64,000 bases of DNA from Mizuhopecten yessoensis (Eukaryota). Below are positions 1 to 64,000 of the stretch, one piece after another (the stretch's first letter is position 1; each line of letters opens with the position of its first letter). The position numbers and the translations under genes are program-made. A model generated the notes under the pieces. It did not search any database. It saw nothing but the letters and a program-made list of their open reading frames with translations, and was not told the DNA's origin. Location of the stretch: the NCBI RefSeq assembly GCF_002113885.1, contig NW_018403356.1, forward strand, positions 189,670 to 253,669, in the 5' to 3' direction.

Positions 1-200
1 GAACGACTCTGAGGTCAGGTGCTGGCTTAATCACGTTCAAGTACTGAAATTGATATGCAATAGTCTGGTATCTACATTTATTATGACATTTAAGTAATTG
101 TGTGCATAGTACTCACTATTAATGCGGTGCAGGTTCCTATGTTGTGGCTCAGTGGCTGATCGACACGTTTTCTTCCAACCTCACAGGAAACTAGTAGCAT
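1..200 (-). CDS. Possible 5' exons of a divergent gene running off the left edge; complement(join(<1..43,117..200))
   Basis: On the - strand ATG at 200 reads MLLVSCEVGRKRVDQPLSHNIGTCTALI to a gtgagt donor, then a 73-nt intron ending tttcag, then YLNVIKPAPDLRVV in frame. Product not recognised; could be UTR exons. Confidence 0.3.
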
Positions 201-585
201 TAATCACAGTCCGGTAGATCCAAGTATAACTTGTCACAGCCACATAAGCCTTTGACCACGGTGCGTTAAAGTTAGTATAAGATAATAATTACATAATTGA
301 AAGAGTTTCAATGGCTTGATTTTAGAGAAATGTCAAATGTTATAACGCACTTGTTATTTGTAATATCAGGATCGGGGAACGCATTCACGCTGTCAAGGCC
401 ATATATCTCCAAGGCTGTACACAGCTGTCTGGCACAACCGAGCCTGTAGTTATGAAAATCTTTACAGGAAACGGATGTTTATTGATGTACACATGCGCAA
501 TAGACAATAAACGTACAGCCGACGCGCTAGATCTGCAGTCAAATATTGAATTGATATTGCAATCCGTTGAAATCAAATCATCAAT

Positions 586-590
586 ATGTC
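586..590 (+). CDS. SNRPD2: SNRPD2 coding exon 1 (ATG TC)
   Basis: caatATGTC|gtaagt; phase 2 completes TCG (Ser) with the first G of exon 2. Confidence 0.8.
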
Positions 591-3500
591 GTAAGTTGAT
601 TGTACTCATATGTCGTTTTAAATATTGCTAAATTGCCTGAATTCATAGTGTTATTTTCCTTAAAGCTGTCTTGAAAAATATGTTTTAGCATCATAACAAT
701 GTACGCCGGCGCCGGTTTCACAATCAAAACAATGTCATAAAAGAACTCTCTCCTTTCATATACCCTCACAATATAGCATTTGATTATGCTTTTCATCTTT
801 ATTAGACATGTTAGTTTATTTTTGTTTAATGAAGACGTTGTCAATTAAATAGATTGAGAGAAATTCGTAAATTTTAACTGTTGGAAAGATGAATATTTTT
901 TCTGTTATAAACCTATATGATGTGATATGCATGCTATTAAAATGTATTCTTCAGACATGATCTCTTTTCTTCTGGAAACATATAGCTTTCCCATATTCAT
1001 TAGGTTGATGTCATATAGCTCAAAACAGCTATACATTATGGGGGTGGGGGTACTTTACATTGTAATTTAGAATGGATACCCGCCGGTGGGAAGTTTTAAC
1101 ATTTTTTTTAAATAAAAACAACAGTATGGAATAATTGAGTAACAGGTAATACTCATGATGTGTGACAATCATGGACAGGAGAATCACTTGAGTATAAGTT
1201 TGACTGTCCAGCATATGCATGCACAAGGCTTTGCCGGGTGCATGACAGCCAAACTCTCACCCGGGTGTTGAGATTTCACAGTCCATGGACCACAACCAAA
1301 TAAGATTCTATTTATCTCCTACATATTATAAAGGTAGCCTCAGTTTCCTCTGGTCCTGACACCAGACATTTTGACAGACAGATGTCTGGTGTGGGGCCAG
1401 GCCAGAGCGCACTACTATATGAAAATATGGATTTCTCCCAACACCATACTGCAGGGGTCGACACTAACGGTAGACCGGAGGACTGGGTCCACCAAAATCT
1501 TGGACTGTCCACTTAATCTTCAAAGCTGGTAGACCGCCGGTCCACCGCATATTACTTGATTAGTGTATATATATTTGAGAATATTGTTCAGAAATATACT
1601 AATAAAGACTTTATTTCCTTCGCCAGCGAGCCGTAAAATCCCATCTGGTTAAAAAATGTATCGTATTTTCGTGTTGTTAACCCGCTAAAAGTTGTCGTTA
1701 TCATTCTTGGACGANAAAAAACAAGTATTTTACAGAAAATTAAAAAACCTTCATTATTTGTTTAAAACCCTCAGATGCCAGGATTTTGCATCTAGCTTTT
1801 AAAAAAATTCGGGGGAGGACCCCCATACCCCCCTCTTATTCAGGAGGGGGGGTACCCCCTCTCGAACCCACCTCCCACTCCTCGCTACGCTCGTCGACCG
1901 GGGCGCAAAGCGCCCCAGATCTGAGAATATTATTCAGGTCCACCAGAAATTAACCAGGTCCACCAGATCAAGAGAGCAGGTGGACCTGCGGTCCACCACC
2001 TATTAAAAGTTAGTGTCAACCCCTGTACTGTCCGTTTAATTTCGTATCGGAGAGTTATGAGGTGATGACAACAAAAATCTAATATGACACAACACATACC
2101 CATGATCTACAAAAATACCTTTTGCTCAGGTGGGAAATTTTGGAACAATTGAAAACTAAGGACTCTACTGACGGAATTTAGCAGCTGTTAATAATGATAA
2201 TAATTATAGTCTTTATTTATACTTGATGACAAAGTTGACTCATCTTACATTTTGCCAAGTAGTTTATTTGTTATAAAATATACAATAATTTACAAAATTC
2301 ACTGTTGATGATTAATAAGAGCGGATTTGGATCAATAAAAAACCATTTATTGAGGTATGTGTTGTGTCATAGACTCATAGTAGATTTTTGTTGTCCTCGC
2401 CTCATAACTTCCGATACGGTGTCAGAGAATTCCACATTTTCATATAGAAGAGCGCTCTGGCCCCACACCAGACATATATCTGTCAAAATGTCGTAAGTCT
2501 GGTGTCAGGGCCAGAGAAAACTCCGGCTAATTATAAAAAATGAAATAACAGGTGAGTTGAAGAAACCAAAGATTTTTATTGAATTTTACTGTTGCAAGTT
2601 TGGTACTTGCATCCTTCTTTTCCCCTAACTCTGATGATTAGACAGACACAGGTACATGAACAACTATCACTGCATGTTATCATTCCAATATCTTCCAAAA
2701 GCTGTTTCAAAGCACACCTGTGGCTCAAATCTGCATCATCAGGATGCTAATTTTCCAAAACACATTGATACCATATTGCAAAGGCAGTGACATGCTAGTG
2801 TGTTACTAATAAGCTAAAGGGATTAATGTTCATAGGGGAAAATAGCGATGGTGCAAGCAAACAAATCATTGAATTTTGTGTTACTAGACAGTAATTTTTT
2901 ATTTCACCAACTTGCCTTTTATCGTGTGCACGACACAAACACGTCCAGGACTCGTGTACATGTATTTGTCCTATATATACGTTTGGTCATATTTGACTAT
3001 ATAACCAAATTTGCCTGTGCTCCAGTACCTGCCAAATTCAATACTTGGACAGTCTAACCAATTAAATGTATTTAACTAATCATACCTAATACTTCTTTGT
3101 TTAGGGCATTACTGCAGAAGCCCAAGAGTGAGATGACACCGGAGGAGCTCCAACAGCGAGAACAGGAGGAGTTTAACACGGGGCCCCTGTCAGTACTGAC
3201 ACAGTCAGTAAAGAATAACACACAAGTCCTCATCAACTGCAGGAACAACAAAAAACTTCTTGCCAGAGTAAAAGCATTTGACAGGTGACTGCTACATGAG
3301 TGACATTTGTAAACCTGTGTATCTTAATGATGTAACAACATATTGTAATCTGCATTCTTGTCTGGAAAAGGTTGCAGTGGGACTTTTTTCAATTCAAGAC
3401 TGACACATTGCAAGATATTTTTGTATGTTATGGTTAAATGCAATTCATCTGTACAAGTTTTTCATGTAATAAGAAAACTAATGTTCATTCAACCATGATA

Positions 3501-5242
3501 CACAAAGAAATTTTACAATTATGAAAGACAATGAATCTGGGAAGGTATATAAGGGAGTGCCTAATCTGTTCAAGCACTTTGTGGTTGATTCAATGTAGAG
3601 CAATTTCACTTCAAGTCACCACCATAAATATTATCATTATGCTATTAATATGTAATATTGGTGATACTTCTAGGGGTTCTACTTCTAGTACTGAAAATAA
3701 AGACTTACCAGCACTTCAACAGGGCTAGAAATTAATTTTTAAGAACCACTAGTAGACTTGTCTGGATTGTAATTTCTAATTTTACTAGTCTATGTGCAAA
3801 CTCCACTTACTTATATATTGTTCAACAAGATCGGTAATACTGTATCAAATTTTGACTAGTCGTACAGGTTAGCAGATGTATTAAACCACTTGTCAGACTG
3901 GAGATCTCACTAGTCCTAGACCAGCGAGCTACCCTTAATGTCTAGCCCTGTTAAAAAGCATGATCAATAAATATTGAAAAAGTTGGGAACTTCCTTGACT
4001 TTTCATGTTATATCATGATGATTTGCAGAATTCTTTTGAATGCATGGCTTTTTCTTGGTGAATCGGGAAAAGATATCCGATTTGAATTTTGAAAAAAAAA
4101 GTATTTATCAATTGCATTGGCTGTCCATCTGGTTACATTGACATATTGGCTCGGGATGTTTTAATAAAAAAAAGAAGAGGCAACACTGACTTAAAAACTT
4201 TGTTTTACTCCATATTCGTCGTTATTTATCTAAACATTAATTTCAATCATGGCAACATTATTACAATTTTATTTCTTGCATCAGATTCATATATCACAAT
4301 AAGTGACCAAACAGCTTTTGTCCGTGTACCATATCATATTTACATGATACTTGCCATATATTGGTTTATGTACCATTATATGTGAAGTGATGTTCAGGAG
4401 AGAGAAAATTCAAATAGACCATGTCAAAGTTAATATGGTTGACTTTGTCCAAACTAGTTAGGCGAACCCAACAAAAATGTTACTACTCACAATTTTCTTA
4501 AAGGCTGGTACAACTTTTGATTTGTTTAAATATTATCTCATTTGTTATTTTTGAATTAATTACATCAAATGTTTATAAGGCAATGCATAAGTTTACCTCT
4601 TAGAAACATACTTCCACATTGCTTTAACTTTGCTTTAAGCATTATGCATCGGGGTTTTTCATAGGACAATTTTTGTTGGGTCTTGAGCATCATTGTCAAA
4701 ATCATTAAGAGATACAGCTGGTCATTATACCATGTAGTCTCTCTTATTTTGGATGCATTGCACAGAAGTTGCATAGATCACCGATTTATTCTTTAGGGGG
4801 AAAAAAGGGATGACTCGAATTGTCCAGTTCCAATGCATGATTGTTAAAACTAGTTTTGAAAATAAACCAGCAGTTTAGGTGAAGGCACAACCTTGACATC
4901 AAGTTGAATCATAATACAATAAGGATGCAATTTAAGGGAATCTAGAGTTCAAAGGTTATATTGTATTCAGCTTGATTGGATCCCAATTTTTGAAATGGCT
5001 AGCACTGAAGATACCAATGTATGTATGATCAAAAGTATATATTGATAATTTGTTTTCTATCCCACAGGCATTGCAATATGGTCTTGGAAAATGTTAAGGA
5101 AATGTGGACTGAAGTACCAAAAACAGGAAAGGGAAAGAAGAAATCAAAACCAGTGAATAAAGACAGATACATTTCAAAAATGTTCCTGAGAGGAGATTCT
5201 GTAATATTGGTGCTAAGAAATCCAATGGCAACAGGAAAGTGA
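586..5242 (+). CDS. SNRPD2: Small nuclear ribonucleoprotein Sm D2, complete; join(586..590,3105..3284,5068..5242), 119 aa
   Basis: Spliced translation [119 protein letters not shown] is recognisably Sm D2. All introns are GT-AG with consistent phases (360 nt total). AATAAA occurs near 5765 and 5863. Confidence 0.97.
1335..2529. mobile_element. Foldback/MITE with long (~190 bp) inverted arms in SNRPD2 intron 1; left arm interrupted by a second element
   Basis: 1335-1445 (tagcctcagtttcctctggtcctgacaccagac...ctatatgaaaat) plus 2043-2100 are reverse-complementary to 2355-2529 (...gtctggtgtcagggccagagaaaactccggcta). Confidence 0.85.
1452..2025. mobile_element. Non-autonomous DNA transposon (CAGGGG.. 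termini, hAT-like) with 5-bp TSD, nested in the foldback element
   Basis: TIR caggggtcgacactaac / gttagtgtcaacccctg; tactg duplicated at 1447-1451 and 2026-2030; subterminal ggtccacc/ggtagacc repeats. Confidence 0.85.
3105..3284 (+). CDS. SNRPD2: SNRPD2 coding exon 2
   Basis: tgtttag|G GCA TTA ... GAC AG|gtgact; ALLQKPK...KAFDR. Confidence 0.97.
3720..3950. mobile_element. Short MITE with CAGGG termini in SNRPD2 intron 2
   Basis: TIR cagggctagaaattaa / ttaatgtctagccctg; flanks ttcaa / ttaaa (possibly a decayed 5-bp TSD); internal actagt repeats. Confidence 0.7.
5068..5242 (+). CDS. SNRPD2: SNRPD2 coding exon 3
   Basis: cccacag|G CAT TGC ... AAG TGA; HCNMVLEN...MATGK*. Confidence 0.97.
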
Positions 5243-6476
5243 AGAAAGTGTGATCTATGAACAGATTATCATGCGTTCCAAAATTTAACGCAAAACATAT
5301 TGAGACATCGGGGAATGCAGACTGGTTACACTCTAATATACATGGCTTACAGAACTCCTGGTGGTTCTTCTCGAACAAAAAGTCAAGGTGTTTTCTAGAT
5401 GGAGATTCATCAGATTAATAGTATCTGAAACATGGAGTTGTGTCCCAGTATTCGAGATACAGAGTTGTGTCCCTTTACTATTTACTTAGGCTGAATTGAT
5501 GGTCTGTACTACTCCCCTGGAATGTGTGACATGGTGTATGGAAGTCGGTGTATGTAGAGGTACAATGGATAAGTTGTAGCAGTAGCACCTCATTTGGTCA
5601 TCAACTCGTAGTAAATCATCACATTCTTTCATTTCTCATTCTTTTATTATATGAGGATTGGATTCGGTCCTTGTATCAGAGTCAAGAATGTTTTCAGTTA
5701 ATGAAATGAGGTAATATTTCATCTCAAAATCATGCATAAAAACCTTTTCATTAGAAATATTACAAATAAAAGATGCAGCAGTCCGTTTCAGGAAGTACTA
5801 TTTGTACTCAGGAGTACATGTCTATGTTACATATTGTGTATGTTTTGATATAGAAAAATGTGAATAAAAAAAAATTGTCAACAAATTAAAAAAATAGTTG
5901 TTTCAAATACATTTATATAAAAGTTACCAAATATGTTCTGGTCATAAAAGTTATCAAATATGTCCTGAACATAAGGAGACTAAAGTGTTTGCTTTTATTT
6001 TTTACATCTGTACATCATACGTATTCGAATAAGGTAGTTCAAAAAAGAATCAATTGATTGTAAAACTGAAGACGCAAGAATGAAGGTGCTGGAGAGAGGA
6101 GGAGGCTGCTGAAGCAAGCTAGTGACTTTAAAACGTTCAACAACCCTAATTGCTGTTAAGACTTGCTATTTCCAGCATTAAAAGTATCAACCCCTACTGT
6201 GAAACCAACCAACCCTCCCTGTTAAAATTTCTTTCAAAATTGCCATTTNGTACAAAGGTGGGCGCCAAGATCCCTCTGGGATCTCTTGTTAAACAAACTG
6301 CTGATATAATCAGATTGAACAATAGACATAACCTCAATAAAGTTAGGTACAACATACATACAGTTAAATAGAATAGCATGTACATTATAGTATTATTTAC
6401 TAAGAATTACTGTAATAGCTTACCATAAAGAATTGGTTGGGGGAGGGCAATTAAGTAGCTTTATGTATGTAAATAT

Positions 6477-9449
6477 ACCAACCTACTATTGTCAAGTAGG
6501 GGTGAATTACCAACCTTCTGTTGTCAAGTAGGGGTGAATTACCAACCTTCTATTGTCAAGTAGGGATGAATTACGAACCTTCTATTGTCAAGTAGGGATG
6601 AATTACCAACCTTCTATTGTCAAGTAGGGGTGAATTACCAGCCTTCTATTGTCAAGTAGGGATGAATTACCAACCTTCTTTTGTCAAGAAGGGGCGAATA
6701 ACCAACCTTCTATTGTCAAGTAGGGATGAATTACCAACCTTCTATTGGCAAGTAGGGGTGTTTTACCAACCTTCTATTGTCAAGTAGGAGTGAATTACCA
6801 ACCTTCTATTGTCAAGTAGGGGTGAATTGCTAACCTTCTATTGTCAAGTAGGGGTGAATTACCAATCTTCTATTGCCAAGTAGGGGTGAATTACCAACCT
6901 TCTATTGGCAAGTAGGGATGAATTACCAACCTTCTATTGGCAAGTAGGGGTGTTTTACCAGCCTTCTATTGTCAAGTAGGAGTGAATTACCAACCTTCTA
7001 TTGCCAAGTAGGAGTGAATTACCAACCTTCTATTGCCAAGTAGGGATGAATTACCAACCTTCTATTGGCAAGTAGGGGTGTTTTACCAACCTTTTATTGT
7101 CAAGTAGGGGGGAATTACCAACCTTCTATTGTCAAGTAGGGGGGAATTACCAACATTCTGTTGTCAAGTAGGGGTGAATTGCTAACCTTCTATTGTCAAG
7201 TAGGTGTGAATTACCAACCTTCTATCGTCAAGTAGGGATGAATTACCAACCTTCTATCGTCAAGTAGGGATGAATTACCAACCTTCTATCGTCAAGTAGG
7301 GGTGAATTACCAACCTTCTATCGTCAAGTAGGGATGAATTACCAACCTTCTATCGTCAAGTAGGGATGAATTACCAACCTTCTATTGTCAAGAAGGGGTG
7401 AATTACCAACCTTCTATTGTCAAGTAGGGATGAATTACCAATCTTCTATTGTCAAGTAGGGGTGAACTACCAACCTTTTATTGTCAAGTAGGGATGAATT
7501 ACCAACCTTTTATTGTCAAGTAGGGATGAATTGCCAACCTTCTATTGTCAAGTAGGGGTGAATTACCAGCCTTCTATTGTCAAGTAGGGGTGAATTACCA
7601 GCCTTCTATTGTCAAGTAGGGATGAATTACCAATCTTCTATTGTCAAGTAGGGGTGAACTACCAACCTTTTATTGTCAAGTAGGGATGAATTACCAACCT
7701 TCTTTTGTCAAGTAGGGGTGAATTACCAACCTTCTTTTGTCAAGTAGGGGGGAATCACCAACCTTCTATTGTCAAGTAGGGATGAATTACCAACCATCTA
7801 TTGTCAAGTAGGGATGAATTACCAACCTTTTATTGTCAAGTAGGGATGAATTACCAACCTTCTATTGGCAAGTAGGGGAGTTTTACCAACCTTCTATTGT
7901 CAAGTAGGAGTGAATTACCAACCTTCTATTGCCAAGTAGGAGTGAATTACCAACCTTCTATTGTCAAGTAGGAGTGAATTACCAACCTTCTTTTGTCAAG
8001 TAGGGGGGAATCACCAACCTTCTATTGTCAAGTAGGGATGAATTCCCAACCTTCTATTGTCAAGTAGGGGTGAATTGCTAACCTTCTATTGTGGAGTAGG
8101 GGTGAATTACCAACCTTATATTGTCAAGTAGGGGTGAATTACCAACCTTCTATTGCCAAGTAGGGATGAATTACCAACCTTCTATTGGCAAGTAGGGGGG
8201 TTTTACCAACCTTTTATTGTCAAGTAGGGGGGAATTACCAACCTTCTATTGTCAAGTAGGGATGCATTACCAACCTTCCATTGTCAAGTAGGGTTGAATT
8301 ACCAACCTTCTATTGTCAAGTAGGGGTCAATTACCAACCTTCTATTGTCAAGTAGGGGTGAACTACCAACCTTTTATTGTCAAGTAGGGATGAATTACCA
8401 ACCTTTTATTGTCAAGTAGGGATGAATTGCCAACCTTCTATTGTCAAGTAGGGGTGAATTACCAGCCTTCTATTGTCAAGTAGGGATGAATTACCAACCT
8501 TCTTTTGTCAAGAAGGGGCGAATAACCAACCTTCTATTGTCAAGTAGGGATGAATTACGAACCTTCTATTGTCAAGTAGGGATGAATTACGAACCTTCTA
8601 TTGTCAAGTAGGGATGAATTACGAACCTTCTATTGTCAAGTAGGGATGAATTACCAACCATCTATTGTCAAGTAGGGATGAATTACCAACCTTTTATTGT
8701 CAAGTAGGGATGAATTGCCAACCTTCTATTGTCAAGTAGGGGTGAATTACCAACATTCTATTGTCAAGTAGGGGTGAATTGCTAACCTTCTATTGTCAAG
8801 TAGGGGTGAATTACCAGCCTTCTATTGTCAAGTAGGGGTGAATTACCAGCCTTCTATTGTCAAGTAGGGGTGAATTACCAGCCTTCTATTGTCAAGTAGG
8901 GGTGAATTACCAGCCTTCTATTGTCAAGTAGGGGTGAATTACCAGCCTTCTATTGTCAAGTAGGGGTGAATTACCAACATTCTATTGTCAAGTAGGGATG
9001 AATTACCAACTTTCTATCGTCAAGTAGGGGTGAATTACCAATCTTCTATTGTCAAGTAGGGATGCATTACCAACCTTCCATTGTCAAGTAGGGGTGAATT
9101 ACCAACCTTCTATTGCCAAGTAGGAGGGAATTACCAACCTTCTATTGTCAAGTAGGGAAGAATTACCAACTTTCTATCGTCAAGTAGGGGTGAATTACCA
9201 ATCTTCTATTGTCAAGTAGGGATGCATTACCAACCTTCCATTGTCAAGTAGGGGTGAATTACCAACCTTCCATTGTCAAGTAGGGGTGAATTACCAACCT
9301 TCCATTGTCAAGTAGGGGTGAATTACCAACCTTCTGTTGTCAAGTAGGAATGAATTACCAACCTTCTATTGTCAAGTAGGGATGAATTACCAACCATCTA
9401 TTGTCAAGTAGGGATGAATTACCAACCTTCTTTTGTCAAGTAGGGGTGG
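6477..9449. repeat. 32-bp satellite, ~93 copies (accaaccttctattgtcaagtaggggtgaatt)
   Basis: Strict 32-bp periodicity, e.g. 6541/6573, with recurring variants. Confidence 0.98.
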
Positions 9450-9664
9450 GCATTTCGGTGTTGATGGAATGTTTCAACATATGTTTTGTTTTAGAATTTC
9501 TGTACTTTTTAATAACTTTGTGTGAAAAAAATAGAAGTAAGTTATTTAGCAAGCTTCAATGGTGAATTTTAAAAATTTGGAAGTTATCCTATCGTAATCT
9601 TAATACGAATATTGTTGGTTCCGTCTTAAATTTATTTGCTACAAGATAATTTCTGAACTGCTTA

Positions 9665-10370
9665 AACAAGAGGTCCCACCTGGATAATTAAGCAGCCATG
9701 GCAACTAGATTTCATTAACATAGTATTACAACTATTTCCAAATATTGGTCGTCTCTCCGCTGCACCCGTCCCTCATTTGGTTCCTTCCTGTTGCATGTAG
9801 AGGGGTACTTGTGGCTTTTACACATTTACCTCAATTTGCCCTGCTCCAATCCTCCATAACAGAATTGATTCTACTTCGCTCAAGTACTAGCCATGAAGAA
9901 GGATTTTAAACATTCCCCTGAGGGAATGCTCTTCGTTTATGAAAAAAAGGGTCCTTTAATTTTGTCAAGGGATGCTTTATACCAAATTTCATTAAAATGC
10001 CCATTCGTACGGAAGAAGAAGCATATTAAGGATTTATCTCTCATGTCGGGCTCTGCCCCAATAAAGGGAACACTCTTCGTTTAAAAGAAAATTTTATTAA
10101 TCGTACGAAAGGAGAAGGATTTCAAACATTTATCAATATGATAAATCTAAATCCCTCCCGCGTACTGAAGTGGTTTTTTTTTAATGTTCACCCTATTTCC
10201 CATATTGGGCCGAGCCCCTAGTGGGGTCACATCCTCCATAAGGATGCTCCTGGACTGATTTAGTCAAAATCCACTGAACGAATCAGAATTAGTGGCGTTT
10301 TAAGGAAAAGTTGACCGACGGACGCCTCAGAAGCTGGCATTCACCGGTCCATTCGACCAGGTGAAGAACT
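9665..10370 (+). mobile_element. Degenerate Helentron-associated (HINE-like) element
   Basis: Starts aaacaagagg (like 42533); internal ~160-bp aaggatgct... units; ends gacggacg followed by hairpin cacc(g)gtccattcgaccaggtg. Confidence 0.5.
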
Positions 10371-11160
10371 CGAGTTGAAAAATTAGTCTTACTATATTAT
10401 CATTTAAAAACCATATTGCTACACAATATTACAGCATGAAGACAGTTTCTTGAGTAAATCTGCCGCTTAAAACTGCATCAACAACACTTATACTGTGTAA
10501 TAACAAGTCAAACAACAGTGCAACACTTTATTTACTAATAAAGTCCTCAATAATGTGCTCCGAATGGTGTCCTCTCCGCTCACGATGTTTGACAGGAAAT
10601 GGATTTCGTCACATGATGTAAGTCAGCTACCTTGGTGACAACGCTTACAACGTAACCCGACTTCAACGGACAGTCGTTCAAAATTAGAAATACAGTCAAG
10701 ATTTGCCCGATTGATCTGGTTAAACAGCTTGAAAAATTGATATCCGATTTCATCTACCTTTAAACCAGTTATAACAATATTACCAAACATCAACAACTGT
10801 GATGGAGAACAGATGAGATTTATTGAAGAATGAAACAGATATAGTTACAGTGCCCAAGTAACTCTGGCGGTGACGTTTAAATTATGCAATCGTCTAATGA
10901 TGTTTGAAGAGCTTCATCGGTTCCTGTAATGGATTCGAACTTCAACTTCACTTTTCTTTTAACTAGAAGAAAACAGGCCTACACCATAACGTCAACACAC
11001 AAAGACAAACAATCTTACAAGATCACAAGACCAATTCACGATGCTGGTCAGTATATATAAACTAGAGAAAACATGAAAAGTAAACCGAAAGGCATTGGAA
11101 TAAATCAAGTATATCGTCAAGAAATCAACTGTATTCGAGTCATATCATTTCAAGTTGCCA

Positions 11161-11411
11161 GGTCACAGGGACCTGATAATTTGTTACAACTATATTTGGA
11201 CCTAAACTAAGGTGTTTAGAGTAAATCTACACGTTTGGGGGGGGGGGGGGTTAGATCGATTTTCGGTAAAAATGCCACCCCCTGATCATCGTGGGTGGCA
11301 CTTTTACCGAAAATCTACCTAAATCCCCCAAACGTTTAAAATTAATCTAAATACCTTAGTTTAGGTCCAAATATATATATAGCTGTAACCAATTATCAGG
11401 TCCCTGTGGCC
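11161..11411. mobile_element. Palindromic MITE / long hairpin
   Basis: ggtcacagggacctgataat...gccaccc [loop] gggtggcac...attatcaggtccctgtggcc; ~120-bp arms; no clear TSD. Confidence 0.85.
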
Positions 11412-11648
11412 AGTGCCTGTGATCACGAGAAGTCAAAAATATCAAAATAACAATCCGAGATAGCCAGAAACAATAAACTACGTTGACATAACTTCAAACG
11501 ACTGTCAGATTAAATCTAAATTGCACTCACCTTCCTACCCGATTACATCACGACGTTGATCCCAAGACCACACCAACCAGCCCCTGTATCCTGTTTATAA
11601 GACCAGTGACGCAGTAGGTTAGCTCGTGTGGTCTCTGGGTGTCCACAC

Positions 11649-11733
11649 CTACCCCATAGCCCTGTACACAGGGACGGCGGGGTCGCTACGGCATGGGCCC
11701 AAAAACCGGGAACGGTACCCCAGGTATGAAAAC
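11649..11733 (-). CDS. Candidate terminal exon tX (phase-2 entry: FSYLGYRSRFLGPCRSDPAVPVYRAMG*)
   Basis: acctccag| acceptor in a GC-rich island; fits after the 21513 exon (AT|G = Met). Other frames are possible. Confidence 0.55.
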
Positions 11734-14700
11734 CTGGAGGTTACGAAGTAAGCGTTTGACACTAAGGTGGGTTGATTTGCACCTTGGACAGAATCCACTT
11801 CCAGTCAACCATCTTGAGACGATGACTGGGCTCCGCCTATTTGGCCTGTTTGCACCGTTTATATACCCTGGTGATTGTCACCATATACGTCACCTTCCAA
11901 AAATAACACGCATTTTCGTTGGTCATGAATTTTGCATAGCTTGCTTGATTTTCGAGATTACCTGTTGTTTTCGTTAGATTATTATGAAACTGGAAGGGTA
12001 TCCCGATTGAATTTTGCTTACGTAGGTATATTGATACTAAATCCTCACGTGATCACGTGAGGTATTTTGCTGTGTAATCGATATTAGCGTATACAAACGT
12101 CCCTCGTTGTGAAGAACTGCTGACACATGTACTATACACGGCTGTAATGTACACACACACTGTACACATACTATATATCCCAGTCCCCTGTACTTTCATT
12201 TAATCTATTTTTCTGAGACACCACTAGATTGTTGGAATTCAGTAGAAAAAAAACCAACCACAGTTGCTCCATCATTAACTGTGATAGATTAATTAAACAT
12301 ATGACATAATGTGGATGCAAATATTGTATTTTTTTACACCGTTATATATAATTCTAAATAGACCAACGAACAACAGTCATGCTTTGATATGAATCAATTC
12401 TATTCAATCATTATATACATATATACATAATAATTGCAGCTTGGTTTAAGTTAGTTTCTCTGAAAGCATAAGTGCTACACCATCCAAACTTGGACCATAG
12501 ATGCATCTTAGGTAGTACAACTCAGCCCATGCATCAAAAGCTGGATGCGGCCTACCTGTTATGGTCCATTGACTTTGTCAGCATCTCCATCAACAATAGT
12601 TTTTGTGTTTTAGTTAGTTTCTCTGAAAGTATTACCCCAACCACACTTGGACCATAGATGCATCTTAGGTAGTACAACTCAGCCCATGCATCAAATGCTG
12701 GATGCGGCCTACCTTTTATGGTCCATCAATTTTGTCAGCATCTCCATCAACATTAAGTTTTTGCATTTAAGTTAGTTTCTTTGATATGAGCATTGATGGT
12801 CAAAGCGGGGCATAGGCGAGACATACTTTACAGTTTCTCCCCAATTGTTAAGAGCTGCATTTTTGCTTTAAGCAATGCAGATAACCAATGTTTTCTCATA
12901 TGTTGACATGTCTACTAACTTACAAGGAGTTGCTAAAAGATATACCTGTCATTTAGAAAGACTGAACACATACATATATATAGATTGAAGAATATCTTTC
13001 TGGTAATACATTGGTGTTTTAAATGGAACGATGTTATGCTCTGAACCCCGCCCAATATGAGTATATGTTGACTTTTGAACGGCTCCAGCTTCTATTAATT
13101 CCTATATACACTGTGTTTAAATGTTGGTAATGCTTCATATTCCTCCGATTCATGTGTAGCTTTGATCGATATGAACAAGTTTACACAATTTGATTCTAAT
13201 TTTCTAGGATTTGCAAAATTTGATTTTTATTTACTAGTTTTTTAAAAATATTTTTAAACACTATCACATTCCAAGGAATAAGCATCCGATGACTGCCAGT
13301 TTTTTTTTTATTTATTTAAATGTTGACTAAGTCCCTAATTATTCTCAAATCATCGCCCACTTTCCTTACACATTTGAATATTGACTGCTTTTTTTTGTAA
13401 TAAACTAAGGGTTATAGGCCACATAAACATGAAATGTATTACAGTAAAAACTGATGTTTAATTAACTGAAACCTGTTTTTCATTAATCTCATCAATACTT
13501 GTCATTAGACAACAGTGTAATAATTATTTTAACATGCTGAGTACTGTTAATATAGAAACCATTATTCTTCAAATTCGGATATAATATTAAATTACTATTG
13601 GTATTCAAAGTTGTGATTATGACTTCAATGATGATGTCGTTAACAATCACCCATGGCATTTACAATGCTATAATGCTCATTTGTGTGCGGTTGGTTTATA
13701 TAAATGCAATGTTATTAAAGTGTTTATACGTTTAATATTTGTCCTTTTTATTGACAATATGGTACACATTTTACAGTGCTGTATCCTGCTACATCGTGTG
13801 GTATCTCAATACTGGTTAGCAGACATCAGCCGAGTTCCAAATTAACCAAAACCAAAGAAATATTGATGTGAAAATATTTTAATTGCATTTCAAATATTTG
13901 CGTTAGATATCCAATAAATTACAACATGGTACTTCCTTGACTAAGTCTCAACATCAATAAAATAATGTACAATAGAGTAACAAATTAAGCAATACAATGT
14001 ACATGACATACACGAAAGCTTTCTGTAGCTTTTGGTTTTAAACCAATAGGACGGACTTGTTAATACGACTTCAGCATTTGGATAAACAGTATTGCGTGTT
14101 CAAATCTAGAGTTGTCTACCTTACGGTAAAACACATTTTCAGATATTTCTAACTGTATTTTGATGTTATGCTTGAAGGTAAATTCTGACAACGACATGAA
14201 TTTATTCACTCACAAGTATTCTACAATGGTGATAAATTATATCACATTTACCGCTCAGTCTAAAATCACGTAGTAAAACAAAGAGGAAATATGTCGTTCC
14301 TCTTTAACAACAAAAATCGAACAGTGTCTTAGAGGGTACTAGTTTGCAATAGACATTACTTTTACTTTTGTATACAGCGGCTAGGCAGCGTACATTTACT
14401 TAAATAGGATTCCAACTTAGAACAGAATAACACATATGAAAATTAGCTGAATAGACTGTAAACCAACTTTATCTATAGATAACTATTCGATTCAAATAAA
14501 TAACACCGATCAATGTTGAATGGAGAGTTTTACACATGTACGCTCTAATGGTGTCGCACCATATGTATATAGATCGTATGCCTCGTTTGTGTATCCGTCA
14601 GCACAATGAAATTCAGCCCATGTCACACTATCACAGACGCTAACATCTCGGTACCTTAGTCACCTGTCCACAGACCAGAGACCCCAATACAGGTCAACAT

Positions 14701-17700
14701 GTTAATAGCCAAGCCCCACCTGTCTGGCTTTCAGGCGAAAACGGGATGCCACTGAAACAAACCAAAATAACACGCTTTAAACCTTTCATTCAAATCACAA
14801 TACAGCAGTATTTAAATTATATTTTCCCTGATTTCTTTTCTTTGAAGCAAGAGGTGAACTGTTGCATATTATTATCTTTAAACATTAAAATCTCATTGTG
14901 ATGAAACACATATTTTGTATATCTGATCTGATCACGCTCAGCTATTATAAAAGCTATTTTATTGATGATATAATAACGTGTAAATGTTCATATGTTAAAT
15001 TCTTGCATATAAACGTCATCTGAACTTCTAATAAAGAAATATGTCACGGACAAGGATACTATCTAAGCTATACAAGTTCATTAGTATCAAACACTAGAAC
15101 AAGATGACATGAAAATCTGCATTCGTGAAAAGAATCCAACCAATACACGTTTAATATTATCTCGTGACATGCAAAATCAAAGTAGCATGCTACTATAACC
15201 ATTGTTTGCCCTTAAATGTGATGTTTTAATATAGTTATACATTTTCTGTTAGCAAAACCATTAATTTACATTGTTATTCGTTTTGATTGATATCGTTAAA
15301 ACACTAACCAGAGGGAAATTATAACTACATATTAAAAAGAAATTAAACCGATATATCAATGTACATGTGTCAAGTAAATGTCAGGGGCAATTACAGTTAT
15401 GTAATGTACATGTATATTGCAATGATTACCAAACGTAATTAGACTGATGGCTGAAACATTCCTTATAAGGATTAGACTGATGACTGAAACATTCCTTATA
15501 AGGCTTTATTAAACATAAAGAGCACTCTCCATTATTATTTGCAACATCACAATGCCATTTAGTAACACCATACAATCAGTAACACTTAGTTATACAATTA
15601 CCTTCAGTAACATTCAGTATCATTATACCTTCATTAACATTCAGTATCATTATACCTTCATTAACATTCAGTATCATTATACCTTCATTAACATTCAGTA
15701 TCATTATACCTTCAGTAACATTCAGTATCATTATACCTTCAGTAACATTCAGTATCATTATACCTTCAGTAACATTCAGTATCATTATACCTTCAGTAAC
15801 ATTCAGTAACATTATACCTTCAGTAACATTCAGTATCATTATACCTTTAGTAACATTCAGTATCATTTTACATACAATAACACTCGGTAGCATTATTCAT
15901 TCAGTATTTTCAATAACATTCAGTAACATTATACATTCAGTTACATACATGCTTGCTTCTCGGTCATGCTATGAAATTAACAAACTTCCTGTGAAAACAA
16001 CATTTTTTATGTTTACATTATTAAACCATAAATAATGGATATATATATCACTATCACACACTTTTTCAAGTATATACATGTGTCACACATCGACAGTGCG
16101 TGCGTAAACACGTGGGGCGCAGGTTAGGATAAGCACACATCAAATATACATTTGTCACATACGGCTTAAAATATAGGATATACTTGTGAGTATCACACCC
16201 AAGTAGGGGCGGGGATTAACGCTTCCCCCGGGACACCAAGCCAACGCCCGCTAGCCCCGAAGGACTTCCTCAATCCGACTGAAAGTTAATTTGCATAAAA
16301 CGGGTGTAAATATGCATAGATAGTGTGTGTATTAGAAAGGTAACACACTCATTAAGTATTGACCTAAGTGGTAATATATCTCTGTTCATTAGTTGATGCT
16401 AATATTAATTCTATAGTTCTCAAGATTTAAAGAGTTGGTATTCGGGTGATATTTGAATTTGTAAACAACTGTTCTCGTGAATTATTGTGAATTGATATTT
16501 CTGGAGAAATATTAATGATTCCTCAGGGTATAATGCATTGTGTCAACATGATAAAGGCACAGAAGATGTTGTATATCCATGAAAATGAACTGCTATATGG
16601 ATGTCATAATCAGTTGTAACCAATGACAATGCTTTAGAGTCTTAGCTACCAATAAAATATTACTTGGTGATATCAGTACAGACAGAGAATAGTTCACTCG
16701 TGGAAGACGTAAACGAAGACAAAGCGACCCATCACCAATGTTTGTATCACGTAATGTTAGCGCGTATTAATGGCGTTATGATTAAAATGTATTACATGGA
16801 CTATATGGAATCTGTAAACAACCACACGAAAATGACATGTTTTACGACAATACTTGTAATAATGGCAACAACGAAAACAGTATACCAGTAATACCAAAAT
16901 AATAAACACTCTCTATTTACTCTGTTTCAACATAATTAATAAGACACTTGATTATTACACGAAACAGTCTGGTAAACCCTACTCCCAGATACAAATCTAC
17001 AAAAATGAAACACAGTTACCGATTTTTGTTTGGAGCGGACTAAACTGTCCCACAACGTTTCATCATGATCTCGACCTAGATTTCCTGTAATACACACATA
17101 ATCAATATCGTAACCTCGATCGTCTGTAGTATACAAAGACATCAATATCTTGACCTAGATCTTCTGTAATACACACGTACATCAATATCGTGACCTAGAT
17201 CTCCTTTAATACACACAGACAGCAATATCATATCATAACCAATGTCTCCTGTAGTACACACAGACATCAATATCTTAACCTATATATTCTGTAATACAAA
17301 CACACATCAATATCGTGACCTAGATCTCCTTTAATACACACAGACAGCAATATCATCTCATAACCAATGTCTCCTGTAGTACACACAGACATCAATATCT
17401 TAACATATATATTCTGTAATACAAACACACATCAATATCGTGACCTAGATCTTCTGTAATACACACAGACAGCAATATCGGGAACTAGATCTGCTGCTTT
17501 ACACAAAGACATTAATACCATAACCTAGATCTTCCGTAATACACACAGACATCAACATCGTGACCTTGTTTTCTGTAATATTCACCAACATCAATATCCT
17601 GACCTATATCTTCTGAAATACTCACGAACAAGATATTGTGTAAATAATACCCAAATATCAATAAATATATGATGAACTAGATCTTCAGTAATTCACAAGC

Positions 17701-20700
17701 ACATCAATATCGTGACCTCCACACGACCTTCATACACACACAAATTAAGTACCATGAACTAGATTTTCTGCTTTACAAACACATCAATATCGTGATCTGG
17801 TTTTCTGTAATATACACAAACATCATTACCATGACCTAGATATCCTGTAAAACACGAAGACATCAATTTTGTGACCCAATATCGTAGCCTAGATATACTG
17901 ATATATACACAAACTGACCTAGATTTCATTAAATACACACAAACATCGATATCGTAGCCTATATATCCTGTAAAACAAACCTCTATATCGTGACCAATAT
18001 GGCAAATGAAAACGATCGACCGAGGGTCATTATAACGAGGGTTTTCTGTAGTGACATACTCATATAGCGATATCGAATATTCAAAACGATAAGTACGGAC
18101 TATGTTTATACATGATTTTCATTTACTTAACGGCACGTAAATACATAGTAGGATTGGAAATGGATACATGGAGTATTAGAAAGGACACGTGTGCGTATAG
18201 AGTAAGGCATAAAATGGTAGAAATACCTAGGTTCTAGACGAGGCTGTAATGAGAGGTACACATTCACAGAGGAGAAGCAGATGAAGAACCTTTACACCGA
18301 TATATATATGCAAGTCAATCACCAGAACGTCTTCTCATCAGTATAAAGATGGATCATAACGAGTGAAAAGATATTATACAGATACTACGCAGAATATCAA
18401 GAGAACATATGGCAGGGTAAATAGGTTCTTTGATTATTAAGCTTATTGTATAATAATAAAAAGATTTATAAAAGTCTCACTTTCTTTTTACCTTTACTTT
18501 GCATCACGCCCTTACTATTCCAGGAGAATAGTTTACTGCCAATAATAATCATATATGCATACATAACATCATTCTCAGGGAACAAAGGCACTATCTTTAA
18601 CACAGCTCTGTATGGATAGAGGTGTACCGACTTAATCAAATTCGACAGAAACTAATATGTACTGCTTTATTTTTTTTACCAAAAAGCGTAGCACCTCAGT
18701 ATATAATTTACCTTGTTATGTTAATATATCTGTTGACTTTACTTATATCGTAGCGAGACTTTTCCCGTTGATGTCTATCTCGTAGGTTGCTAACATTGCC
18801 TTTTTAATAATAAATATTTTAATATTGTAAATATCTAATATATAAAGGCTACGCCATCATTCAATATAATTTCTCTTTTTTTGTATTATAACTTAGGTTG
18901 CATCAACTACCTCACTCACGATTTATTTTAAACGTGTAAAAAACGAAATCTGAGAAAAAAAAGGACAGTCGTACATTTGTCACTCTTTGAAGTATTTGTG
19001 GGGGAAAATAATGCACATGTGCACTAGAACAAATGGTGCTTTTTGGGAAAACATTTTGAAAACGTCTAGTCTAATCAAACTTACGGTCTATTGGTTTTTG
19101 TTCCTGATACCAGTATTTGAACCCATTCTTGGCTTTATGATTAAAGGCGGTATCCTTTGAATTTTTACGATTTGGTGAGGGAGCTCGCCCTAATGGTCTG
19201 GACTGGCCGTACCGTGGCAGCATAGTGGGATTGCTTACTGTCATGGGGTCTGTCATCACGTTATCCACCTGTTTGACGGTCCCTTAAATGAGTTCATAAA
19301 CCATATTGAAAAATAAAACATTCAATGAAAGTATAATATGAAATGAACAAGCATGTTATGTTCAATATCTACTGAACAATATGCGTTAAATGTGTGTATT
19401 TTCCTCATGACATCTGTTTTGTCTAGCAATTTATTACCGAGTTTTGTAAGCTAATAAAGATACATTTATATCGTTGGTATGTTTACTTATATGTATATCT
19501 GGCACTGCCCAATAATACACACTCGTACAATTAACCTACCTTCTATAAACGTTAAATTACTGCCAGTGTTAGCTACGCATGATTCTACATGTCTCCAACG
19601 GCCTCCTGCTCTTCCCATTCTGTTTAAGTTTCTGTCAAACAGAAAGTTTCGATACATATTAATGTACACTTTAATATTTGTTCTAGCTGTATTTAAGGGT
19701 ACACTATCTCATTAAATGGTATAGGGTGAAAAATTGCTCTTAAATGTCTTTGGGATCAAACAGAAATACTAATAGAAGAAAACCATAGGAAAGGTGTTTT
19801 AAATTTAAAAAAAACAACATAACTTTCTTTCTCTGCAAAGATTAATCCATATCAAAACATTATTTTCAAAGTTTAGGAAAATCATTATCAGACTTAAGTT
19901 AATTAAATAGTAAGTATGATCTGCAGCTTCTACAACACCGCGACACTATAAAGATCAAGGGCAGGTATCGGAGAGAGAACAACACATTACAAGTGTCACC
20001 GAGAGAGCAACGCATACAGATGTCTATAAGGGAGCAACAAATGACAAATATCTATGAGGGAGCAACGAATGACAAATGTCTGAGGGATCAACGAATGACA
20101 AATGTCTATGAGGGAGCAACGAATGACAAATATCTTTGAGGGAGCAACGCATGACAAATGTCTTTGAGGGAGCAACGAATGACAAATACCTTTGAGGGAG
20201 CAACGAATGACAAATGTCTATGAGGGAGCAACGAATGACAAATACCTTTGAGGGAGCAACGAATGACAAATGTCTATGAGGGAGCAACGAATGACAAATA
20301 CCTTTGAGGGAGCAACGAATGACAAATGTCTAGGAGGGAGCAACGAATGACAAATGTCTTTGAGGGAGCAACGAATGACAAATACCTTTGAGGGAGCAAC
20401 GAATGACAAATGTCTATGAGGGAGCAACGAATGACAAATGTATTTGAGGGAGCAACGAATGGCAAATATCTATAAGGGAGCAACGAATGACAAATGTCTA
20501 TGAGGGAGTAACGAATGACAAATGTCTAGGAGGGAGCAACGAATGACAAATGTCTTTGAGGGAGCAATGAATGACAAATCCCTTTGAGGGGCAACGAATG
20601 ACTAATGTTTATAAGGGAGCAACGAATGACAAATGTCTATGAGGGAGTAACGAATGACAAATGTCTAGGAGGGAGCAACGAATGACAAATGTCCATAAGG

Positions 20701-23700
20701 GAGCAACGCATGACAAATGTCTATTAGGGAGCAACGAATGACAAATATATATGAGGGAACAACGAATGACAATATCTTTGAGGGAGCAACGAATGACAAA
20801 TGTCCATAAGGGGGCAACGAATGACAAATGTCTATGACGGAGCAACAAATTACAAATGTCTTTGAGTGAATGGCTCTAAAAGAGCAATTGATGACAAATA
20901 TTTATGCAAGAACGATTCGTTACAAATGTTTTCGACAGATCAGCTCGTGACAAATGTCTCTGAGAGAGTGACTAATGACAACTGTCTCTCGGACAGAGCA
21001 ACATAGAGATGACAAGTGTCTATAAGAGAGCAACAATTTAACATTATACTGGACTTACGGTTTTAGAGATTGGCATATGTAGTTTATAAGATTGAAGATT
21101 TCATGTAGAATACATGTATATGAAAAACATTTTGTACTTTTTATATGTACGTGGGACAACACTAATCTCACAAAACAGTCTGCTGTGGCTTGCTATTCAA
21201 AAGTGCAAAGACATTGTTTGTGACGTTACACAGAACTGAGTGTTGCTATCACCGATAATGTGCTAACCGTTCATAATCAATAGGCGTGTGGACTAAAGTA
21301 CAAAGCGAACTTATAATAACGTCAACTCAGGACAAGGATATCGTGATTGAATTTTAGAAAAACACTCATGACACCCATTGTTACTTTAACTTATACCATT
21401 TGAACCTTCATAAGTAACTACAGTCGAGTTTAGTAAGCTTGTAAAAAGTCAAACAAAGTAAGGCTCTATATAACCTGTAAGTCTTCACCAGCTACACAAC
21501 CACGATACGTACATGTTTGTAGAAGGAACGCGAGATTTCCACAGTCTGTTGTAATACTGCTTGGTGAAGGGATCCATATCTTCTGCTCCAAAGCCCGCAA
21601 ACGTTGCTCCTCTCTCTATAGGAGGGGGGCGGGGACATGGCCCGGGGGTGTACATGGCGTATGCTTTGTTTCGATAATCCTGCTGGGGGTCAGGCTAGTG
21701 AGAACAAAACGTGAATGAACACAGACCCTTCCATTACAATTCACCTTAGTTTTCAATGTTTTCTATTGCTCATGTATATAAAATACCTGGTCTATTCTTT
21801 TTTTGTGTTTATCAACTCAAAATCGTTTATAAGTATGTTTATATATTCTCTAAAGCTGACGTGTACATCCTTTCAAAACAATGAACTTGACAAAATACGT
21901 TATATATGTTTTAGGAATAACATGTTTGACTTTTTCATACACACTTCCGTCGATAAAAGGTTCACAAGAACAATCATTTGAAGGTTCATAGGAATACATG
22001 ACAAATAGTAACACAGAAACGTATGAAATCATTGAAATGTATACAGAAACGTATGAAATCATTGAAATGTATACAGAAACGTATGAAATCATTGAAATGT
22101 ATACAGAAACGTATGAAATCATTGAAATGTATACAGAAACGTATGAAATCATTGAAATGTATACAGAAACGTATGAAATCATTGAAATGTATACAGAAAC
22201 GTATGAAATCATTGAAATGTATACAGAAACGTATGAAATCATTGAAATGTATACAGAAACGTATGAAATCATTGAAATGTATACAGAAACGCATGAAATC
22301 ATTGAAATGTATACAGAAACGCATGAAATCATTGAAATGTATACAGAAACGCATACTTTGATGTCGATTATGCAAGTCTTAATTTTAAAATTATTATAAT
22401 CACGAGTTTTAAAAGAGAAAACCCTAACACAAAATACATGAGTAGCTGTGAGATATTACAACAATAATTACAATATATCCGAACTGGATAATGTTTATAA
22501 TGAAACCACTGCTGAGCACGTTGGCGTCGTTAAAACAAGGGAATCATACATGTGGGTAAATGCTTTAAAAAAAACATGATCATCAGCACATGAGTTACCA
22601 TATAGCATAATCTCCTCTCGTGTATCTATCATTCACCTTAATAGAACTAATCAATATTACTTTGAATGGACGAAAACATTAAGCGCTGAATTGCACTACA
22701 CGAAAAAAGCCTATCTTTGATCCAAATCACAATTTAGCGCATAGCTGTACTTTACACAAAACGTACACTTAATTCGTGTCATTCAAGAATAATTAGCGCA
22801 AACAATCATTATTTATTAAAAAGTCACATAGCTTGATTCCTTCAAAAGATTCATGGGCTTGTCACATACATATTTTCTGTGAATTTAGCTCATTTTATTC
22901 CATTGCGAACTGTCTTACTTATACAAAACATCACACTTGAATCATCCTTGACGACACAGAAAATATTACTGTACAGAACTTAAAAGTTTACCATGGATGT
23001 GACCTCGGTTGCAAACTCTTCAATTAGCATGCATCCTTTATTACCTGCAGTTGGATATCGATATGATCACTTATGGCTAGGTTGGCATATCGCCATTAAT
23101 ATAGAATATTTAAACATGAATGCATATTTTGAACTGATCGACTTTCCCCAAGCATGAAATTGTCATCATGGTACGATAGTTTCGTTGACATTGCACTTGA
23201 ATTTGACATAATATTGATTAAATTTACCTCGACATTCAAATTGATAAGGGGAAGCTTTCAACAAACATCTAGCATCAAATAAAACTATGTATTTGGTTTA
23301 AGTGATAACAGTATGCATATAGCATGTACCACGACATAACAAAATCCAGCATCTAGCAAAAATGTGAATTTATAGCCTCAATACTTAACCAATTAGATTC
23401 TAGCTTGTTCCCATTGGCTAATCATCAAGTAACTGTGTGATTGATGACTGTGAACAATCATTCATTAAACATGTAGCAAGACAAAACCGTTTTATTTTGT
23501 AAAACTGTGAATATATAGCCTCTCCACATAACAAATTAAATTCTAGCCTTTTACCAACAGCTAGGTGATTACCCGACGTGCTTGTCTACTCCGGACGCCT
23601 CCCATCAGTAGACCATAGCGCGCCTGTATACCAACGTATCACAGAAGTGTTATGCTATACCTTGCCCGTATTCATGAAACCGTTCTCATGCTCAAAAACT

Positions 23701-26700
23701 CGGATCCTGTGCTCAAGCCCAATATCTTGTTCCAGTGATAAAATCACAAATCACATTATTTTAAGAAGACTTTAAACCGACTATCGTTTTAAATGGCTAC
23801 ACAGGACTCATTGATCGTATCACGTGATTTCAGTTCGTTAAAAAAAGTCGCCTTTAGCACAGAATCCATGCTTGAGCATGAGAACGGTTTCATGAATGCG
23901 GGTCCAGGTCGCTTAAAACATCAGTAGCGTGATTAATCCATCAGTTGTGTTGTTGAAATTTCAGTATTTAACTTCAAACCTCATTAGTGTATTTAGCACT
24001 TAGTACTTAAAATATTAGTATAGCACTAAATCATCAATATTCATCTTAAAACATGATTATTGTACTGAGAACATCAGCAGCGTATTTTAAATATCAGTAT
24101 CAGTAAATGTAGAGAAATATATGCGGAGGAATAAAAGACTATTAGCACATGGTACAGTCTTTAGGCCTGATATTTACATTAGAATGATTAAACATAGCGA
24201 AACAATTATAGTCAATATCATGCTTTTATGAAATATAAAATGAAACATATTTTTTTAAGTCGTTTACAGAATAGAACGAATAGATGCATTATATAATAGA
24301 CAATTGCTTGGTAAACTAACCAAATGCATATTGATTGCAGGAATAATGTTTGAATGCAATATCTTCACGTTAAATGGCATGCAAAAATTGACAAATAAAC
24401 AATTTGTAAATGATATTTAATAACATAGCAAAATGTGCAAGATCACTAATACTAAAGCGGTATACTGATGAATAATTACCTGTTTCAAATAATCCCATTG
24501 CTGATATCAAGTATAGAAAATAATTTTCCATTAGCAAACATTTTTTTTGTTAATATTTTAAACATGGGTTTTCTTTTACCCCTTACTTTGCTACTATGAT
24601 TATAATACGTAACACACGTAATCCTAACAAGTATTAATCACACATGATAAACGTATGCAACACGCACAATACATTCTATCGAAGCATGAATTGACATATA
24701 TATCGTTCCAACTTTATTGAGTGATCAATATTTTGATATAAAAGTTTACAACAAATCTAATCAAAAGGTACAAATTATGCAATAAGAGGACAATATAAAT
24801 AGCTTGAACACAAACTGACTAATGTAAGTTGATACGAACCGGAACCGAGCATACACCTTAACAAAATGAAAAGCCAAAGATAGGAGGCGAAACTAGGTGT
24901 TCTAAACCAGTGTTTCATATACACAGAAATTAGGTATTGTTTGGTCCTCATTTGTACTACTTCATGTTACCCATTCGAAGCAGCTGTTAAAGGCTATTAA
25001 TTATATTTATTATTATTATCTGAATATTCAATAAGGAAGGATGTAATGCTGTTTTTCCTTTTGTTTCGGTGTCTGCTCTATTCCTGTTGATGTCTCTAGG
25101 TATGAACTTCGAGGTCGTGTATGTTGACGCTGTTGTCTTTGTGGGTTTTACGTTATTTTGTTACCTGATAAGTAGGTATTAGTATTATCCCCATCATCGT
25201 TTACATATCAACAATCAGAGTAATATACAACTTGTCTACTGTTTATCATACTGGTGGTCGGGGGTAAACAAAGCAGTGATATATGTTACTATAGACACGT
25301 ATTATTATCTACATAGTCATATGTTTCATATAATGAATAAGTTGAAATATAAAGATGAACGTTACACGCATAATGTGATAGCACCTATAAAGATTGGTAA
25401 TTGATAAAGCTGGAGCAAACATAACCTATCCCAATCACCAAGGCGAAAGAGGCATATTTGGACCAGATTATTAGTGTTAGATAATAATATCAAAGTATAC
25501 AGAAGCACATTATGTATATACTGTACATAGATTAAAGCAATACCTGTCTGTGTATCTGTAACGTAATCCAATAATACATAAAGAAAAGATGAATGCCTCA
25601 GTCAGGATATATATTGATAGTTTGAATGAATGATTTTCTAATTGATTTTATTGTCTTTAATCATTTTGGCACAACAATTGTTATTAAGTAAAAAAAACTG
25701 TTTCCGTAAATGTTATATATACTACCTTAGAAACGGTAACACGAACGTTTGTATTAATATTTGTTTTAAATATATAATAACAGCATGTGTCATTCTGTAC
25801 TATATACCTCTACCATAAAAAGTGCATATATTGATTCCTAAGGTAGGCTCAAACATCGCTGCTATGGCGATAACTCACAGTCACCCTCTTCATTATTTAT
25901 GGATCTAATTAGGATCAATTGTATTCCCAAAACACTCTGTGTGCGCGTTTGTTTCATTCTACTGCCCCAGTTATCACTTAGTTCTAATATACAATAAAAC
26001 TGTCTCTACTGTCTTGGTTATAATAAGGTTATAATATCGATACTCCTGACTCTCCTGTCTAGGTTATAAAAATATTCTAAACATACAGGGAATATTTACA
26101 ACTGTCTTACTTTTATAGGGGATTAACATATACTGTCTAATTTAACATAGGGGTCTATTATACACCGCGAGTAATTCTACATTACAATCTTAACAACAAT
26201 AATTTATAGATATAATATTGAGATGAGGGTTGGTCTGTTTACAAAGGGTCACAAAAGCAATTGTTTCTGTGATAGTTAAGTGATGTCATAAAGTTTGAGT
26301 TAAGGTTTAAGACAAACTAGTTCTTAGCAAAATATATTGACAATTCCAGAACGTCATAAATTAATGCATCATTGTCGTAAACCATCGTGACACAATAAAT
26401 CCCTACTTATGTGTTCACCTAAACCCTACTGGTGGTAAACTCTTAGAGACACAAAAGGTAGATTCCTACACGTGCGTACATTGTTTGGTATATTTTCAGG
26501 ACAAACAAAACGGACACTATGTTTGAAAACATTATTGGTGAATGAGGATACAAAAAAAGTACAAAGAAAATCCTTCCGTGTGCAATTTAAGGATATACAT
26601 GTGACCGCTTTCTAGGGTAAGGCCAACGCCAATTTGTCGTGAATACATATTTAAAAACATTTGTTTCAAGATATTAATTGATTTAAAACATCATAATAAC

Positions 26701-29700
26701 TTTATGGCGCTATTCATACAGTATTTAAAAATTCCAATAGTGAAAATATTTCGTTTATTTTTAATAGAATCCTGGCATGATAGACTGATTAGAACCTAAA
26801 TAATTCAACTTATAGGAGTGTCTCGCCGACTTGATAATTCATTGATAAAGGTTTTCGTGGTGTTATGCGTCGAATGCTTTCTGTTTGCAATGTATACATT
26901 GAAGAAATCGAAGATGTTGTTAAACTATTTAGACAGAGAAATCCGACCTTAATCAACATTACTGTTAATTGTTTAATGTTACGCTCCATCAAAGACAGTG
27001 ACAATATGTAATACCTGTGTTCCGAACTCCTGTCGAGACGCCGACCTTGACACTGGTCTGTACATCTGGGAATTGGCTCGCCTGAGAGGCGACTCCCGTC
27101 CCCTGCTGGGCGTCCTCGCCCCGTATCGGTCCATACCTGGTGTCAAAGCGCCATCTCTCGGCAGGTACTCCGCCTCGTAAGCATCAGACGGGTATCTATC
27201 AAAAAAGGAAATCAACATGTGATAAGCAAACAAACAGGGTGTTCTGCAACTTTGATTTACCATCACCAGAAGTTCAAATAATAACAGATTTATGAAACTA
27301 TATACTCTATAGAGATTTCTTCTGTTAGTGATGGCTATTTAACATCACCAGAAGTTCAAATAATAACAGATTTATGAAACTATATACTCTATAGAGATTT
27401 CTTCTGTTAGTGATGGCTATTTACCATCACCAGAAGTTCAAATACTAACCGATATATGAAAATATATACTCTATAGATATTTCTTCTGTTAGTGATGGCT
27501 ATTTACCATCACCAGAAGTTCAAATACTAACCGATATATGAAACTATATACTCTATAGTGATGGCTATTTTCTCATATGGAACAAACTGAACTCCATCAT
27601 AAAGGAAGAGACTAAAACAAGATAGAATATATGATAAGAATACTGATTAAATGGTTGTGACACTACAGCAATGGATGTCTAATAAACCAAGTCACACTAC
27701 ATGTTCCTGTTAGTTAGATATGGGGAATAGATGACACCTGATGATGTTATGATCAATGGATACTTATTTTTTTTCAGTGCAAATGCGCACGACATATGCT
27801 ATTCTGGTCAACTTAAATAGTATAAATGCACAATCAATTTACATGTTATCGTGTCTATAAGTGTGTAAACACAAATACCATAACAATATCCCATATGATA
27901 TCCCAAACACCTTCAATTAACAGCTTCATGCCATCATATATAACGGTCCATAACAATGCCGTCTGTACCTATTGCCAGCATGCTATATGACCTACCTTGG
28001 ACTCGGAACAAAGTACATAATAGGATTACTAGTATTCCTGGGGTGGTGCTGATTGTAGGACATCTTAGAGATGTTGAATGTCACGTGACACGGGTGTCGT
28101 GTGTGCTGTTCTACACTGTCGGAGTCCCTGTCATTGCCAGAATACTGCATGTTAGGTAGTATGTAACATTAGGCGCCACGCTCCGGTGACAATCACTTGT
28201 AACGTGATAGGCTGCATTCGAGTATTGCTCTATGGATGAGCTGCGGCGTACAATCGTTCCCTCCCCTTCCACAGATAGCTGACTGTCTGTTACTAAACAA
28301 TAAACTTGCCGAAAACAAACGTGGTGACGCTAATCATCGCCCGCATGTTTATATATTTATGAGGGGTCTCTGTTACATTACGGGTGGGTCGCTTCGGCAC
28401 GAGAGAATTACTATCACCTTAATCGATACAATTACGTATAACATCCCGGTCAAAGGGACATCAACGTAGGTCTGAATATCATTGTATTCCTCGCTATGTC
28501 AATAGGGTAAAGGCTGTAGGTAATGTTACATTTAGGCATGTTTCCTTGTTGCCTTGGAATTGTACCGTTTTATGACCATAAACATTTTCCTGTAATATTT
28601 TAAGAGTCACTATAAATTCATTAGTAGATACTTAAAAAGTAATGACATTTTTATGCCAAAGGTTATGAGGAACTAGATAAAGGCCTTTGTATACATTTAA
28701 ATTAATTTGATTATGTTTTTCCCTTCCAATGTGACTTAAGTACGAATCATAAGCATGAAATTGCTAGTTTAATGTAAAACAAACTTGTTTTACATTTCAT
28801 AAAGCGATATTTTAAGAGCAAAGGTGATTCTTGCTAACATCAATGGCTATAAACACCCTAACAGTAAAACATTGAAAGGAAACAGAAATTAAATTCATTA
28901 GAAAGCACCAAATCAAATCATAATGACAACAAAGTACTCGTACAACAAGTAGTACCTCAACTCAACATCAAAGGAACAGGACTCCGTCATAATGACAACA
29001 AGGTACTCCTACAACAAGTAGTACCTCAACTCAACATCACAGGAACACGACTCCGTCATAATGACAACAAGGTACTCGTACAACAAGTAGTCCCTCAACT
29101 CAACATCACAGGAACACGACTCCGTCATAATGACAACAGGGTACTCGTACAACAAGTAGTTCCTCAACTCAACATCACAGGAACAGGACTCCGTCATCAT
29201 GACAACAAGGAACTCGTACAACAAGTAGTACCTCAACTCAACATCACAGGAACAGGACTCCGTCATAATGACAAACACCAACATATAAACAACCAACAGA
29301 CATCCAATATATAACATGGACTTCAGTATACAGAGTCATGACAAACGCCAACATATAAACAACCTCATTCCCTCAGAACATTTAAGATATATACCCGACC
29401 TCAATATACATAACAAATACCAACATCAGTCATTATCAACATCTCTGAATATCAAACATACACCATGGGCCTCTATGTATCAAGATATGGCAACCACCAA
29501 CATGAGCCATTCTCAGCATCTCTGAATATCCAAGAATCGACATTGATATCAACATACTACTGCAGAACTGTACGCATTCCCAGCAGCAGCAGGTAGTCGG
29601 AACCAGTTCTCCAAACATATCTAGTATTTAAAAAAACCGAAAATGAACATTAACCTTAGTAAACACTAACTCAGCAATGGAATCGTTCAAAATCAATGTG

Positions 29701-32700
29701 CAACTACAGGAAATATAGTTATGTATCGACCCCTACTGAACAAGTTCATATCCCAGTCTGACCTGTGTGTTGTATGGCGAACCCAATCAGGAGTTTGTAT
29801 AAATATTTTCAACATTTAAATGTGACTGTTAACGAAAGGTATTCGGTTAAATACATAACGTATTTGTATAACCTGTCTGCAGACAAAACGGTCGATTATA
29901 TTTGAATCGTAATTAAAGTTGATAGATACATGTATATCAGTCATTCCGTGATTATGTGCATGGCATACATAAAACAACCGGTAATTGTCATATCAATCGG
30001 AAAACGATGGCAGCACGAGAGCAAATTACATGCAAAATGAAAACAATGCAAATACAACGACATTTCTTGGGTTTAAATATTTCATTCTCCTCCATTCAAC
30101 TTTGAATGGATCGAATTGCATCAATATTGTATGGGTTGACCTCTAGGCTGTTCCGCCTAATCCGTTCGGTTATGACAGGACGTGTACATTCATTGTTGTA
30201 TTCAAATACCCATGTTTGCTTACCGATAGAATTTCAAGGGCTTAAATAGTACCTAAGTGTTGAATGGTGTTTTTACATGGTAGTGATTTTACAAAAGATC
30301 TTAAAGTTGACGTCAGTGTGCATTTCTGCAAAGACTCAATGGCGCGAAAATACACTGCTTGCTTTCTGGCATTGGTAAAAGAATCATTAGAAAAGCCAAG
30401 ACAAGAAGCATATATTGAGTAAAAATAGTGATTATGCATGAAGCGAAACAAATTAAATTTACACTGTGCCATGTAACCCATCCTCGATCCTTCAGGGGTT
30501 ACGCTCACTTTCGCTCCCTGTACCTCTGGAATATGTCATAGCAAATTCGAAGGATTGGTGTGTACTACCTTGTGGATGAGACGAGCAGACTAGTTTATCT
30601 TTTGATGTACATTAAAGTAATATGTCGGCCACGTAACAATAAAATTGACTGGCTTTGAAGTCAGATGTCGCTTCTCTCAAATCATCAAAGGACAGGTAAC
30701 AGCCAGGCGATTGGCCAGGGATTTTTGTTTATCTGAGACCAATCAAATAGCTAGCCGTGTGCCTAAAATTTGCTATGATTTTATCCAGAAGTAAAGAGAG
30801 ATATCGTTCAGGTAACCACTGGAGTAGTACCGAGGATGCATGCAACCTTTCAGTCCATAAAGGACACGTACATCAGTAGTACTTTTAGACCAAGAGGATG
30901 ACACCCATGTCTTAATTGTTCCGATACACATGGAAAAGAACAGCAAAAGGGCAAAATTGCCTGTGTATCGCTTTACAAATAAATAGTTACAATCGATTGC
31001 TACAACAGGTAATTTTTTTCTGAAACTAGTATTTCATGTAACCAGCACAAACAATATTTGTATTACATCGTTCATTTATTTCACATCGTCATGATCGTAT
31101 AGACTACATATAAATGGTAGCTGTTTTAAAAAGAGTTAGCGTCATGTTAGCTTATTTTAATGTGTTATGTCTGTACATGTTACCACAGAAGCCTACAGTG
31201 AATTATGTTCATATTTTTACTTAAAAGCACAGAAAAATAATTATGAACACAAACAAAATCTTGAGATACATATTACCTATATCGTAATGAGTTTTAAACG
31301 CTGTTAGGGTTTCTCATTGCTCATGTTAGATGATGTTATCGGGGTAAACACCGACCATTGATCTACCTCTTATTCATGTGGTTATTCATGTATTGCTCTT
31401 ACCATTAAGTCATTAAGTGTAAACTTAAAATTTCATTACTTGTTACAACTGGACCCACTTCGTCAAGGTATTGTAGCTTAACAAGCGATATAATGCATTT
31501 TTAAGACGTGATTTCAGAGAAAAATATCCTGAAAGGTTTTGTGTGCGTTTTGAAACAATCATCTTAAATCCCTGTACGTGCAAGTTGAAATATGAAATTT
31601 CATTGGAGTTTTTTAAACGATGGAGTAGAAAAACATTGTTCGTTAGATCATTATATAGCTTATCAGGCGTCGAACGAATGGGACCAGAAAGCCCTGGCAA
31701 CGTGACAGTAAACATCAACAAGACAACTTAGGGTCAATAAACATGAGTATCAATTATTGACAGTGTATTGATCATTGATATCAACAATAAACAATCAAGT
31801 ATTGCTAGTTTCTGTTTCCATTTTGTCCGCGGGAACGGAGGAGGCGCCAAAACATAGAAAAAGAAATATGAGCGCCTCCAAAAATAAGGTGAAACCTTGA
31901 GATCCGGAAGGATAAGTGTAACATACCCATCTTATATCAAAATATTACCAAAAAAGATATTCCTATATCTGGACAGTATCAGTATAAGGTTTGAATTTAC
32001 CGTAGTGTAAGGAGATCATAGTACCTAAGTATGATGGCAATAGGCCACACTGTCGATGAAATAAATTCTGCAAAAAGTAACTCACGTCGTCTGTATCAAA
32101 ACCACGTTTCTACGGTAACACGAGTGTATGTGGCTGTATAGCAATATCTGTATATATTGGATTGAACCCAAGGTAAGTCAATTACATTGCCATTGCCCTT
32201 AGTATCACAGAACAGCCCCCTAGATACCGACCTATACAGCAGTGCTAGTTAGACTAAGCATCACGGTTTGGATATAAAAACAATGTACTATAATAATGTA
32301 ATGCGATACACAGTTGATATCGATAGGTATATATGGTTTATAATGGTTCTACATTAGTCATATTTATACTGATAGATCTATATAACATACCGATTCTCAA
32401 ATTCAATATATATCAAAATGTCATGTTACTCCATCTACCATCCTTCAAAATATATAGATATATAACACAAAAACACATACATTTTGTATTATGTAATGTC
32501 CATGTGTGTTACACATAAATTTGTAACTAGATCATGTATAAGTAGTTTGGACATCACTGTCATACTTAAAACAATACATTTTGGCATACCATAAAAGCCT
32601 TATATAACTATATGATATATTATATAATAATATATACATGTAGATATGAAACAAGATATAAAAGCAATGTATATACTATATGCAGTACATTTCTTGACCT

Positions 32701-35700
32701 TGCATGAGTATCGTGTATCTTAAATTGTATTAAATATGGATAACAAATAGAGGTATATAGACGTGTTATCTTATTAATACATATTCAATGTTGTGTAGTA
32801 TAGTTTTGTCCTTACATTTTATCACATTGTGAAAGCATTTTTGGCCGTTTGTGGACACTTTCACGTGTTATTTTAGCATAAAACATCAATACAATTATAT
32901 CCCCATACTCTATGGTTATGTCATGCGCCAGAGATACACTACAGCTGTGGCAGAGATGCCTAACAACCAACTGATGAACAGGCTTTTAAATACACATCCC
33001 TCCCGCAAGGTATCTTACCTGTCACATATATTGTACAGTAAACGCTTGATATATTGTTATCATTTGCCAAGAGAATTTTCGTTTAGTTAGAAAGAGTTTG
33101 GCGATACAGGGTAATGTAATTGAAAAAAAGAGGACTTTAAACTATTGTGCTTGAAAATATTCGGTAGCTGGGGCGATCCATTAAATAAGGGATATCATTT
33201 ACTCATTTTACCCCTTCAGTCAAGCATCTACTACAAGCATCGCTACAGTCTTTATTAAAGATGTTCGCAGCTAAAATTAATGTATTTATATCTTCTGTCA
33301 AACAGTTGACTGCTAACAGTCATTAAAATATGAACTACACAAGGAAAGTGTACGTCCTTTACCATGTTTAAATTGCTAAATTACATTTTCTAAAGAAAAT
33401 ATATAAAATGATTAATCTATATATTCAATCAAATTAGTGTTCTACAAGTGTTAGATAAATTTTGTTGCAAGTAAAAAAAAAAGAGACAATATATATTATT
33501 GATTTGAAATATACAGCAGTTGGGTGATTTCCAAAAGGGTAGATCAAAGCAGGTGTTTTATTGCAGTGATAGTAAGTCTCCACCTCCTGGTTATAACCAT
33601 ATTTACATAGCAATTAGAAAATGTGTCTAGACTTAACAATAAACATACCTTAAGTCTTCTTCCAGTTTGAAGGTTACTCTCGGCACACTATAATATCTGA
33701 AGTGTTTAATAAAACTTGCACAATATGGTCCTAACAAAAATCGTTAATACAATAAATCAACAGCCATATTTCATATGTAGCCTATGTATTAAGTAACAAT
33801 ATATCAGTCTAAGTGCCTTCGCAATTATAACCAGTAGTAGACTGGGTGTTATCGTAGTCGACCTAACGGACTGATGTATATAAAAACTAACTATAGATAG
33901 GTTAAACTCGGAACATTCCTAATGAAACAGGAGCCTGTTGTATGACCTATGTCAAAGTCTTTTCTGTTCATTTTTCGATATTGGAATATTGTTAGTACTA
34001 TGTCTGGTAGCGACTAGGAAACCTGATCTGTCTTGGTGTAACACGTTTTAACAATATATATATATACCAATGGATAGGTAACTTGTAAGTATGCATGTAT
34101 TATAACATTGAATAGTCTTTACATAATATAACACATTATCCTCTTCACGTGGTAACAGAATAAAAATGAGTACCATAATATAAACCTTAATCCCATCCGC
34201 GTGGTAACTTTTAAAATAGAAGTAACATCATCACCATATACCCCATCCACGTAGTAACTTGTACAAGAGAATTAATATTGTATAACCCTTTACCCCCTCC
34301 GCGTGGTAACTTGTACAAGAGAAGTAACATTGTATAACCCTTCACCCCTCCACGTGATAAAATGTACAAGAGAATTAACATCATATAACCCTTAACCCCT
34401 CCACATGGTAACTTGAACAAGAGAATTAACATCATATAACCCTTTACCCCCTCCACGTGGTAACTTGTACAAGAGAATTAACATCATATAACCCTTTACC
34501 CCTCCACGTGGTAACTTGTACAAGAGAAGTAACATTGTATAACCCTTTACCCCCTCCACGTGGCAACTTGTACAAGAGAATTAACATCATATAACCCTTT
34601 ACCCCTCCACGTGGTAACTTGTACAAGAGAAGTAACATTGTATAACCCTTTTCCCCCTCCACGTGGCAACTTGTACAAGAGAATTAACATTATATAACCC
34701 TTTACCCCTCCACGTGGCAACTTGTACAAGAGAATTAACATTATATAATCCTTTACCCCTCCACGTGGTACAATGTACAAGAGAAGCAACATTATATAAC
34801 CCTTTACCCCTCCACGTGGTAAAATGTACAGGAGTAACATTATCTAGTGTTTTTTATCAACTCTACGTAGTATAATTTACAATAGGATTTTTGTCATATA
34901 CCGTTATAGCCCTTTACCACCTCCAAGTGATAAATATGCTACAGGAGGGGTATTACTCGTTACATATAGGCCTTTACTACCTCGTCCGAAACGGGTACCG
35001 CTGTGTGGTATAAAACTTTTTCAATTTTAAAAATGCATTCTTACTATTATAAGACTAAAGATAATATTTGTTTATAAAGGTTATTCAAATAATTGTTGAT
35101 TGCAATGAATTTAGAATCTTTTAACAAAACCTCGAAAATAAATCAGCCAGATTTGTATAGGGATTTTATAAATAATCAAGTCATTCAGTTTAGATAGGTG
35201 AAGCATTTGTCACAGGTGGTACAGCCAGCAATAAACTGTTACAAAGTTGCAATGATCATCTCATCAAAACTGAAAAACTTAAATAAGCGTCCTATTAATT
35301 ACAGAATGCTAAGGAAAAGACCAAGGGAAGATTTACAAAGAGACTCTTAAAAAAGTACAAGAATAAGACTAGGTATTGCGAAAGAGTACATGGCGCATAA
35401 ACGGTAAGAGTAGGTAATTTGCATATGCTGCACATACACTATCAAAGTGGATAAAATATGACACCCAGTACATCACACTCACACCATACAGGGTGGCCAT
35501 ACCCTCATAAGGGTGGCCATACCCTCTGACAGGGTGACTATGCCCTCATACAGGGTGGCCATACCCTCATACAGGGTGGCCATACCCTCAGACAGTGTGA
35601 CAATACCCTCATACAGGGTGCCCATACCCTCAGACAGGGTGACTATACCCTCATACAGGGTGCCCATACCCTCATACAGGGTGGCCATACACTCATACAA

Positions 35701-38700
35701 AGTGACTTTACACTGTAGATAAAGCTTAACACTGTCGCATGATATTAACATGTGTTAAATAACAGCTAAACATATGTGTTAAAGACCAAACACTAATACA
35801 GCTCATGTTTACACAAGATTAAGCAGGGAAAGCAATAATATATACAATATATGAAACTTTAAATAACCCCGGGTGATCGAAGAGCTGTCTCTGGGTGAAA
35901 AGACGTAAAGTAATGTATTATGTATGCATGAAGTAAATAAACTGACAATGGCTGTCAGAACATAATGGTGAGCCATTCCGTGATTATACCTATCGTAACA
36001 GTTATCTAGTACGTGGTTGTTAACGTGTTACCTATTAGCACGTCGTATCAAGTTTCTATGTCTACATGTAGATGTACTTTTATCAATGAACGTATATAGA
36101 AAACCGAAAATGTTACATATCAAATAGTTCCGCAGAAAGGACATGTTGTACGCTATATATAGGACAACTTTCTCAACTAGGGCTTTCTTCAACACTACTG
36201 TCGTAAAGCATTGTAAACTTACAGCAGTTACTATTATTATTATATAATATAATACCAATACAAAACATATCGAAAAGGAATGTCATTTAATACCGATTCA
36301 AATAATATCCCAAAATAATGTCATGTTGTAACAATATAAATAGCATCGTAATCACAAGATAATGATATCTTATATGAATACAAAACATATCACAAGACAA
36401 TGCTCTCTAATACCAATAAATATGACATTATAGGAGAATGTCTTAGATATCAGAGGTTTACTGAATAACTATACTTAATAACGTAAGTTATGTACAAGGT
36501 ATATATGTTTTTTCATGGATTGTATAGATAAATATCACGTTCAATTGAAATACATATCAAGGTAAACTTTCATTAATATACCAGATAATCTTAATAAAGA
36601 AACGATGAAAGGCAAACCTTTATAGCTGTGTACCTTGGAAGGAGCGCGTGTAGTATACCCCTATAAATCACAATAAAGTGTGTTTAATATAGGACAGTAG
36701 TACCGACTTACACATCATAGCCCCCGCTGTGTCCTGGTCCATACACAGTATAGTCCTCCAACCGGGACCCAGACCTAGAACCCGGCATAGTCACTCCTGT
36801 CAGTTATCTCCGTCAAATGACGGTGTTATTCGAACGATATCTGTTTGTATTGATAGGAATCAATATGAACACTCAAATAAATAAATGTTATACTTGTTTC
36901 TCCGCACTAGTGACAGTCACCATGGAAACAGCAAGTACTCTCCCTTTATCTTGACTTGTGTGTCATGAGTAGTAGTCAGGTAGGTAGTGGAAAACTTAAA
37001 ATTGACAACCGCTATACAAATTCCCAATCGAGCGATTATAAACGTCTCAATACAAGTTGTGAAGAGTGTAAACAGATCAGCCCATTTAGCGCGGAAAGGG
37101 TAGGTAAGGAATTTGAAATGGAAAGTATTTGATTTAACTGGGGATTATCCGTCCCAGACTTGGGTAGCTCTTTTCAATATCCATATGTCAATGTAAGGTC
37201 ATTACCGGTAATGAATAAAAAGGAGCAATTTAAAGACTAAAGTGATAGTTTACGATCGAAATCTACCTATAGAAACAGTAATAGAACGCTGCCTACTCGG
37301 ATATCTCTCTTAGGTGTATATAGGCCAATCTTTATCAACTTAAATTGCATTCGACTTTTCGTCATTGTAGACTAAACACTGTGTAGAGTTTAGTTTTCAT
37401 GTGTATTTAGAATAAGAGTGGCGCAAAACATTCGTTCTTTTCATTAAGAGTTTAATCTATTAAATTGGCTGTGGTCCTTTACCAAATATACCAGACGCAA
37501 GTTCTTATGGAATTAAACGGTGCTGAGAAGTTGCTCGTCTGGGGAGTGTTGGGATTTAGTAGGTGGAGGTGTTAGAGATCCCGTCTATGTGTATAGCCCC
37601 TATGGACTTTAATTGATTTTAAGATATATAGACTTCTTGAGACAACGCTGGCCAGTTATTTGTATACCTGTCTACTGTCAGGGGTAATTGATTGTACATA
37701 CCAATAATTACCTGTTCGCCAAACCAAATCCCATTATCTACGGCATGGCGACGGGTAAAAATCCCGCTTCTGTTTATCTATCTCTTATACATTGTGTTAA
37801 TATATTTATAGTGTGAATTGATTTCTCTACATAATACTAGTATACTGTCTGAATGAATCCACAATACTATAACAACGTTAATGAACAAAAAGTGGTTTAA
37901 TATAGATATACAAATCAATTCTTTTATAGGTTTAGAATGGAAAGTTATATAACTTCGATAAACCAGAAAATGTTATTGGTTTCAGAGATTAAACTTAGAT
38001 ACCACTAAGAAATATACGATAGTGACATCCGTACGCGTAATGCCAGGCGTTTCTTACACAGCTGCTGTCCGACTCTCAGTTATACACACCAACTTATTAT
38101 CTAAAAACAATAAATATTCCCGTTATATAAGCTGTCTTTCCTTTTCTTCGAGTCCAAAACAACCAAAAGGTAATGATTGATAATTAAGCGTGAATGTTTG
38201 GACTACAGCTACAGGTGTTTAAGAACATTACCAGATAGTGACAAATAGATACATAATGTAGAACTGTGGCCTGTATGGACGAAATAAAGCATTGCTGTAC
38301 GGAAGCATCGGGTAACGTGGTTCCCGAGTATATCAAACACACACAGTATTAGGATAGCACGTCACTCTATTTGGCTCAATACAAAAATAATGTTTATTGT
38401 AGACAACATTACAATCTTATGAAGTAGGTGATTCAACGTTCAGTTAAAAGACAATTGATGATAAAACATAACAGTTTGATTCATCTGTGGAATTTATCAT
38501 CATGATTTGGAAAAAGTGATATGATCTAGGATAACCATAGAACAGTTCCTGCATGAAAATTAAATAAAATGAATGCATAGTGAATGGTCGTAGTAATATT
38601 TTGATAAATAAGTAAATGCATATTTCCGTATCAGATTTCTGAAATCCTTTCTTACTCTCGTAATGTGAAGTACCATAAATAATTACAATACGCATGTGCA

Positions 38701-39014
38701 AGTAAGATCAAAGTAAAACAAACATTAGGATAGGGTATTATAGTGACAATAAGACCTATAGCCATATACAAAACGGCATTTGATCTATGGAAGTTTGTTG
38801 AAAACTCAGATATTTTCTGTTCATGAGTAAAATGTTTGCTCCATTGTCGAATTAGACATTCATCAATTGGTGTTGTTTGGCTGTATAAAAACTTGTTTTT
38901 CCAATTATTTTTTGGGAAAAGTACAATAACTAGATTTTGGCCGTCGTTTCCTCGTATGCCATTAGAACTAAATGCTACTAACCTGTGACTGAATATGGGT
39001 GGTAGGGTGGTCAT
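11649..39014 (-). CDS. Uncharacterised multi-promoter, alternatively spliced gene for a small Pro/Arg/Gly/Tyr-rich protein (overall coding span)
   Basis: Chain of GC-richer islands with GT-AG boundaries and compatible phases: first exons 38983-39014, 36712-36788, 27996-28150; common exon 27015-27195; cassette 23573-23623; 21513-21694 or 19085-19268; terminal 16193-16278, 14702-14751, 11649-11733. Minus-strand AATAAA at 10527-10532. Confidence 0.8.
12446..12835 (-). mobile_element. HINE-like fragment with two ~160-bp tandem units
   Basis: Near-identical ttagtttctctgaaag...catctccatcaaca units at ~12446 and ~12609, a third start at 12767, then terminal-like aagcggggcataggcgagacatactt. Confidence 0.55.
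14702..14751 (-). CDS. Candidate alternative terminal/internal exon (phase-1 entry: ASRFRLKARQVGLGY*)
   Basis: tttggtttgtttcag| acceptor followed by a GC-richer island; internal cag|gtgggg is a possible donor. Confidence 0.4.
15598..15868. repeat. 27-bp minisatellite, ~10 copies (taccttcagtaacattcagtatcatta)
   Basis: Direct periodicity. Confidence 0.95.
16193..16278 (-). CDS. Terminal exon tY (phase-1 entry: GLRKSFGASGRWLGVPGEALIPAPTWV*)
   Basis: aactttcag| acceptor; only the phase-1 frame is long and it matches the phase-1 donor at 19085. Confidence 0.65.
17060..17995. repeat. Degenerate 40-bp minisatellite with a 125-bp higher-order trimer
   Basis: catcaatatcgtgacctagatcttctgtaatacacacaga units; 17180/17305/17430 repeat at 125 bp. 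Confidence 0.85.
18127..18243 (-). CDS. Possible further alternative exon (phase 0: PRLEPRYFYHFMPYSIRTRVLSNTP...*)
   Basis: Long pyrimidine tract ending ctctcattacag|; phase-0 frame open for 38 codons. Confidence 0.3.
   Translation of the reverse strand, partial: PRLEPRYFYHFMPYSIRTRVLSNTPCIHFQSYYVFTCR
19085..19268 (-). CDS. Middle exon Y, 184 nt, phase 0 to 1 (VDNVMTDP...FKYWYQEQKPID)
   Basis: tcaaacag|GTG GAT ... ATA GAC C|gtaagt; matches ORF 19071..19268. Confidence 0.75.
19970..21035. repeat. 28-bp minisatellite, ~35 copies, decaying at both edges (gagggagcaacgaatgacaaatgtctat)
   Basis: Periodicity 20222/20250. Confidence 0.97.
21513..21694 (-). CDS. Middle exon X, 182 nt, phase 0 to 2 (PDPQQDYRNKAY...RLWKSRVPSTN)
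   Basis: gttttgttctcactag|CCT GAC ... AAC AT|gtacgt; open frame across a GC-rich island. Confidence 0.75.
22011..22354. repeat. 30-bp near-perfect minisatellite, ~11.5 copies (acagaaacgtatgaaatcattgaaatgtat)
   Basis: Identical 60-nt lines 22021-22290. Confidence 0.98.
23573..23623 (-). CDS. 51-nt symmetric cassette exon (ARYGLLMGGVRSRQARR)
   Basis: ggtatacag|GCG CGC ... CGT CGG|gtaatc; phase 0-0. Confidence 0.5.
23660..23908. mobile_element. MITE with ~55-bp TIRs
   Basis: cccgtattcatgaaaccgttctcatgctcaa / ttgagcatgagaacggtttcatgaatgcggg. Confidence 0.85.
27015..27195 (-). CDS. Common exon, 181 nt, phase 2 to 0 (YPSDAYEAEYLPRDG...SRQEFGTQ)
   Basis: tttccttttttgatag|A TAC ... ACA CAG|gtatta; core of ORF 26979..27266; strongly GC-rich relative to flanks. 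Confidence 0.85.
27256..27570. repeat. 82-bp tandem repeat, ~3.7 copies, each unit bounded by an inverted ccatcac/gtgatgg
   Basis: Units start at 27261, 27343, 27425, 27507. Confidence 0.93.
27996..28150 (-). CDS. Proximal alternative first exon (MQYSGNDRD...PIMYFVPSP), ends phase 2
   Basis: Open from ATG 28150 (further in-frame Mets) to CCA AG|gtaggt. Confidence 0.65.
28918..29275. repeat. 69-bp minisatellite, ~5 copies
   Basis: tcataatgacaacaaggtactcgtacaacaagtag... at 28918, 28987 etc. Confidence 0.95.
32106..32119. promoter_or_regulatory. RFX X-box-like GTTTCTACGGTAAC
   Basis: Palindromic X-box-type motif 20 bp from a - strand gtgagt donor at 32085; possible further non-coding first exon. 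Confidence 0.4.
34130..34842. repeat. 51-52-bp minisatellite, ~14 copies, carrying CACGTG
   Basis: ccacgtgg at 34453, 34504, 34556, 34607, 34659, 34710, 34761, 34812. Confidence 0.95.
35485..35700. repeat. 21-bp minisatellite, ~10 copies (catacagggtggccataccct)
   Basis: Direct periodicity; each unit has an internal agggt/accct inverted pair. Confidence 0.9.
36634..36660 (-). CDS. Candidate 27-nt microexon (GILHALLP), phase 2-2
   Basis: gatttatag|GGGTATACTACACGCGCTCCTTCCAAG|gtacac. Confidence 0.4.
36712..36788 (-). CDS. Middle alternative first exon (MPGSRSGSRLEDYTVYGPGHSGGYD), ends phase 2
   Basis: ATG 36788 open to GAT GT|gtaagt; X-box ~130 bp upstream. Confidence 0.7.
36916..36929. promoter_or_regulatory. 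RFX X-box GTCACCATGGAAAC
   Basis: Matches the 14-bp X-box consensus GTNRCCATGGNAAC; 128 bp upstream of the ATG at 36788. Confidence 0.65.
38983..39014 (-). CDS. Distal alternative first exon (MTTLPPIFSH), ends phase 2
   Basis: acaATG ACC ... CAC AG|gttagt, preceded by a GC-rich leader. Confidence 0.55.
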
Positions 39015-39697
39015 TGTTGTATCCCGGACGGTACAGTGGCGGCGGTGTTACTAACGTACCTGCTGTCCGTACTCAGCCCACATGTGTAGTACACTAGACT
39101 ACCAAAGCTGCGATCAACTTATTAAAATCACTTGCTAAAGCGACTTTGATATGCAAAACTTAAGTAGCAACGTATCTGCCAACTACAAAAGAGATTAGAG
39201 AACTTGGCCGACCTGAAATTTGGGACCATGCAACTAACGTTTGGTGTTGATATTCATTGTTTCTCAGTATAGCAGATCCAAGTGTTAACAACGGTCAGAC
39301 GAATTGTAAAGGTATGTGTAGCCGGGATCTGATATAACGGGTTAACACAATCAGAAATAAAGAACAATGACAAAGATAATGCTCTTTCAGGGCTTGGAAA
39401 CGCTTATTGGTCCGTAGTACTCACACACTACAGTAAAGGAAGCGCTGCGTGTATGACAGTATACTACTCAAAACGCATCTGGAGTTTTTCTCATGGTCAT
39501 GTAAAAATGTGTATTTATTCTTCGTCACATTTATAGTAAGAAATATACGGTATTATTGATAGCAATCAATCTTGATATTTTACTTCGTACACTAGTATAG
39601 CCCTATAAGTGACGATACACAGTCAGACAGAACGTCATTCGTAACATAAAGATTCAAAAGAAGAAACACCTGCAGTCACGACGTCTTGTCGGGGGTC

Positions 39698-40118
39698 CCA
39701 CACCCACGCCAGTACCCACCTAGAACCTCACTCAAACCCCACACCCACGCCGGTACCCACCTAGAACCTCACTCAAACCCCACACCCATGCCGGAACCCA
39801 CCTTCAATCTCACTCAAACCCACACCCACGCCGGTACCCACCTTCAACCTCACTCAAACCCACACCCACGCCGGTACCCACCTAGAACCTCACTCAAACC
39901 CCACACCCACGCCGGTACCCACCTTCAACCTCACTCAAACCCCACACCCATGCCGGAACCAACCTTCAACCTCACTCAAACCCACACCCACGCCGGTACC
40001 CACCTAGAACCTCACTCAAACCCCACACCCACGCCGGTACCTATCTTCAACCTCACTTAAACCCCACACCCACGCCGGTACCCACATTCAACCTCACTCA
40101 AACCCCACACCCACACCC
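39698..40118. repeat. 40-41-bp C-rich minisatellite, ~10 copies
   Basis: ccacacccacgccggtacccacctagaacctcactcaaacc at 39698, 39739, 39780 etc. Confidence 0.95.
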
Positions 40119-42420
40119 AACCAAATTCATACCAATATTAACCTTCGCACCAATACCGATACAAACACCCACACATGCAACCATATACCCTTGCTCACAT
40201 CCACACCCAAAACCGTATATACTCCCCACAACTCAACCAATTGTCACACCCTCATCCGCTACTGCACACATAATCAAATCTGCCTTACCGTTACACGTGT
40301 CAGTAGTTAAATGGAGTTAGTAATGGTCTGTATAATAAAATATGTTTAAATCAAATCTCTTGATTTTCTAATAGCATATTTTAATATCTTCCTTGATTTG
40401 TGGAATATACTAAAGTAATCCCTTTATTCTTAAGAGAAGAAGATGGAAAAATGATGCCATGATAAGTTTATGTTGCTTACATTTTATCATAGATGCTACA
40501 GTCACGGGACTGTATATTTACAATTACGACAGTTAGTTATTATCTGAAACCTCTAGATCAACATACACTAGCGTTAATGATACGCTGTGTTTATAATTAG
40601 ATATGTAACACAGAATTTGCTCTATTTGAATTGAACAGAATTTCTAACAATTTGTGTGGGCATCATATACTAAAGGCCAGCTGTCTGGGTTGGTACTTAC
40701 TTTACGTGGTGTTAACCTGATATTTATATATAACAAAAGAGAGTGCATTGCTCTTGATGTCATACGCAGGTTAAATCAACATAATTACTTTGAGTAGCAA
40801 ATGGCTAACATTCAAAAATTATCCTGGCTAATCTGTTTCAGATTAGGAGTTCGCGTACAAAGCCACTGTCCACAAGGCCTAAGTATCCATGTATCGTCGA
40901 CGTCATTTTAAGCTTCTCTGCCGCTGGTTACATTTTGACTGTTTTCAGTACTCACTGGTGGTTGTGTATAACATAAGGTTCCTGGAGTTTGGGTTATAAT
41001 AGCTATATGTTCGGGGTTGTGATTTGCTAGCAGTTATTATATCTCCGGCTTTACACTGGGTTGGATCTTATACATACTGGTAGGGATTATCTGGTTATAC
41101 GTACCGGGGTCAGTCTGAAACCAACGCATGGATGTGACGTCATCATTCGGGCCTTATAAAACTTAGGATGTACTCTGCTGAGGTTTAAGTCACGTTCTCA
41201 TTTTGATTGTGTAATGTGTTGTGTTTTTTTTTTTATAAAATTTAACAAATTATGATCAATTTTAAAGCGGACATGCATCTGAAAGTGTTTCAAAAACTAA
41301 ATGCCTATTTTTTTCAGAACATTTATTTTCAATTTAAGAAATGACCAATTCGGCAGTCATTTGAATGTCCCGAAATATGTGCATTCTATGGAATGTTGAA
41401 AGTTTATCTATTTTGACATCAGATATATTACTAAAAGTGTCATTGTATCATCATTTTTAACTAGAATTTTTTATTTTTGTTTGTACTAGATTAACATGTT
41501 AAAACATATTATGAAAATAATATGCAACAAAGTGGAAAATAATACAATAGTGGTATTTTATTATTTATTTAGTTCACTGAAGTACTTTTGACTTATGATC
41601 ACGCAAAAGTGACAAATAACACACCAAAATATATTTTTTAAAAAGCACGCTAACCTCAATATTTCACATCAATTATTTCAAGTAAATACTATTTTCATCA
41701 AATGTGCAAACATTCATAGATTTCTGATAATACACTTCGAATATGTATGACTCTTTCTGTATATAGTCAAATAAAAACAAAAAACACATAGTATGTTAAA
41801 TTGGTATATTTGACGGATCATAGCACCAAAAACGATCACACGGATACATATATTTTTTGGCATTTTCTATTACTAAAGTATGCAATTGATTTCCTTTTCT
41901 AAAATACATGTAAGAAAATAAGTTTCAACTTCTCGGAGGATTACAACCTGACATTCGGCTATTTAATCTGAACATTTCTTTAGCATGTGATTTTGTCTGC
42001 CTGGTTTGGGTTTATAACATCTTATGCTTTGGATTGGTGTCGAATCGATTCTTAGGTTCCTTGAATTTTCTGCCATTGAATTCCACGTTTGTCCAGGTGT
42101 GTTTTCATTTTACTTTCATTACCCTCTATCCGTAGATTGTCTTACCTGCTGGGTACATTCAAGCTATCATCGGAACATGCCTTACCATCATAAGACAAAG
42201 GTATGCAGACAATAAAATAAGTAAGGTAGCAAAGTTATACTGACAATATCATTGGTCACTACAAAGGTAAACCAAAACATAGGTCAGCACCAAGGTAAAC
42301 TGACAACAAAACGTCATCAATAATTAAACCCAAACCAGATGTGCTAGCAAAGATATGCAGTTGCAGCAGTTTTGTATAGTCAGGATATATACCAAGATTG
42401 GTAGTATGGACAAGGCTTCT

Positions 42421-42540
42421 TAATAATATAATAATAATATACAACATTTAAATAGCGCCCTATATAATTTGTAAAATTACTCTAAAGCGCGTTACAACAT
42501 ATGGATAATAGTAATGGTTATAATTGTGAAAACAAACAAG
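42421..42540 (-). mobile_element. 3' end of an L2-like LINE, same family as 54018-54963
   Basis: Reverse complement matches 54780-54895 (ttcacaattataaccattactattatccatatgttgtaa...gggcgctat...tattattatt). Confidence 0.85.
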
Positions 42541-43190
42541 AGGCCCAGGGGCCTTAATAGCTCACCTGTTATTTTATTTTTCAATTTAAAACCTGCTGAG
42601 TACCATACAGGTTTATCGAAGGAGTACGATAAAAAAAAGTTGCAAGAAGAACTACATATAAATCTGTTTTGGTGGGAAAGACACCAAGAAAATGAGTGTC
42701 TCAATTTTCCTCTATTTCCCCTATTGGGCCTCACATGCACCTTTTTATACAAATTAAACAAATTGAGTTTTTTCCCCTAAGCATGCTTCAGATCACATTT
42801 GGTTTAAATCCCTTCATTTGTAGAGAAAGGAAAATATTTTTCTCTATTTTCCCTATTGGGCCCCACTCCTCTTGCCCTGGGGAGGGCGGGAGGGGGCACA
42901 TCTTCCATTTATGAATATTAAATTCCCTTTGCCCGAAGATTCTCTAGAACAAGTTTGGTTAAAATCCCTTCATCGGTACAAAATAAGAAGGATCTTTAAT
43001 GTTTTCCTCTATTTCCCCTAATGGGCCCCACCATCTGCCCCAAAGAAGGGGCCCACACACCTCAGTTTATACAAACTTGATTCTTTTGTCCCTAAGCATG
43101 CTTCGGACTGCATTTGGTTTAAATCCCTTCACTTGTATAGTAGGAGAACAAAATTCAGTGAAACATCCTTTCCAAATCATTAATGAAAAA
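42533..43190 (+). mobile_element. HINE/Helentron-like element with three ~155-160-bp internal tandem units
   Basis: Starts aacaagaggcccaggggccttaatagctcacctg; units ...ccctaagcatgctt...tttggtttaaatcccttca at ~42775, 42935, 43090. Confidence 0.65.
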
Positions 43191-46100
43191 TAGTATTAAT
43201 ATGGATAAATAACGCACTTTTTATAAATGTATGCAGATGTAGAACGCCAAATAAAGTAAGCAATTGACTGTACCACGTGAAGCTTGTGAGTATTCGTAAG
43301 CTGTGATGTTGGCGGAAGTCACGGTTAGTCCAGGGACAGGTAATTTTGGCAAAATTCTTTCGAAACTTCCTGAAATAATAAGCGATACAGATGAATGGTC
43401 TGCGGGAGTTGAAGGTTTTTGAAGGTTAACATTCTTCCCCACTTTTTCGGATCATTCTCTATTCCTACATCAATGAGTGTATTGCCAACAGATATATTTT
43501 GAGAAACACATCAAAATAAATATGCTGGGACATGGTCAAGCCGTATTGCGTAGCATGCTTCCAGCAGTACAAGTACTTCACAATGTATGATCATGTTCAG
43601 TCTTCAGAATGTGGCAACTCTAGACTGAAACATGCGCAGCATCAATTAAGCTGACAAGCACTGTAAAGGTTCATGTCTCCTAAATATGTCACTTTTCAGA
43701 AAACCAACGTACTGCTTGGTCTACAATGGTTCCTTGATTCTTTGTTATTAAGGCACAACTGCGTTCCTCCTGATGTCATGGGGAGTTTCCTTACTTCCAT
43801 TTGTAAATGTTAAAGCGGAGAAGGTGGGGTGGGGATATAACAGTTACTGATGAAATTGTTAACCACCTTCCGGCTTAATCTTCTACGTTGTATCCTATGG
43901 AAGTGAACTCAACCATTAATTCGTAAATTTTCTTTCGAGAACTAACTCAACTCTTTACCCAACAGAACTAATAAAAACTAATTTTTATGTGTGACAAAAA
44001 AAATGACCGAGTCCAATAAAAACTACGAATAAACAAACGCTCAGCCCGAATCCTCGAAATAACTACCAATGAATGCTCGTGGTGTTTAACAAACGCCCGT
44101 CTGAAAATGACGTCACTGTTCGATAAGTAAACACTTAACCAACAGAGAAGATATCAATAACTGGGAGTGGTAATCCAGCTATACCTGTAGTACGCCACTG
44201 CCTTTTTAGATCTGTATTTACAGCATGACAAACAGGAACTGTTTACTAACATGGTGTACGGTAGGCGGGGCTATTTCGAAGCAGTAAAATACCATTTAAA
44301 CCCTGAAAATGTTTCGTGGGTATTGTTGGAGTACGTTAACACCAGAATGACGAAGGAAAAGTCACGATAGCTGCATTCCGAGCCAAAAGAGAATAAGGTA
44401 GGATACAGAAGTATCGTCTTCTGTCCCTTCACATATACATATTTAAAGAAACGAGATTTTCTCATCCTTTAACGATATTAACACCACAGCCTGCCCGATA
44501 CGTCTCCACGAGATTTCCTATTGCTATTGACTTGCTATGATCGCTTGGTTTACTACCAGTATCTTCACATTTGAACATACCAAAACGCTATCCAAAATAC
44601 ACCAACTCATGTGAACTGACCTGTATTACAAAAACTAGGACAAAATGGATTGCAGAAAGGTTGTGTAGCACAACCAGGTAACATTTCTCTTGTTTTGGGA
44701 AACAGTCTATTCTGAAGTCACAAAACGTTTCCGGAAAACAGGTAATCGTTTTTTTCACAAAAAAGAATTCCTGTATTTTATGGGTGGGTACTTTCCGGAA
44801 AACCCCCATTGATAAACTTCGCTGTACGTCGCATATTCAAAATATCAAATTTCAATATAAGAGATGCTGAAATTCCAAAGTTAATCACTCCGCGTATTTT
44901 GACACTATAGTCATACTATACTGGAATAATGGAAAGAATTTAGATGCGTGCACGAGATCAGTGGCTTGCGGTCATCTCTATCAGCGATTCTGTGATCTAC
45001 ACCAGTTACATGATGAGCACAGTCATGATGAATTGGCGGTTCCTTCCTCACGCCAAAATCATAAAATGTATACTACCGCAATAATAACTGAACTTAAATT
45101 GCTGGAGAAAGTACGAAGTTTAAACCTTTTTCGCCGCAGACCTCACATTTGTCATTTTCCACATAATGGTAAACAAAATTTGTCTTTAAGCATAAATGGC
45201 ACATATCTATATAGTTACTAATAGCCTCATAAAAGGCACTTTTGCTATAAAGTGCAACTATTTATCTCATTCTAAGAGGCAGGAATCACGTTCTAAATAA
45301 TGCAATACAGCAACGTTTGAGTAAACTGACCGCATGGGTAGTGAAATCAACATAAATATCGATACAGTCCATGAGTGTATGCAATTTCGAGAGAATACTA
45401 ACAAAGCAAGTTAGATTGTTGTAAGGTTCAACAATCCTCTAATAGATGTTGTAGTCACCCTAAAGTTTAAACCCTTGATAAGTCATAATCAAAGGCCTCA
45501 ATAAAAAATCGGAATAGAACATTGGCTATTGAAAGGCTATTTAGTCAAATGACAACCTAAAACTAAAAATCGAGTCGATACTGAAAATATGTATGCCCTA
45601 ACGAAAGTTTACGTAGTTGATAATGACATGACCTGAAGCCAACGTGCAGTGTGGTCAGTTTCATCTTTTGGAAAAGCCGGTGATAAAATGGCTACGACCG
45701 AAATAGTGCAATATCCGTGCCTTTCAGTGAGATTTAAACATGTACTGTTCAAAGGAAAATATAACACGATGCCTTGAACACCCTGGATAACCTTAATGCC
45801 GTCGTAGGATCCACTTTGGGGTCGGTCACTGAAATCTACAAGATTCATGCATATGGATAAACAAAACTTATGTTTTCATAATTAGACGTGATATTTAGTT
45901 TGTGAAAAAAATAATTACTAAACCAATACCCATAGCCACCATTAACTTCCAATCCATTTCCAACAAAAAACCTGACCTCGACCAAATAATACACTCACTC
46001 ACACCAGACATAATAAAAGGAACAGAAACATGGTTCAATAACACAATCTCCTCATATGAATACTTCCCAGTCACCGAGTACACTGTCTACCGAAAAGACC

Positions 46101-46810
46101 GCACCCCAAATAAACATGGCCAAAGCCATGGAGATGTACTACTTGCAATTCAATCACCAACAAATACCACACAGAACAGATAAAAGAATTAGAAACAAAC
46201 AGTGAATCACTTTGGGTTAACATCTCCGTGACAAATTCACACAACCTCACCATAGGAGCATACTATAGACCACCATCAGACAAGGGACACACTAACATAC
46301 ATAAGTGGAGATTTCATCTTAACACACATAGACTGGCAAAACAACACAACCATACCAGGCAAATAAGAACAACACTTAATAATTCAGTCACCAAAAATAT
46401 CCCACAAAATCCCACATCACATATAAATCAAAACTCCCTTGGATAACACATTATCTCCGACTCATGAAAAAATGTAAACAATTACACACGAAAAGCAAAA
46501 CAAAACATGAACTTATACAGAAATACAAATCAGCAAAATCAGAACTACAAAAACAAACACGTAACGCATAGTTAAACTACATAGAAAAAATGATAAAAGA
46601 CCTATCAATAGACGAACCCAGCACAACCTCGCCTAGCAAAAACATAAATTCCAAAAAACTATTCTTATAAAAACATAAAACATAAAAACCTCAAGAAAAG
46701 AAAACATCGACATTACCGCATTACGTAAGAACGGACAACTAAAAACTGACACCAAATGCAAGGCAAACATACTAAACGAACAATTTAAATCTGCCTTCAC
46801 CATAGAACAG

Positions 46811-46985
46811 TGTGGTAACGACTCTGATGATAGCCGATATATTACAAAGCAGATTCATAGATGGCGAACACACAACTCCGGAGACCATGCTGGTTACTAC
46901 ATTACTCACTTTATTAGTAAAAAGTTACTTCCGGTGTCCGGTTGGATACATACTAAAGTACTGATTATATAAGATGGACATTACA
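46811..46985 (-). repeat. 3' LTR of the Gypsy element (175 bp)
   Basis: tgtggtaac...acattaca; 46937-46985 equals 50446-50494 with one mismatch. Confidence 0.9.
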
Positions 46986-49900
46986 TCTCTCCCCTTTTTT
47001 AGTTAAAACATGTTCATAATCATTGACTACACTTTTCATAGTTTGATTTTTTGAAATGTACATGTAATGATATAATCATTTGCATTGTCTTTTCCACTGA
47101 ATGTCTTTATCACTCGGTAAACGATTATCATTGTCAAATCACTTGAAAAATAAAGAATGATTTATATACTATTATAAAATGGGTTTAGAGATCTTATATA
47201 TATATTTTTTAACCTTTATCACACTGGAAATACTCAATTTTCGCAAAAATGACAAAACACGAGGTTAACTAGAGACCTCTGGGTCTCAATGACTAGCGGG
47301 GATTCTTGTGCCCCAAACACTGCAAGTCATTACTAATTTTGCACAACGTCATCATAACGAGTGTTCTTTTTCCTCTCTCTAGTTCTCCTGCGTAGTGGCG
47401 GCATCACTTCGCAGTGTGTCGATACAGTAGGACTTGACCTTACACAAACAGGCTGTTTTTCTGGAGTGTTTACTGGTTTACCAGCTTCCAAGTCCTCCTT
47501 CAGCTCCTCTATTTCCTCATCAAGTTGCTGCTTACTTTGTTGTGCCTTTCCTGGACATTGGTTTATTTTCTTGAAACGCGATACATTTCTTGTTGTTTTA
47601 CCATCATCGGTGATCATGGGACCTTTCCTGTTCGTGACGGTCCTTGGCTGTGGATCATACTCCGGTGTGAGTTTGTTGCCTTTCATGTCCTGCTTCACTA
47701 CAACAACGTCACCAACAGATATCTCACTGTCCTTTGCATGATTTCAAGCATCAGCGTACAATTTCATTTGACATTTCCTCTTGCTGTCTCTTTCTCGAAC
47801 TTGTTCGAGCAGGGCGTTCTGTTGTCTTTCAGCAACTTGTGGCATCTTTGTTCTGGGTTCGCGACCAAACATAAGTCGGTACGGTGTCTGTCCGGTCGTG
47901 CTATGTGGCGTGGCACGGTACTGCCTCAAAAATGCAAATAACTCCTGTCTCCAGTTCTTTTTCTCATAATGAGCTGCTCGCACTACCTTCATTAGCGGCT
48001 TATTGAAGCTCTCAGCTTGGGCATTAGCTCGAGGCCATCTTGGGGTGATGCGTCTATGATTAAATCCTTGGTTCAATGCATACTTCCGAAAGCTTCTGAA
48101 TTGAATGGACTTCCGTTATCGCTTTTTACTGTCCTTGGAGTACCGAATGTGCTAAACACTTTATCAAGTACTGATATAGCAGCATTTGCAGAGACAGAGC
48201 ACAAACATTTCTACGCAGGGGTATCGTGAAAATTCATCTACGAGTACCATCAAATATTCTCCAGTTGTCAAAGGTCCACAAAAATCGACGCTGACATTTT
48301 CCCATGGTCCTGTAGGGAGTTCGGACATCTGTAGTGTTTCGATACTTGTTTCCGGTGTTAGAATTTGACATGGCATACAATCTCTCACTGCTGTTTCGAC
48401 CTTAATGTCAATTCCTGGAAACCATATCTTTGAGCGTATAAATGATATTGTCTTGGCCATCCCCTGCTGTCCTTCATGAGCAATGCGTATGGCTCGATCT
48501 CGTAGTGATGCTGGAAGTATGATTCAGTGGTCCCTCAGCAAAATGTTGTCAGAGTGAACAGTTAGCTCATCCCGAACACTCTTGATGGCAGTTAGTTCCT
48601 CCATATCAATGTTCTCTTCTCTTCCAGTAGTTTTTTTTGTGTATCACAACATTTCTGGTGAACTCAATAGCTTTTTGTAATGTAGGGCTGTGTAGAGTAG
48701 CTTCCCTTACCTCATCTAACTGAATTGCACAGGGCAGGGCTTCCTCTGTCATAAATTTGACAGAACATTCTGCAATCTCCTCCTGTGTAGATTTCGTGGA
48801 GGGTGTCGAGACATGTAGTCAGCAACATTTGTTTCGCCAGGCTCATACTTCATGTTAAGTTTATACGGCTGGAGTCTCAGACCCCACCTCTCAATTCTTA
48901 GACTCGGGAGGTTCTGTTTCTGCCATATTTTCTCCAACGGTTTGTGATCCTTAATGACTGTGAACTGTTTCAGTCCTCTCAAATATGTATCATAATGTTC
49001 ACATGCCCACACGACCCCCAAAGTCTCGCGTTCCACTTGACTGTATCTTGATTCAACAGGCGTCAATGACCTGCTTGCATACGAAACTACTTTGTCCTGG
49101 ACAAGAACCACACCTAGTCTAATAGGGCTGGCATCGACCCTCACCTGAACTGGTTTTCTTGGGTGGTAGTAAGCCACCACGTTGTCACTTGATAAATAGT
49201 TTTTCAGTTTTCTGAATGCCATTTCACATTCTTCATTCCAGTTCCAACAGTGCATCTTTGTGAGTTAACTCGCGCAGAGGTTCACAGATTTTCGCATATC
49301 CTTCGATAAAACGAGAGCAATAATTAGTTATGCCTAAAAAGCTTTTGAGCACTTTGACATTTTCGGGTTGCTGGAATTCACGCACCGCTTTGACTTTTTC
49401 TGGGTCTGCAGAGATTCCATCTTTGCTGAAGACTACACCGAAAAACGAGATCTTCTGCTTTCGGTATTCACACTTACTTTTGTTCAATGTAAGTCCACTA
49501 TCGCTGAGCCTATTCAGGGTCTCTCTCAGGGCGGTGTCATGCTCCATCTTGTTTTTGCCATAGATGATGATGTCATAAGAAATATTTCTGGACCCTTCTA
49601 TTCCTTCGATGACCTGTCGGATCATTTCTTGGAAAACTTCTGATGCTGACGAAATTCCAAAATTGAGACGTTTGTATCTTAAGAGTCCCAAATGTGTAGA
49701 GAAAGTTGTGATGTATCTCGAGTCTGCCTCTAGCTCAAGTTGGTGGCAACCACTTCTCAGATCCAGTTTACTGAACATCTGACCACCATTTAGGTCCAAG
49801 ATGTCTTTCTCTAAGTATGACTTTATTTGCCTCGCGCATGTCCACACACAGTCTGATCTCATCAGGGTGTTTTTTTGGCGGAGTGACGATGGGCGATACC

Positions 49901-50494
49901 CATGGTGTAGGAACACCCTCTACTTTCTCTATTATATCCTCCGCGAGTAATCTGTCGATCTCAATTTTGACTTTATCTCTGAGGTGAAATGGAGTCCTTC
50001 TGTATCGTTGTGCTACTGGAGGGACATCACTGTTTATGTGAAGCTTTGCACGTCTATTTCTTAGCTTTCCTATGCCTCTAAACAGTTCAGGAAACTCCAC
50101 ATTGCCGACTTGAACTTGTCGTACCACCTTCAGTAAGGAGAGCTTTGTAGCTGATTGATAGCAAAGCAGCGAACCACAATGTTTTGTCCACTACATAGAA
50201 CTCGATAACATCATAAGTCTTCGTTGTTTCAACATTGATCATGCACGTACCTTTTACTTGCAGAGACTCACCTCCCCAATAGGGCACCAGTTTATTCTTT
50301 GCCTTTTTAACATTGGTCGCCCCAGTCGCTCATACTCAGTTGTGTCGATGAGTTTACAGATGATCCGCTGTCTATCAATAGCTTTGTGTCGCGATTCTGA
50401 AGTTTAACATCAGCATAAGGTCCATTGTTCATCTTCTTAGAATGTTCCGGTTGGGTACATACTAAAGTACTGATTATATAAGATGGACATTACA
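46811..50494 (-). mobile_element. Defective Ty3/Gypsy LTR retrotransposon (PR-RT-RH-IN), gag and PBS deleted
   Basis: 5-bp TSD aacag (46806-46810 / 50495-50499); full 175-bp 3' LTR 46811-46985 (TG..CA) next to polypurine tract 46986-47000; 49-bp 5' LTR remnant 50446-50494; LIDSGS protease, RLCVDMR and FSKLDL RT, VDAS/YSQVERE RNase H, zinc finger and VDF/SDNG/AESFN integrase; frameshifted. Confidence 0.95.
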
Positions 50495-51689
50495 AACAGA
50501 ACTGCCCATACCAGACAAAGGTCCTTTTCCACACACTCTCATGCCAGAAAAACATATTACACAACAAAGCATCTATAAACTACTCAACAACATCAACCCA
50601 CATAAAGCAACAGGACCTGATAATATACACGGCGGAGTACTTAAAGAATTAGGTGACATCACAGCACCCATTCTCACATAAAATCTTCACCCGCTCGCTC
50701 ACTACAGGAACACTACCACCAGATTGGAAAAATGCAAACGTCACCCCAGTATTCAAAAAAGGAGACAAGTACAACCCAGCAAATTACAGACCAATATCAC
50801 TAACCTGCATTACATGTAAACTCATAGAGCACATCATAACAAGCGCCATAATGACACAATTGGAGAACAACACATATTATATGACCTACAACACGGCTTT
50901 AGATCATCCAGATCCTGTGAAACACAGCTCACCACATTCATACACGATCTCGCATCAAACAACAACATCAACAAACAGACAGACATCATCATATGATGGA
51001 TTTTGCCAAAGCTTTTGACAACGACTACAGTTCAAACTCAAATATTACGGGGTAACAGGGAACACACATGCATGGATTACAGACTTTCTCTCATTCCGCA
51101 CCCAAACAGTAGTACTTGAGGGCAAACAATCAGGTAAAATACAAGTAACCTCTGGGGTCCTTCAATGAACCTATTTTGGCCCCCTCCTCTTCCTCATCTT
51201 TATCAATGACTTCCACGAATACATTAATACAGTAAACTGAGACTCTTTGCAGACCACAGCATCAAGACACACTAAAACTACAACATGACCTTGACGCAGC
51301 AGAACAATGGGAGACAGACTGGCTAATGAAATTTCACCCTGACAAATGCAACATACTCAACATTACATCGAAACGCAACAAAATACACTATGACTACAAA
51401 CTCCACAACCACACGTTACACCAAGTAGAATACAGCAAATACTTAGACTTAACATTACAAAATAACCTACGATGGGACAAACATATTAACAACATTACAG
51501 CCAATGTCAATAGGTCCCTAGGTTTTCTAAAATGCAACTTAAAAATTAACTCACCACATATAAAAGAACACGCATATAAAGCACTAGTCAGACCAAAACT
51601 TGAATACTGCTCTTCCATTTTGGATCCACACAACACAAACCAAAATTAAACAAATAGAAAAAAACACAACGAAGAGCAGCACGCTACGT

Positions 51690-52393
51690 CAACAACAGAT
51701 GCCACAACACCAGCTCAGTATAGACATGATCCACAACAACAGATGCCACAACACCAGCTCAGTATAGACATGATCCACAACAACAGATGCCACAACACCA
51801 GCTCAGTATAGACATGATCCACAACAACAGATGCCACAACACCAGCTCAGTATAGACATGATCCACAACAACAGATGCCACAACACCAGCTCAGTATAGA
51901 CATGATCCACAACAACAGATGCCACAACACCAGCTCAGTATAGACATGATCCACAACAACAGATGCCACAACACCAGCTCAGTATAGACATGATCCACAA
52001 CAACAGATGCCACAACACCAGCTCAGTATAGACATGATCCACAACAACAGATGCCACAACACCAGCTCAGTATAGACATGATCCACAACAACAGATGCCA
52101 CAACACCAGCTCAGTATAGACATGATCCACAACAACAGATGCCACAACACCAGCTCAGTATAGACATGATCCACAACAACAGATGCCACAACACCAGCTC
52201 AGTATAGACATGATCCACAACAACAGATGCCACAACACCAGCTCAGTATAGACATGATCCACAACAACAGATGCCACAACACCAGCTCAGTATAGACATG
52301 ATCCACAACAACAGATGCCACAACACCAGCTCAGTATAGACATGATCCACAACAACAGATGCCACAACACCAGCTCAGTATAGACATGATCCA
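51690..52393 (+). repeat. 44-bp perfect tandem repeat, 16 copies, derived from LINE A ORF2
   Basis: caacaacagatgccacaacaccagctcagtatagacatgatcca; 704 bp = 16 x 44. Confidence 0.97.
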
Positions 52394-52723
52394 CAAACTA
52401 CAATGGTCAAGACTACAAACACGGCGCTGTCACACAAGAAGGATCCTTTTTCTACAAAATCGTACACCAAATCGTAGCTATAAACCCAACATATATATTC
52501 ACACCCGTAGACCCTCGAACCAGACATGCACACCCTTACGCATACAAACACATATCTGCTACAAAGGACACCTACAAATAGTAATTCTTTCCACACACCA
52601 TAACACAATAGGATATCCTTCCCATAGCAGCAGTACAATGCACAACACTAGAGGATACATACCCTATGCAGCCATTGAAGCCCTCATCATACGCTAATAC
52701 ATACGCCAGCTTTTACCTTTTAT

Positions 52724-54879
52724 CTATTTTTAAGAAGAATGACCCCATGAATAAAGAAAATTACAGGCCTGTTAGCATTTTACCCACTCTTTCAAAAGTA
52801 TTTGAAAGAATTGTACATACTCAACTTAGTGATTTTTTTAGTATAGTTTTTAACCCTTATTTAGCAGCTTTCAGAAGGGGTTTCGGTGCCAGTCTACTCA
52901 GCTTCGTCTACTTGAGGATTGGCGTCGGGGCATGGATGATCGTCAGTATATTGGAGCAATTCTCATGGATCTGTCCAAGGCCTTTGACTGTATCCCAAAC
53001 AATCAACTACTGGAGAAGCTGTGAGCCTATAGGCTGGATGAGACTGCAGTCAGTTTCATCGGCAGCTACCTCAGTGGCAGACAGTAGCGGATTAGACTTG
53101 GCCCCGATGTCGGCGATTGGAAGCTGCTGAGGAAGGGAGTTCCCCAGGGGTCTATTGTCGGCCCACTGATTTTTAACATTTTTCTTAATGACATTTTTAC
53201 GTTTCTAAAAGACTGCGATTTTTACAATTATGCTGATGGCAATACCCTTTCATATATCAGCAACTGTTCTTCAAACTTTAAACTTACTCTAGAAAAAGAA
53301 AGCAAATTTTTACTAAACTGGTTTTCAGCAAATGGTATGAAAGCAAATCCTAGCAAATTTCAGGCCATATGTATAGGGGAAAAAAACTGTGACAACATTA
53401 AATCCTTTTCTATTGGAGACCAGGTAATTGATTGTAAAAATAGTGTTACTCTGCTAGGTGTGGAGATTGACTCTTTATTGAATTTTATGACCATGTATCT
53501 AAGATCTATAGAAAGGCCTCCAAACAATTAGCTTTTATTTCATCTATTTTTAATTACTGCCCCCTAGCCTGGCATTTGTGTAGCCTCAGAAACACTCGAA
53601 AGATGGAAAAGATACAGGAAAGAGCACTGCGTTTTATTGAAAACGATTGTACCTCACCTGTGATAGATATTTTACGCAGAAACAATCTCACATTTTTACA
53701 CGTTGTTAGAATGAAGACTATGGCTACAAGAGTCTTTAAATTTTTAAATGGGTTAGCTCCAGATTTTTTTAAATAATTTGATTGTTAAAAATAATCTTGA
53801 ATATAATTTCAGGCAAGAGAACACCATTCAGGTACCAAGAGTTAACACAACAAGGTATGGAAAAAAGTCTTTTCGTTTTGAGGCTGACCAAGTGTGGAAC
53901 AATTTGCCGAATGAACTGGGGAAATTAAAAAATTTCCAGAGCTTTCGCAGACTGCTGCACACTTGGGACGGCCAGTTGTGATCATGCGCCATATGTAACT
54001 AGTCTTGTTTGTTTGTTGGCTCTCCAGCTCAAGGTTGGTGCCAGAACTATTGAGACTGTTCCAGCTGTTAAAATTCTAGGGGTATATTTTGACAGTTCTA
54101 TGAACATAGAGAAACAAGTGAACGCTATTGCCAAATCCTGTTACTACCAGATCAGAAACATCGGCTGTATTCGACAGTTTCTAATGGCAGATACATGCAA
54201 GATTTTGGTGCATTCACATCTCGGTTGGATTATGGTAACGCCCTGCTCTGTGGTATATTTGACAAACTAACTAGTCGTCTGCAGAGGGTCCAGAACACTG
54301 CAGTACGGCTAGTAACTAGTAGTTACTCGTAATCGAAAGAGAGAGCACATCACACCTGCGCTTTATTCGTTGCACTGGTTACCTGTACGATACAGGTCGC
54401 AGTACAAAATTCCGGTATACACATACAAGGCACTGAATGGAACAGCTCATCAGTACCTACAGGAGCTTGTTATCCTGTATCAGCCGTCAAGATCACTGCG
54501 GTCGGAGTCAGAATCTTTGTTGTGTGTCCCAAAATCTCGTACTGTGACCTATGGAAACAGATGTTTTGTGAGGGTTTCGGCTACGTTGTGGAATAGCTTA
54601 CCATCTGCTATTAGGAAGTCAAATACCCTGGCCAAGTTCAAGAGGGACATAAAAACTCACCTCTTCACGTCTGCATTTTAGAATCTTTGCAAAGACGTCA
54701 TGTAAATACCACCCTTTTATTTGTTCAATTATGTGCACATTGCTTGTTAAATGTATGAAAGTGATTGCAAGCCTTTGTTGTTTGTTTTCACAATTATAAC
54801 CATTACTATTATCCATATGTTGTAAAGCGCCTTAGAGTAATTTTACAAATTATATAGGGCGCTATATAAATGTTGTATA

Positions 54880-54917
<38 letters not shown>

Positions 54918-55490
54918 TGTTNCGCTATATAAATGTTGTATATTATTATTATTATTATTATTATTTGTTCCAACCTTTTTTTTATCATTTCTATATTTAG
55001 CTTTTACCATGTCTTGTGATACCATGCTTCTATGCTTTTATTTCCTTTCATTTTTTGACACGTGCTCTTATTTACGCATTGTATGACTTACTCAATGCTT
55101 GTCAAATCATTTTTTTAATTTATGCGATATTAGCATATATTTGGTCAAGTTTTAACTCATGCCATATTGGCATTTATGTATATACTGAACCATGGTTTCT
55201 TAGTTTGTGAGCATGTGGCATGAATCTTTTGTGCAGCATCAATTTTAATATGTATTTTTATATATACTTTGCTCTGTACGTGCCAAGTTGTTTTTAATTA
55301 CTGCATGCTGTGATTTAATTTTTTCTTGTCTGTGTATTGTATAAACCTTGCTATATGCCTGTTGTTTTCTGCATGTTGTCTTATATACCCAGTTTTTATA
55401 CCTTTGTTTGTCGTAATAATAGCTCTACAGAGCTAATGTTTCCATTACAACATATAAAACTCTAAATAAAAAATCTTGCACCTTGTATCT
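52724..55490 (+). mobile_element. LINE B: 5'-truncated CR1/L2-group LINE inserted in the 3' part of LINE A
   Basis: IFKKND...NYRPVSILPTLSKVFE, DLSKAFD, GVPQGSIVGPLIFNIFLND, YADG, MKANPSKFQ; T-rich 3'UTR 54970-55490 ending aataaaaaatcttg..cttgtatct; tatctat at both junctions (52721-52727, 55486-55492). Confidence 0.85.
54018..54963 (+). mobile_element. LINE C: 5'-truncated L2-like LINE inserted in the 3'UTR of LINE B
   Basis: VKILGVYFD, LQRVQN, HITPALYSLHWLPV, RSLRS C-terminal motifs; 3' aagcgc..gggcgctatataaat and (tta)n tail; tttgtt at both flanks. Confidence 0.88.
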
Positions 55491-55776
55491 ATACCCTGCA
55501 CAAAACAAAAAACAAAACAAAATCTTATATCTTGTATCTATACCCTGCACACACACACACACAAAATCACTGTAAATAACCCCTTTTCATCCTCTGTTAT
55601 AGGACACCCGAGGGCATAATCATCAACACATTGATGGAGCCCCTGCAACCTAAAGAAGAAAGAAGAAGTATACGCTAGCTCAAAATGTGTATTCAATGAA
55701 AATCATTTTAACATTAATATCTTTTATGGTGTGCTACCACAATCACCCAGCTGTGGAACAGAGTTATCTCCTAACG

Positions 55777-55784
55777 CCGGAAGT
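55777..55784 (+). promoter_or_regulatory. ETS/GABP-type motif CCGGAAGT in the NAA40 promoter
   Basis: Exact consensus ~55 bp upstream of the NAA40 ATG in a CpG-containing patch. Confidence 0.5.
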
Positions 55785-55837
55785 AGATCTAGAGCTGCAC
55801 ACGAGGAAACCGCGGGAAACAGATATCAACAATAATA

Positions 55838-55843
55838 ATGGGG
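55838..55843 (+). CDS. NAA40: NAA40 exon 1 (MG)
   Basis: aataATGGGG|gtaatg. Confidence 0.8.
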
Positions 55844-58800
55844 GTAATGAATCTATCGAATGTTCCCGTGTGTTTAATGCTTTGTTAATTAGAAACTAAA
55901 TGAAGCTCTTCGTTTAACCTTCATTTCAATTGTTACATATATGCAAGGCCTTATGATCAGATCAGAGAGCTGTGGGATTTTTTGCCATGATCACATGTAC
56001 ATGCACAGGTGCTGCTGGCAAGCTTGAATGGAAATTTTGTTTTTTTGTACATGGAAGATAAGTGTAAGACTATCTCCCCATGTACACATGTCATCAAATA
56101 CCATCGGTATCTTTGAACTATATAAATATGTAATTTTAGTTTCTTGTTTTTGAAATTTTGTCAGTGATTTTGTTTTGTTGCAGAGAAAATCAGCAAAAGG
56201 AAAAGCAAAGAAACAGAAGAGGAAAGAGGTATACACTCTACAAAAACCTTGTAGTCATGTAATGGGCTACCTAAATAGCCTGTTAAAATCGTAACAGTAG
56301 AAAGGCAAATGATAACTTGTAGAAAAAACGATTGAACCACAGGTGTTTGAAATTCTGACTGTAAATTGAGATATATATATCATATAAAAATGGGTGTTAC
56401 TAGAAAAAAGAACAGTTCTCTTTTTATAATACCCTTATTTTGTTGTGATATATATCTCATTATACAGTCAGAATATCAAACACCTGTTTAGTAAAACCCT
56501 CATTTTTTTATGATACTGTATATATCAACTTGCAGTCAGAATTTAAAAACCTGATAACCTGTGATTTAACCTTGATCACAAACTTCGTAAACCATATAGG
56601 TACCAAATATCATGCATAAGAGAGAACAGTCAATACTAAATTTAATACACTACAAAGGTATGGAGCTTGTCCAGAAATGAACTTGGTGGTTATCAATTTC
56701 AGACTATCTTAGAAACAACAAACAGCAGTCAATTCTGATCAATTTTAAAGATCTGAAACATTATCTATTTACTGTAACTTTAAAGGAAAAGAATCTTAAT
56801 TATGTGTTCATCCCAAATGTTAATCTGTGAAACTTGGACAATTGAGCTTCATCGGAAAACTCTATGCCAAAAGTTATCTTCATGTTATGACGTTAACATA
56901 TATATTTTTAGGTTTGAATCCTTATACACTTGTATATATCACTTTCCTTAAAAAAAATACATTTTTCTGGGCACCAGCTGATATTTTCATTGTCAAAGAG
57001 TCATAGCTGTACAAGAAGGTTTGAAATATGTTGCCCAAATGTATATTCTTTCCTTGCAATTAGTAAAATACTATAAGCCTTGTTCTATTCTATATATGTA
57101 AATATTAATGATTCATCTAGGTCGTTCAAAGCTTAGTTAGAGATAACTACCAGTGGTTAGGTCCATTTTTAAAATATGAAGACAACAGAATCAAGAAAAT
57201 CTAATGAAAAATTATCTGGTTGATTTGTTGAAACAAGTAAGATTGATACATTTTGAAAATTTATTTCATTTTAAAAACTCTTTGCACCAATCTGCGTGAA
57301 TTTTTCACTAACCACTGGTGAAAAGTCGACCAACCTTTTGGGCAATTTGGGCTAGAAAAGATATCAGTAATGCCACTAATCGGGAACAAAGTCAGATTTT
57401 TCTCACTGAATTTGGAAAATTTACTACAGAAATGACACTTGCACTCAGTGGAACTCAGTATTATTCTGGGCTTTTTTAATTTTTATCCAAAACAGAAATA
57501 CGCTGATGCAAACAAAGTGCAAATGAATTGAAAATGTATATCAGTTTTGTCACTGGTAGGGGTGTGTGGTAGAATATCTGCTCAGAACAGCTGTTTTATA
57601 TTTTTCAGGAAAGTGCTAAATATGCAATGTCCTTTGCTAAAGTGGAAGCAGCAAATAAGGTATTTTGTAAAGAAGAGCATTGAGCAATAACATCGTGTCC
57701 ATAGTAACACAAAATGGAAGCTTTGTTTACTTAATATGGAACCTACAAGGAATGTTTGATACTTCCTTCAATATTTTCTCAAGTTATTTGTAAAAGCATA
57801 GACGATCTACTGTAAAATACATTTTCATGGAATCTGTATATATTGCTAAGAAAAATAATACATAAAATTGCCCAAAAATATTTTAAAATACTTCAAAAAT
57901 ATGTGCAGATTAAAATTTGATTCATACCGTTTTTGATGCATTTATATAAATATATATATATATCCCATATAGCAACTGATCACCATTGATGATATTTTTT
58001 CATGTTCAGTTCTTTGTTTGGACTATTTGTAGCTTCAGGTCCTATATTTAAAATATCTTTCCATTTAATTTTCAGATTAAAGATCCGCTAGATTTGGTGG
58101 CACCTTTCAGAAAATTTGAAAGAAATGGGTAATAATTTTAATCTTTGAAAAAATATAAACAGCAATTTTTTTTCTGGCATGTATTTATACGGCTGAAAAA
58201 GATGTGTAACTTTGACATTGTTTAAAGGAAATGTAGAGAATAATTAAAGAAATTAATAATTGAAACAGAAAGATCAGATTAAGCTATTGGAAAAACCATG
58301 TGCTAACTATTCAAAGGGAAGAAACTCATGACAGTGACCCGATTTTGCATCAAAAAAAGTGAGAGAGAAAACGAGGAACAATTGTGTTTATCAGTTTTGT
58401 CGTACATTTGCTTGGGACCCTGTTTTCGAAAAAGCTAGCCCAAGTACTGCACAATTTCTGATGAAGTTTTTTGTAGCAGCTAGAAATGAAAAATTATTGT
58501 GCGCAGTATACTGTAAAACCACAGATATAAAAATACAATGCATGCTGCATATGCAGTGGCCATTTTGAGATATTCCTGCCAAATTAAATGGTCTAACCAT
58601 ATTCATATTTGGTAGAAACCCCTTACTTCATCAATAAAAAACAATCGAGCATTCTGTCTGAAGGGTTTTAGGTAAATTACATGATGAATCCCAAAATGAT
58701 CTTTAAAGGTGTGGTGTATGGACAGGGGAGGTAATGCAGTACCTATTGTTTACCATTTCTATTATGAGATTTATAATCACTATATATATTATATATAGTG

Positions 58801-61800
58801 AATAAATATCTCAAAATATAATATAATGAATGATCCAGGGCCGTGAGGTTAAGGTATCGGACTATCTATGATCACTAGCCCTTCACCACTAGGTCACAGG
58901 TTTGAGCCCTATGTGGAGCAGTGGCCAGGTTGTGGTTTTCCTTCACCACCAACACCTGGCACATCCTTAAAAGACCATAGCTGTTGATAAGACATAAAGC
59001 ATAAACAAGCCATTAATAATCTATCGGTTAAATTGGACAGGATTTACTGTCGGACTAGGTGTATATTTAATTGGGTTATGAAATAATATATAGTTTATGT
59101 ATATGGACATGTTACTTAAATTATTATACTAGTCTAGAATAGAAACAACTGGTGTGTAATACACTACAACAATGTTGTGTTAAGATGACTATGTGTTTTA
59201 CTTTCTTCTCTCAGGATAAGTCTGAAGGTAGAGTTTTTCCGAGCTCAGGATCTGACTCAGGAAATGACTGATTGGGTTTTTGACCTCACAAAGAAGAACA
59301 TGCAGAAGTTGTAAGTTTAGAAAGAAAAAAGCAGCTTAAAAATTGGACTAGATCCAAGTATTTGGTCAGTGTATAACCATTATATTATGTCACAATCAAA
59401 AGCCAAGCCAGAATGGCTTTGTGAAGTGCTGCTGCTCCAGTTTCATAAAACAGATAAATGACAGGTATTACTGTTAGAAAGCAGGTTTGGATAACTGAGA
59501 TCCAGAAACACGATTTTAACAGTTTGAATTAATAAAAACAAATTTGGCTACAACTTGATCTCCATATATATAGATACAGCAATAGCTCTTTTGTTTGATG
59601 TTTCCATAGATATGAGGAGAGCGATTGGGGCTGGAAGGACAGGGAAAAGCTAGAAGAGATGACAGAAGAAAAAGCACTCTACCTCATTGCCTTGGATTCA
59701 GAATCTAAACCTGTGGCATTTACACACTTCAGATTTGATATGGAGTGGGACGAAGAATTAGTTTACTGGTATGTTTGATTCTTTCTTTTATAATTTACTG
59801 GAAATGTAGGTTCTTGTGTTAATACTTAAAACATTAGACAATATAAAAACGTTTATGAAGATGAACATAGATTCTGAGGGCTATTCGAGATAATATGGCA
59901 GGGAGGCATGTTTTAGTAACTCCAGCAACCATCATGTTTAAGTCCTGGAGCCTATTACTGTCAGCGAAAACCAAGTGTGGACGATTTTATTTGATGATTT
60001 GATTGTTGAGTTGCATCAGTAACTTTGCAGGGTTGGGTAATTGATCATCAATGTTGTTCATTACTTTGATAATGTATCGACGGCTCTCATTGGATGCATT
60101 GAAAATGGGCAGCACTTTCTAGTTGCATAGTGTGTGATGTGTGATTATGAAGGTAACGTGCACAGAATCAACATGGACAACTCAAAATCGGCAGATGACT
60201 TTGTCGAAAGTTTGGACCCAGGTCTAACATACAAGGATGAACTGTACATGGGGTCGGTTACAAGCGAACGAACATTACAATTCCTGGGACCTAGAGAGGT
60301 CCACATTATGCAAATCCCGGATGTATAATTAACCTGCGTGCGGCAGCTGCCATCATTAAGGACATCTACTGCTATAACATAAGAGTTGGTCGGCCTTTTT
60401 TCTATCGGATATGATTTTTCCGACTGCAACCTCTTATTTCCGAAGCACTAATTCTTTGATGCAGATTCCGCCCGAAATGCGGGCGGAACAAAATCGTCTT
60501 AAAAAACTCACTTTAGTTGTTCACAGTGTATGACAACGATGTCTACTCATGGTTCATATAATATTTATCCCATATGTATGCCACAGACACAAAGATATAG
60601 TATATTATGGAATAGAACACTCAAAATGCATGTCCATCTCTGACCTACTTTTACAACATGGCTTCTTCAGCTGTTGCAAAATATCAGAGGGGGTTTCAAA
60701 CGGAACGAAATGATACAGAGTTTGTTTGTATTCTGTTTGTAGAACATTGCATGTAATCCATTTTTGTATTAACAGGGAAATCACGGCCAATTCTGTCTGC
60801 TTCACTTCAAGCTCACTTCGAAAGAGGAAAAATTAATTATTTATGTCTTTGATACAAAATTCTTCTTATTTAATCATAGATTTATGGAAAGGAATATTTA
60901 TTGGACCCTGTTGAACATTTAAATGTATGTAAACACGCTACACTTTTTCTAAATCTGAATAACATGACGATTTTTTATTTTTTTCTCGTGTCAGTCTTTT
61001 GTTAACTAGTTACTTGTTGTCAGCACAGGGGATAGCTTTTGGAATTTTGAGTAATAAATTACGTAAATTGTAATAATTTCTGTTAAAAATCCCGAAATCG
61101 AGCCCCTGTGGGTGTCAGTAATCGGCACGTGCCTGTTGTGAGAAGCCCTGTCATCTCACCTGCTGTGCGACTATAATTACACTGAGCGGCTTATAATTGG
61201 ATGTCAATCACACTGAAGAGAACGCCTGGCTGAAACGTAGTGGACCAATCAAAGCTAGCGTTACATGTCCACTGAGGACATCGTACAATTACAATGACAC
61301 GAGGTATTTGTTCAAGCAACTTGTCAAGTCATCAAAGGAGCTTGCGGTAGTTAAAAATCAAATGACTTGCTGTACGCCGACTGTTAACAAATGTTAACCC
61401 GCTGTCTAGGTCTAAGGGACATACTGCATTATTATTTAGCAGCTGTTGTGATCTGATGATCAGAAAAGATGATTAAAATGTGCTTGGTACCATATGTATG
61501 ACCAGTTCTATTCATAAAAAATGTATAAAGATACCCTCTGATTTCTTACAGTTATGAACTCCAGGTAATCGACGAATACAGAAGGAAGGGTATTGGGAAG
61601 TTTTTAATACAGATTTTGGAATTATTGGCATATAAGTAAGTACAAAATGAATATAAGTACTTGACTCATATTCTGGTAATAGGCCTAGGTCTGTCATTCA
61701 AATCAGGAAACGTTTTATTGCTTAACTCAGTCACCCCTGAAGACACATTTGAACTTTTCCAATTCAAAGGTAGGAATAGTTCATTATGAAATTTCAGGGA

Positions 61801-63693
61801 TGAATGAGTTAAATTTGTTTTTTGTATTTTCTCTCTTTTTGAATGCTTGGACCTATTGTAATTTGCTGAGACATGATCATGAACTATACATAGTACATAG
61901 AACAAAAAACCCAACTACATTCATTCAATTTGAATCATGATATTGTTAGCATAGTCTATATTATCTTGGTCTGAATATTGTTCCACACTTGGTATAAAAT
62001 TACCGTGCATCTAGGTGGTTTCAATTGAGTAAGTTTGGCTTGGTTTGTTAGTGTTTTATGTCCTATTAACAGCTATGGTCATTGAAGGACATGCCAGGTT
62101 TTGGTCAATTGAATAAGCCTTATAACTTCAGACTGATTCAAGTAGGTTGATCAATTAGTGTGACTAACTTATATAGCGTACCTTATTTAATATTTTCTTG
62201 ACATGTAAGAAATGACATCAATGCCCAATAAACAAACATTGTTATTAATTTAGAGCTTCTGTGTAAATTGTGACATCATAATGAGGCTGAATGACCTTGA
62301 AGAAAACCTAGAAAGACAAATGTCAGATTGCTGAGATCTGGAAAAAATTGTACAATTTACACAACACATTTGGATAAATTTCATGTAATAAAGAAAAACC
62401 TTCAGTTTACTTCCAGATGATAAAATGTGTGCAAAAGATCAAATTCCTTATGGTTGCAAATTCACAACTTATTTCATAAATGTGACAAAGAATGAAAAGT
62501 ATTTTGGGTTCTTGGTATTGTTATAAAATTTTAATGACGTCCACATTAAAATAAAATCATGCTGTCTTTAATTTCCAGAACTGAGATGGTTAAAGTCATG
62601 CTAACCACTTTCAAGAGCAACAAGATTGGAGAAACTTTCTTCATGAAAGCTATGAAGTAAGTTCTGTATGCTGTAAACAAAAGAAAATAGTCTTATACAT
62701 GTACATAACCTGAAGGGTCAAGCGAGCTGATGCCATTGCGCAGCATCTGTCCATCGTCAACTCTTCCTAAAAGACTACGTGCTAGCTCAAACTGCAGATC
62801 AGAACTCAATTTATTTGCTAGCATCTCCAGGCCGTGGTGTTCCTTTATACTAGTGCTTTGTCCAACTTTTGTTTGACGGTTAAAGATCTAGGCCCCTTTC
62901 GCAGATCAGAACTCAATTTCTTTGCTAGCATCTCCAGGCCGTGGTGTTCCTTTATACTAGTGCTTTGTCCAACTTTTGTTTGACTGTAGCTTAAAGATCT
63001 AGGCCGCTTTCGCAGATCAGAACTCAATTTCTTTGCTAGCATCTCCAGGCCGTGGTGTGCCTTTATACTAGTGCTTTTTCAAACTTTTGGCCCCTTTCGC
63101 ATATCTGGGTCAAACGGTTTGTCTGAATTTAAATGTAACATTTTCGTGTATAAATCCTGGCAGACCTGCAAATGCTTATTCAGGCCTTGCAAGGCTTTGT
63201 CAAGGCTCGCCTGAAAGTAGAATCAGATTACTAGATCTAACCTTATTCAGAAACGAACCACTCTGGATCAACTGGTTCAACCGTTGGGATCGCCATAAAT
63301 GAATGTGGCCCTAGTTTGCACATGTTGCACAAATGTAGATTATGTACACCATACTATCAAACTTGACTCCCAAGATATGTTGTTGGGCATACTTTAGTGT
63401 TATGTACTGTTCACAAATTTTTGTCTGGGATATATTCTTGGTAAACTATTGCTTGTGGAAAAAGATATGGCATTCAAAAAGTAATAGAGGAAATAGAACC
63501 TAATTTGTTTTAGTATAATTTACCTGTGTATATTTCCAGGTATACATTAGACGAAACCTCACCAGAGGATCCAGTCTGGGAGGAGACGGAATACAAATAC
63601 CAGATACTCAGTAAAGAAATCAAGCCGAAGCCAACCAGTAAAACCCAGGAGGAGGCTATGCAAACCTCACCTGTCAAGGCAGCATCAGCATAA
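55838..63693 (+). CDS. NAA40: N-alpha-acetyltransferase 40 (NatD, histone H4/H2A), complete; join(55838..55843,56184..56228,57609..57659,58076..58128,59215..59310,59610..59768,61552..61635,62579..62656,63540..63693), 241 aa
   Basis: Spliced protein [52 protein letters not shown]...[31 protein letters not shown]...[11 protein letters not shown]...VYCYELQV...[15 protein letters not shown]...[12 protein letters not shown]...DETSP...YQILSK matches NAA40 throughout. All eight introns are GT-AG and in phase (726 nt). Confidence 0.96.
56184..56228 (+). CDS. NAA40: NAA40 exon 2 ([15 protein letters not shown])
   Basis: ttgcag|AGA...GAG|gtatac. Confidence 0.9.
56340..56486. mobile_element. Palindromic MITE-like hairpin in NAA40 intron 2
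   Basis: caggtgtttgaaattctgactgta...tacagtcagaatatcaaacacctg; a partial extra arm follows to ~56555. Confidence 0.75.
57149..57319. mobile_element. Possible small MITE
   Basis: 12-bp TIR accagtggttag / ctaaccactggt; no TSD seen. Confidence 0.35.
57609..57659 (+). CDS. NAA40: NAA40 exon 3 ([17 protein letters not shown])
   Basis: tttcag|GAA...AAG|gtattt. Confidence 0.9.
58076..58128 (+). CDS. NAA40: NAA40 exon 4 ([18 protein letters not shown])
   Basis: tttcag|ATT...AAT GG|gtaata. Confidence 0.92.
58838..59012 (+). mobile_element. Degenerate tRNA-derived SINE
   Basis: A-box-like ggccgtgaggttaagg, B-box-like ggtttgagccc, tail cctggcacatcctt...gctgttgataagacataaa; tail shared with 62037-62104. 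Confidence 0.7.
59215..59310 (+). CDS. NAA40: NAA40 exon 5 (ISLKVEF...[10 protein letters not shown])
   Basis: tctcag|G ATA...AAG TT|gtaagt. Confidence 0.95.
59610..59768 (+). CDS. NAA40: NAA40 exon 6 (YEESDWGW...EELVYC)
   Basis: ccatag|A TAT...TAC TG|gtatgt. Confidence 0.96.
61552..61635 (+). CDS. NAA40: NAA40 exon 7 (YELQV...RRKGIGK; acetyl-CoA motif A)
   Basis: ttacag|T TAT...TAT AA|gtaagt. Confidence 0.96.
62037..62104 (-). mobile_element. 3' fragment of the same SINE
   Basis: Reverse complement ccaaaacctggcatgtccttcaatgaccatagctgttaataggacataaaac aligns to 58950-59005. Confidence 0.7.
62579..62656 (+). CDS. NAA40: NAA40 exon 8 ([14 protein letters not shown]...AMK)
   Basis: ttccag|A ACT...ATG AA|gtaagt. 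Confidence 0.95.
62705..63110 (-). mobile_element. HINE-like element with three ~107-111-bp tandem units
   Basis: gcagatcagaactcaattt..tttgctagcatctccaggcc at 62794, 62901, 63012, preceded by a terminal-like acctgaagggtcaagcgagct..ctgtccatcgtc. Confidence 0.6.
63540..63693 (+). CDS. NAA40: NAA40 exon 9 (YTLDETSP...VKAASA*)
   Basis: ttccag|G TAT...GCA TAA. Confidence 0.94.
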
Positions 63694-64000
63694 CTATAGT
63701 CCTACCATTACACTCGACTCCTTGTTGGAAACCTAACACTCAACTCCTCCTCTGGAAAACCTAAACAGACTCAGCAAGTGTTCTCAAAGTATGATAAGAG
63801 ATAATTGATGTTAATATATGACATTTTAAAAAAGAGAACTGCAATTGTCAGAATTAAGGATGGCCATTTCTGACCAAGATAATGGCCATTCTTGTCGGAT
63901 AAGTCTTGTTTGTCTTACAAACAAAGGAAATGAGACAGACTGGAAGAATTGCTCATGCATTTCATTGGTTAGGGATTTGAAAAGAATCTGCTTTAAACCA

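What the first reader, a model, noticed from the sequence alone, without database searches (positions are those of the whole stretch)
11649..39014. Hidden mix-and-match gene: at least 3 alternative N-termini, one shared exon, several alternative C-termini
Seen: short GC-richer islands on the - strand, mostly below the ORF-track cutoff, each with proper splice signals. Three ATG-initiated exons (39014, 36788, 28150) all end in phase 2, which is what the common exon at 27195 needs (an optional 27-nt phase 2-2 microexon also fits). Downstream are a 51-nt cassette, two ~183-nt middle exons and 3-4 terminal exons. Products are ~160-220 aa, low-complexity P/R/G/Y/S-rich, with no domain I recognise. 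Inference: one 28-kb locus producing a combinatorial family of small disordered proteins.
Basis: partly seen in the sequence, partly recalled or inferred. Interest (0 to 1): 0.75.

Follow-up and report, generated by a model that had tools for sequence, protein, structure and literature searches.

The report
Many-isoform scallop gene, already annotated

Summary
The finding is real and mostly read correctly, but it is not hidden. The window is Mizuhopecten yessoensis. The minus-strand exons belong to RefSeq gene LOC110449703, "uncharacterized protein", with nine isoforms of 267-298 aa.

Exact peptide mapping gives three alternative ATG first exons, each ending two bases into a codon. They join a common 181-nt exon. 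There are optional cassettes of 48, 12, 21 and probably 51 nt, a constant three-exon core, and at least five C-termini.

RNA data confirm junctions 36712>27195, 27015>21694, 38983>27195 and 33649>27195.

The first two match annotated isoforms of other scallops; the third matches scallop, oyster and mussel isoforms.

Errors: the two "middle exons" are consecutive and constitutive, with a missed 92-nt exon between them. Products are about 270-300 aa, not 160-220. Acceptor 19268, the 27-nt microexon and an exon at 11649 have no support.

A 65-nt cassette switches the reading frame of the last exon, and both readings are conserved.

The family was found only in bivalves. It has no Pfam or PDB match and is predicted disordered. 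Function is unknown.

The parts
38983..39014 (-). Alternative first coding exon A (MTTLPPIFSH + 2 nt); GT donor after 38983
   Evidence: Exact match to RefSeq isoform X9, P0011. The junction 38983>27195 is in contigs of runs X1 and X2. Pecten has MTTFPPIDSHR.
36712..36788 (-). Alternative first coding exon B (MPGSRSGSRLEDYTVYGPGHSGGYD + 2 nt)
   Evidence: Isoforms X1-X8. In run X21, 46 reads join 36712 directly to 27195. The MPG...GYD(V/I) N-terminus is conserved across bivalves.
33649..33696 (-). Optional 48-nt cassette, phase 2-2 (YYSVPRVTFKLEEDL)
   Evidence: Present in 7 of the 9 RefSeq isoforms; X6 and X9 lack it. The junction 33649>27195 is in X1 and X2 contigs. All 46 X21 reads skip it.
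27996..28150 (-). Alternative first coding exon C (MQYSGND...HVTFNISKMSYNQHHPRNTSNPIMYFVPSP + 2 nt); not in this species' RefSeq isoforms
   Evidence: Intact ATG open frame with a GT donor. It is 82% identical over 51 aa to the annotated N-terminus of Pecten maximus, and also matches Argopecten and Ylistrum. RNA depth in X21 is about 3, against about 35 on the common exon. No spliced read was listed.
27015..27195 (-). Common 181-nt exon (YPSDAYEAEY...RQEFGTQ); it takes the 2-nt overhang of any first exon or of the 48-nt cassette
   Evidence: Present in all nine isoforms. Depth is about 35 in X21. The exon alone hit RefSeq protein P0001 at E 1.9e-30.
25544..25555 (-). Optional 12-nt microexon (IHRQ)
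   Evidence: Isoform comparison and AG/GT borders. Equivalents are ALRK, AFRK and AYRK in other scallops and DNVQR in oysters.
24480..24500 (-). Optional 21-nt microexon (QWDYLKQ)
   Evidence: Isoform comparison and AG/GT borders. Equivalents are HLDYLKQ in Pecten and YGDYLRP in oysters.
23573..23623 (-). Candidate 51-nt cassette, phase 0-0 (ARYGLLMGGVRSRQARR); not in this species' RefSeq isoforms
   Evidence: AG/GT borders. It is 75% identical over 12 aa to the annotated Argopecten cassette DRYSLLMRGLRSRSR, at the same position in the protein. This species has no direct RNA proof.
21513..21694 (-). Constant core exon 1 (182 nt; ...EDMDPFTKQYYNRLWK...)
   Evidence: Present in all isoforms. In X21, 67 reads join 27015 to 21694. 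It carries the invariant D-P-x-T-x-x-Y-Y-x-R motif. AlphaFold2 predicts a helix at residues 155-167.
19540..19631 (-).
   Evidence: Exact mapping. This is the most conserved block of the family.
19085..19282 (-). Constant core exon 3 (198 nt; TVKQVDN...AKNGFKYWYQEQKPID + 1 nt). Its donor at 19085 feeds all the alternative 3' exons.
   Evidence: Exact mapping shows the acceptor is at 19282, not 19268.
18504..18535 (-). Alternative terminal coding segment (L)NYSPGIVRA*
   Evidence: RefSeq isoform X7, P0007. Pecten has LNYFPGIVKA and Argopecten LNYLPGIIKA.
18227..18243 (-). Alternative terminal coding segment (P)SSRT*
   Evidence: RefSeq isoform X8, P0008. The same C-terminus occurs in Pecten.
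17020..17084 (-). 65-nt cassette ((R)NLGRDHDETLWDSLVRSKQKS) that sets the reading frame of the last exon
   Evidence: Present in isoforms X1-X4, X6 and X9. Its length is 2 mod 3. The DETLWDSLV motif is conserved in Argopecten, oysters and Pinctada, and in altered form (DETLLDSLV) in Mytilus.
16193..16278 (-). Alternative terminal coding segment (L)GLRKSFGASGRWLGVPGEALIPAPTWV*; not in this species' RefSeq isoforms
   Evidence: AG acceptor in the frame that fits the donor at 19085. It is 93% identical over 27 aa to the C-terminus of Argopecten P0066 and 87.5% to Magallana. The same class occurs in Mytilus, Dreissena, Mya and Potamilus.
14702..14751 (-). Last coding exon, read in two frames. After the 65-nt cassette it reads WHPVFA* (to 14731). 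When joined directly to 19085 it reads (L)ASRFRLKARQVGLGY* (to 14702).
   Evidence: RefSeq isoforms X1 and X5. Both readings are annotated in other scallops and in oysters, and Mytilus has frame-consistent counterparts. The RxRARxVGxGY class also occurs in Mya and Dreissena.

Best explanation
**What it is.** This is one protein-coding gene on the minus strand. It is RefSeq LOC110449703 of the Yesso scallop. Its coding part runs from 39014 to 14702.

**How the isoforms are built.**
- Three alternative first exons (A, B, C) are presumably driven by separate promoters. Each starts with ATG and ends two bases into a codon, so any of them can join the common exon at 27195.
- B, at least, can join through an optional 48-nt cassette.
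- After the common exon come optional in-frame microexons of 12 and 21 nt, and probably a 51-nt cassette.
- Next come three constant exons that carry the only strongly conserved motifs.
- The donor at 19085 lies one base into a codon. It is joined to one of several 3' exons, giving at least five C-termini.
- A 65-nt cassette acts as a frame switch. With it the last exon reads WHPVFA-stop. Without it the same exon reads LASRFRLKARQVGLGY-stop.

**The products.** The proteins are basic, hydrophilic and largely disordered, about 27-34 kDa.

**Likely function (inferred, not shown).** The constant core binds a fixed partner by folding on contact. The exchangeable ends carry short linear motifs that set location or regulation according to tissue.
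For: **Gene and exon map**
- The common exon alone retrieves RefSeq protein P0001 at 100% identity.
- The protein cluster holds isoforms X1-X9 of LOC110449703.
- All isoform peptides map exactly to AG/GT-bordered exons in the window.

**RNA junctions**
- In run X21, 46 reads join 36712 to 27195 and 67 reads join 27015 to 21694.
- In X1 and X2, the loose-end consensus at the acceptor is exactly the mixture of exon A and the 48-nt cassette.

**Conservation of the alternative parts**
- Exon C is 82% identical to the Pecten N-terminus.
- Terminal exon 16278 is 93% identical to Argopecten and 87.5% to Magallana.
- Both readings of the last exon are annotated in scallops and oysters.
- Mya has six C-termini.

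**Family range:** the hits that carry an organism name are all bivalves.

**Disorder and lack of known domains**
- AlphaFold2 mean pLDDT is 43 and 49 in two runs, with a single helix.
- GRAVY is -1.07.
- There is no Pfam or PDB match.

**Copy number:** the gene is single-copy in this genome.
Against: - No spliced read for exon C (27996>27195) was listed in the four runs examined. Contigs there run unspliced across the donor.
- That the first exons have separate promoters is inferred from their position only.
- Nothing tested here bears on the proposed function.
- The candidate motifs (RVTF in the 48-nt cassette, W-x-x-L in the 65-nt cassette) are not invariant. Ylistrum has HVTV and Mytilus has LLDSL.
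Confidence: 0.85

Rival explanations
1. The two roughly 183-nt exons (21694 and 19268) are alternative middle modules, each paired with its own terminal exon. Junctions such as 27015>19268 would give products of 160-220 aa.
For: A join 27015>19268 would be in frame: the skipped 182 + 92 + 14 nt total 288. There is an AG just before 19268.
Against: - All nine RefSeq isoforms, and all the orthologue isoforms I inspected that cover this region (a few truncated models aside), contain the three core exons in series.
- These exons hold the invariant motifs of the family.
- All 67 X21 reads leaving 27015 go to 21694, with agreement 0.99.
- The two exons show no detectable similarity to each other.
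Confidence: 0.03
2. The isoform variety is mostly splicing noise or over-prediction by the annotation pipeline. On this view only one or two forms matter biologically.
For: In run X21 a single form dominates: B joined to the common exon joined to 21694, with no cassette and no microexons. RefSeq models are automatic predictions. Contigs retaining introns are common for this gene, both here in X1 and X2 and among oyster transcript ORFs P0085-P0090.
Against: - Most alternative pieces are conserved as peptides between bivalve orders. Examples are exon C, the 65-nt cassette with WHPVF, the GRWLGVPGEAL end, the RFKARxVGxGY end and the two microexons. Noise exons would not be kept over such distances.
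- Different runs use different upstream exons: B in X21, A and the 48-nt cassette in X1 and X2.
Confidence: 0.1
3. The protein is a muscle thick-filament accessory protein, a bivalve counterpart of insect myofilin. Myofilin is also small, largely disordered and made in several isoforms.
For: The three nearest clusters in the ESM Atlas feature search were all Myofilin (PF15929), with scores of 0.77-0.79. Myofilin is described as small, mostly disordered and present in isoforms that differ at the C-terminus (PMC9820631).
Against: - Those scores lie in the range that shuffled proteins often reach, according to the tool's own calibration.
- No PF15929 match appears in any family member, even at E up to 10, or anywhere in this genome.
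- Myofilin's one well-conserved part is an N-terminal 'LKG' domain. Here the N-terminus is the variable part, the sequence contains no LKG, and conservation sits in the C-terminal half.
Confidence: 0.04
4. The protein is a regulated docking subunit. Optional exons would add or remove known short motifs: a PP1-type RVxF site (RVTF in the 48-nt cassette, HVTF in exon C, NVVW in the oyster counterpart) and an Atg8-type W-x-x-L site (DETLWDSL in the 65-nt cassette).
For: Pattern matches in P0009 are RVTF at residue 32 and ETLWDSL at residue 279. Similar strings sit at comparable places in the oyster and scallop alternative exons.
Against: - Such short patterns are common by chance.
- Ylistrum has HVTV and Mytilus has LLDSL, so neither motif is invariant.
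- Among the isoform sets inspected, the 48-nt cassette appears only in this species.
- No binding test is possible with these tools.
Confidence: 0.07

Closest known systems
RefSeq gene LOC110449703 (Mizuhopecten yessoensis), isoforms X1-X9 (XP_021352452.1 to XP_021353169.1; GenBank OWF56840.1)
   Same: It is the same locus. All nine proteins map exactly onto exons in the window. They cover first exons A and B, the 48-nt cassette, the common exon, both microexons, the three core exons and four C-termini.
   Different: The annotation lacks first exon C (28150-27996), the 51-nt cassette (23623-23573) and terminal exon 16278. The gene is named only 'uncharacterized protein'.
Orthologous uncharacterised genes of other bivalves: LOC117323851 in Pecten maximus, LOC105346164 in Magallana gigas, LOC111128803 in Crassostrea virginica, LOC125650960 in Ostrea edulis, LOC143069662 in Mytilus galloprovincialis and LOC128209028 in Mya arenaria
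   Same: - They share the same constant core motifs.
- Scallops and oysters share the three classes of N-terminus.
- They share the classes of alternative C-terminus.
- They have many isoforms, up to 18 numbered in Ostrea.
   Different: - Mya and the unionids show only the type B N-terminus.
- Oysters have extra C-termini (RLELSVYY, LWAIEDIKNHE, QYIPDMDQSVSEHLTE) that I could not find in this window.
- The full-text search found no paper holding any of the four locus numbers, five protein accessions or two UniProt ids I tried.
Genes with several promoters or first exons and several 3' terminal exons that encode disordered proteins. This is a general, well-known kind; the statement rests on my own knowledge and was not tested here.
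   Same: Alternative first exons with matched phase join a common exon. Alternative last exons and small in-frame cassettes produce a combinatorial set of products.
   Different: Here most variable modules are conserved across bivalve orders, and the family has no known domain or function.
Cassette exons whose length is not a multiple of three, which make a downstream exon be read in a second frame. This dual-frame use of an exon is a known phenomenon; the statement rests on my own knowledge.
   Same: The 65-nt cassette (2 mod 3) changes the last exon from LASRFRLKARQVGLGY-stop to WHPVFA-stop.
   Different: The truly overlapping part is short, at six codons plus a stop. Both readings are conserved. 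WHPVF is kept in scallops, oysters and mussels. The RxRARxVGxGY reading is also kept in Mya and Dreissena.
Insect myofilin (Pfam PF15929)
   Same: It is small and mostly disordered, and comes in isoforms that differ at the C-terminus. It was the nearest neighbour in the language-model feature search.
   Different: There is no profile match. The conserved part of myofilin is N-terminal (the LKG domain), whereas here it is the C-terminal half.

Membership tests
Bivalve LOC110449703-like family (unnamed, uncharacterised) | Significant full-length sequence similarity to the annotated orthologues | tested here: met
   E-values run from 1e-133 (Argopecten) to 3e-31 (Mytilus) with P0009 as query. The profile search extends the family to Potamilus, Mya, Dreissena and Mactra at E 1e-38 to 1e-47.
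Bivalve LOC110449703-like family (unnamed, uncharacterised) | Invariant core motifs: DPxTxxYYxR, RxGRAGGxWRH...G....F..G, and the nearly invariant GFKYWYQE.KP.D | tested here: met
   All motifs are present in window exons 21694-21513, 19631-19540 and 19282-19085. The invariant columns are listed.
Bivalve LOC110449703-like family (unnamed, uncharacterised) | Alternative C-termini attached after the ...KP(I/M)D boundary | tested here: met
   There are five C-termini here, four from RefSeq and one from orthology. Oysters have six to seven and Mya has six.
Myofilin (PF15929) | Match to the Pfam profile at or above its cut-off | tested here: not met
   No hit at E up to 1 or 10 in the 14 aligned family members scanned. 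There is also none in the whole genome. That last search had no positive control, as the tool itself noted.
Myofilin (PF15929) | Conserved N-terminal domain of about 35 residues with an invariant LKG (PMC9820631) | tested here: not met
   The N-terminus is the variable part here, and no isoform contains LKG.
Myofilin (PF15929) | Location in muscle thick filaments | not testable with these tools
   Run identities and tissues are coded, and no proteomic data are on hand.
PP1-docking regulators (RVxF motif) | A conserved [RK]-x(0,1)-[VI]-{P}-[FW] motif that binds the PP1 catalytic subunit | tested here: inconclusive
   RVTF occurs in the 48-nt cassette. Related strings are HVTF in exon C and NVVW in oysters, but Ylistrum has HVTV. 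Binding was not testable.
Dual-frame (frame-switched) terminal exon | The same nucleotides are translated in two frames in different annotated transcripts, and both peptides are conserved | tested here: met
   Isoforms X1 and X5 map to the same exon, 14751-14702, in two frames. WHPVF and LASRFR(L/M)KAR are both annotated in scallops and oysters. The Mytilus pairs (WHPVFG with LASSLRI... or LAPSLWI...) fit a one-base shift. The consistency argument for Mytilus is my own back-translation.

The most novel reading that the evidence does not exclude
This would be an ancient, bivalve-only disordered hub protein. Its invariant core docks on one partner. Its ends have been kept as a fixed repertoire of swappable modules since the common ancestor of scallops, oysters, mussels, unionids and clams. 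In the pteriomorph bivalves (the scallop, oyster and mussel group) a 65-nt cassette would have been added later, recoding the ancestral last exon into a second conserved C-terminus. Its role might be structural, in the unusual bivalve muscle or cytoskeleton, somewhat like the small thick-filament proteins of insects.
Probability: 0.15. Interest if true: 0.5.

Novelty: new member of a known kind. Interest (0 to 1): 0.3.

Why it matters
For genome annotation, the result shows three conserved coding exons that the current RefSeq models of this scallop lack: a third N-terminus, a 51-nt cassette and a fifth C-terminus.

For biology, it marks an uncharacterised family found so far only in bivalves. 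The family keeps a highly invariant core and a conserved set of exchangeable ends, including an exon read in two frames. That makes it a reasonable candidate for a lineage-specific adaptor worth an expression and interaction study in oysters or scallops.

It does not open a long-standing question. Multi-promoter, multi-terminal-exon genes are common.

Tried and rejected
- **Paralogy between the two 'middle' exons or among other exons in the window.** A tblastn search found nothing significant.
- **Domain and fold searches.** Pfam on single exons, on full isoforms and on 14 family members found nothing. PDB profile searches found nothing. Two AlphaFold2 runs were too low in confidence to justify a fold search.
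- **Myofilin lead from the ESM Atlas.** Rejected as membership on the profile and on the defining N-terminal domain.
- **First profile search.** It suggested restriction to pteriomorph bivalves. This was corrected by a second profile led by the Tegillarca sequence, which found unionids and heterodonts.
- **Extra oyster C-termini and an exon near 11649.** I found no match in the window. The 11600-12000 stretch is not a dispersed repeat.
- **A second exon elsewhere in the genome encoding RMGRAGGSWRH... (contig C1046).** I could not assign it to a gene. No other family exon lies within 35 kb, and neither Pfam nor the Atlas gave a lead.
- **Rfam on 11000-40000.** Nothing.
- **Literature.** Searches by four orthologue locus numbers, five protein accessions and two UniProt ids found no paper. 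One paper search was badly framed and useless.
- **The look-up of encoding contigs was closed.** I therefore could not fetch orthologous gene DNA for codon-level tests.
- **Mapping scripts.** My first spliced-mapping scripts failed or timed out. I replaced them with exact peptide look-up.

Full report
**Identity of the locus**

The window is contig C29:189670-253669 of a 988-Mb genome in 82,659 contigs. It hit one protein at 100% identity (P0001, E 1.9e-30). The only other hits were two weak matches.

The cluster of P0001 holds nine proteins of 267-298 aa, all named [quoted passage not shown]. The gene is therefore real and already annotated, not hidden.

I built and searched no joined spliced model of my own. 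Exons were handled one by one by reference. Full-length comparisons used the database proteins returned by the tools.

**Exon map**

Exact peptide look-up of the nine isoforms in the three minus-strand frames, followed by reading of the borders, gave the structure below.

| Element | Coordinates | Length | Note |
|---|---|---|---|
| First exon A | 39014-38983 | 32 nt | MTTLPPIFSH |
| First exon B | 36788-36712 | 77 nt | MPGSRSG... |
| Cassette | 33696-33649 | 48 nt | optional, phase 2-2 |
| Common exon | 27195-27015 | 181 nt | in all isoforms |
| Microexon | 25555-25544 | 12 nt | IHRQ, optional |
| Microexon | 24500-24480 | 21 nt | QWDYLKQ, optional |
| Core exon 1 | 21694-21513 | 182 nt | constant |
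| Core exon 2 | 19631-19540 | 92 nt | constant |
| Core exon 3 | 19282-19085 | 198 nt | constant |
| 3' exon | from 18535 | | LNYSPGIVRA-stop |
| 3' exon | from 18243 | | PSSRT-stop |
| Cassette | 17084-17020 | 65 nt | sets the frame of the last exon |
| Last exon | from 14751 | | read in two frames |

- Every exon has the expected canonical signals: AG and GT on internal exons, a GT donor on first exons, an AG acceptor on terminal exons.
- Exon GC is 0.51, against 0.35 for the region.
- With the 65-nt cassette the last exon reads WHPVFA-stop. Without it, the same nucleotides read LASRFRLKARQVGLGY-stop in another frame (isoforms X1 and X5).

The coordinates 39014, 36788, 36712, 28150, 27996, 27195, 27015, 21694, 19085 and 16278 are all real starts or borders. 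The phase argument also holds: the three ATG exons each end two bases into a codon, and the common exon supplies the third base.

- **Exon C, 28150-27996.** It is 82% identical over 51 aa to the annotated N-terminus of Pecten maximus. The same N-terminus is annotated in Argopecten and Ylistrum.
- **Terminal exon at 16278.** It reads (L)GLRKSFGASGRWLGVPGEALIPAPTWV-stop. It is 93% identical to an Argopecten C-terminus and 87.5% to a Magallana one. The same class occurs in Mytilus, Dreissena, Mya and Potamilus.
- **A 51-nt AG/GT cassette at 23623-23573** (ARYGLLMGGVRSRQARR). It matches the annotated Argopecten cassette DRYSLLMRGLRSRSR at the same place in the protein.

- The two "~183-nt middle exons" are not alternatives. 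Together the three carry the invariant motifs of the family.
- The acceptor of the third core exon is 19282, not 19268.
- The optional phase 2-2 exon is 48 nt, not 27 nt.
- Products are 267-298 aa, not 160-220 aa.
- I found no support for a coding exon near 11649.
- The two middle exons are not detectably similar to each other.

**RNA evidence**

I had one call, on 22500-28499, with four runs.

- **Run X21 (raw RNA reads).** Depth on the common exon is about 35.
  - 46 reads run from 27195 into the exact end of exon B, skipping the 48-nt cassette.
  - 67 reads run from 27015 into the exact start of exon 21694, skipping both microexons (checked letter by letter).
- **Runs X1 and X2 (contigs from two studies).** Each has two contigs that leave the acceptor.
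  - The reported consensus is exactly the alphabetical tie-break mixture of the ends of exon A and the 48-nt cassette.
  - The predicted agreement of 0.633 equals the reported 0.63.
  - Junctions 38983>27195 and 33649>27195 therefore also exist.
- **Run X24.** It shows no expression of the gene.
- **Exon C.** Depth in X21 is about 3, which is above the nearly empty neighbouring intron bins. No 27996>27195 joint was listed, and contigs cross the donor unspliced. Use of exon C in this species remains unproven.

One is contradicted in the sample seen (27015>19268). Two rest on orthology only (27996>27195, 19085>16278).

**Family and range**

The word-based searches found annotated orthologues in:
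- scallops (Argopecten, Ylistrum, Pecten);
- oysters (Magallana, Crassostrea, Saccostrea, Ostrea);
- Pinctada, Mytilus and Tegillarca;
- with a profile led by the Tegillarca sequence, also unionids (Potamilus, Sinanodonta) and heterodonts (Mya, Dreissena, Mactra).

All the hits that carry an organism name are bivalves, and all named hits are "uncharacterized" or "hypothetical". These searches are limited by length window and shared words. "Bivalves only" is therefore likely but not proven.

The gene is single-copy in this genome. The full-text library returned no paper for the four orthologue locus numbers, five protein accessions and two UniProt ids I tried.

**Conservation of the modular design**

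- Scallops and oysters share three N-terminal classes: A-like with LPPI, B-like MPG...GYD(V/I), and C-like MQ... with an xV(T/V)(F/W) string.
- Mya and the unionids show only class B.
- Alternative C-termini are present everywhere. Mya has six.
- The GRWLG(V/L)(P/Q)GE(A/S)L class and the RxRARxVGxGY class reach from scallops to Mya and Dreissena. The first also reaches the unionids.
- The 65-nt cassette with the WHPVF reading is seen in scallops, oysters and mussels. A related cassette-type end occurs in Pinctada.

I infer that the RxRARxVGxGY reading of the last exon is the older one. The frame-switch cassette would then be a later addition in the pteriomorph bivalves.

The two microexons are also conserved between scallops and oysters. 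Argopecten uses the longer cassette where the others use the 7-residue microexon.

**Nature of the protein**

- P0009 has a pI of 9.7 and a GRAVY of -1.07. P, R, G, Y and S make up 41.6% of it.
- AlphaFold2 with 14 and then 22 aligned sequences gave mean pLDDT of 43 and 49. It predicts one helix over PFTKQYYNRLWK (pLDDT about 77) and a weak hairpin.
- There is no Pfam family and no PDB relative by profile.
- The protein is thus largely disordered, with three sharply conserved linear blocks.

**The myofilin lead**

The ESM Atlas feature search put insect myofilin clusters first, but at 0.77-0.79, in the range that shuffled proteins often reach. The Pfam myofilin profile matches neither the proteins nor the genome. 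Myofilin's defining conserved N-terminal LKG domain (PMC9820631) has no counterpart here. I do not file this protein as a myofilin.

**Mechanism**

- **Shown:** the architecture, the phase compatibility, several junctions and the conservation of the modules.
- **Inferred:**
  - the first exons have separate promoters;
  - usage differs by tissue, as hinted by different upstream exons in different runs;
  - the constant core acts as a fold-on-binding docking region, with the ends as carriers of short motifs.
- **Candidate motifs:** RVTF in the 48-nt cassette and W-x-x-L in the 65-nt cassette are leads only, because neither is invariant.

**Tools and limits**

- The three single N letters in the window (1715, 6249, 54922) lie outside the gene and were left alone.

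**Verdict**

The combinatorial idea is right. Several exon details and the product sizes are wrong, and the gene is already in RefSeq. Novelty is modest: an uncharacterised family, found so far only in bivalves, of a familiar kind of gene, with a neat conserved frame-switch at its 3' end.

Noticed in passing
window 23664-23900 (intron): This is a miniature transposon of about 240 bp with terminal inverted repeats (tgcccgtattcatgaaaccgttctcatgctcaa ... ttgagcatgagaacggtttcatgaatgcggg). The genome has more than 1,800 candidate copies, at 72-82% identity among those scored. RNA reads from many loci pile up on it, with many mixed loose ends.
   Followed up: partly
G000:C1046:607917-608003 (+) = L003:4918-5004: This is the only other place in the genome that encodes GRAGGxWRH. 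It is an AG/GT-bordered exon reading (R)LRMGRAGGSWRHVKEVLQAGGARIVFVDG, with the same intron phases as core exon 2 (profile E 4e-5). No other family exon lies within 35 kb, and there is no Pfam hit. The gene it belongs to is unknown.
   Followed up: partly
window 22500-27197, runs X1 and X2; oyster proteins P0085-P0090: Contigs run unspliced from the common exon into the downstream intron at depth similar to the exon. Oyster transcript-derived ORFs read through the same donor (…LGTQVRLL…) and through the donor after …KPMD. This points to intron retention or abundant pre-mRNA for this gene.
   Followed up: no
window 45900-53130: There are retrotransposon remnants here. Reverse-transcriptase and integrase-like ORFs lie on the minus strand (47.3-50.1 kb) and RT-like ORFs on the plus strand (50.6-53.1 kb). 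A perfect 44-nt tandem repeat of 16 copies sits at 51690-52396.
   Followed up: no
window 6476-9448: A long tandem array: 93 copies of a 32-nt unit at 91% match.
   Followed up: no
window 17073-17876: A degenerate tandem repeat with a period of 40 to 165 nt lies in the intron upstream of the 65-nt frame-switch cassette (17084-17020), and its 3' edge overlaps the first 12 nt of the cassette.
   Followed up: no
window 11622-11816: This stretch has one copy at 79% identity elsewhere in the genome (C4099:2117051-2117246). The small contig C78227 holds an identical copy of 11600-12000, probably an assembly duplicate. Rfam has no match and its role is unknown.
   Followed up: partly
Argopecten isoforms P0012 and P0066-P0072: The annotated Argopecten type C N-terminus is extended by about 48 residues upstream (MISVNPFVFGYCLVTNRGG...). 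This resembles the translated 5' leader of exon C in this window, so it is probably an upstream in-frame ATG in the leader rather than a real extension.
   Followed up: no
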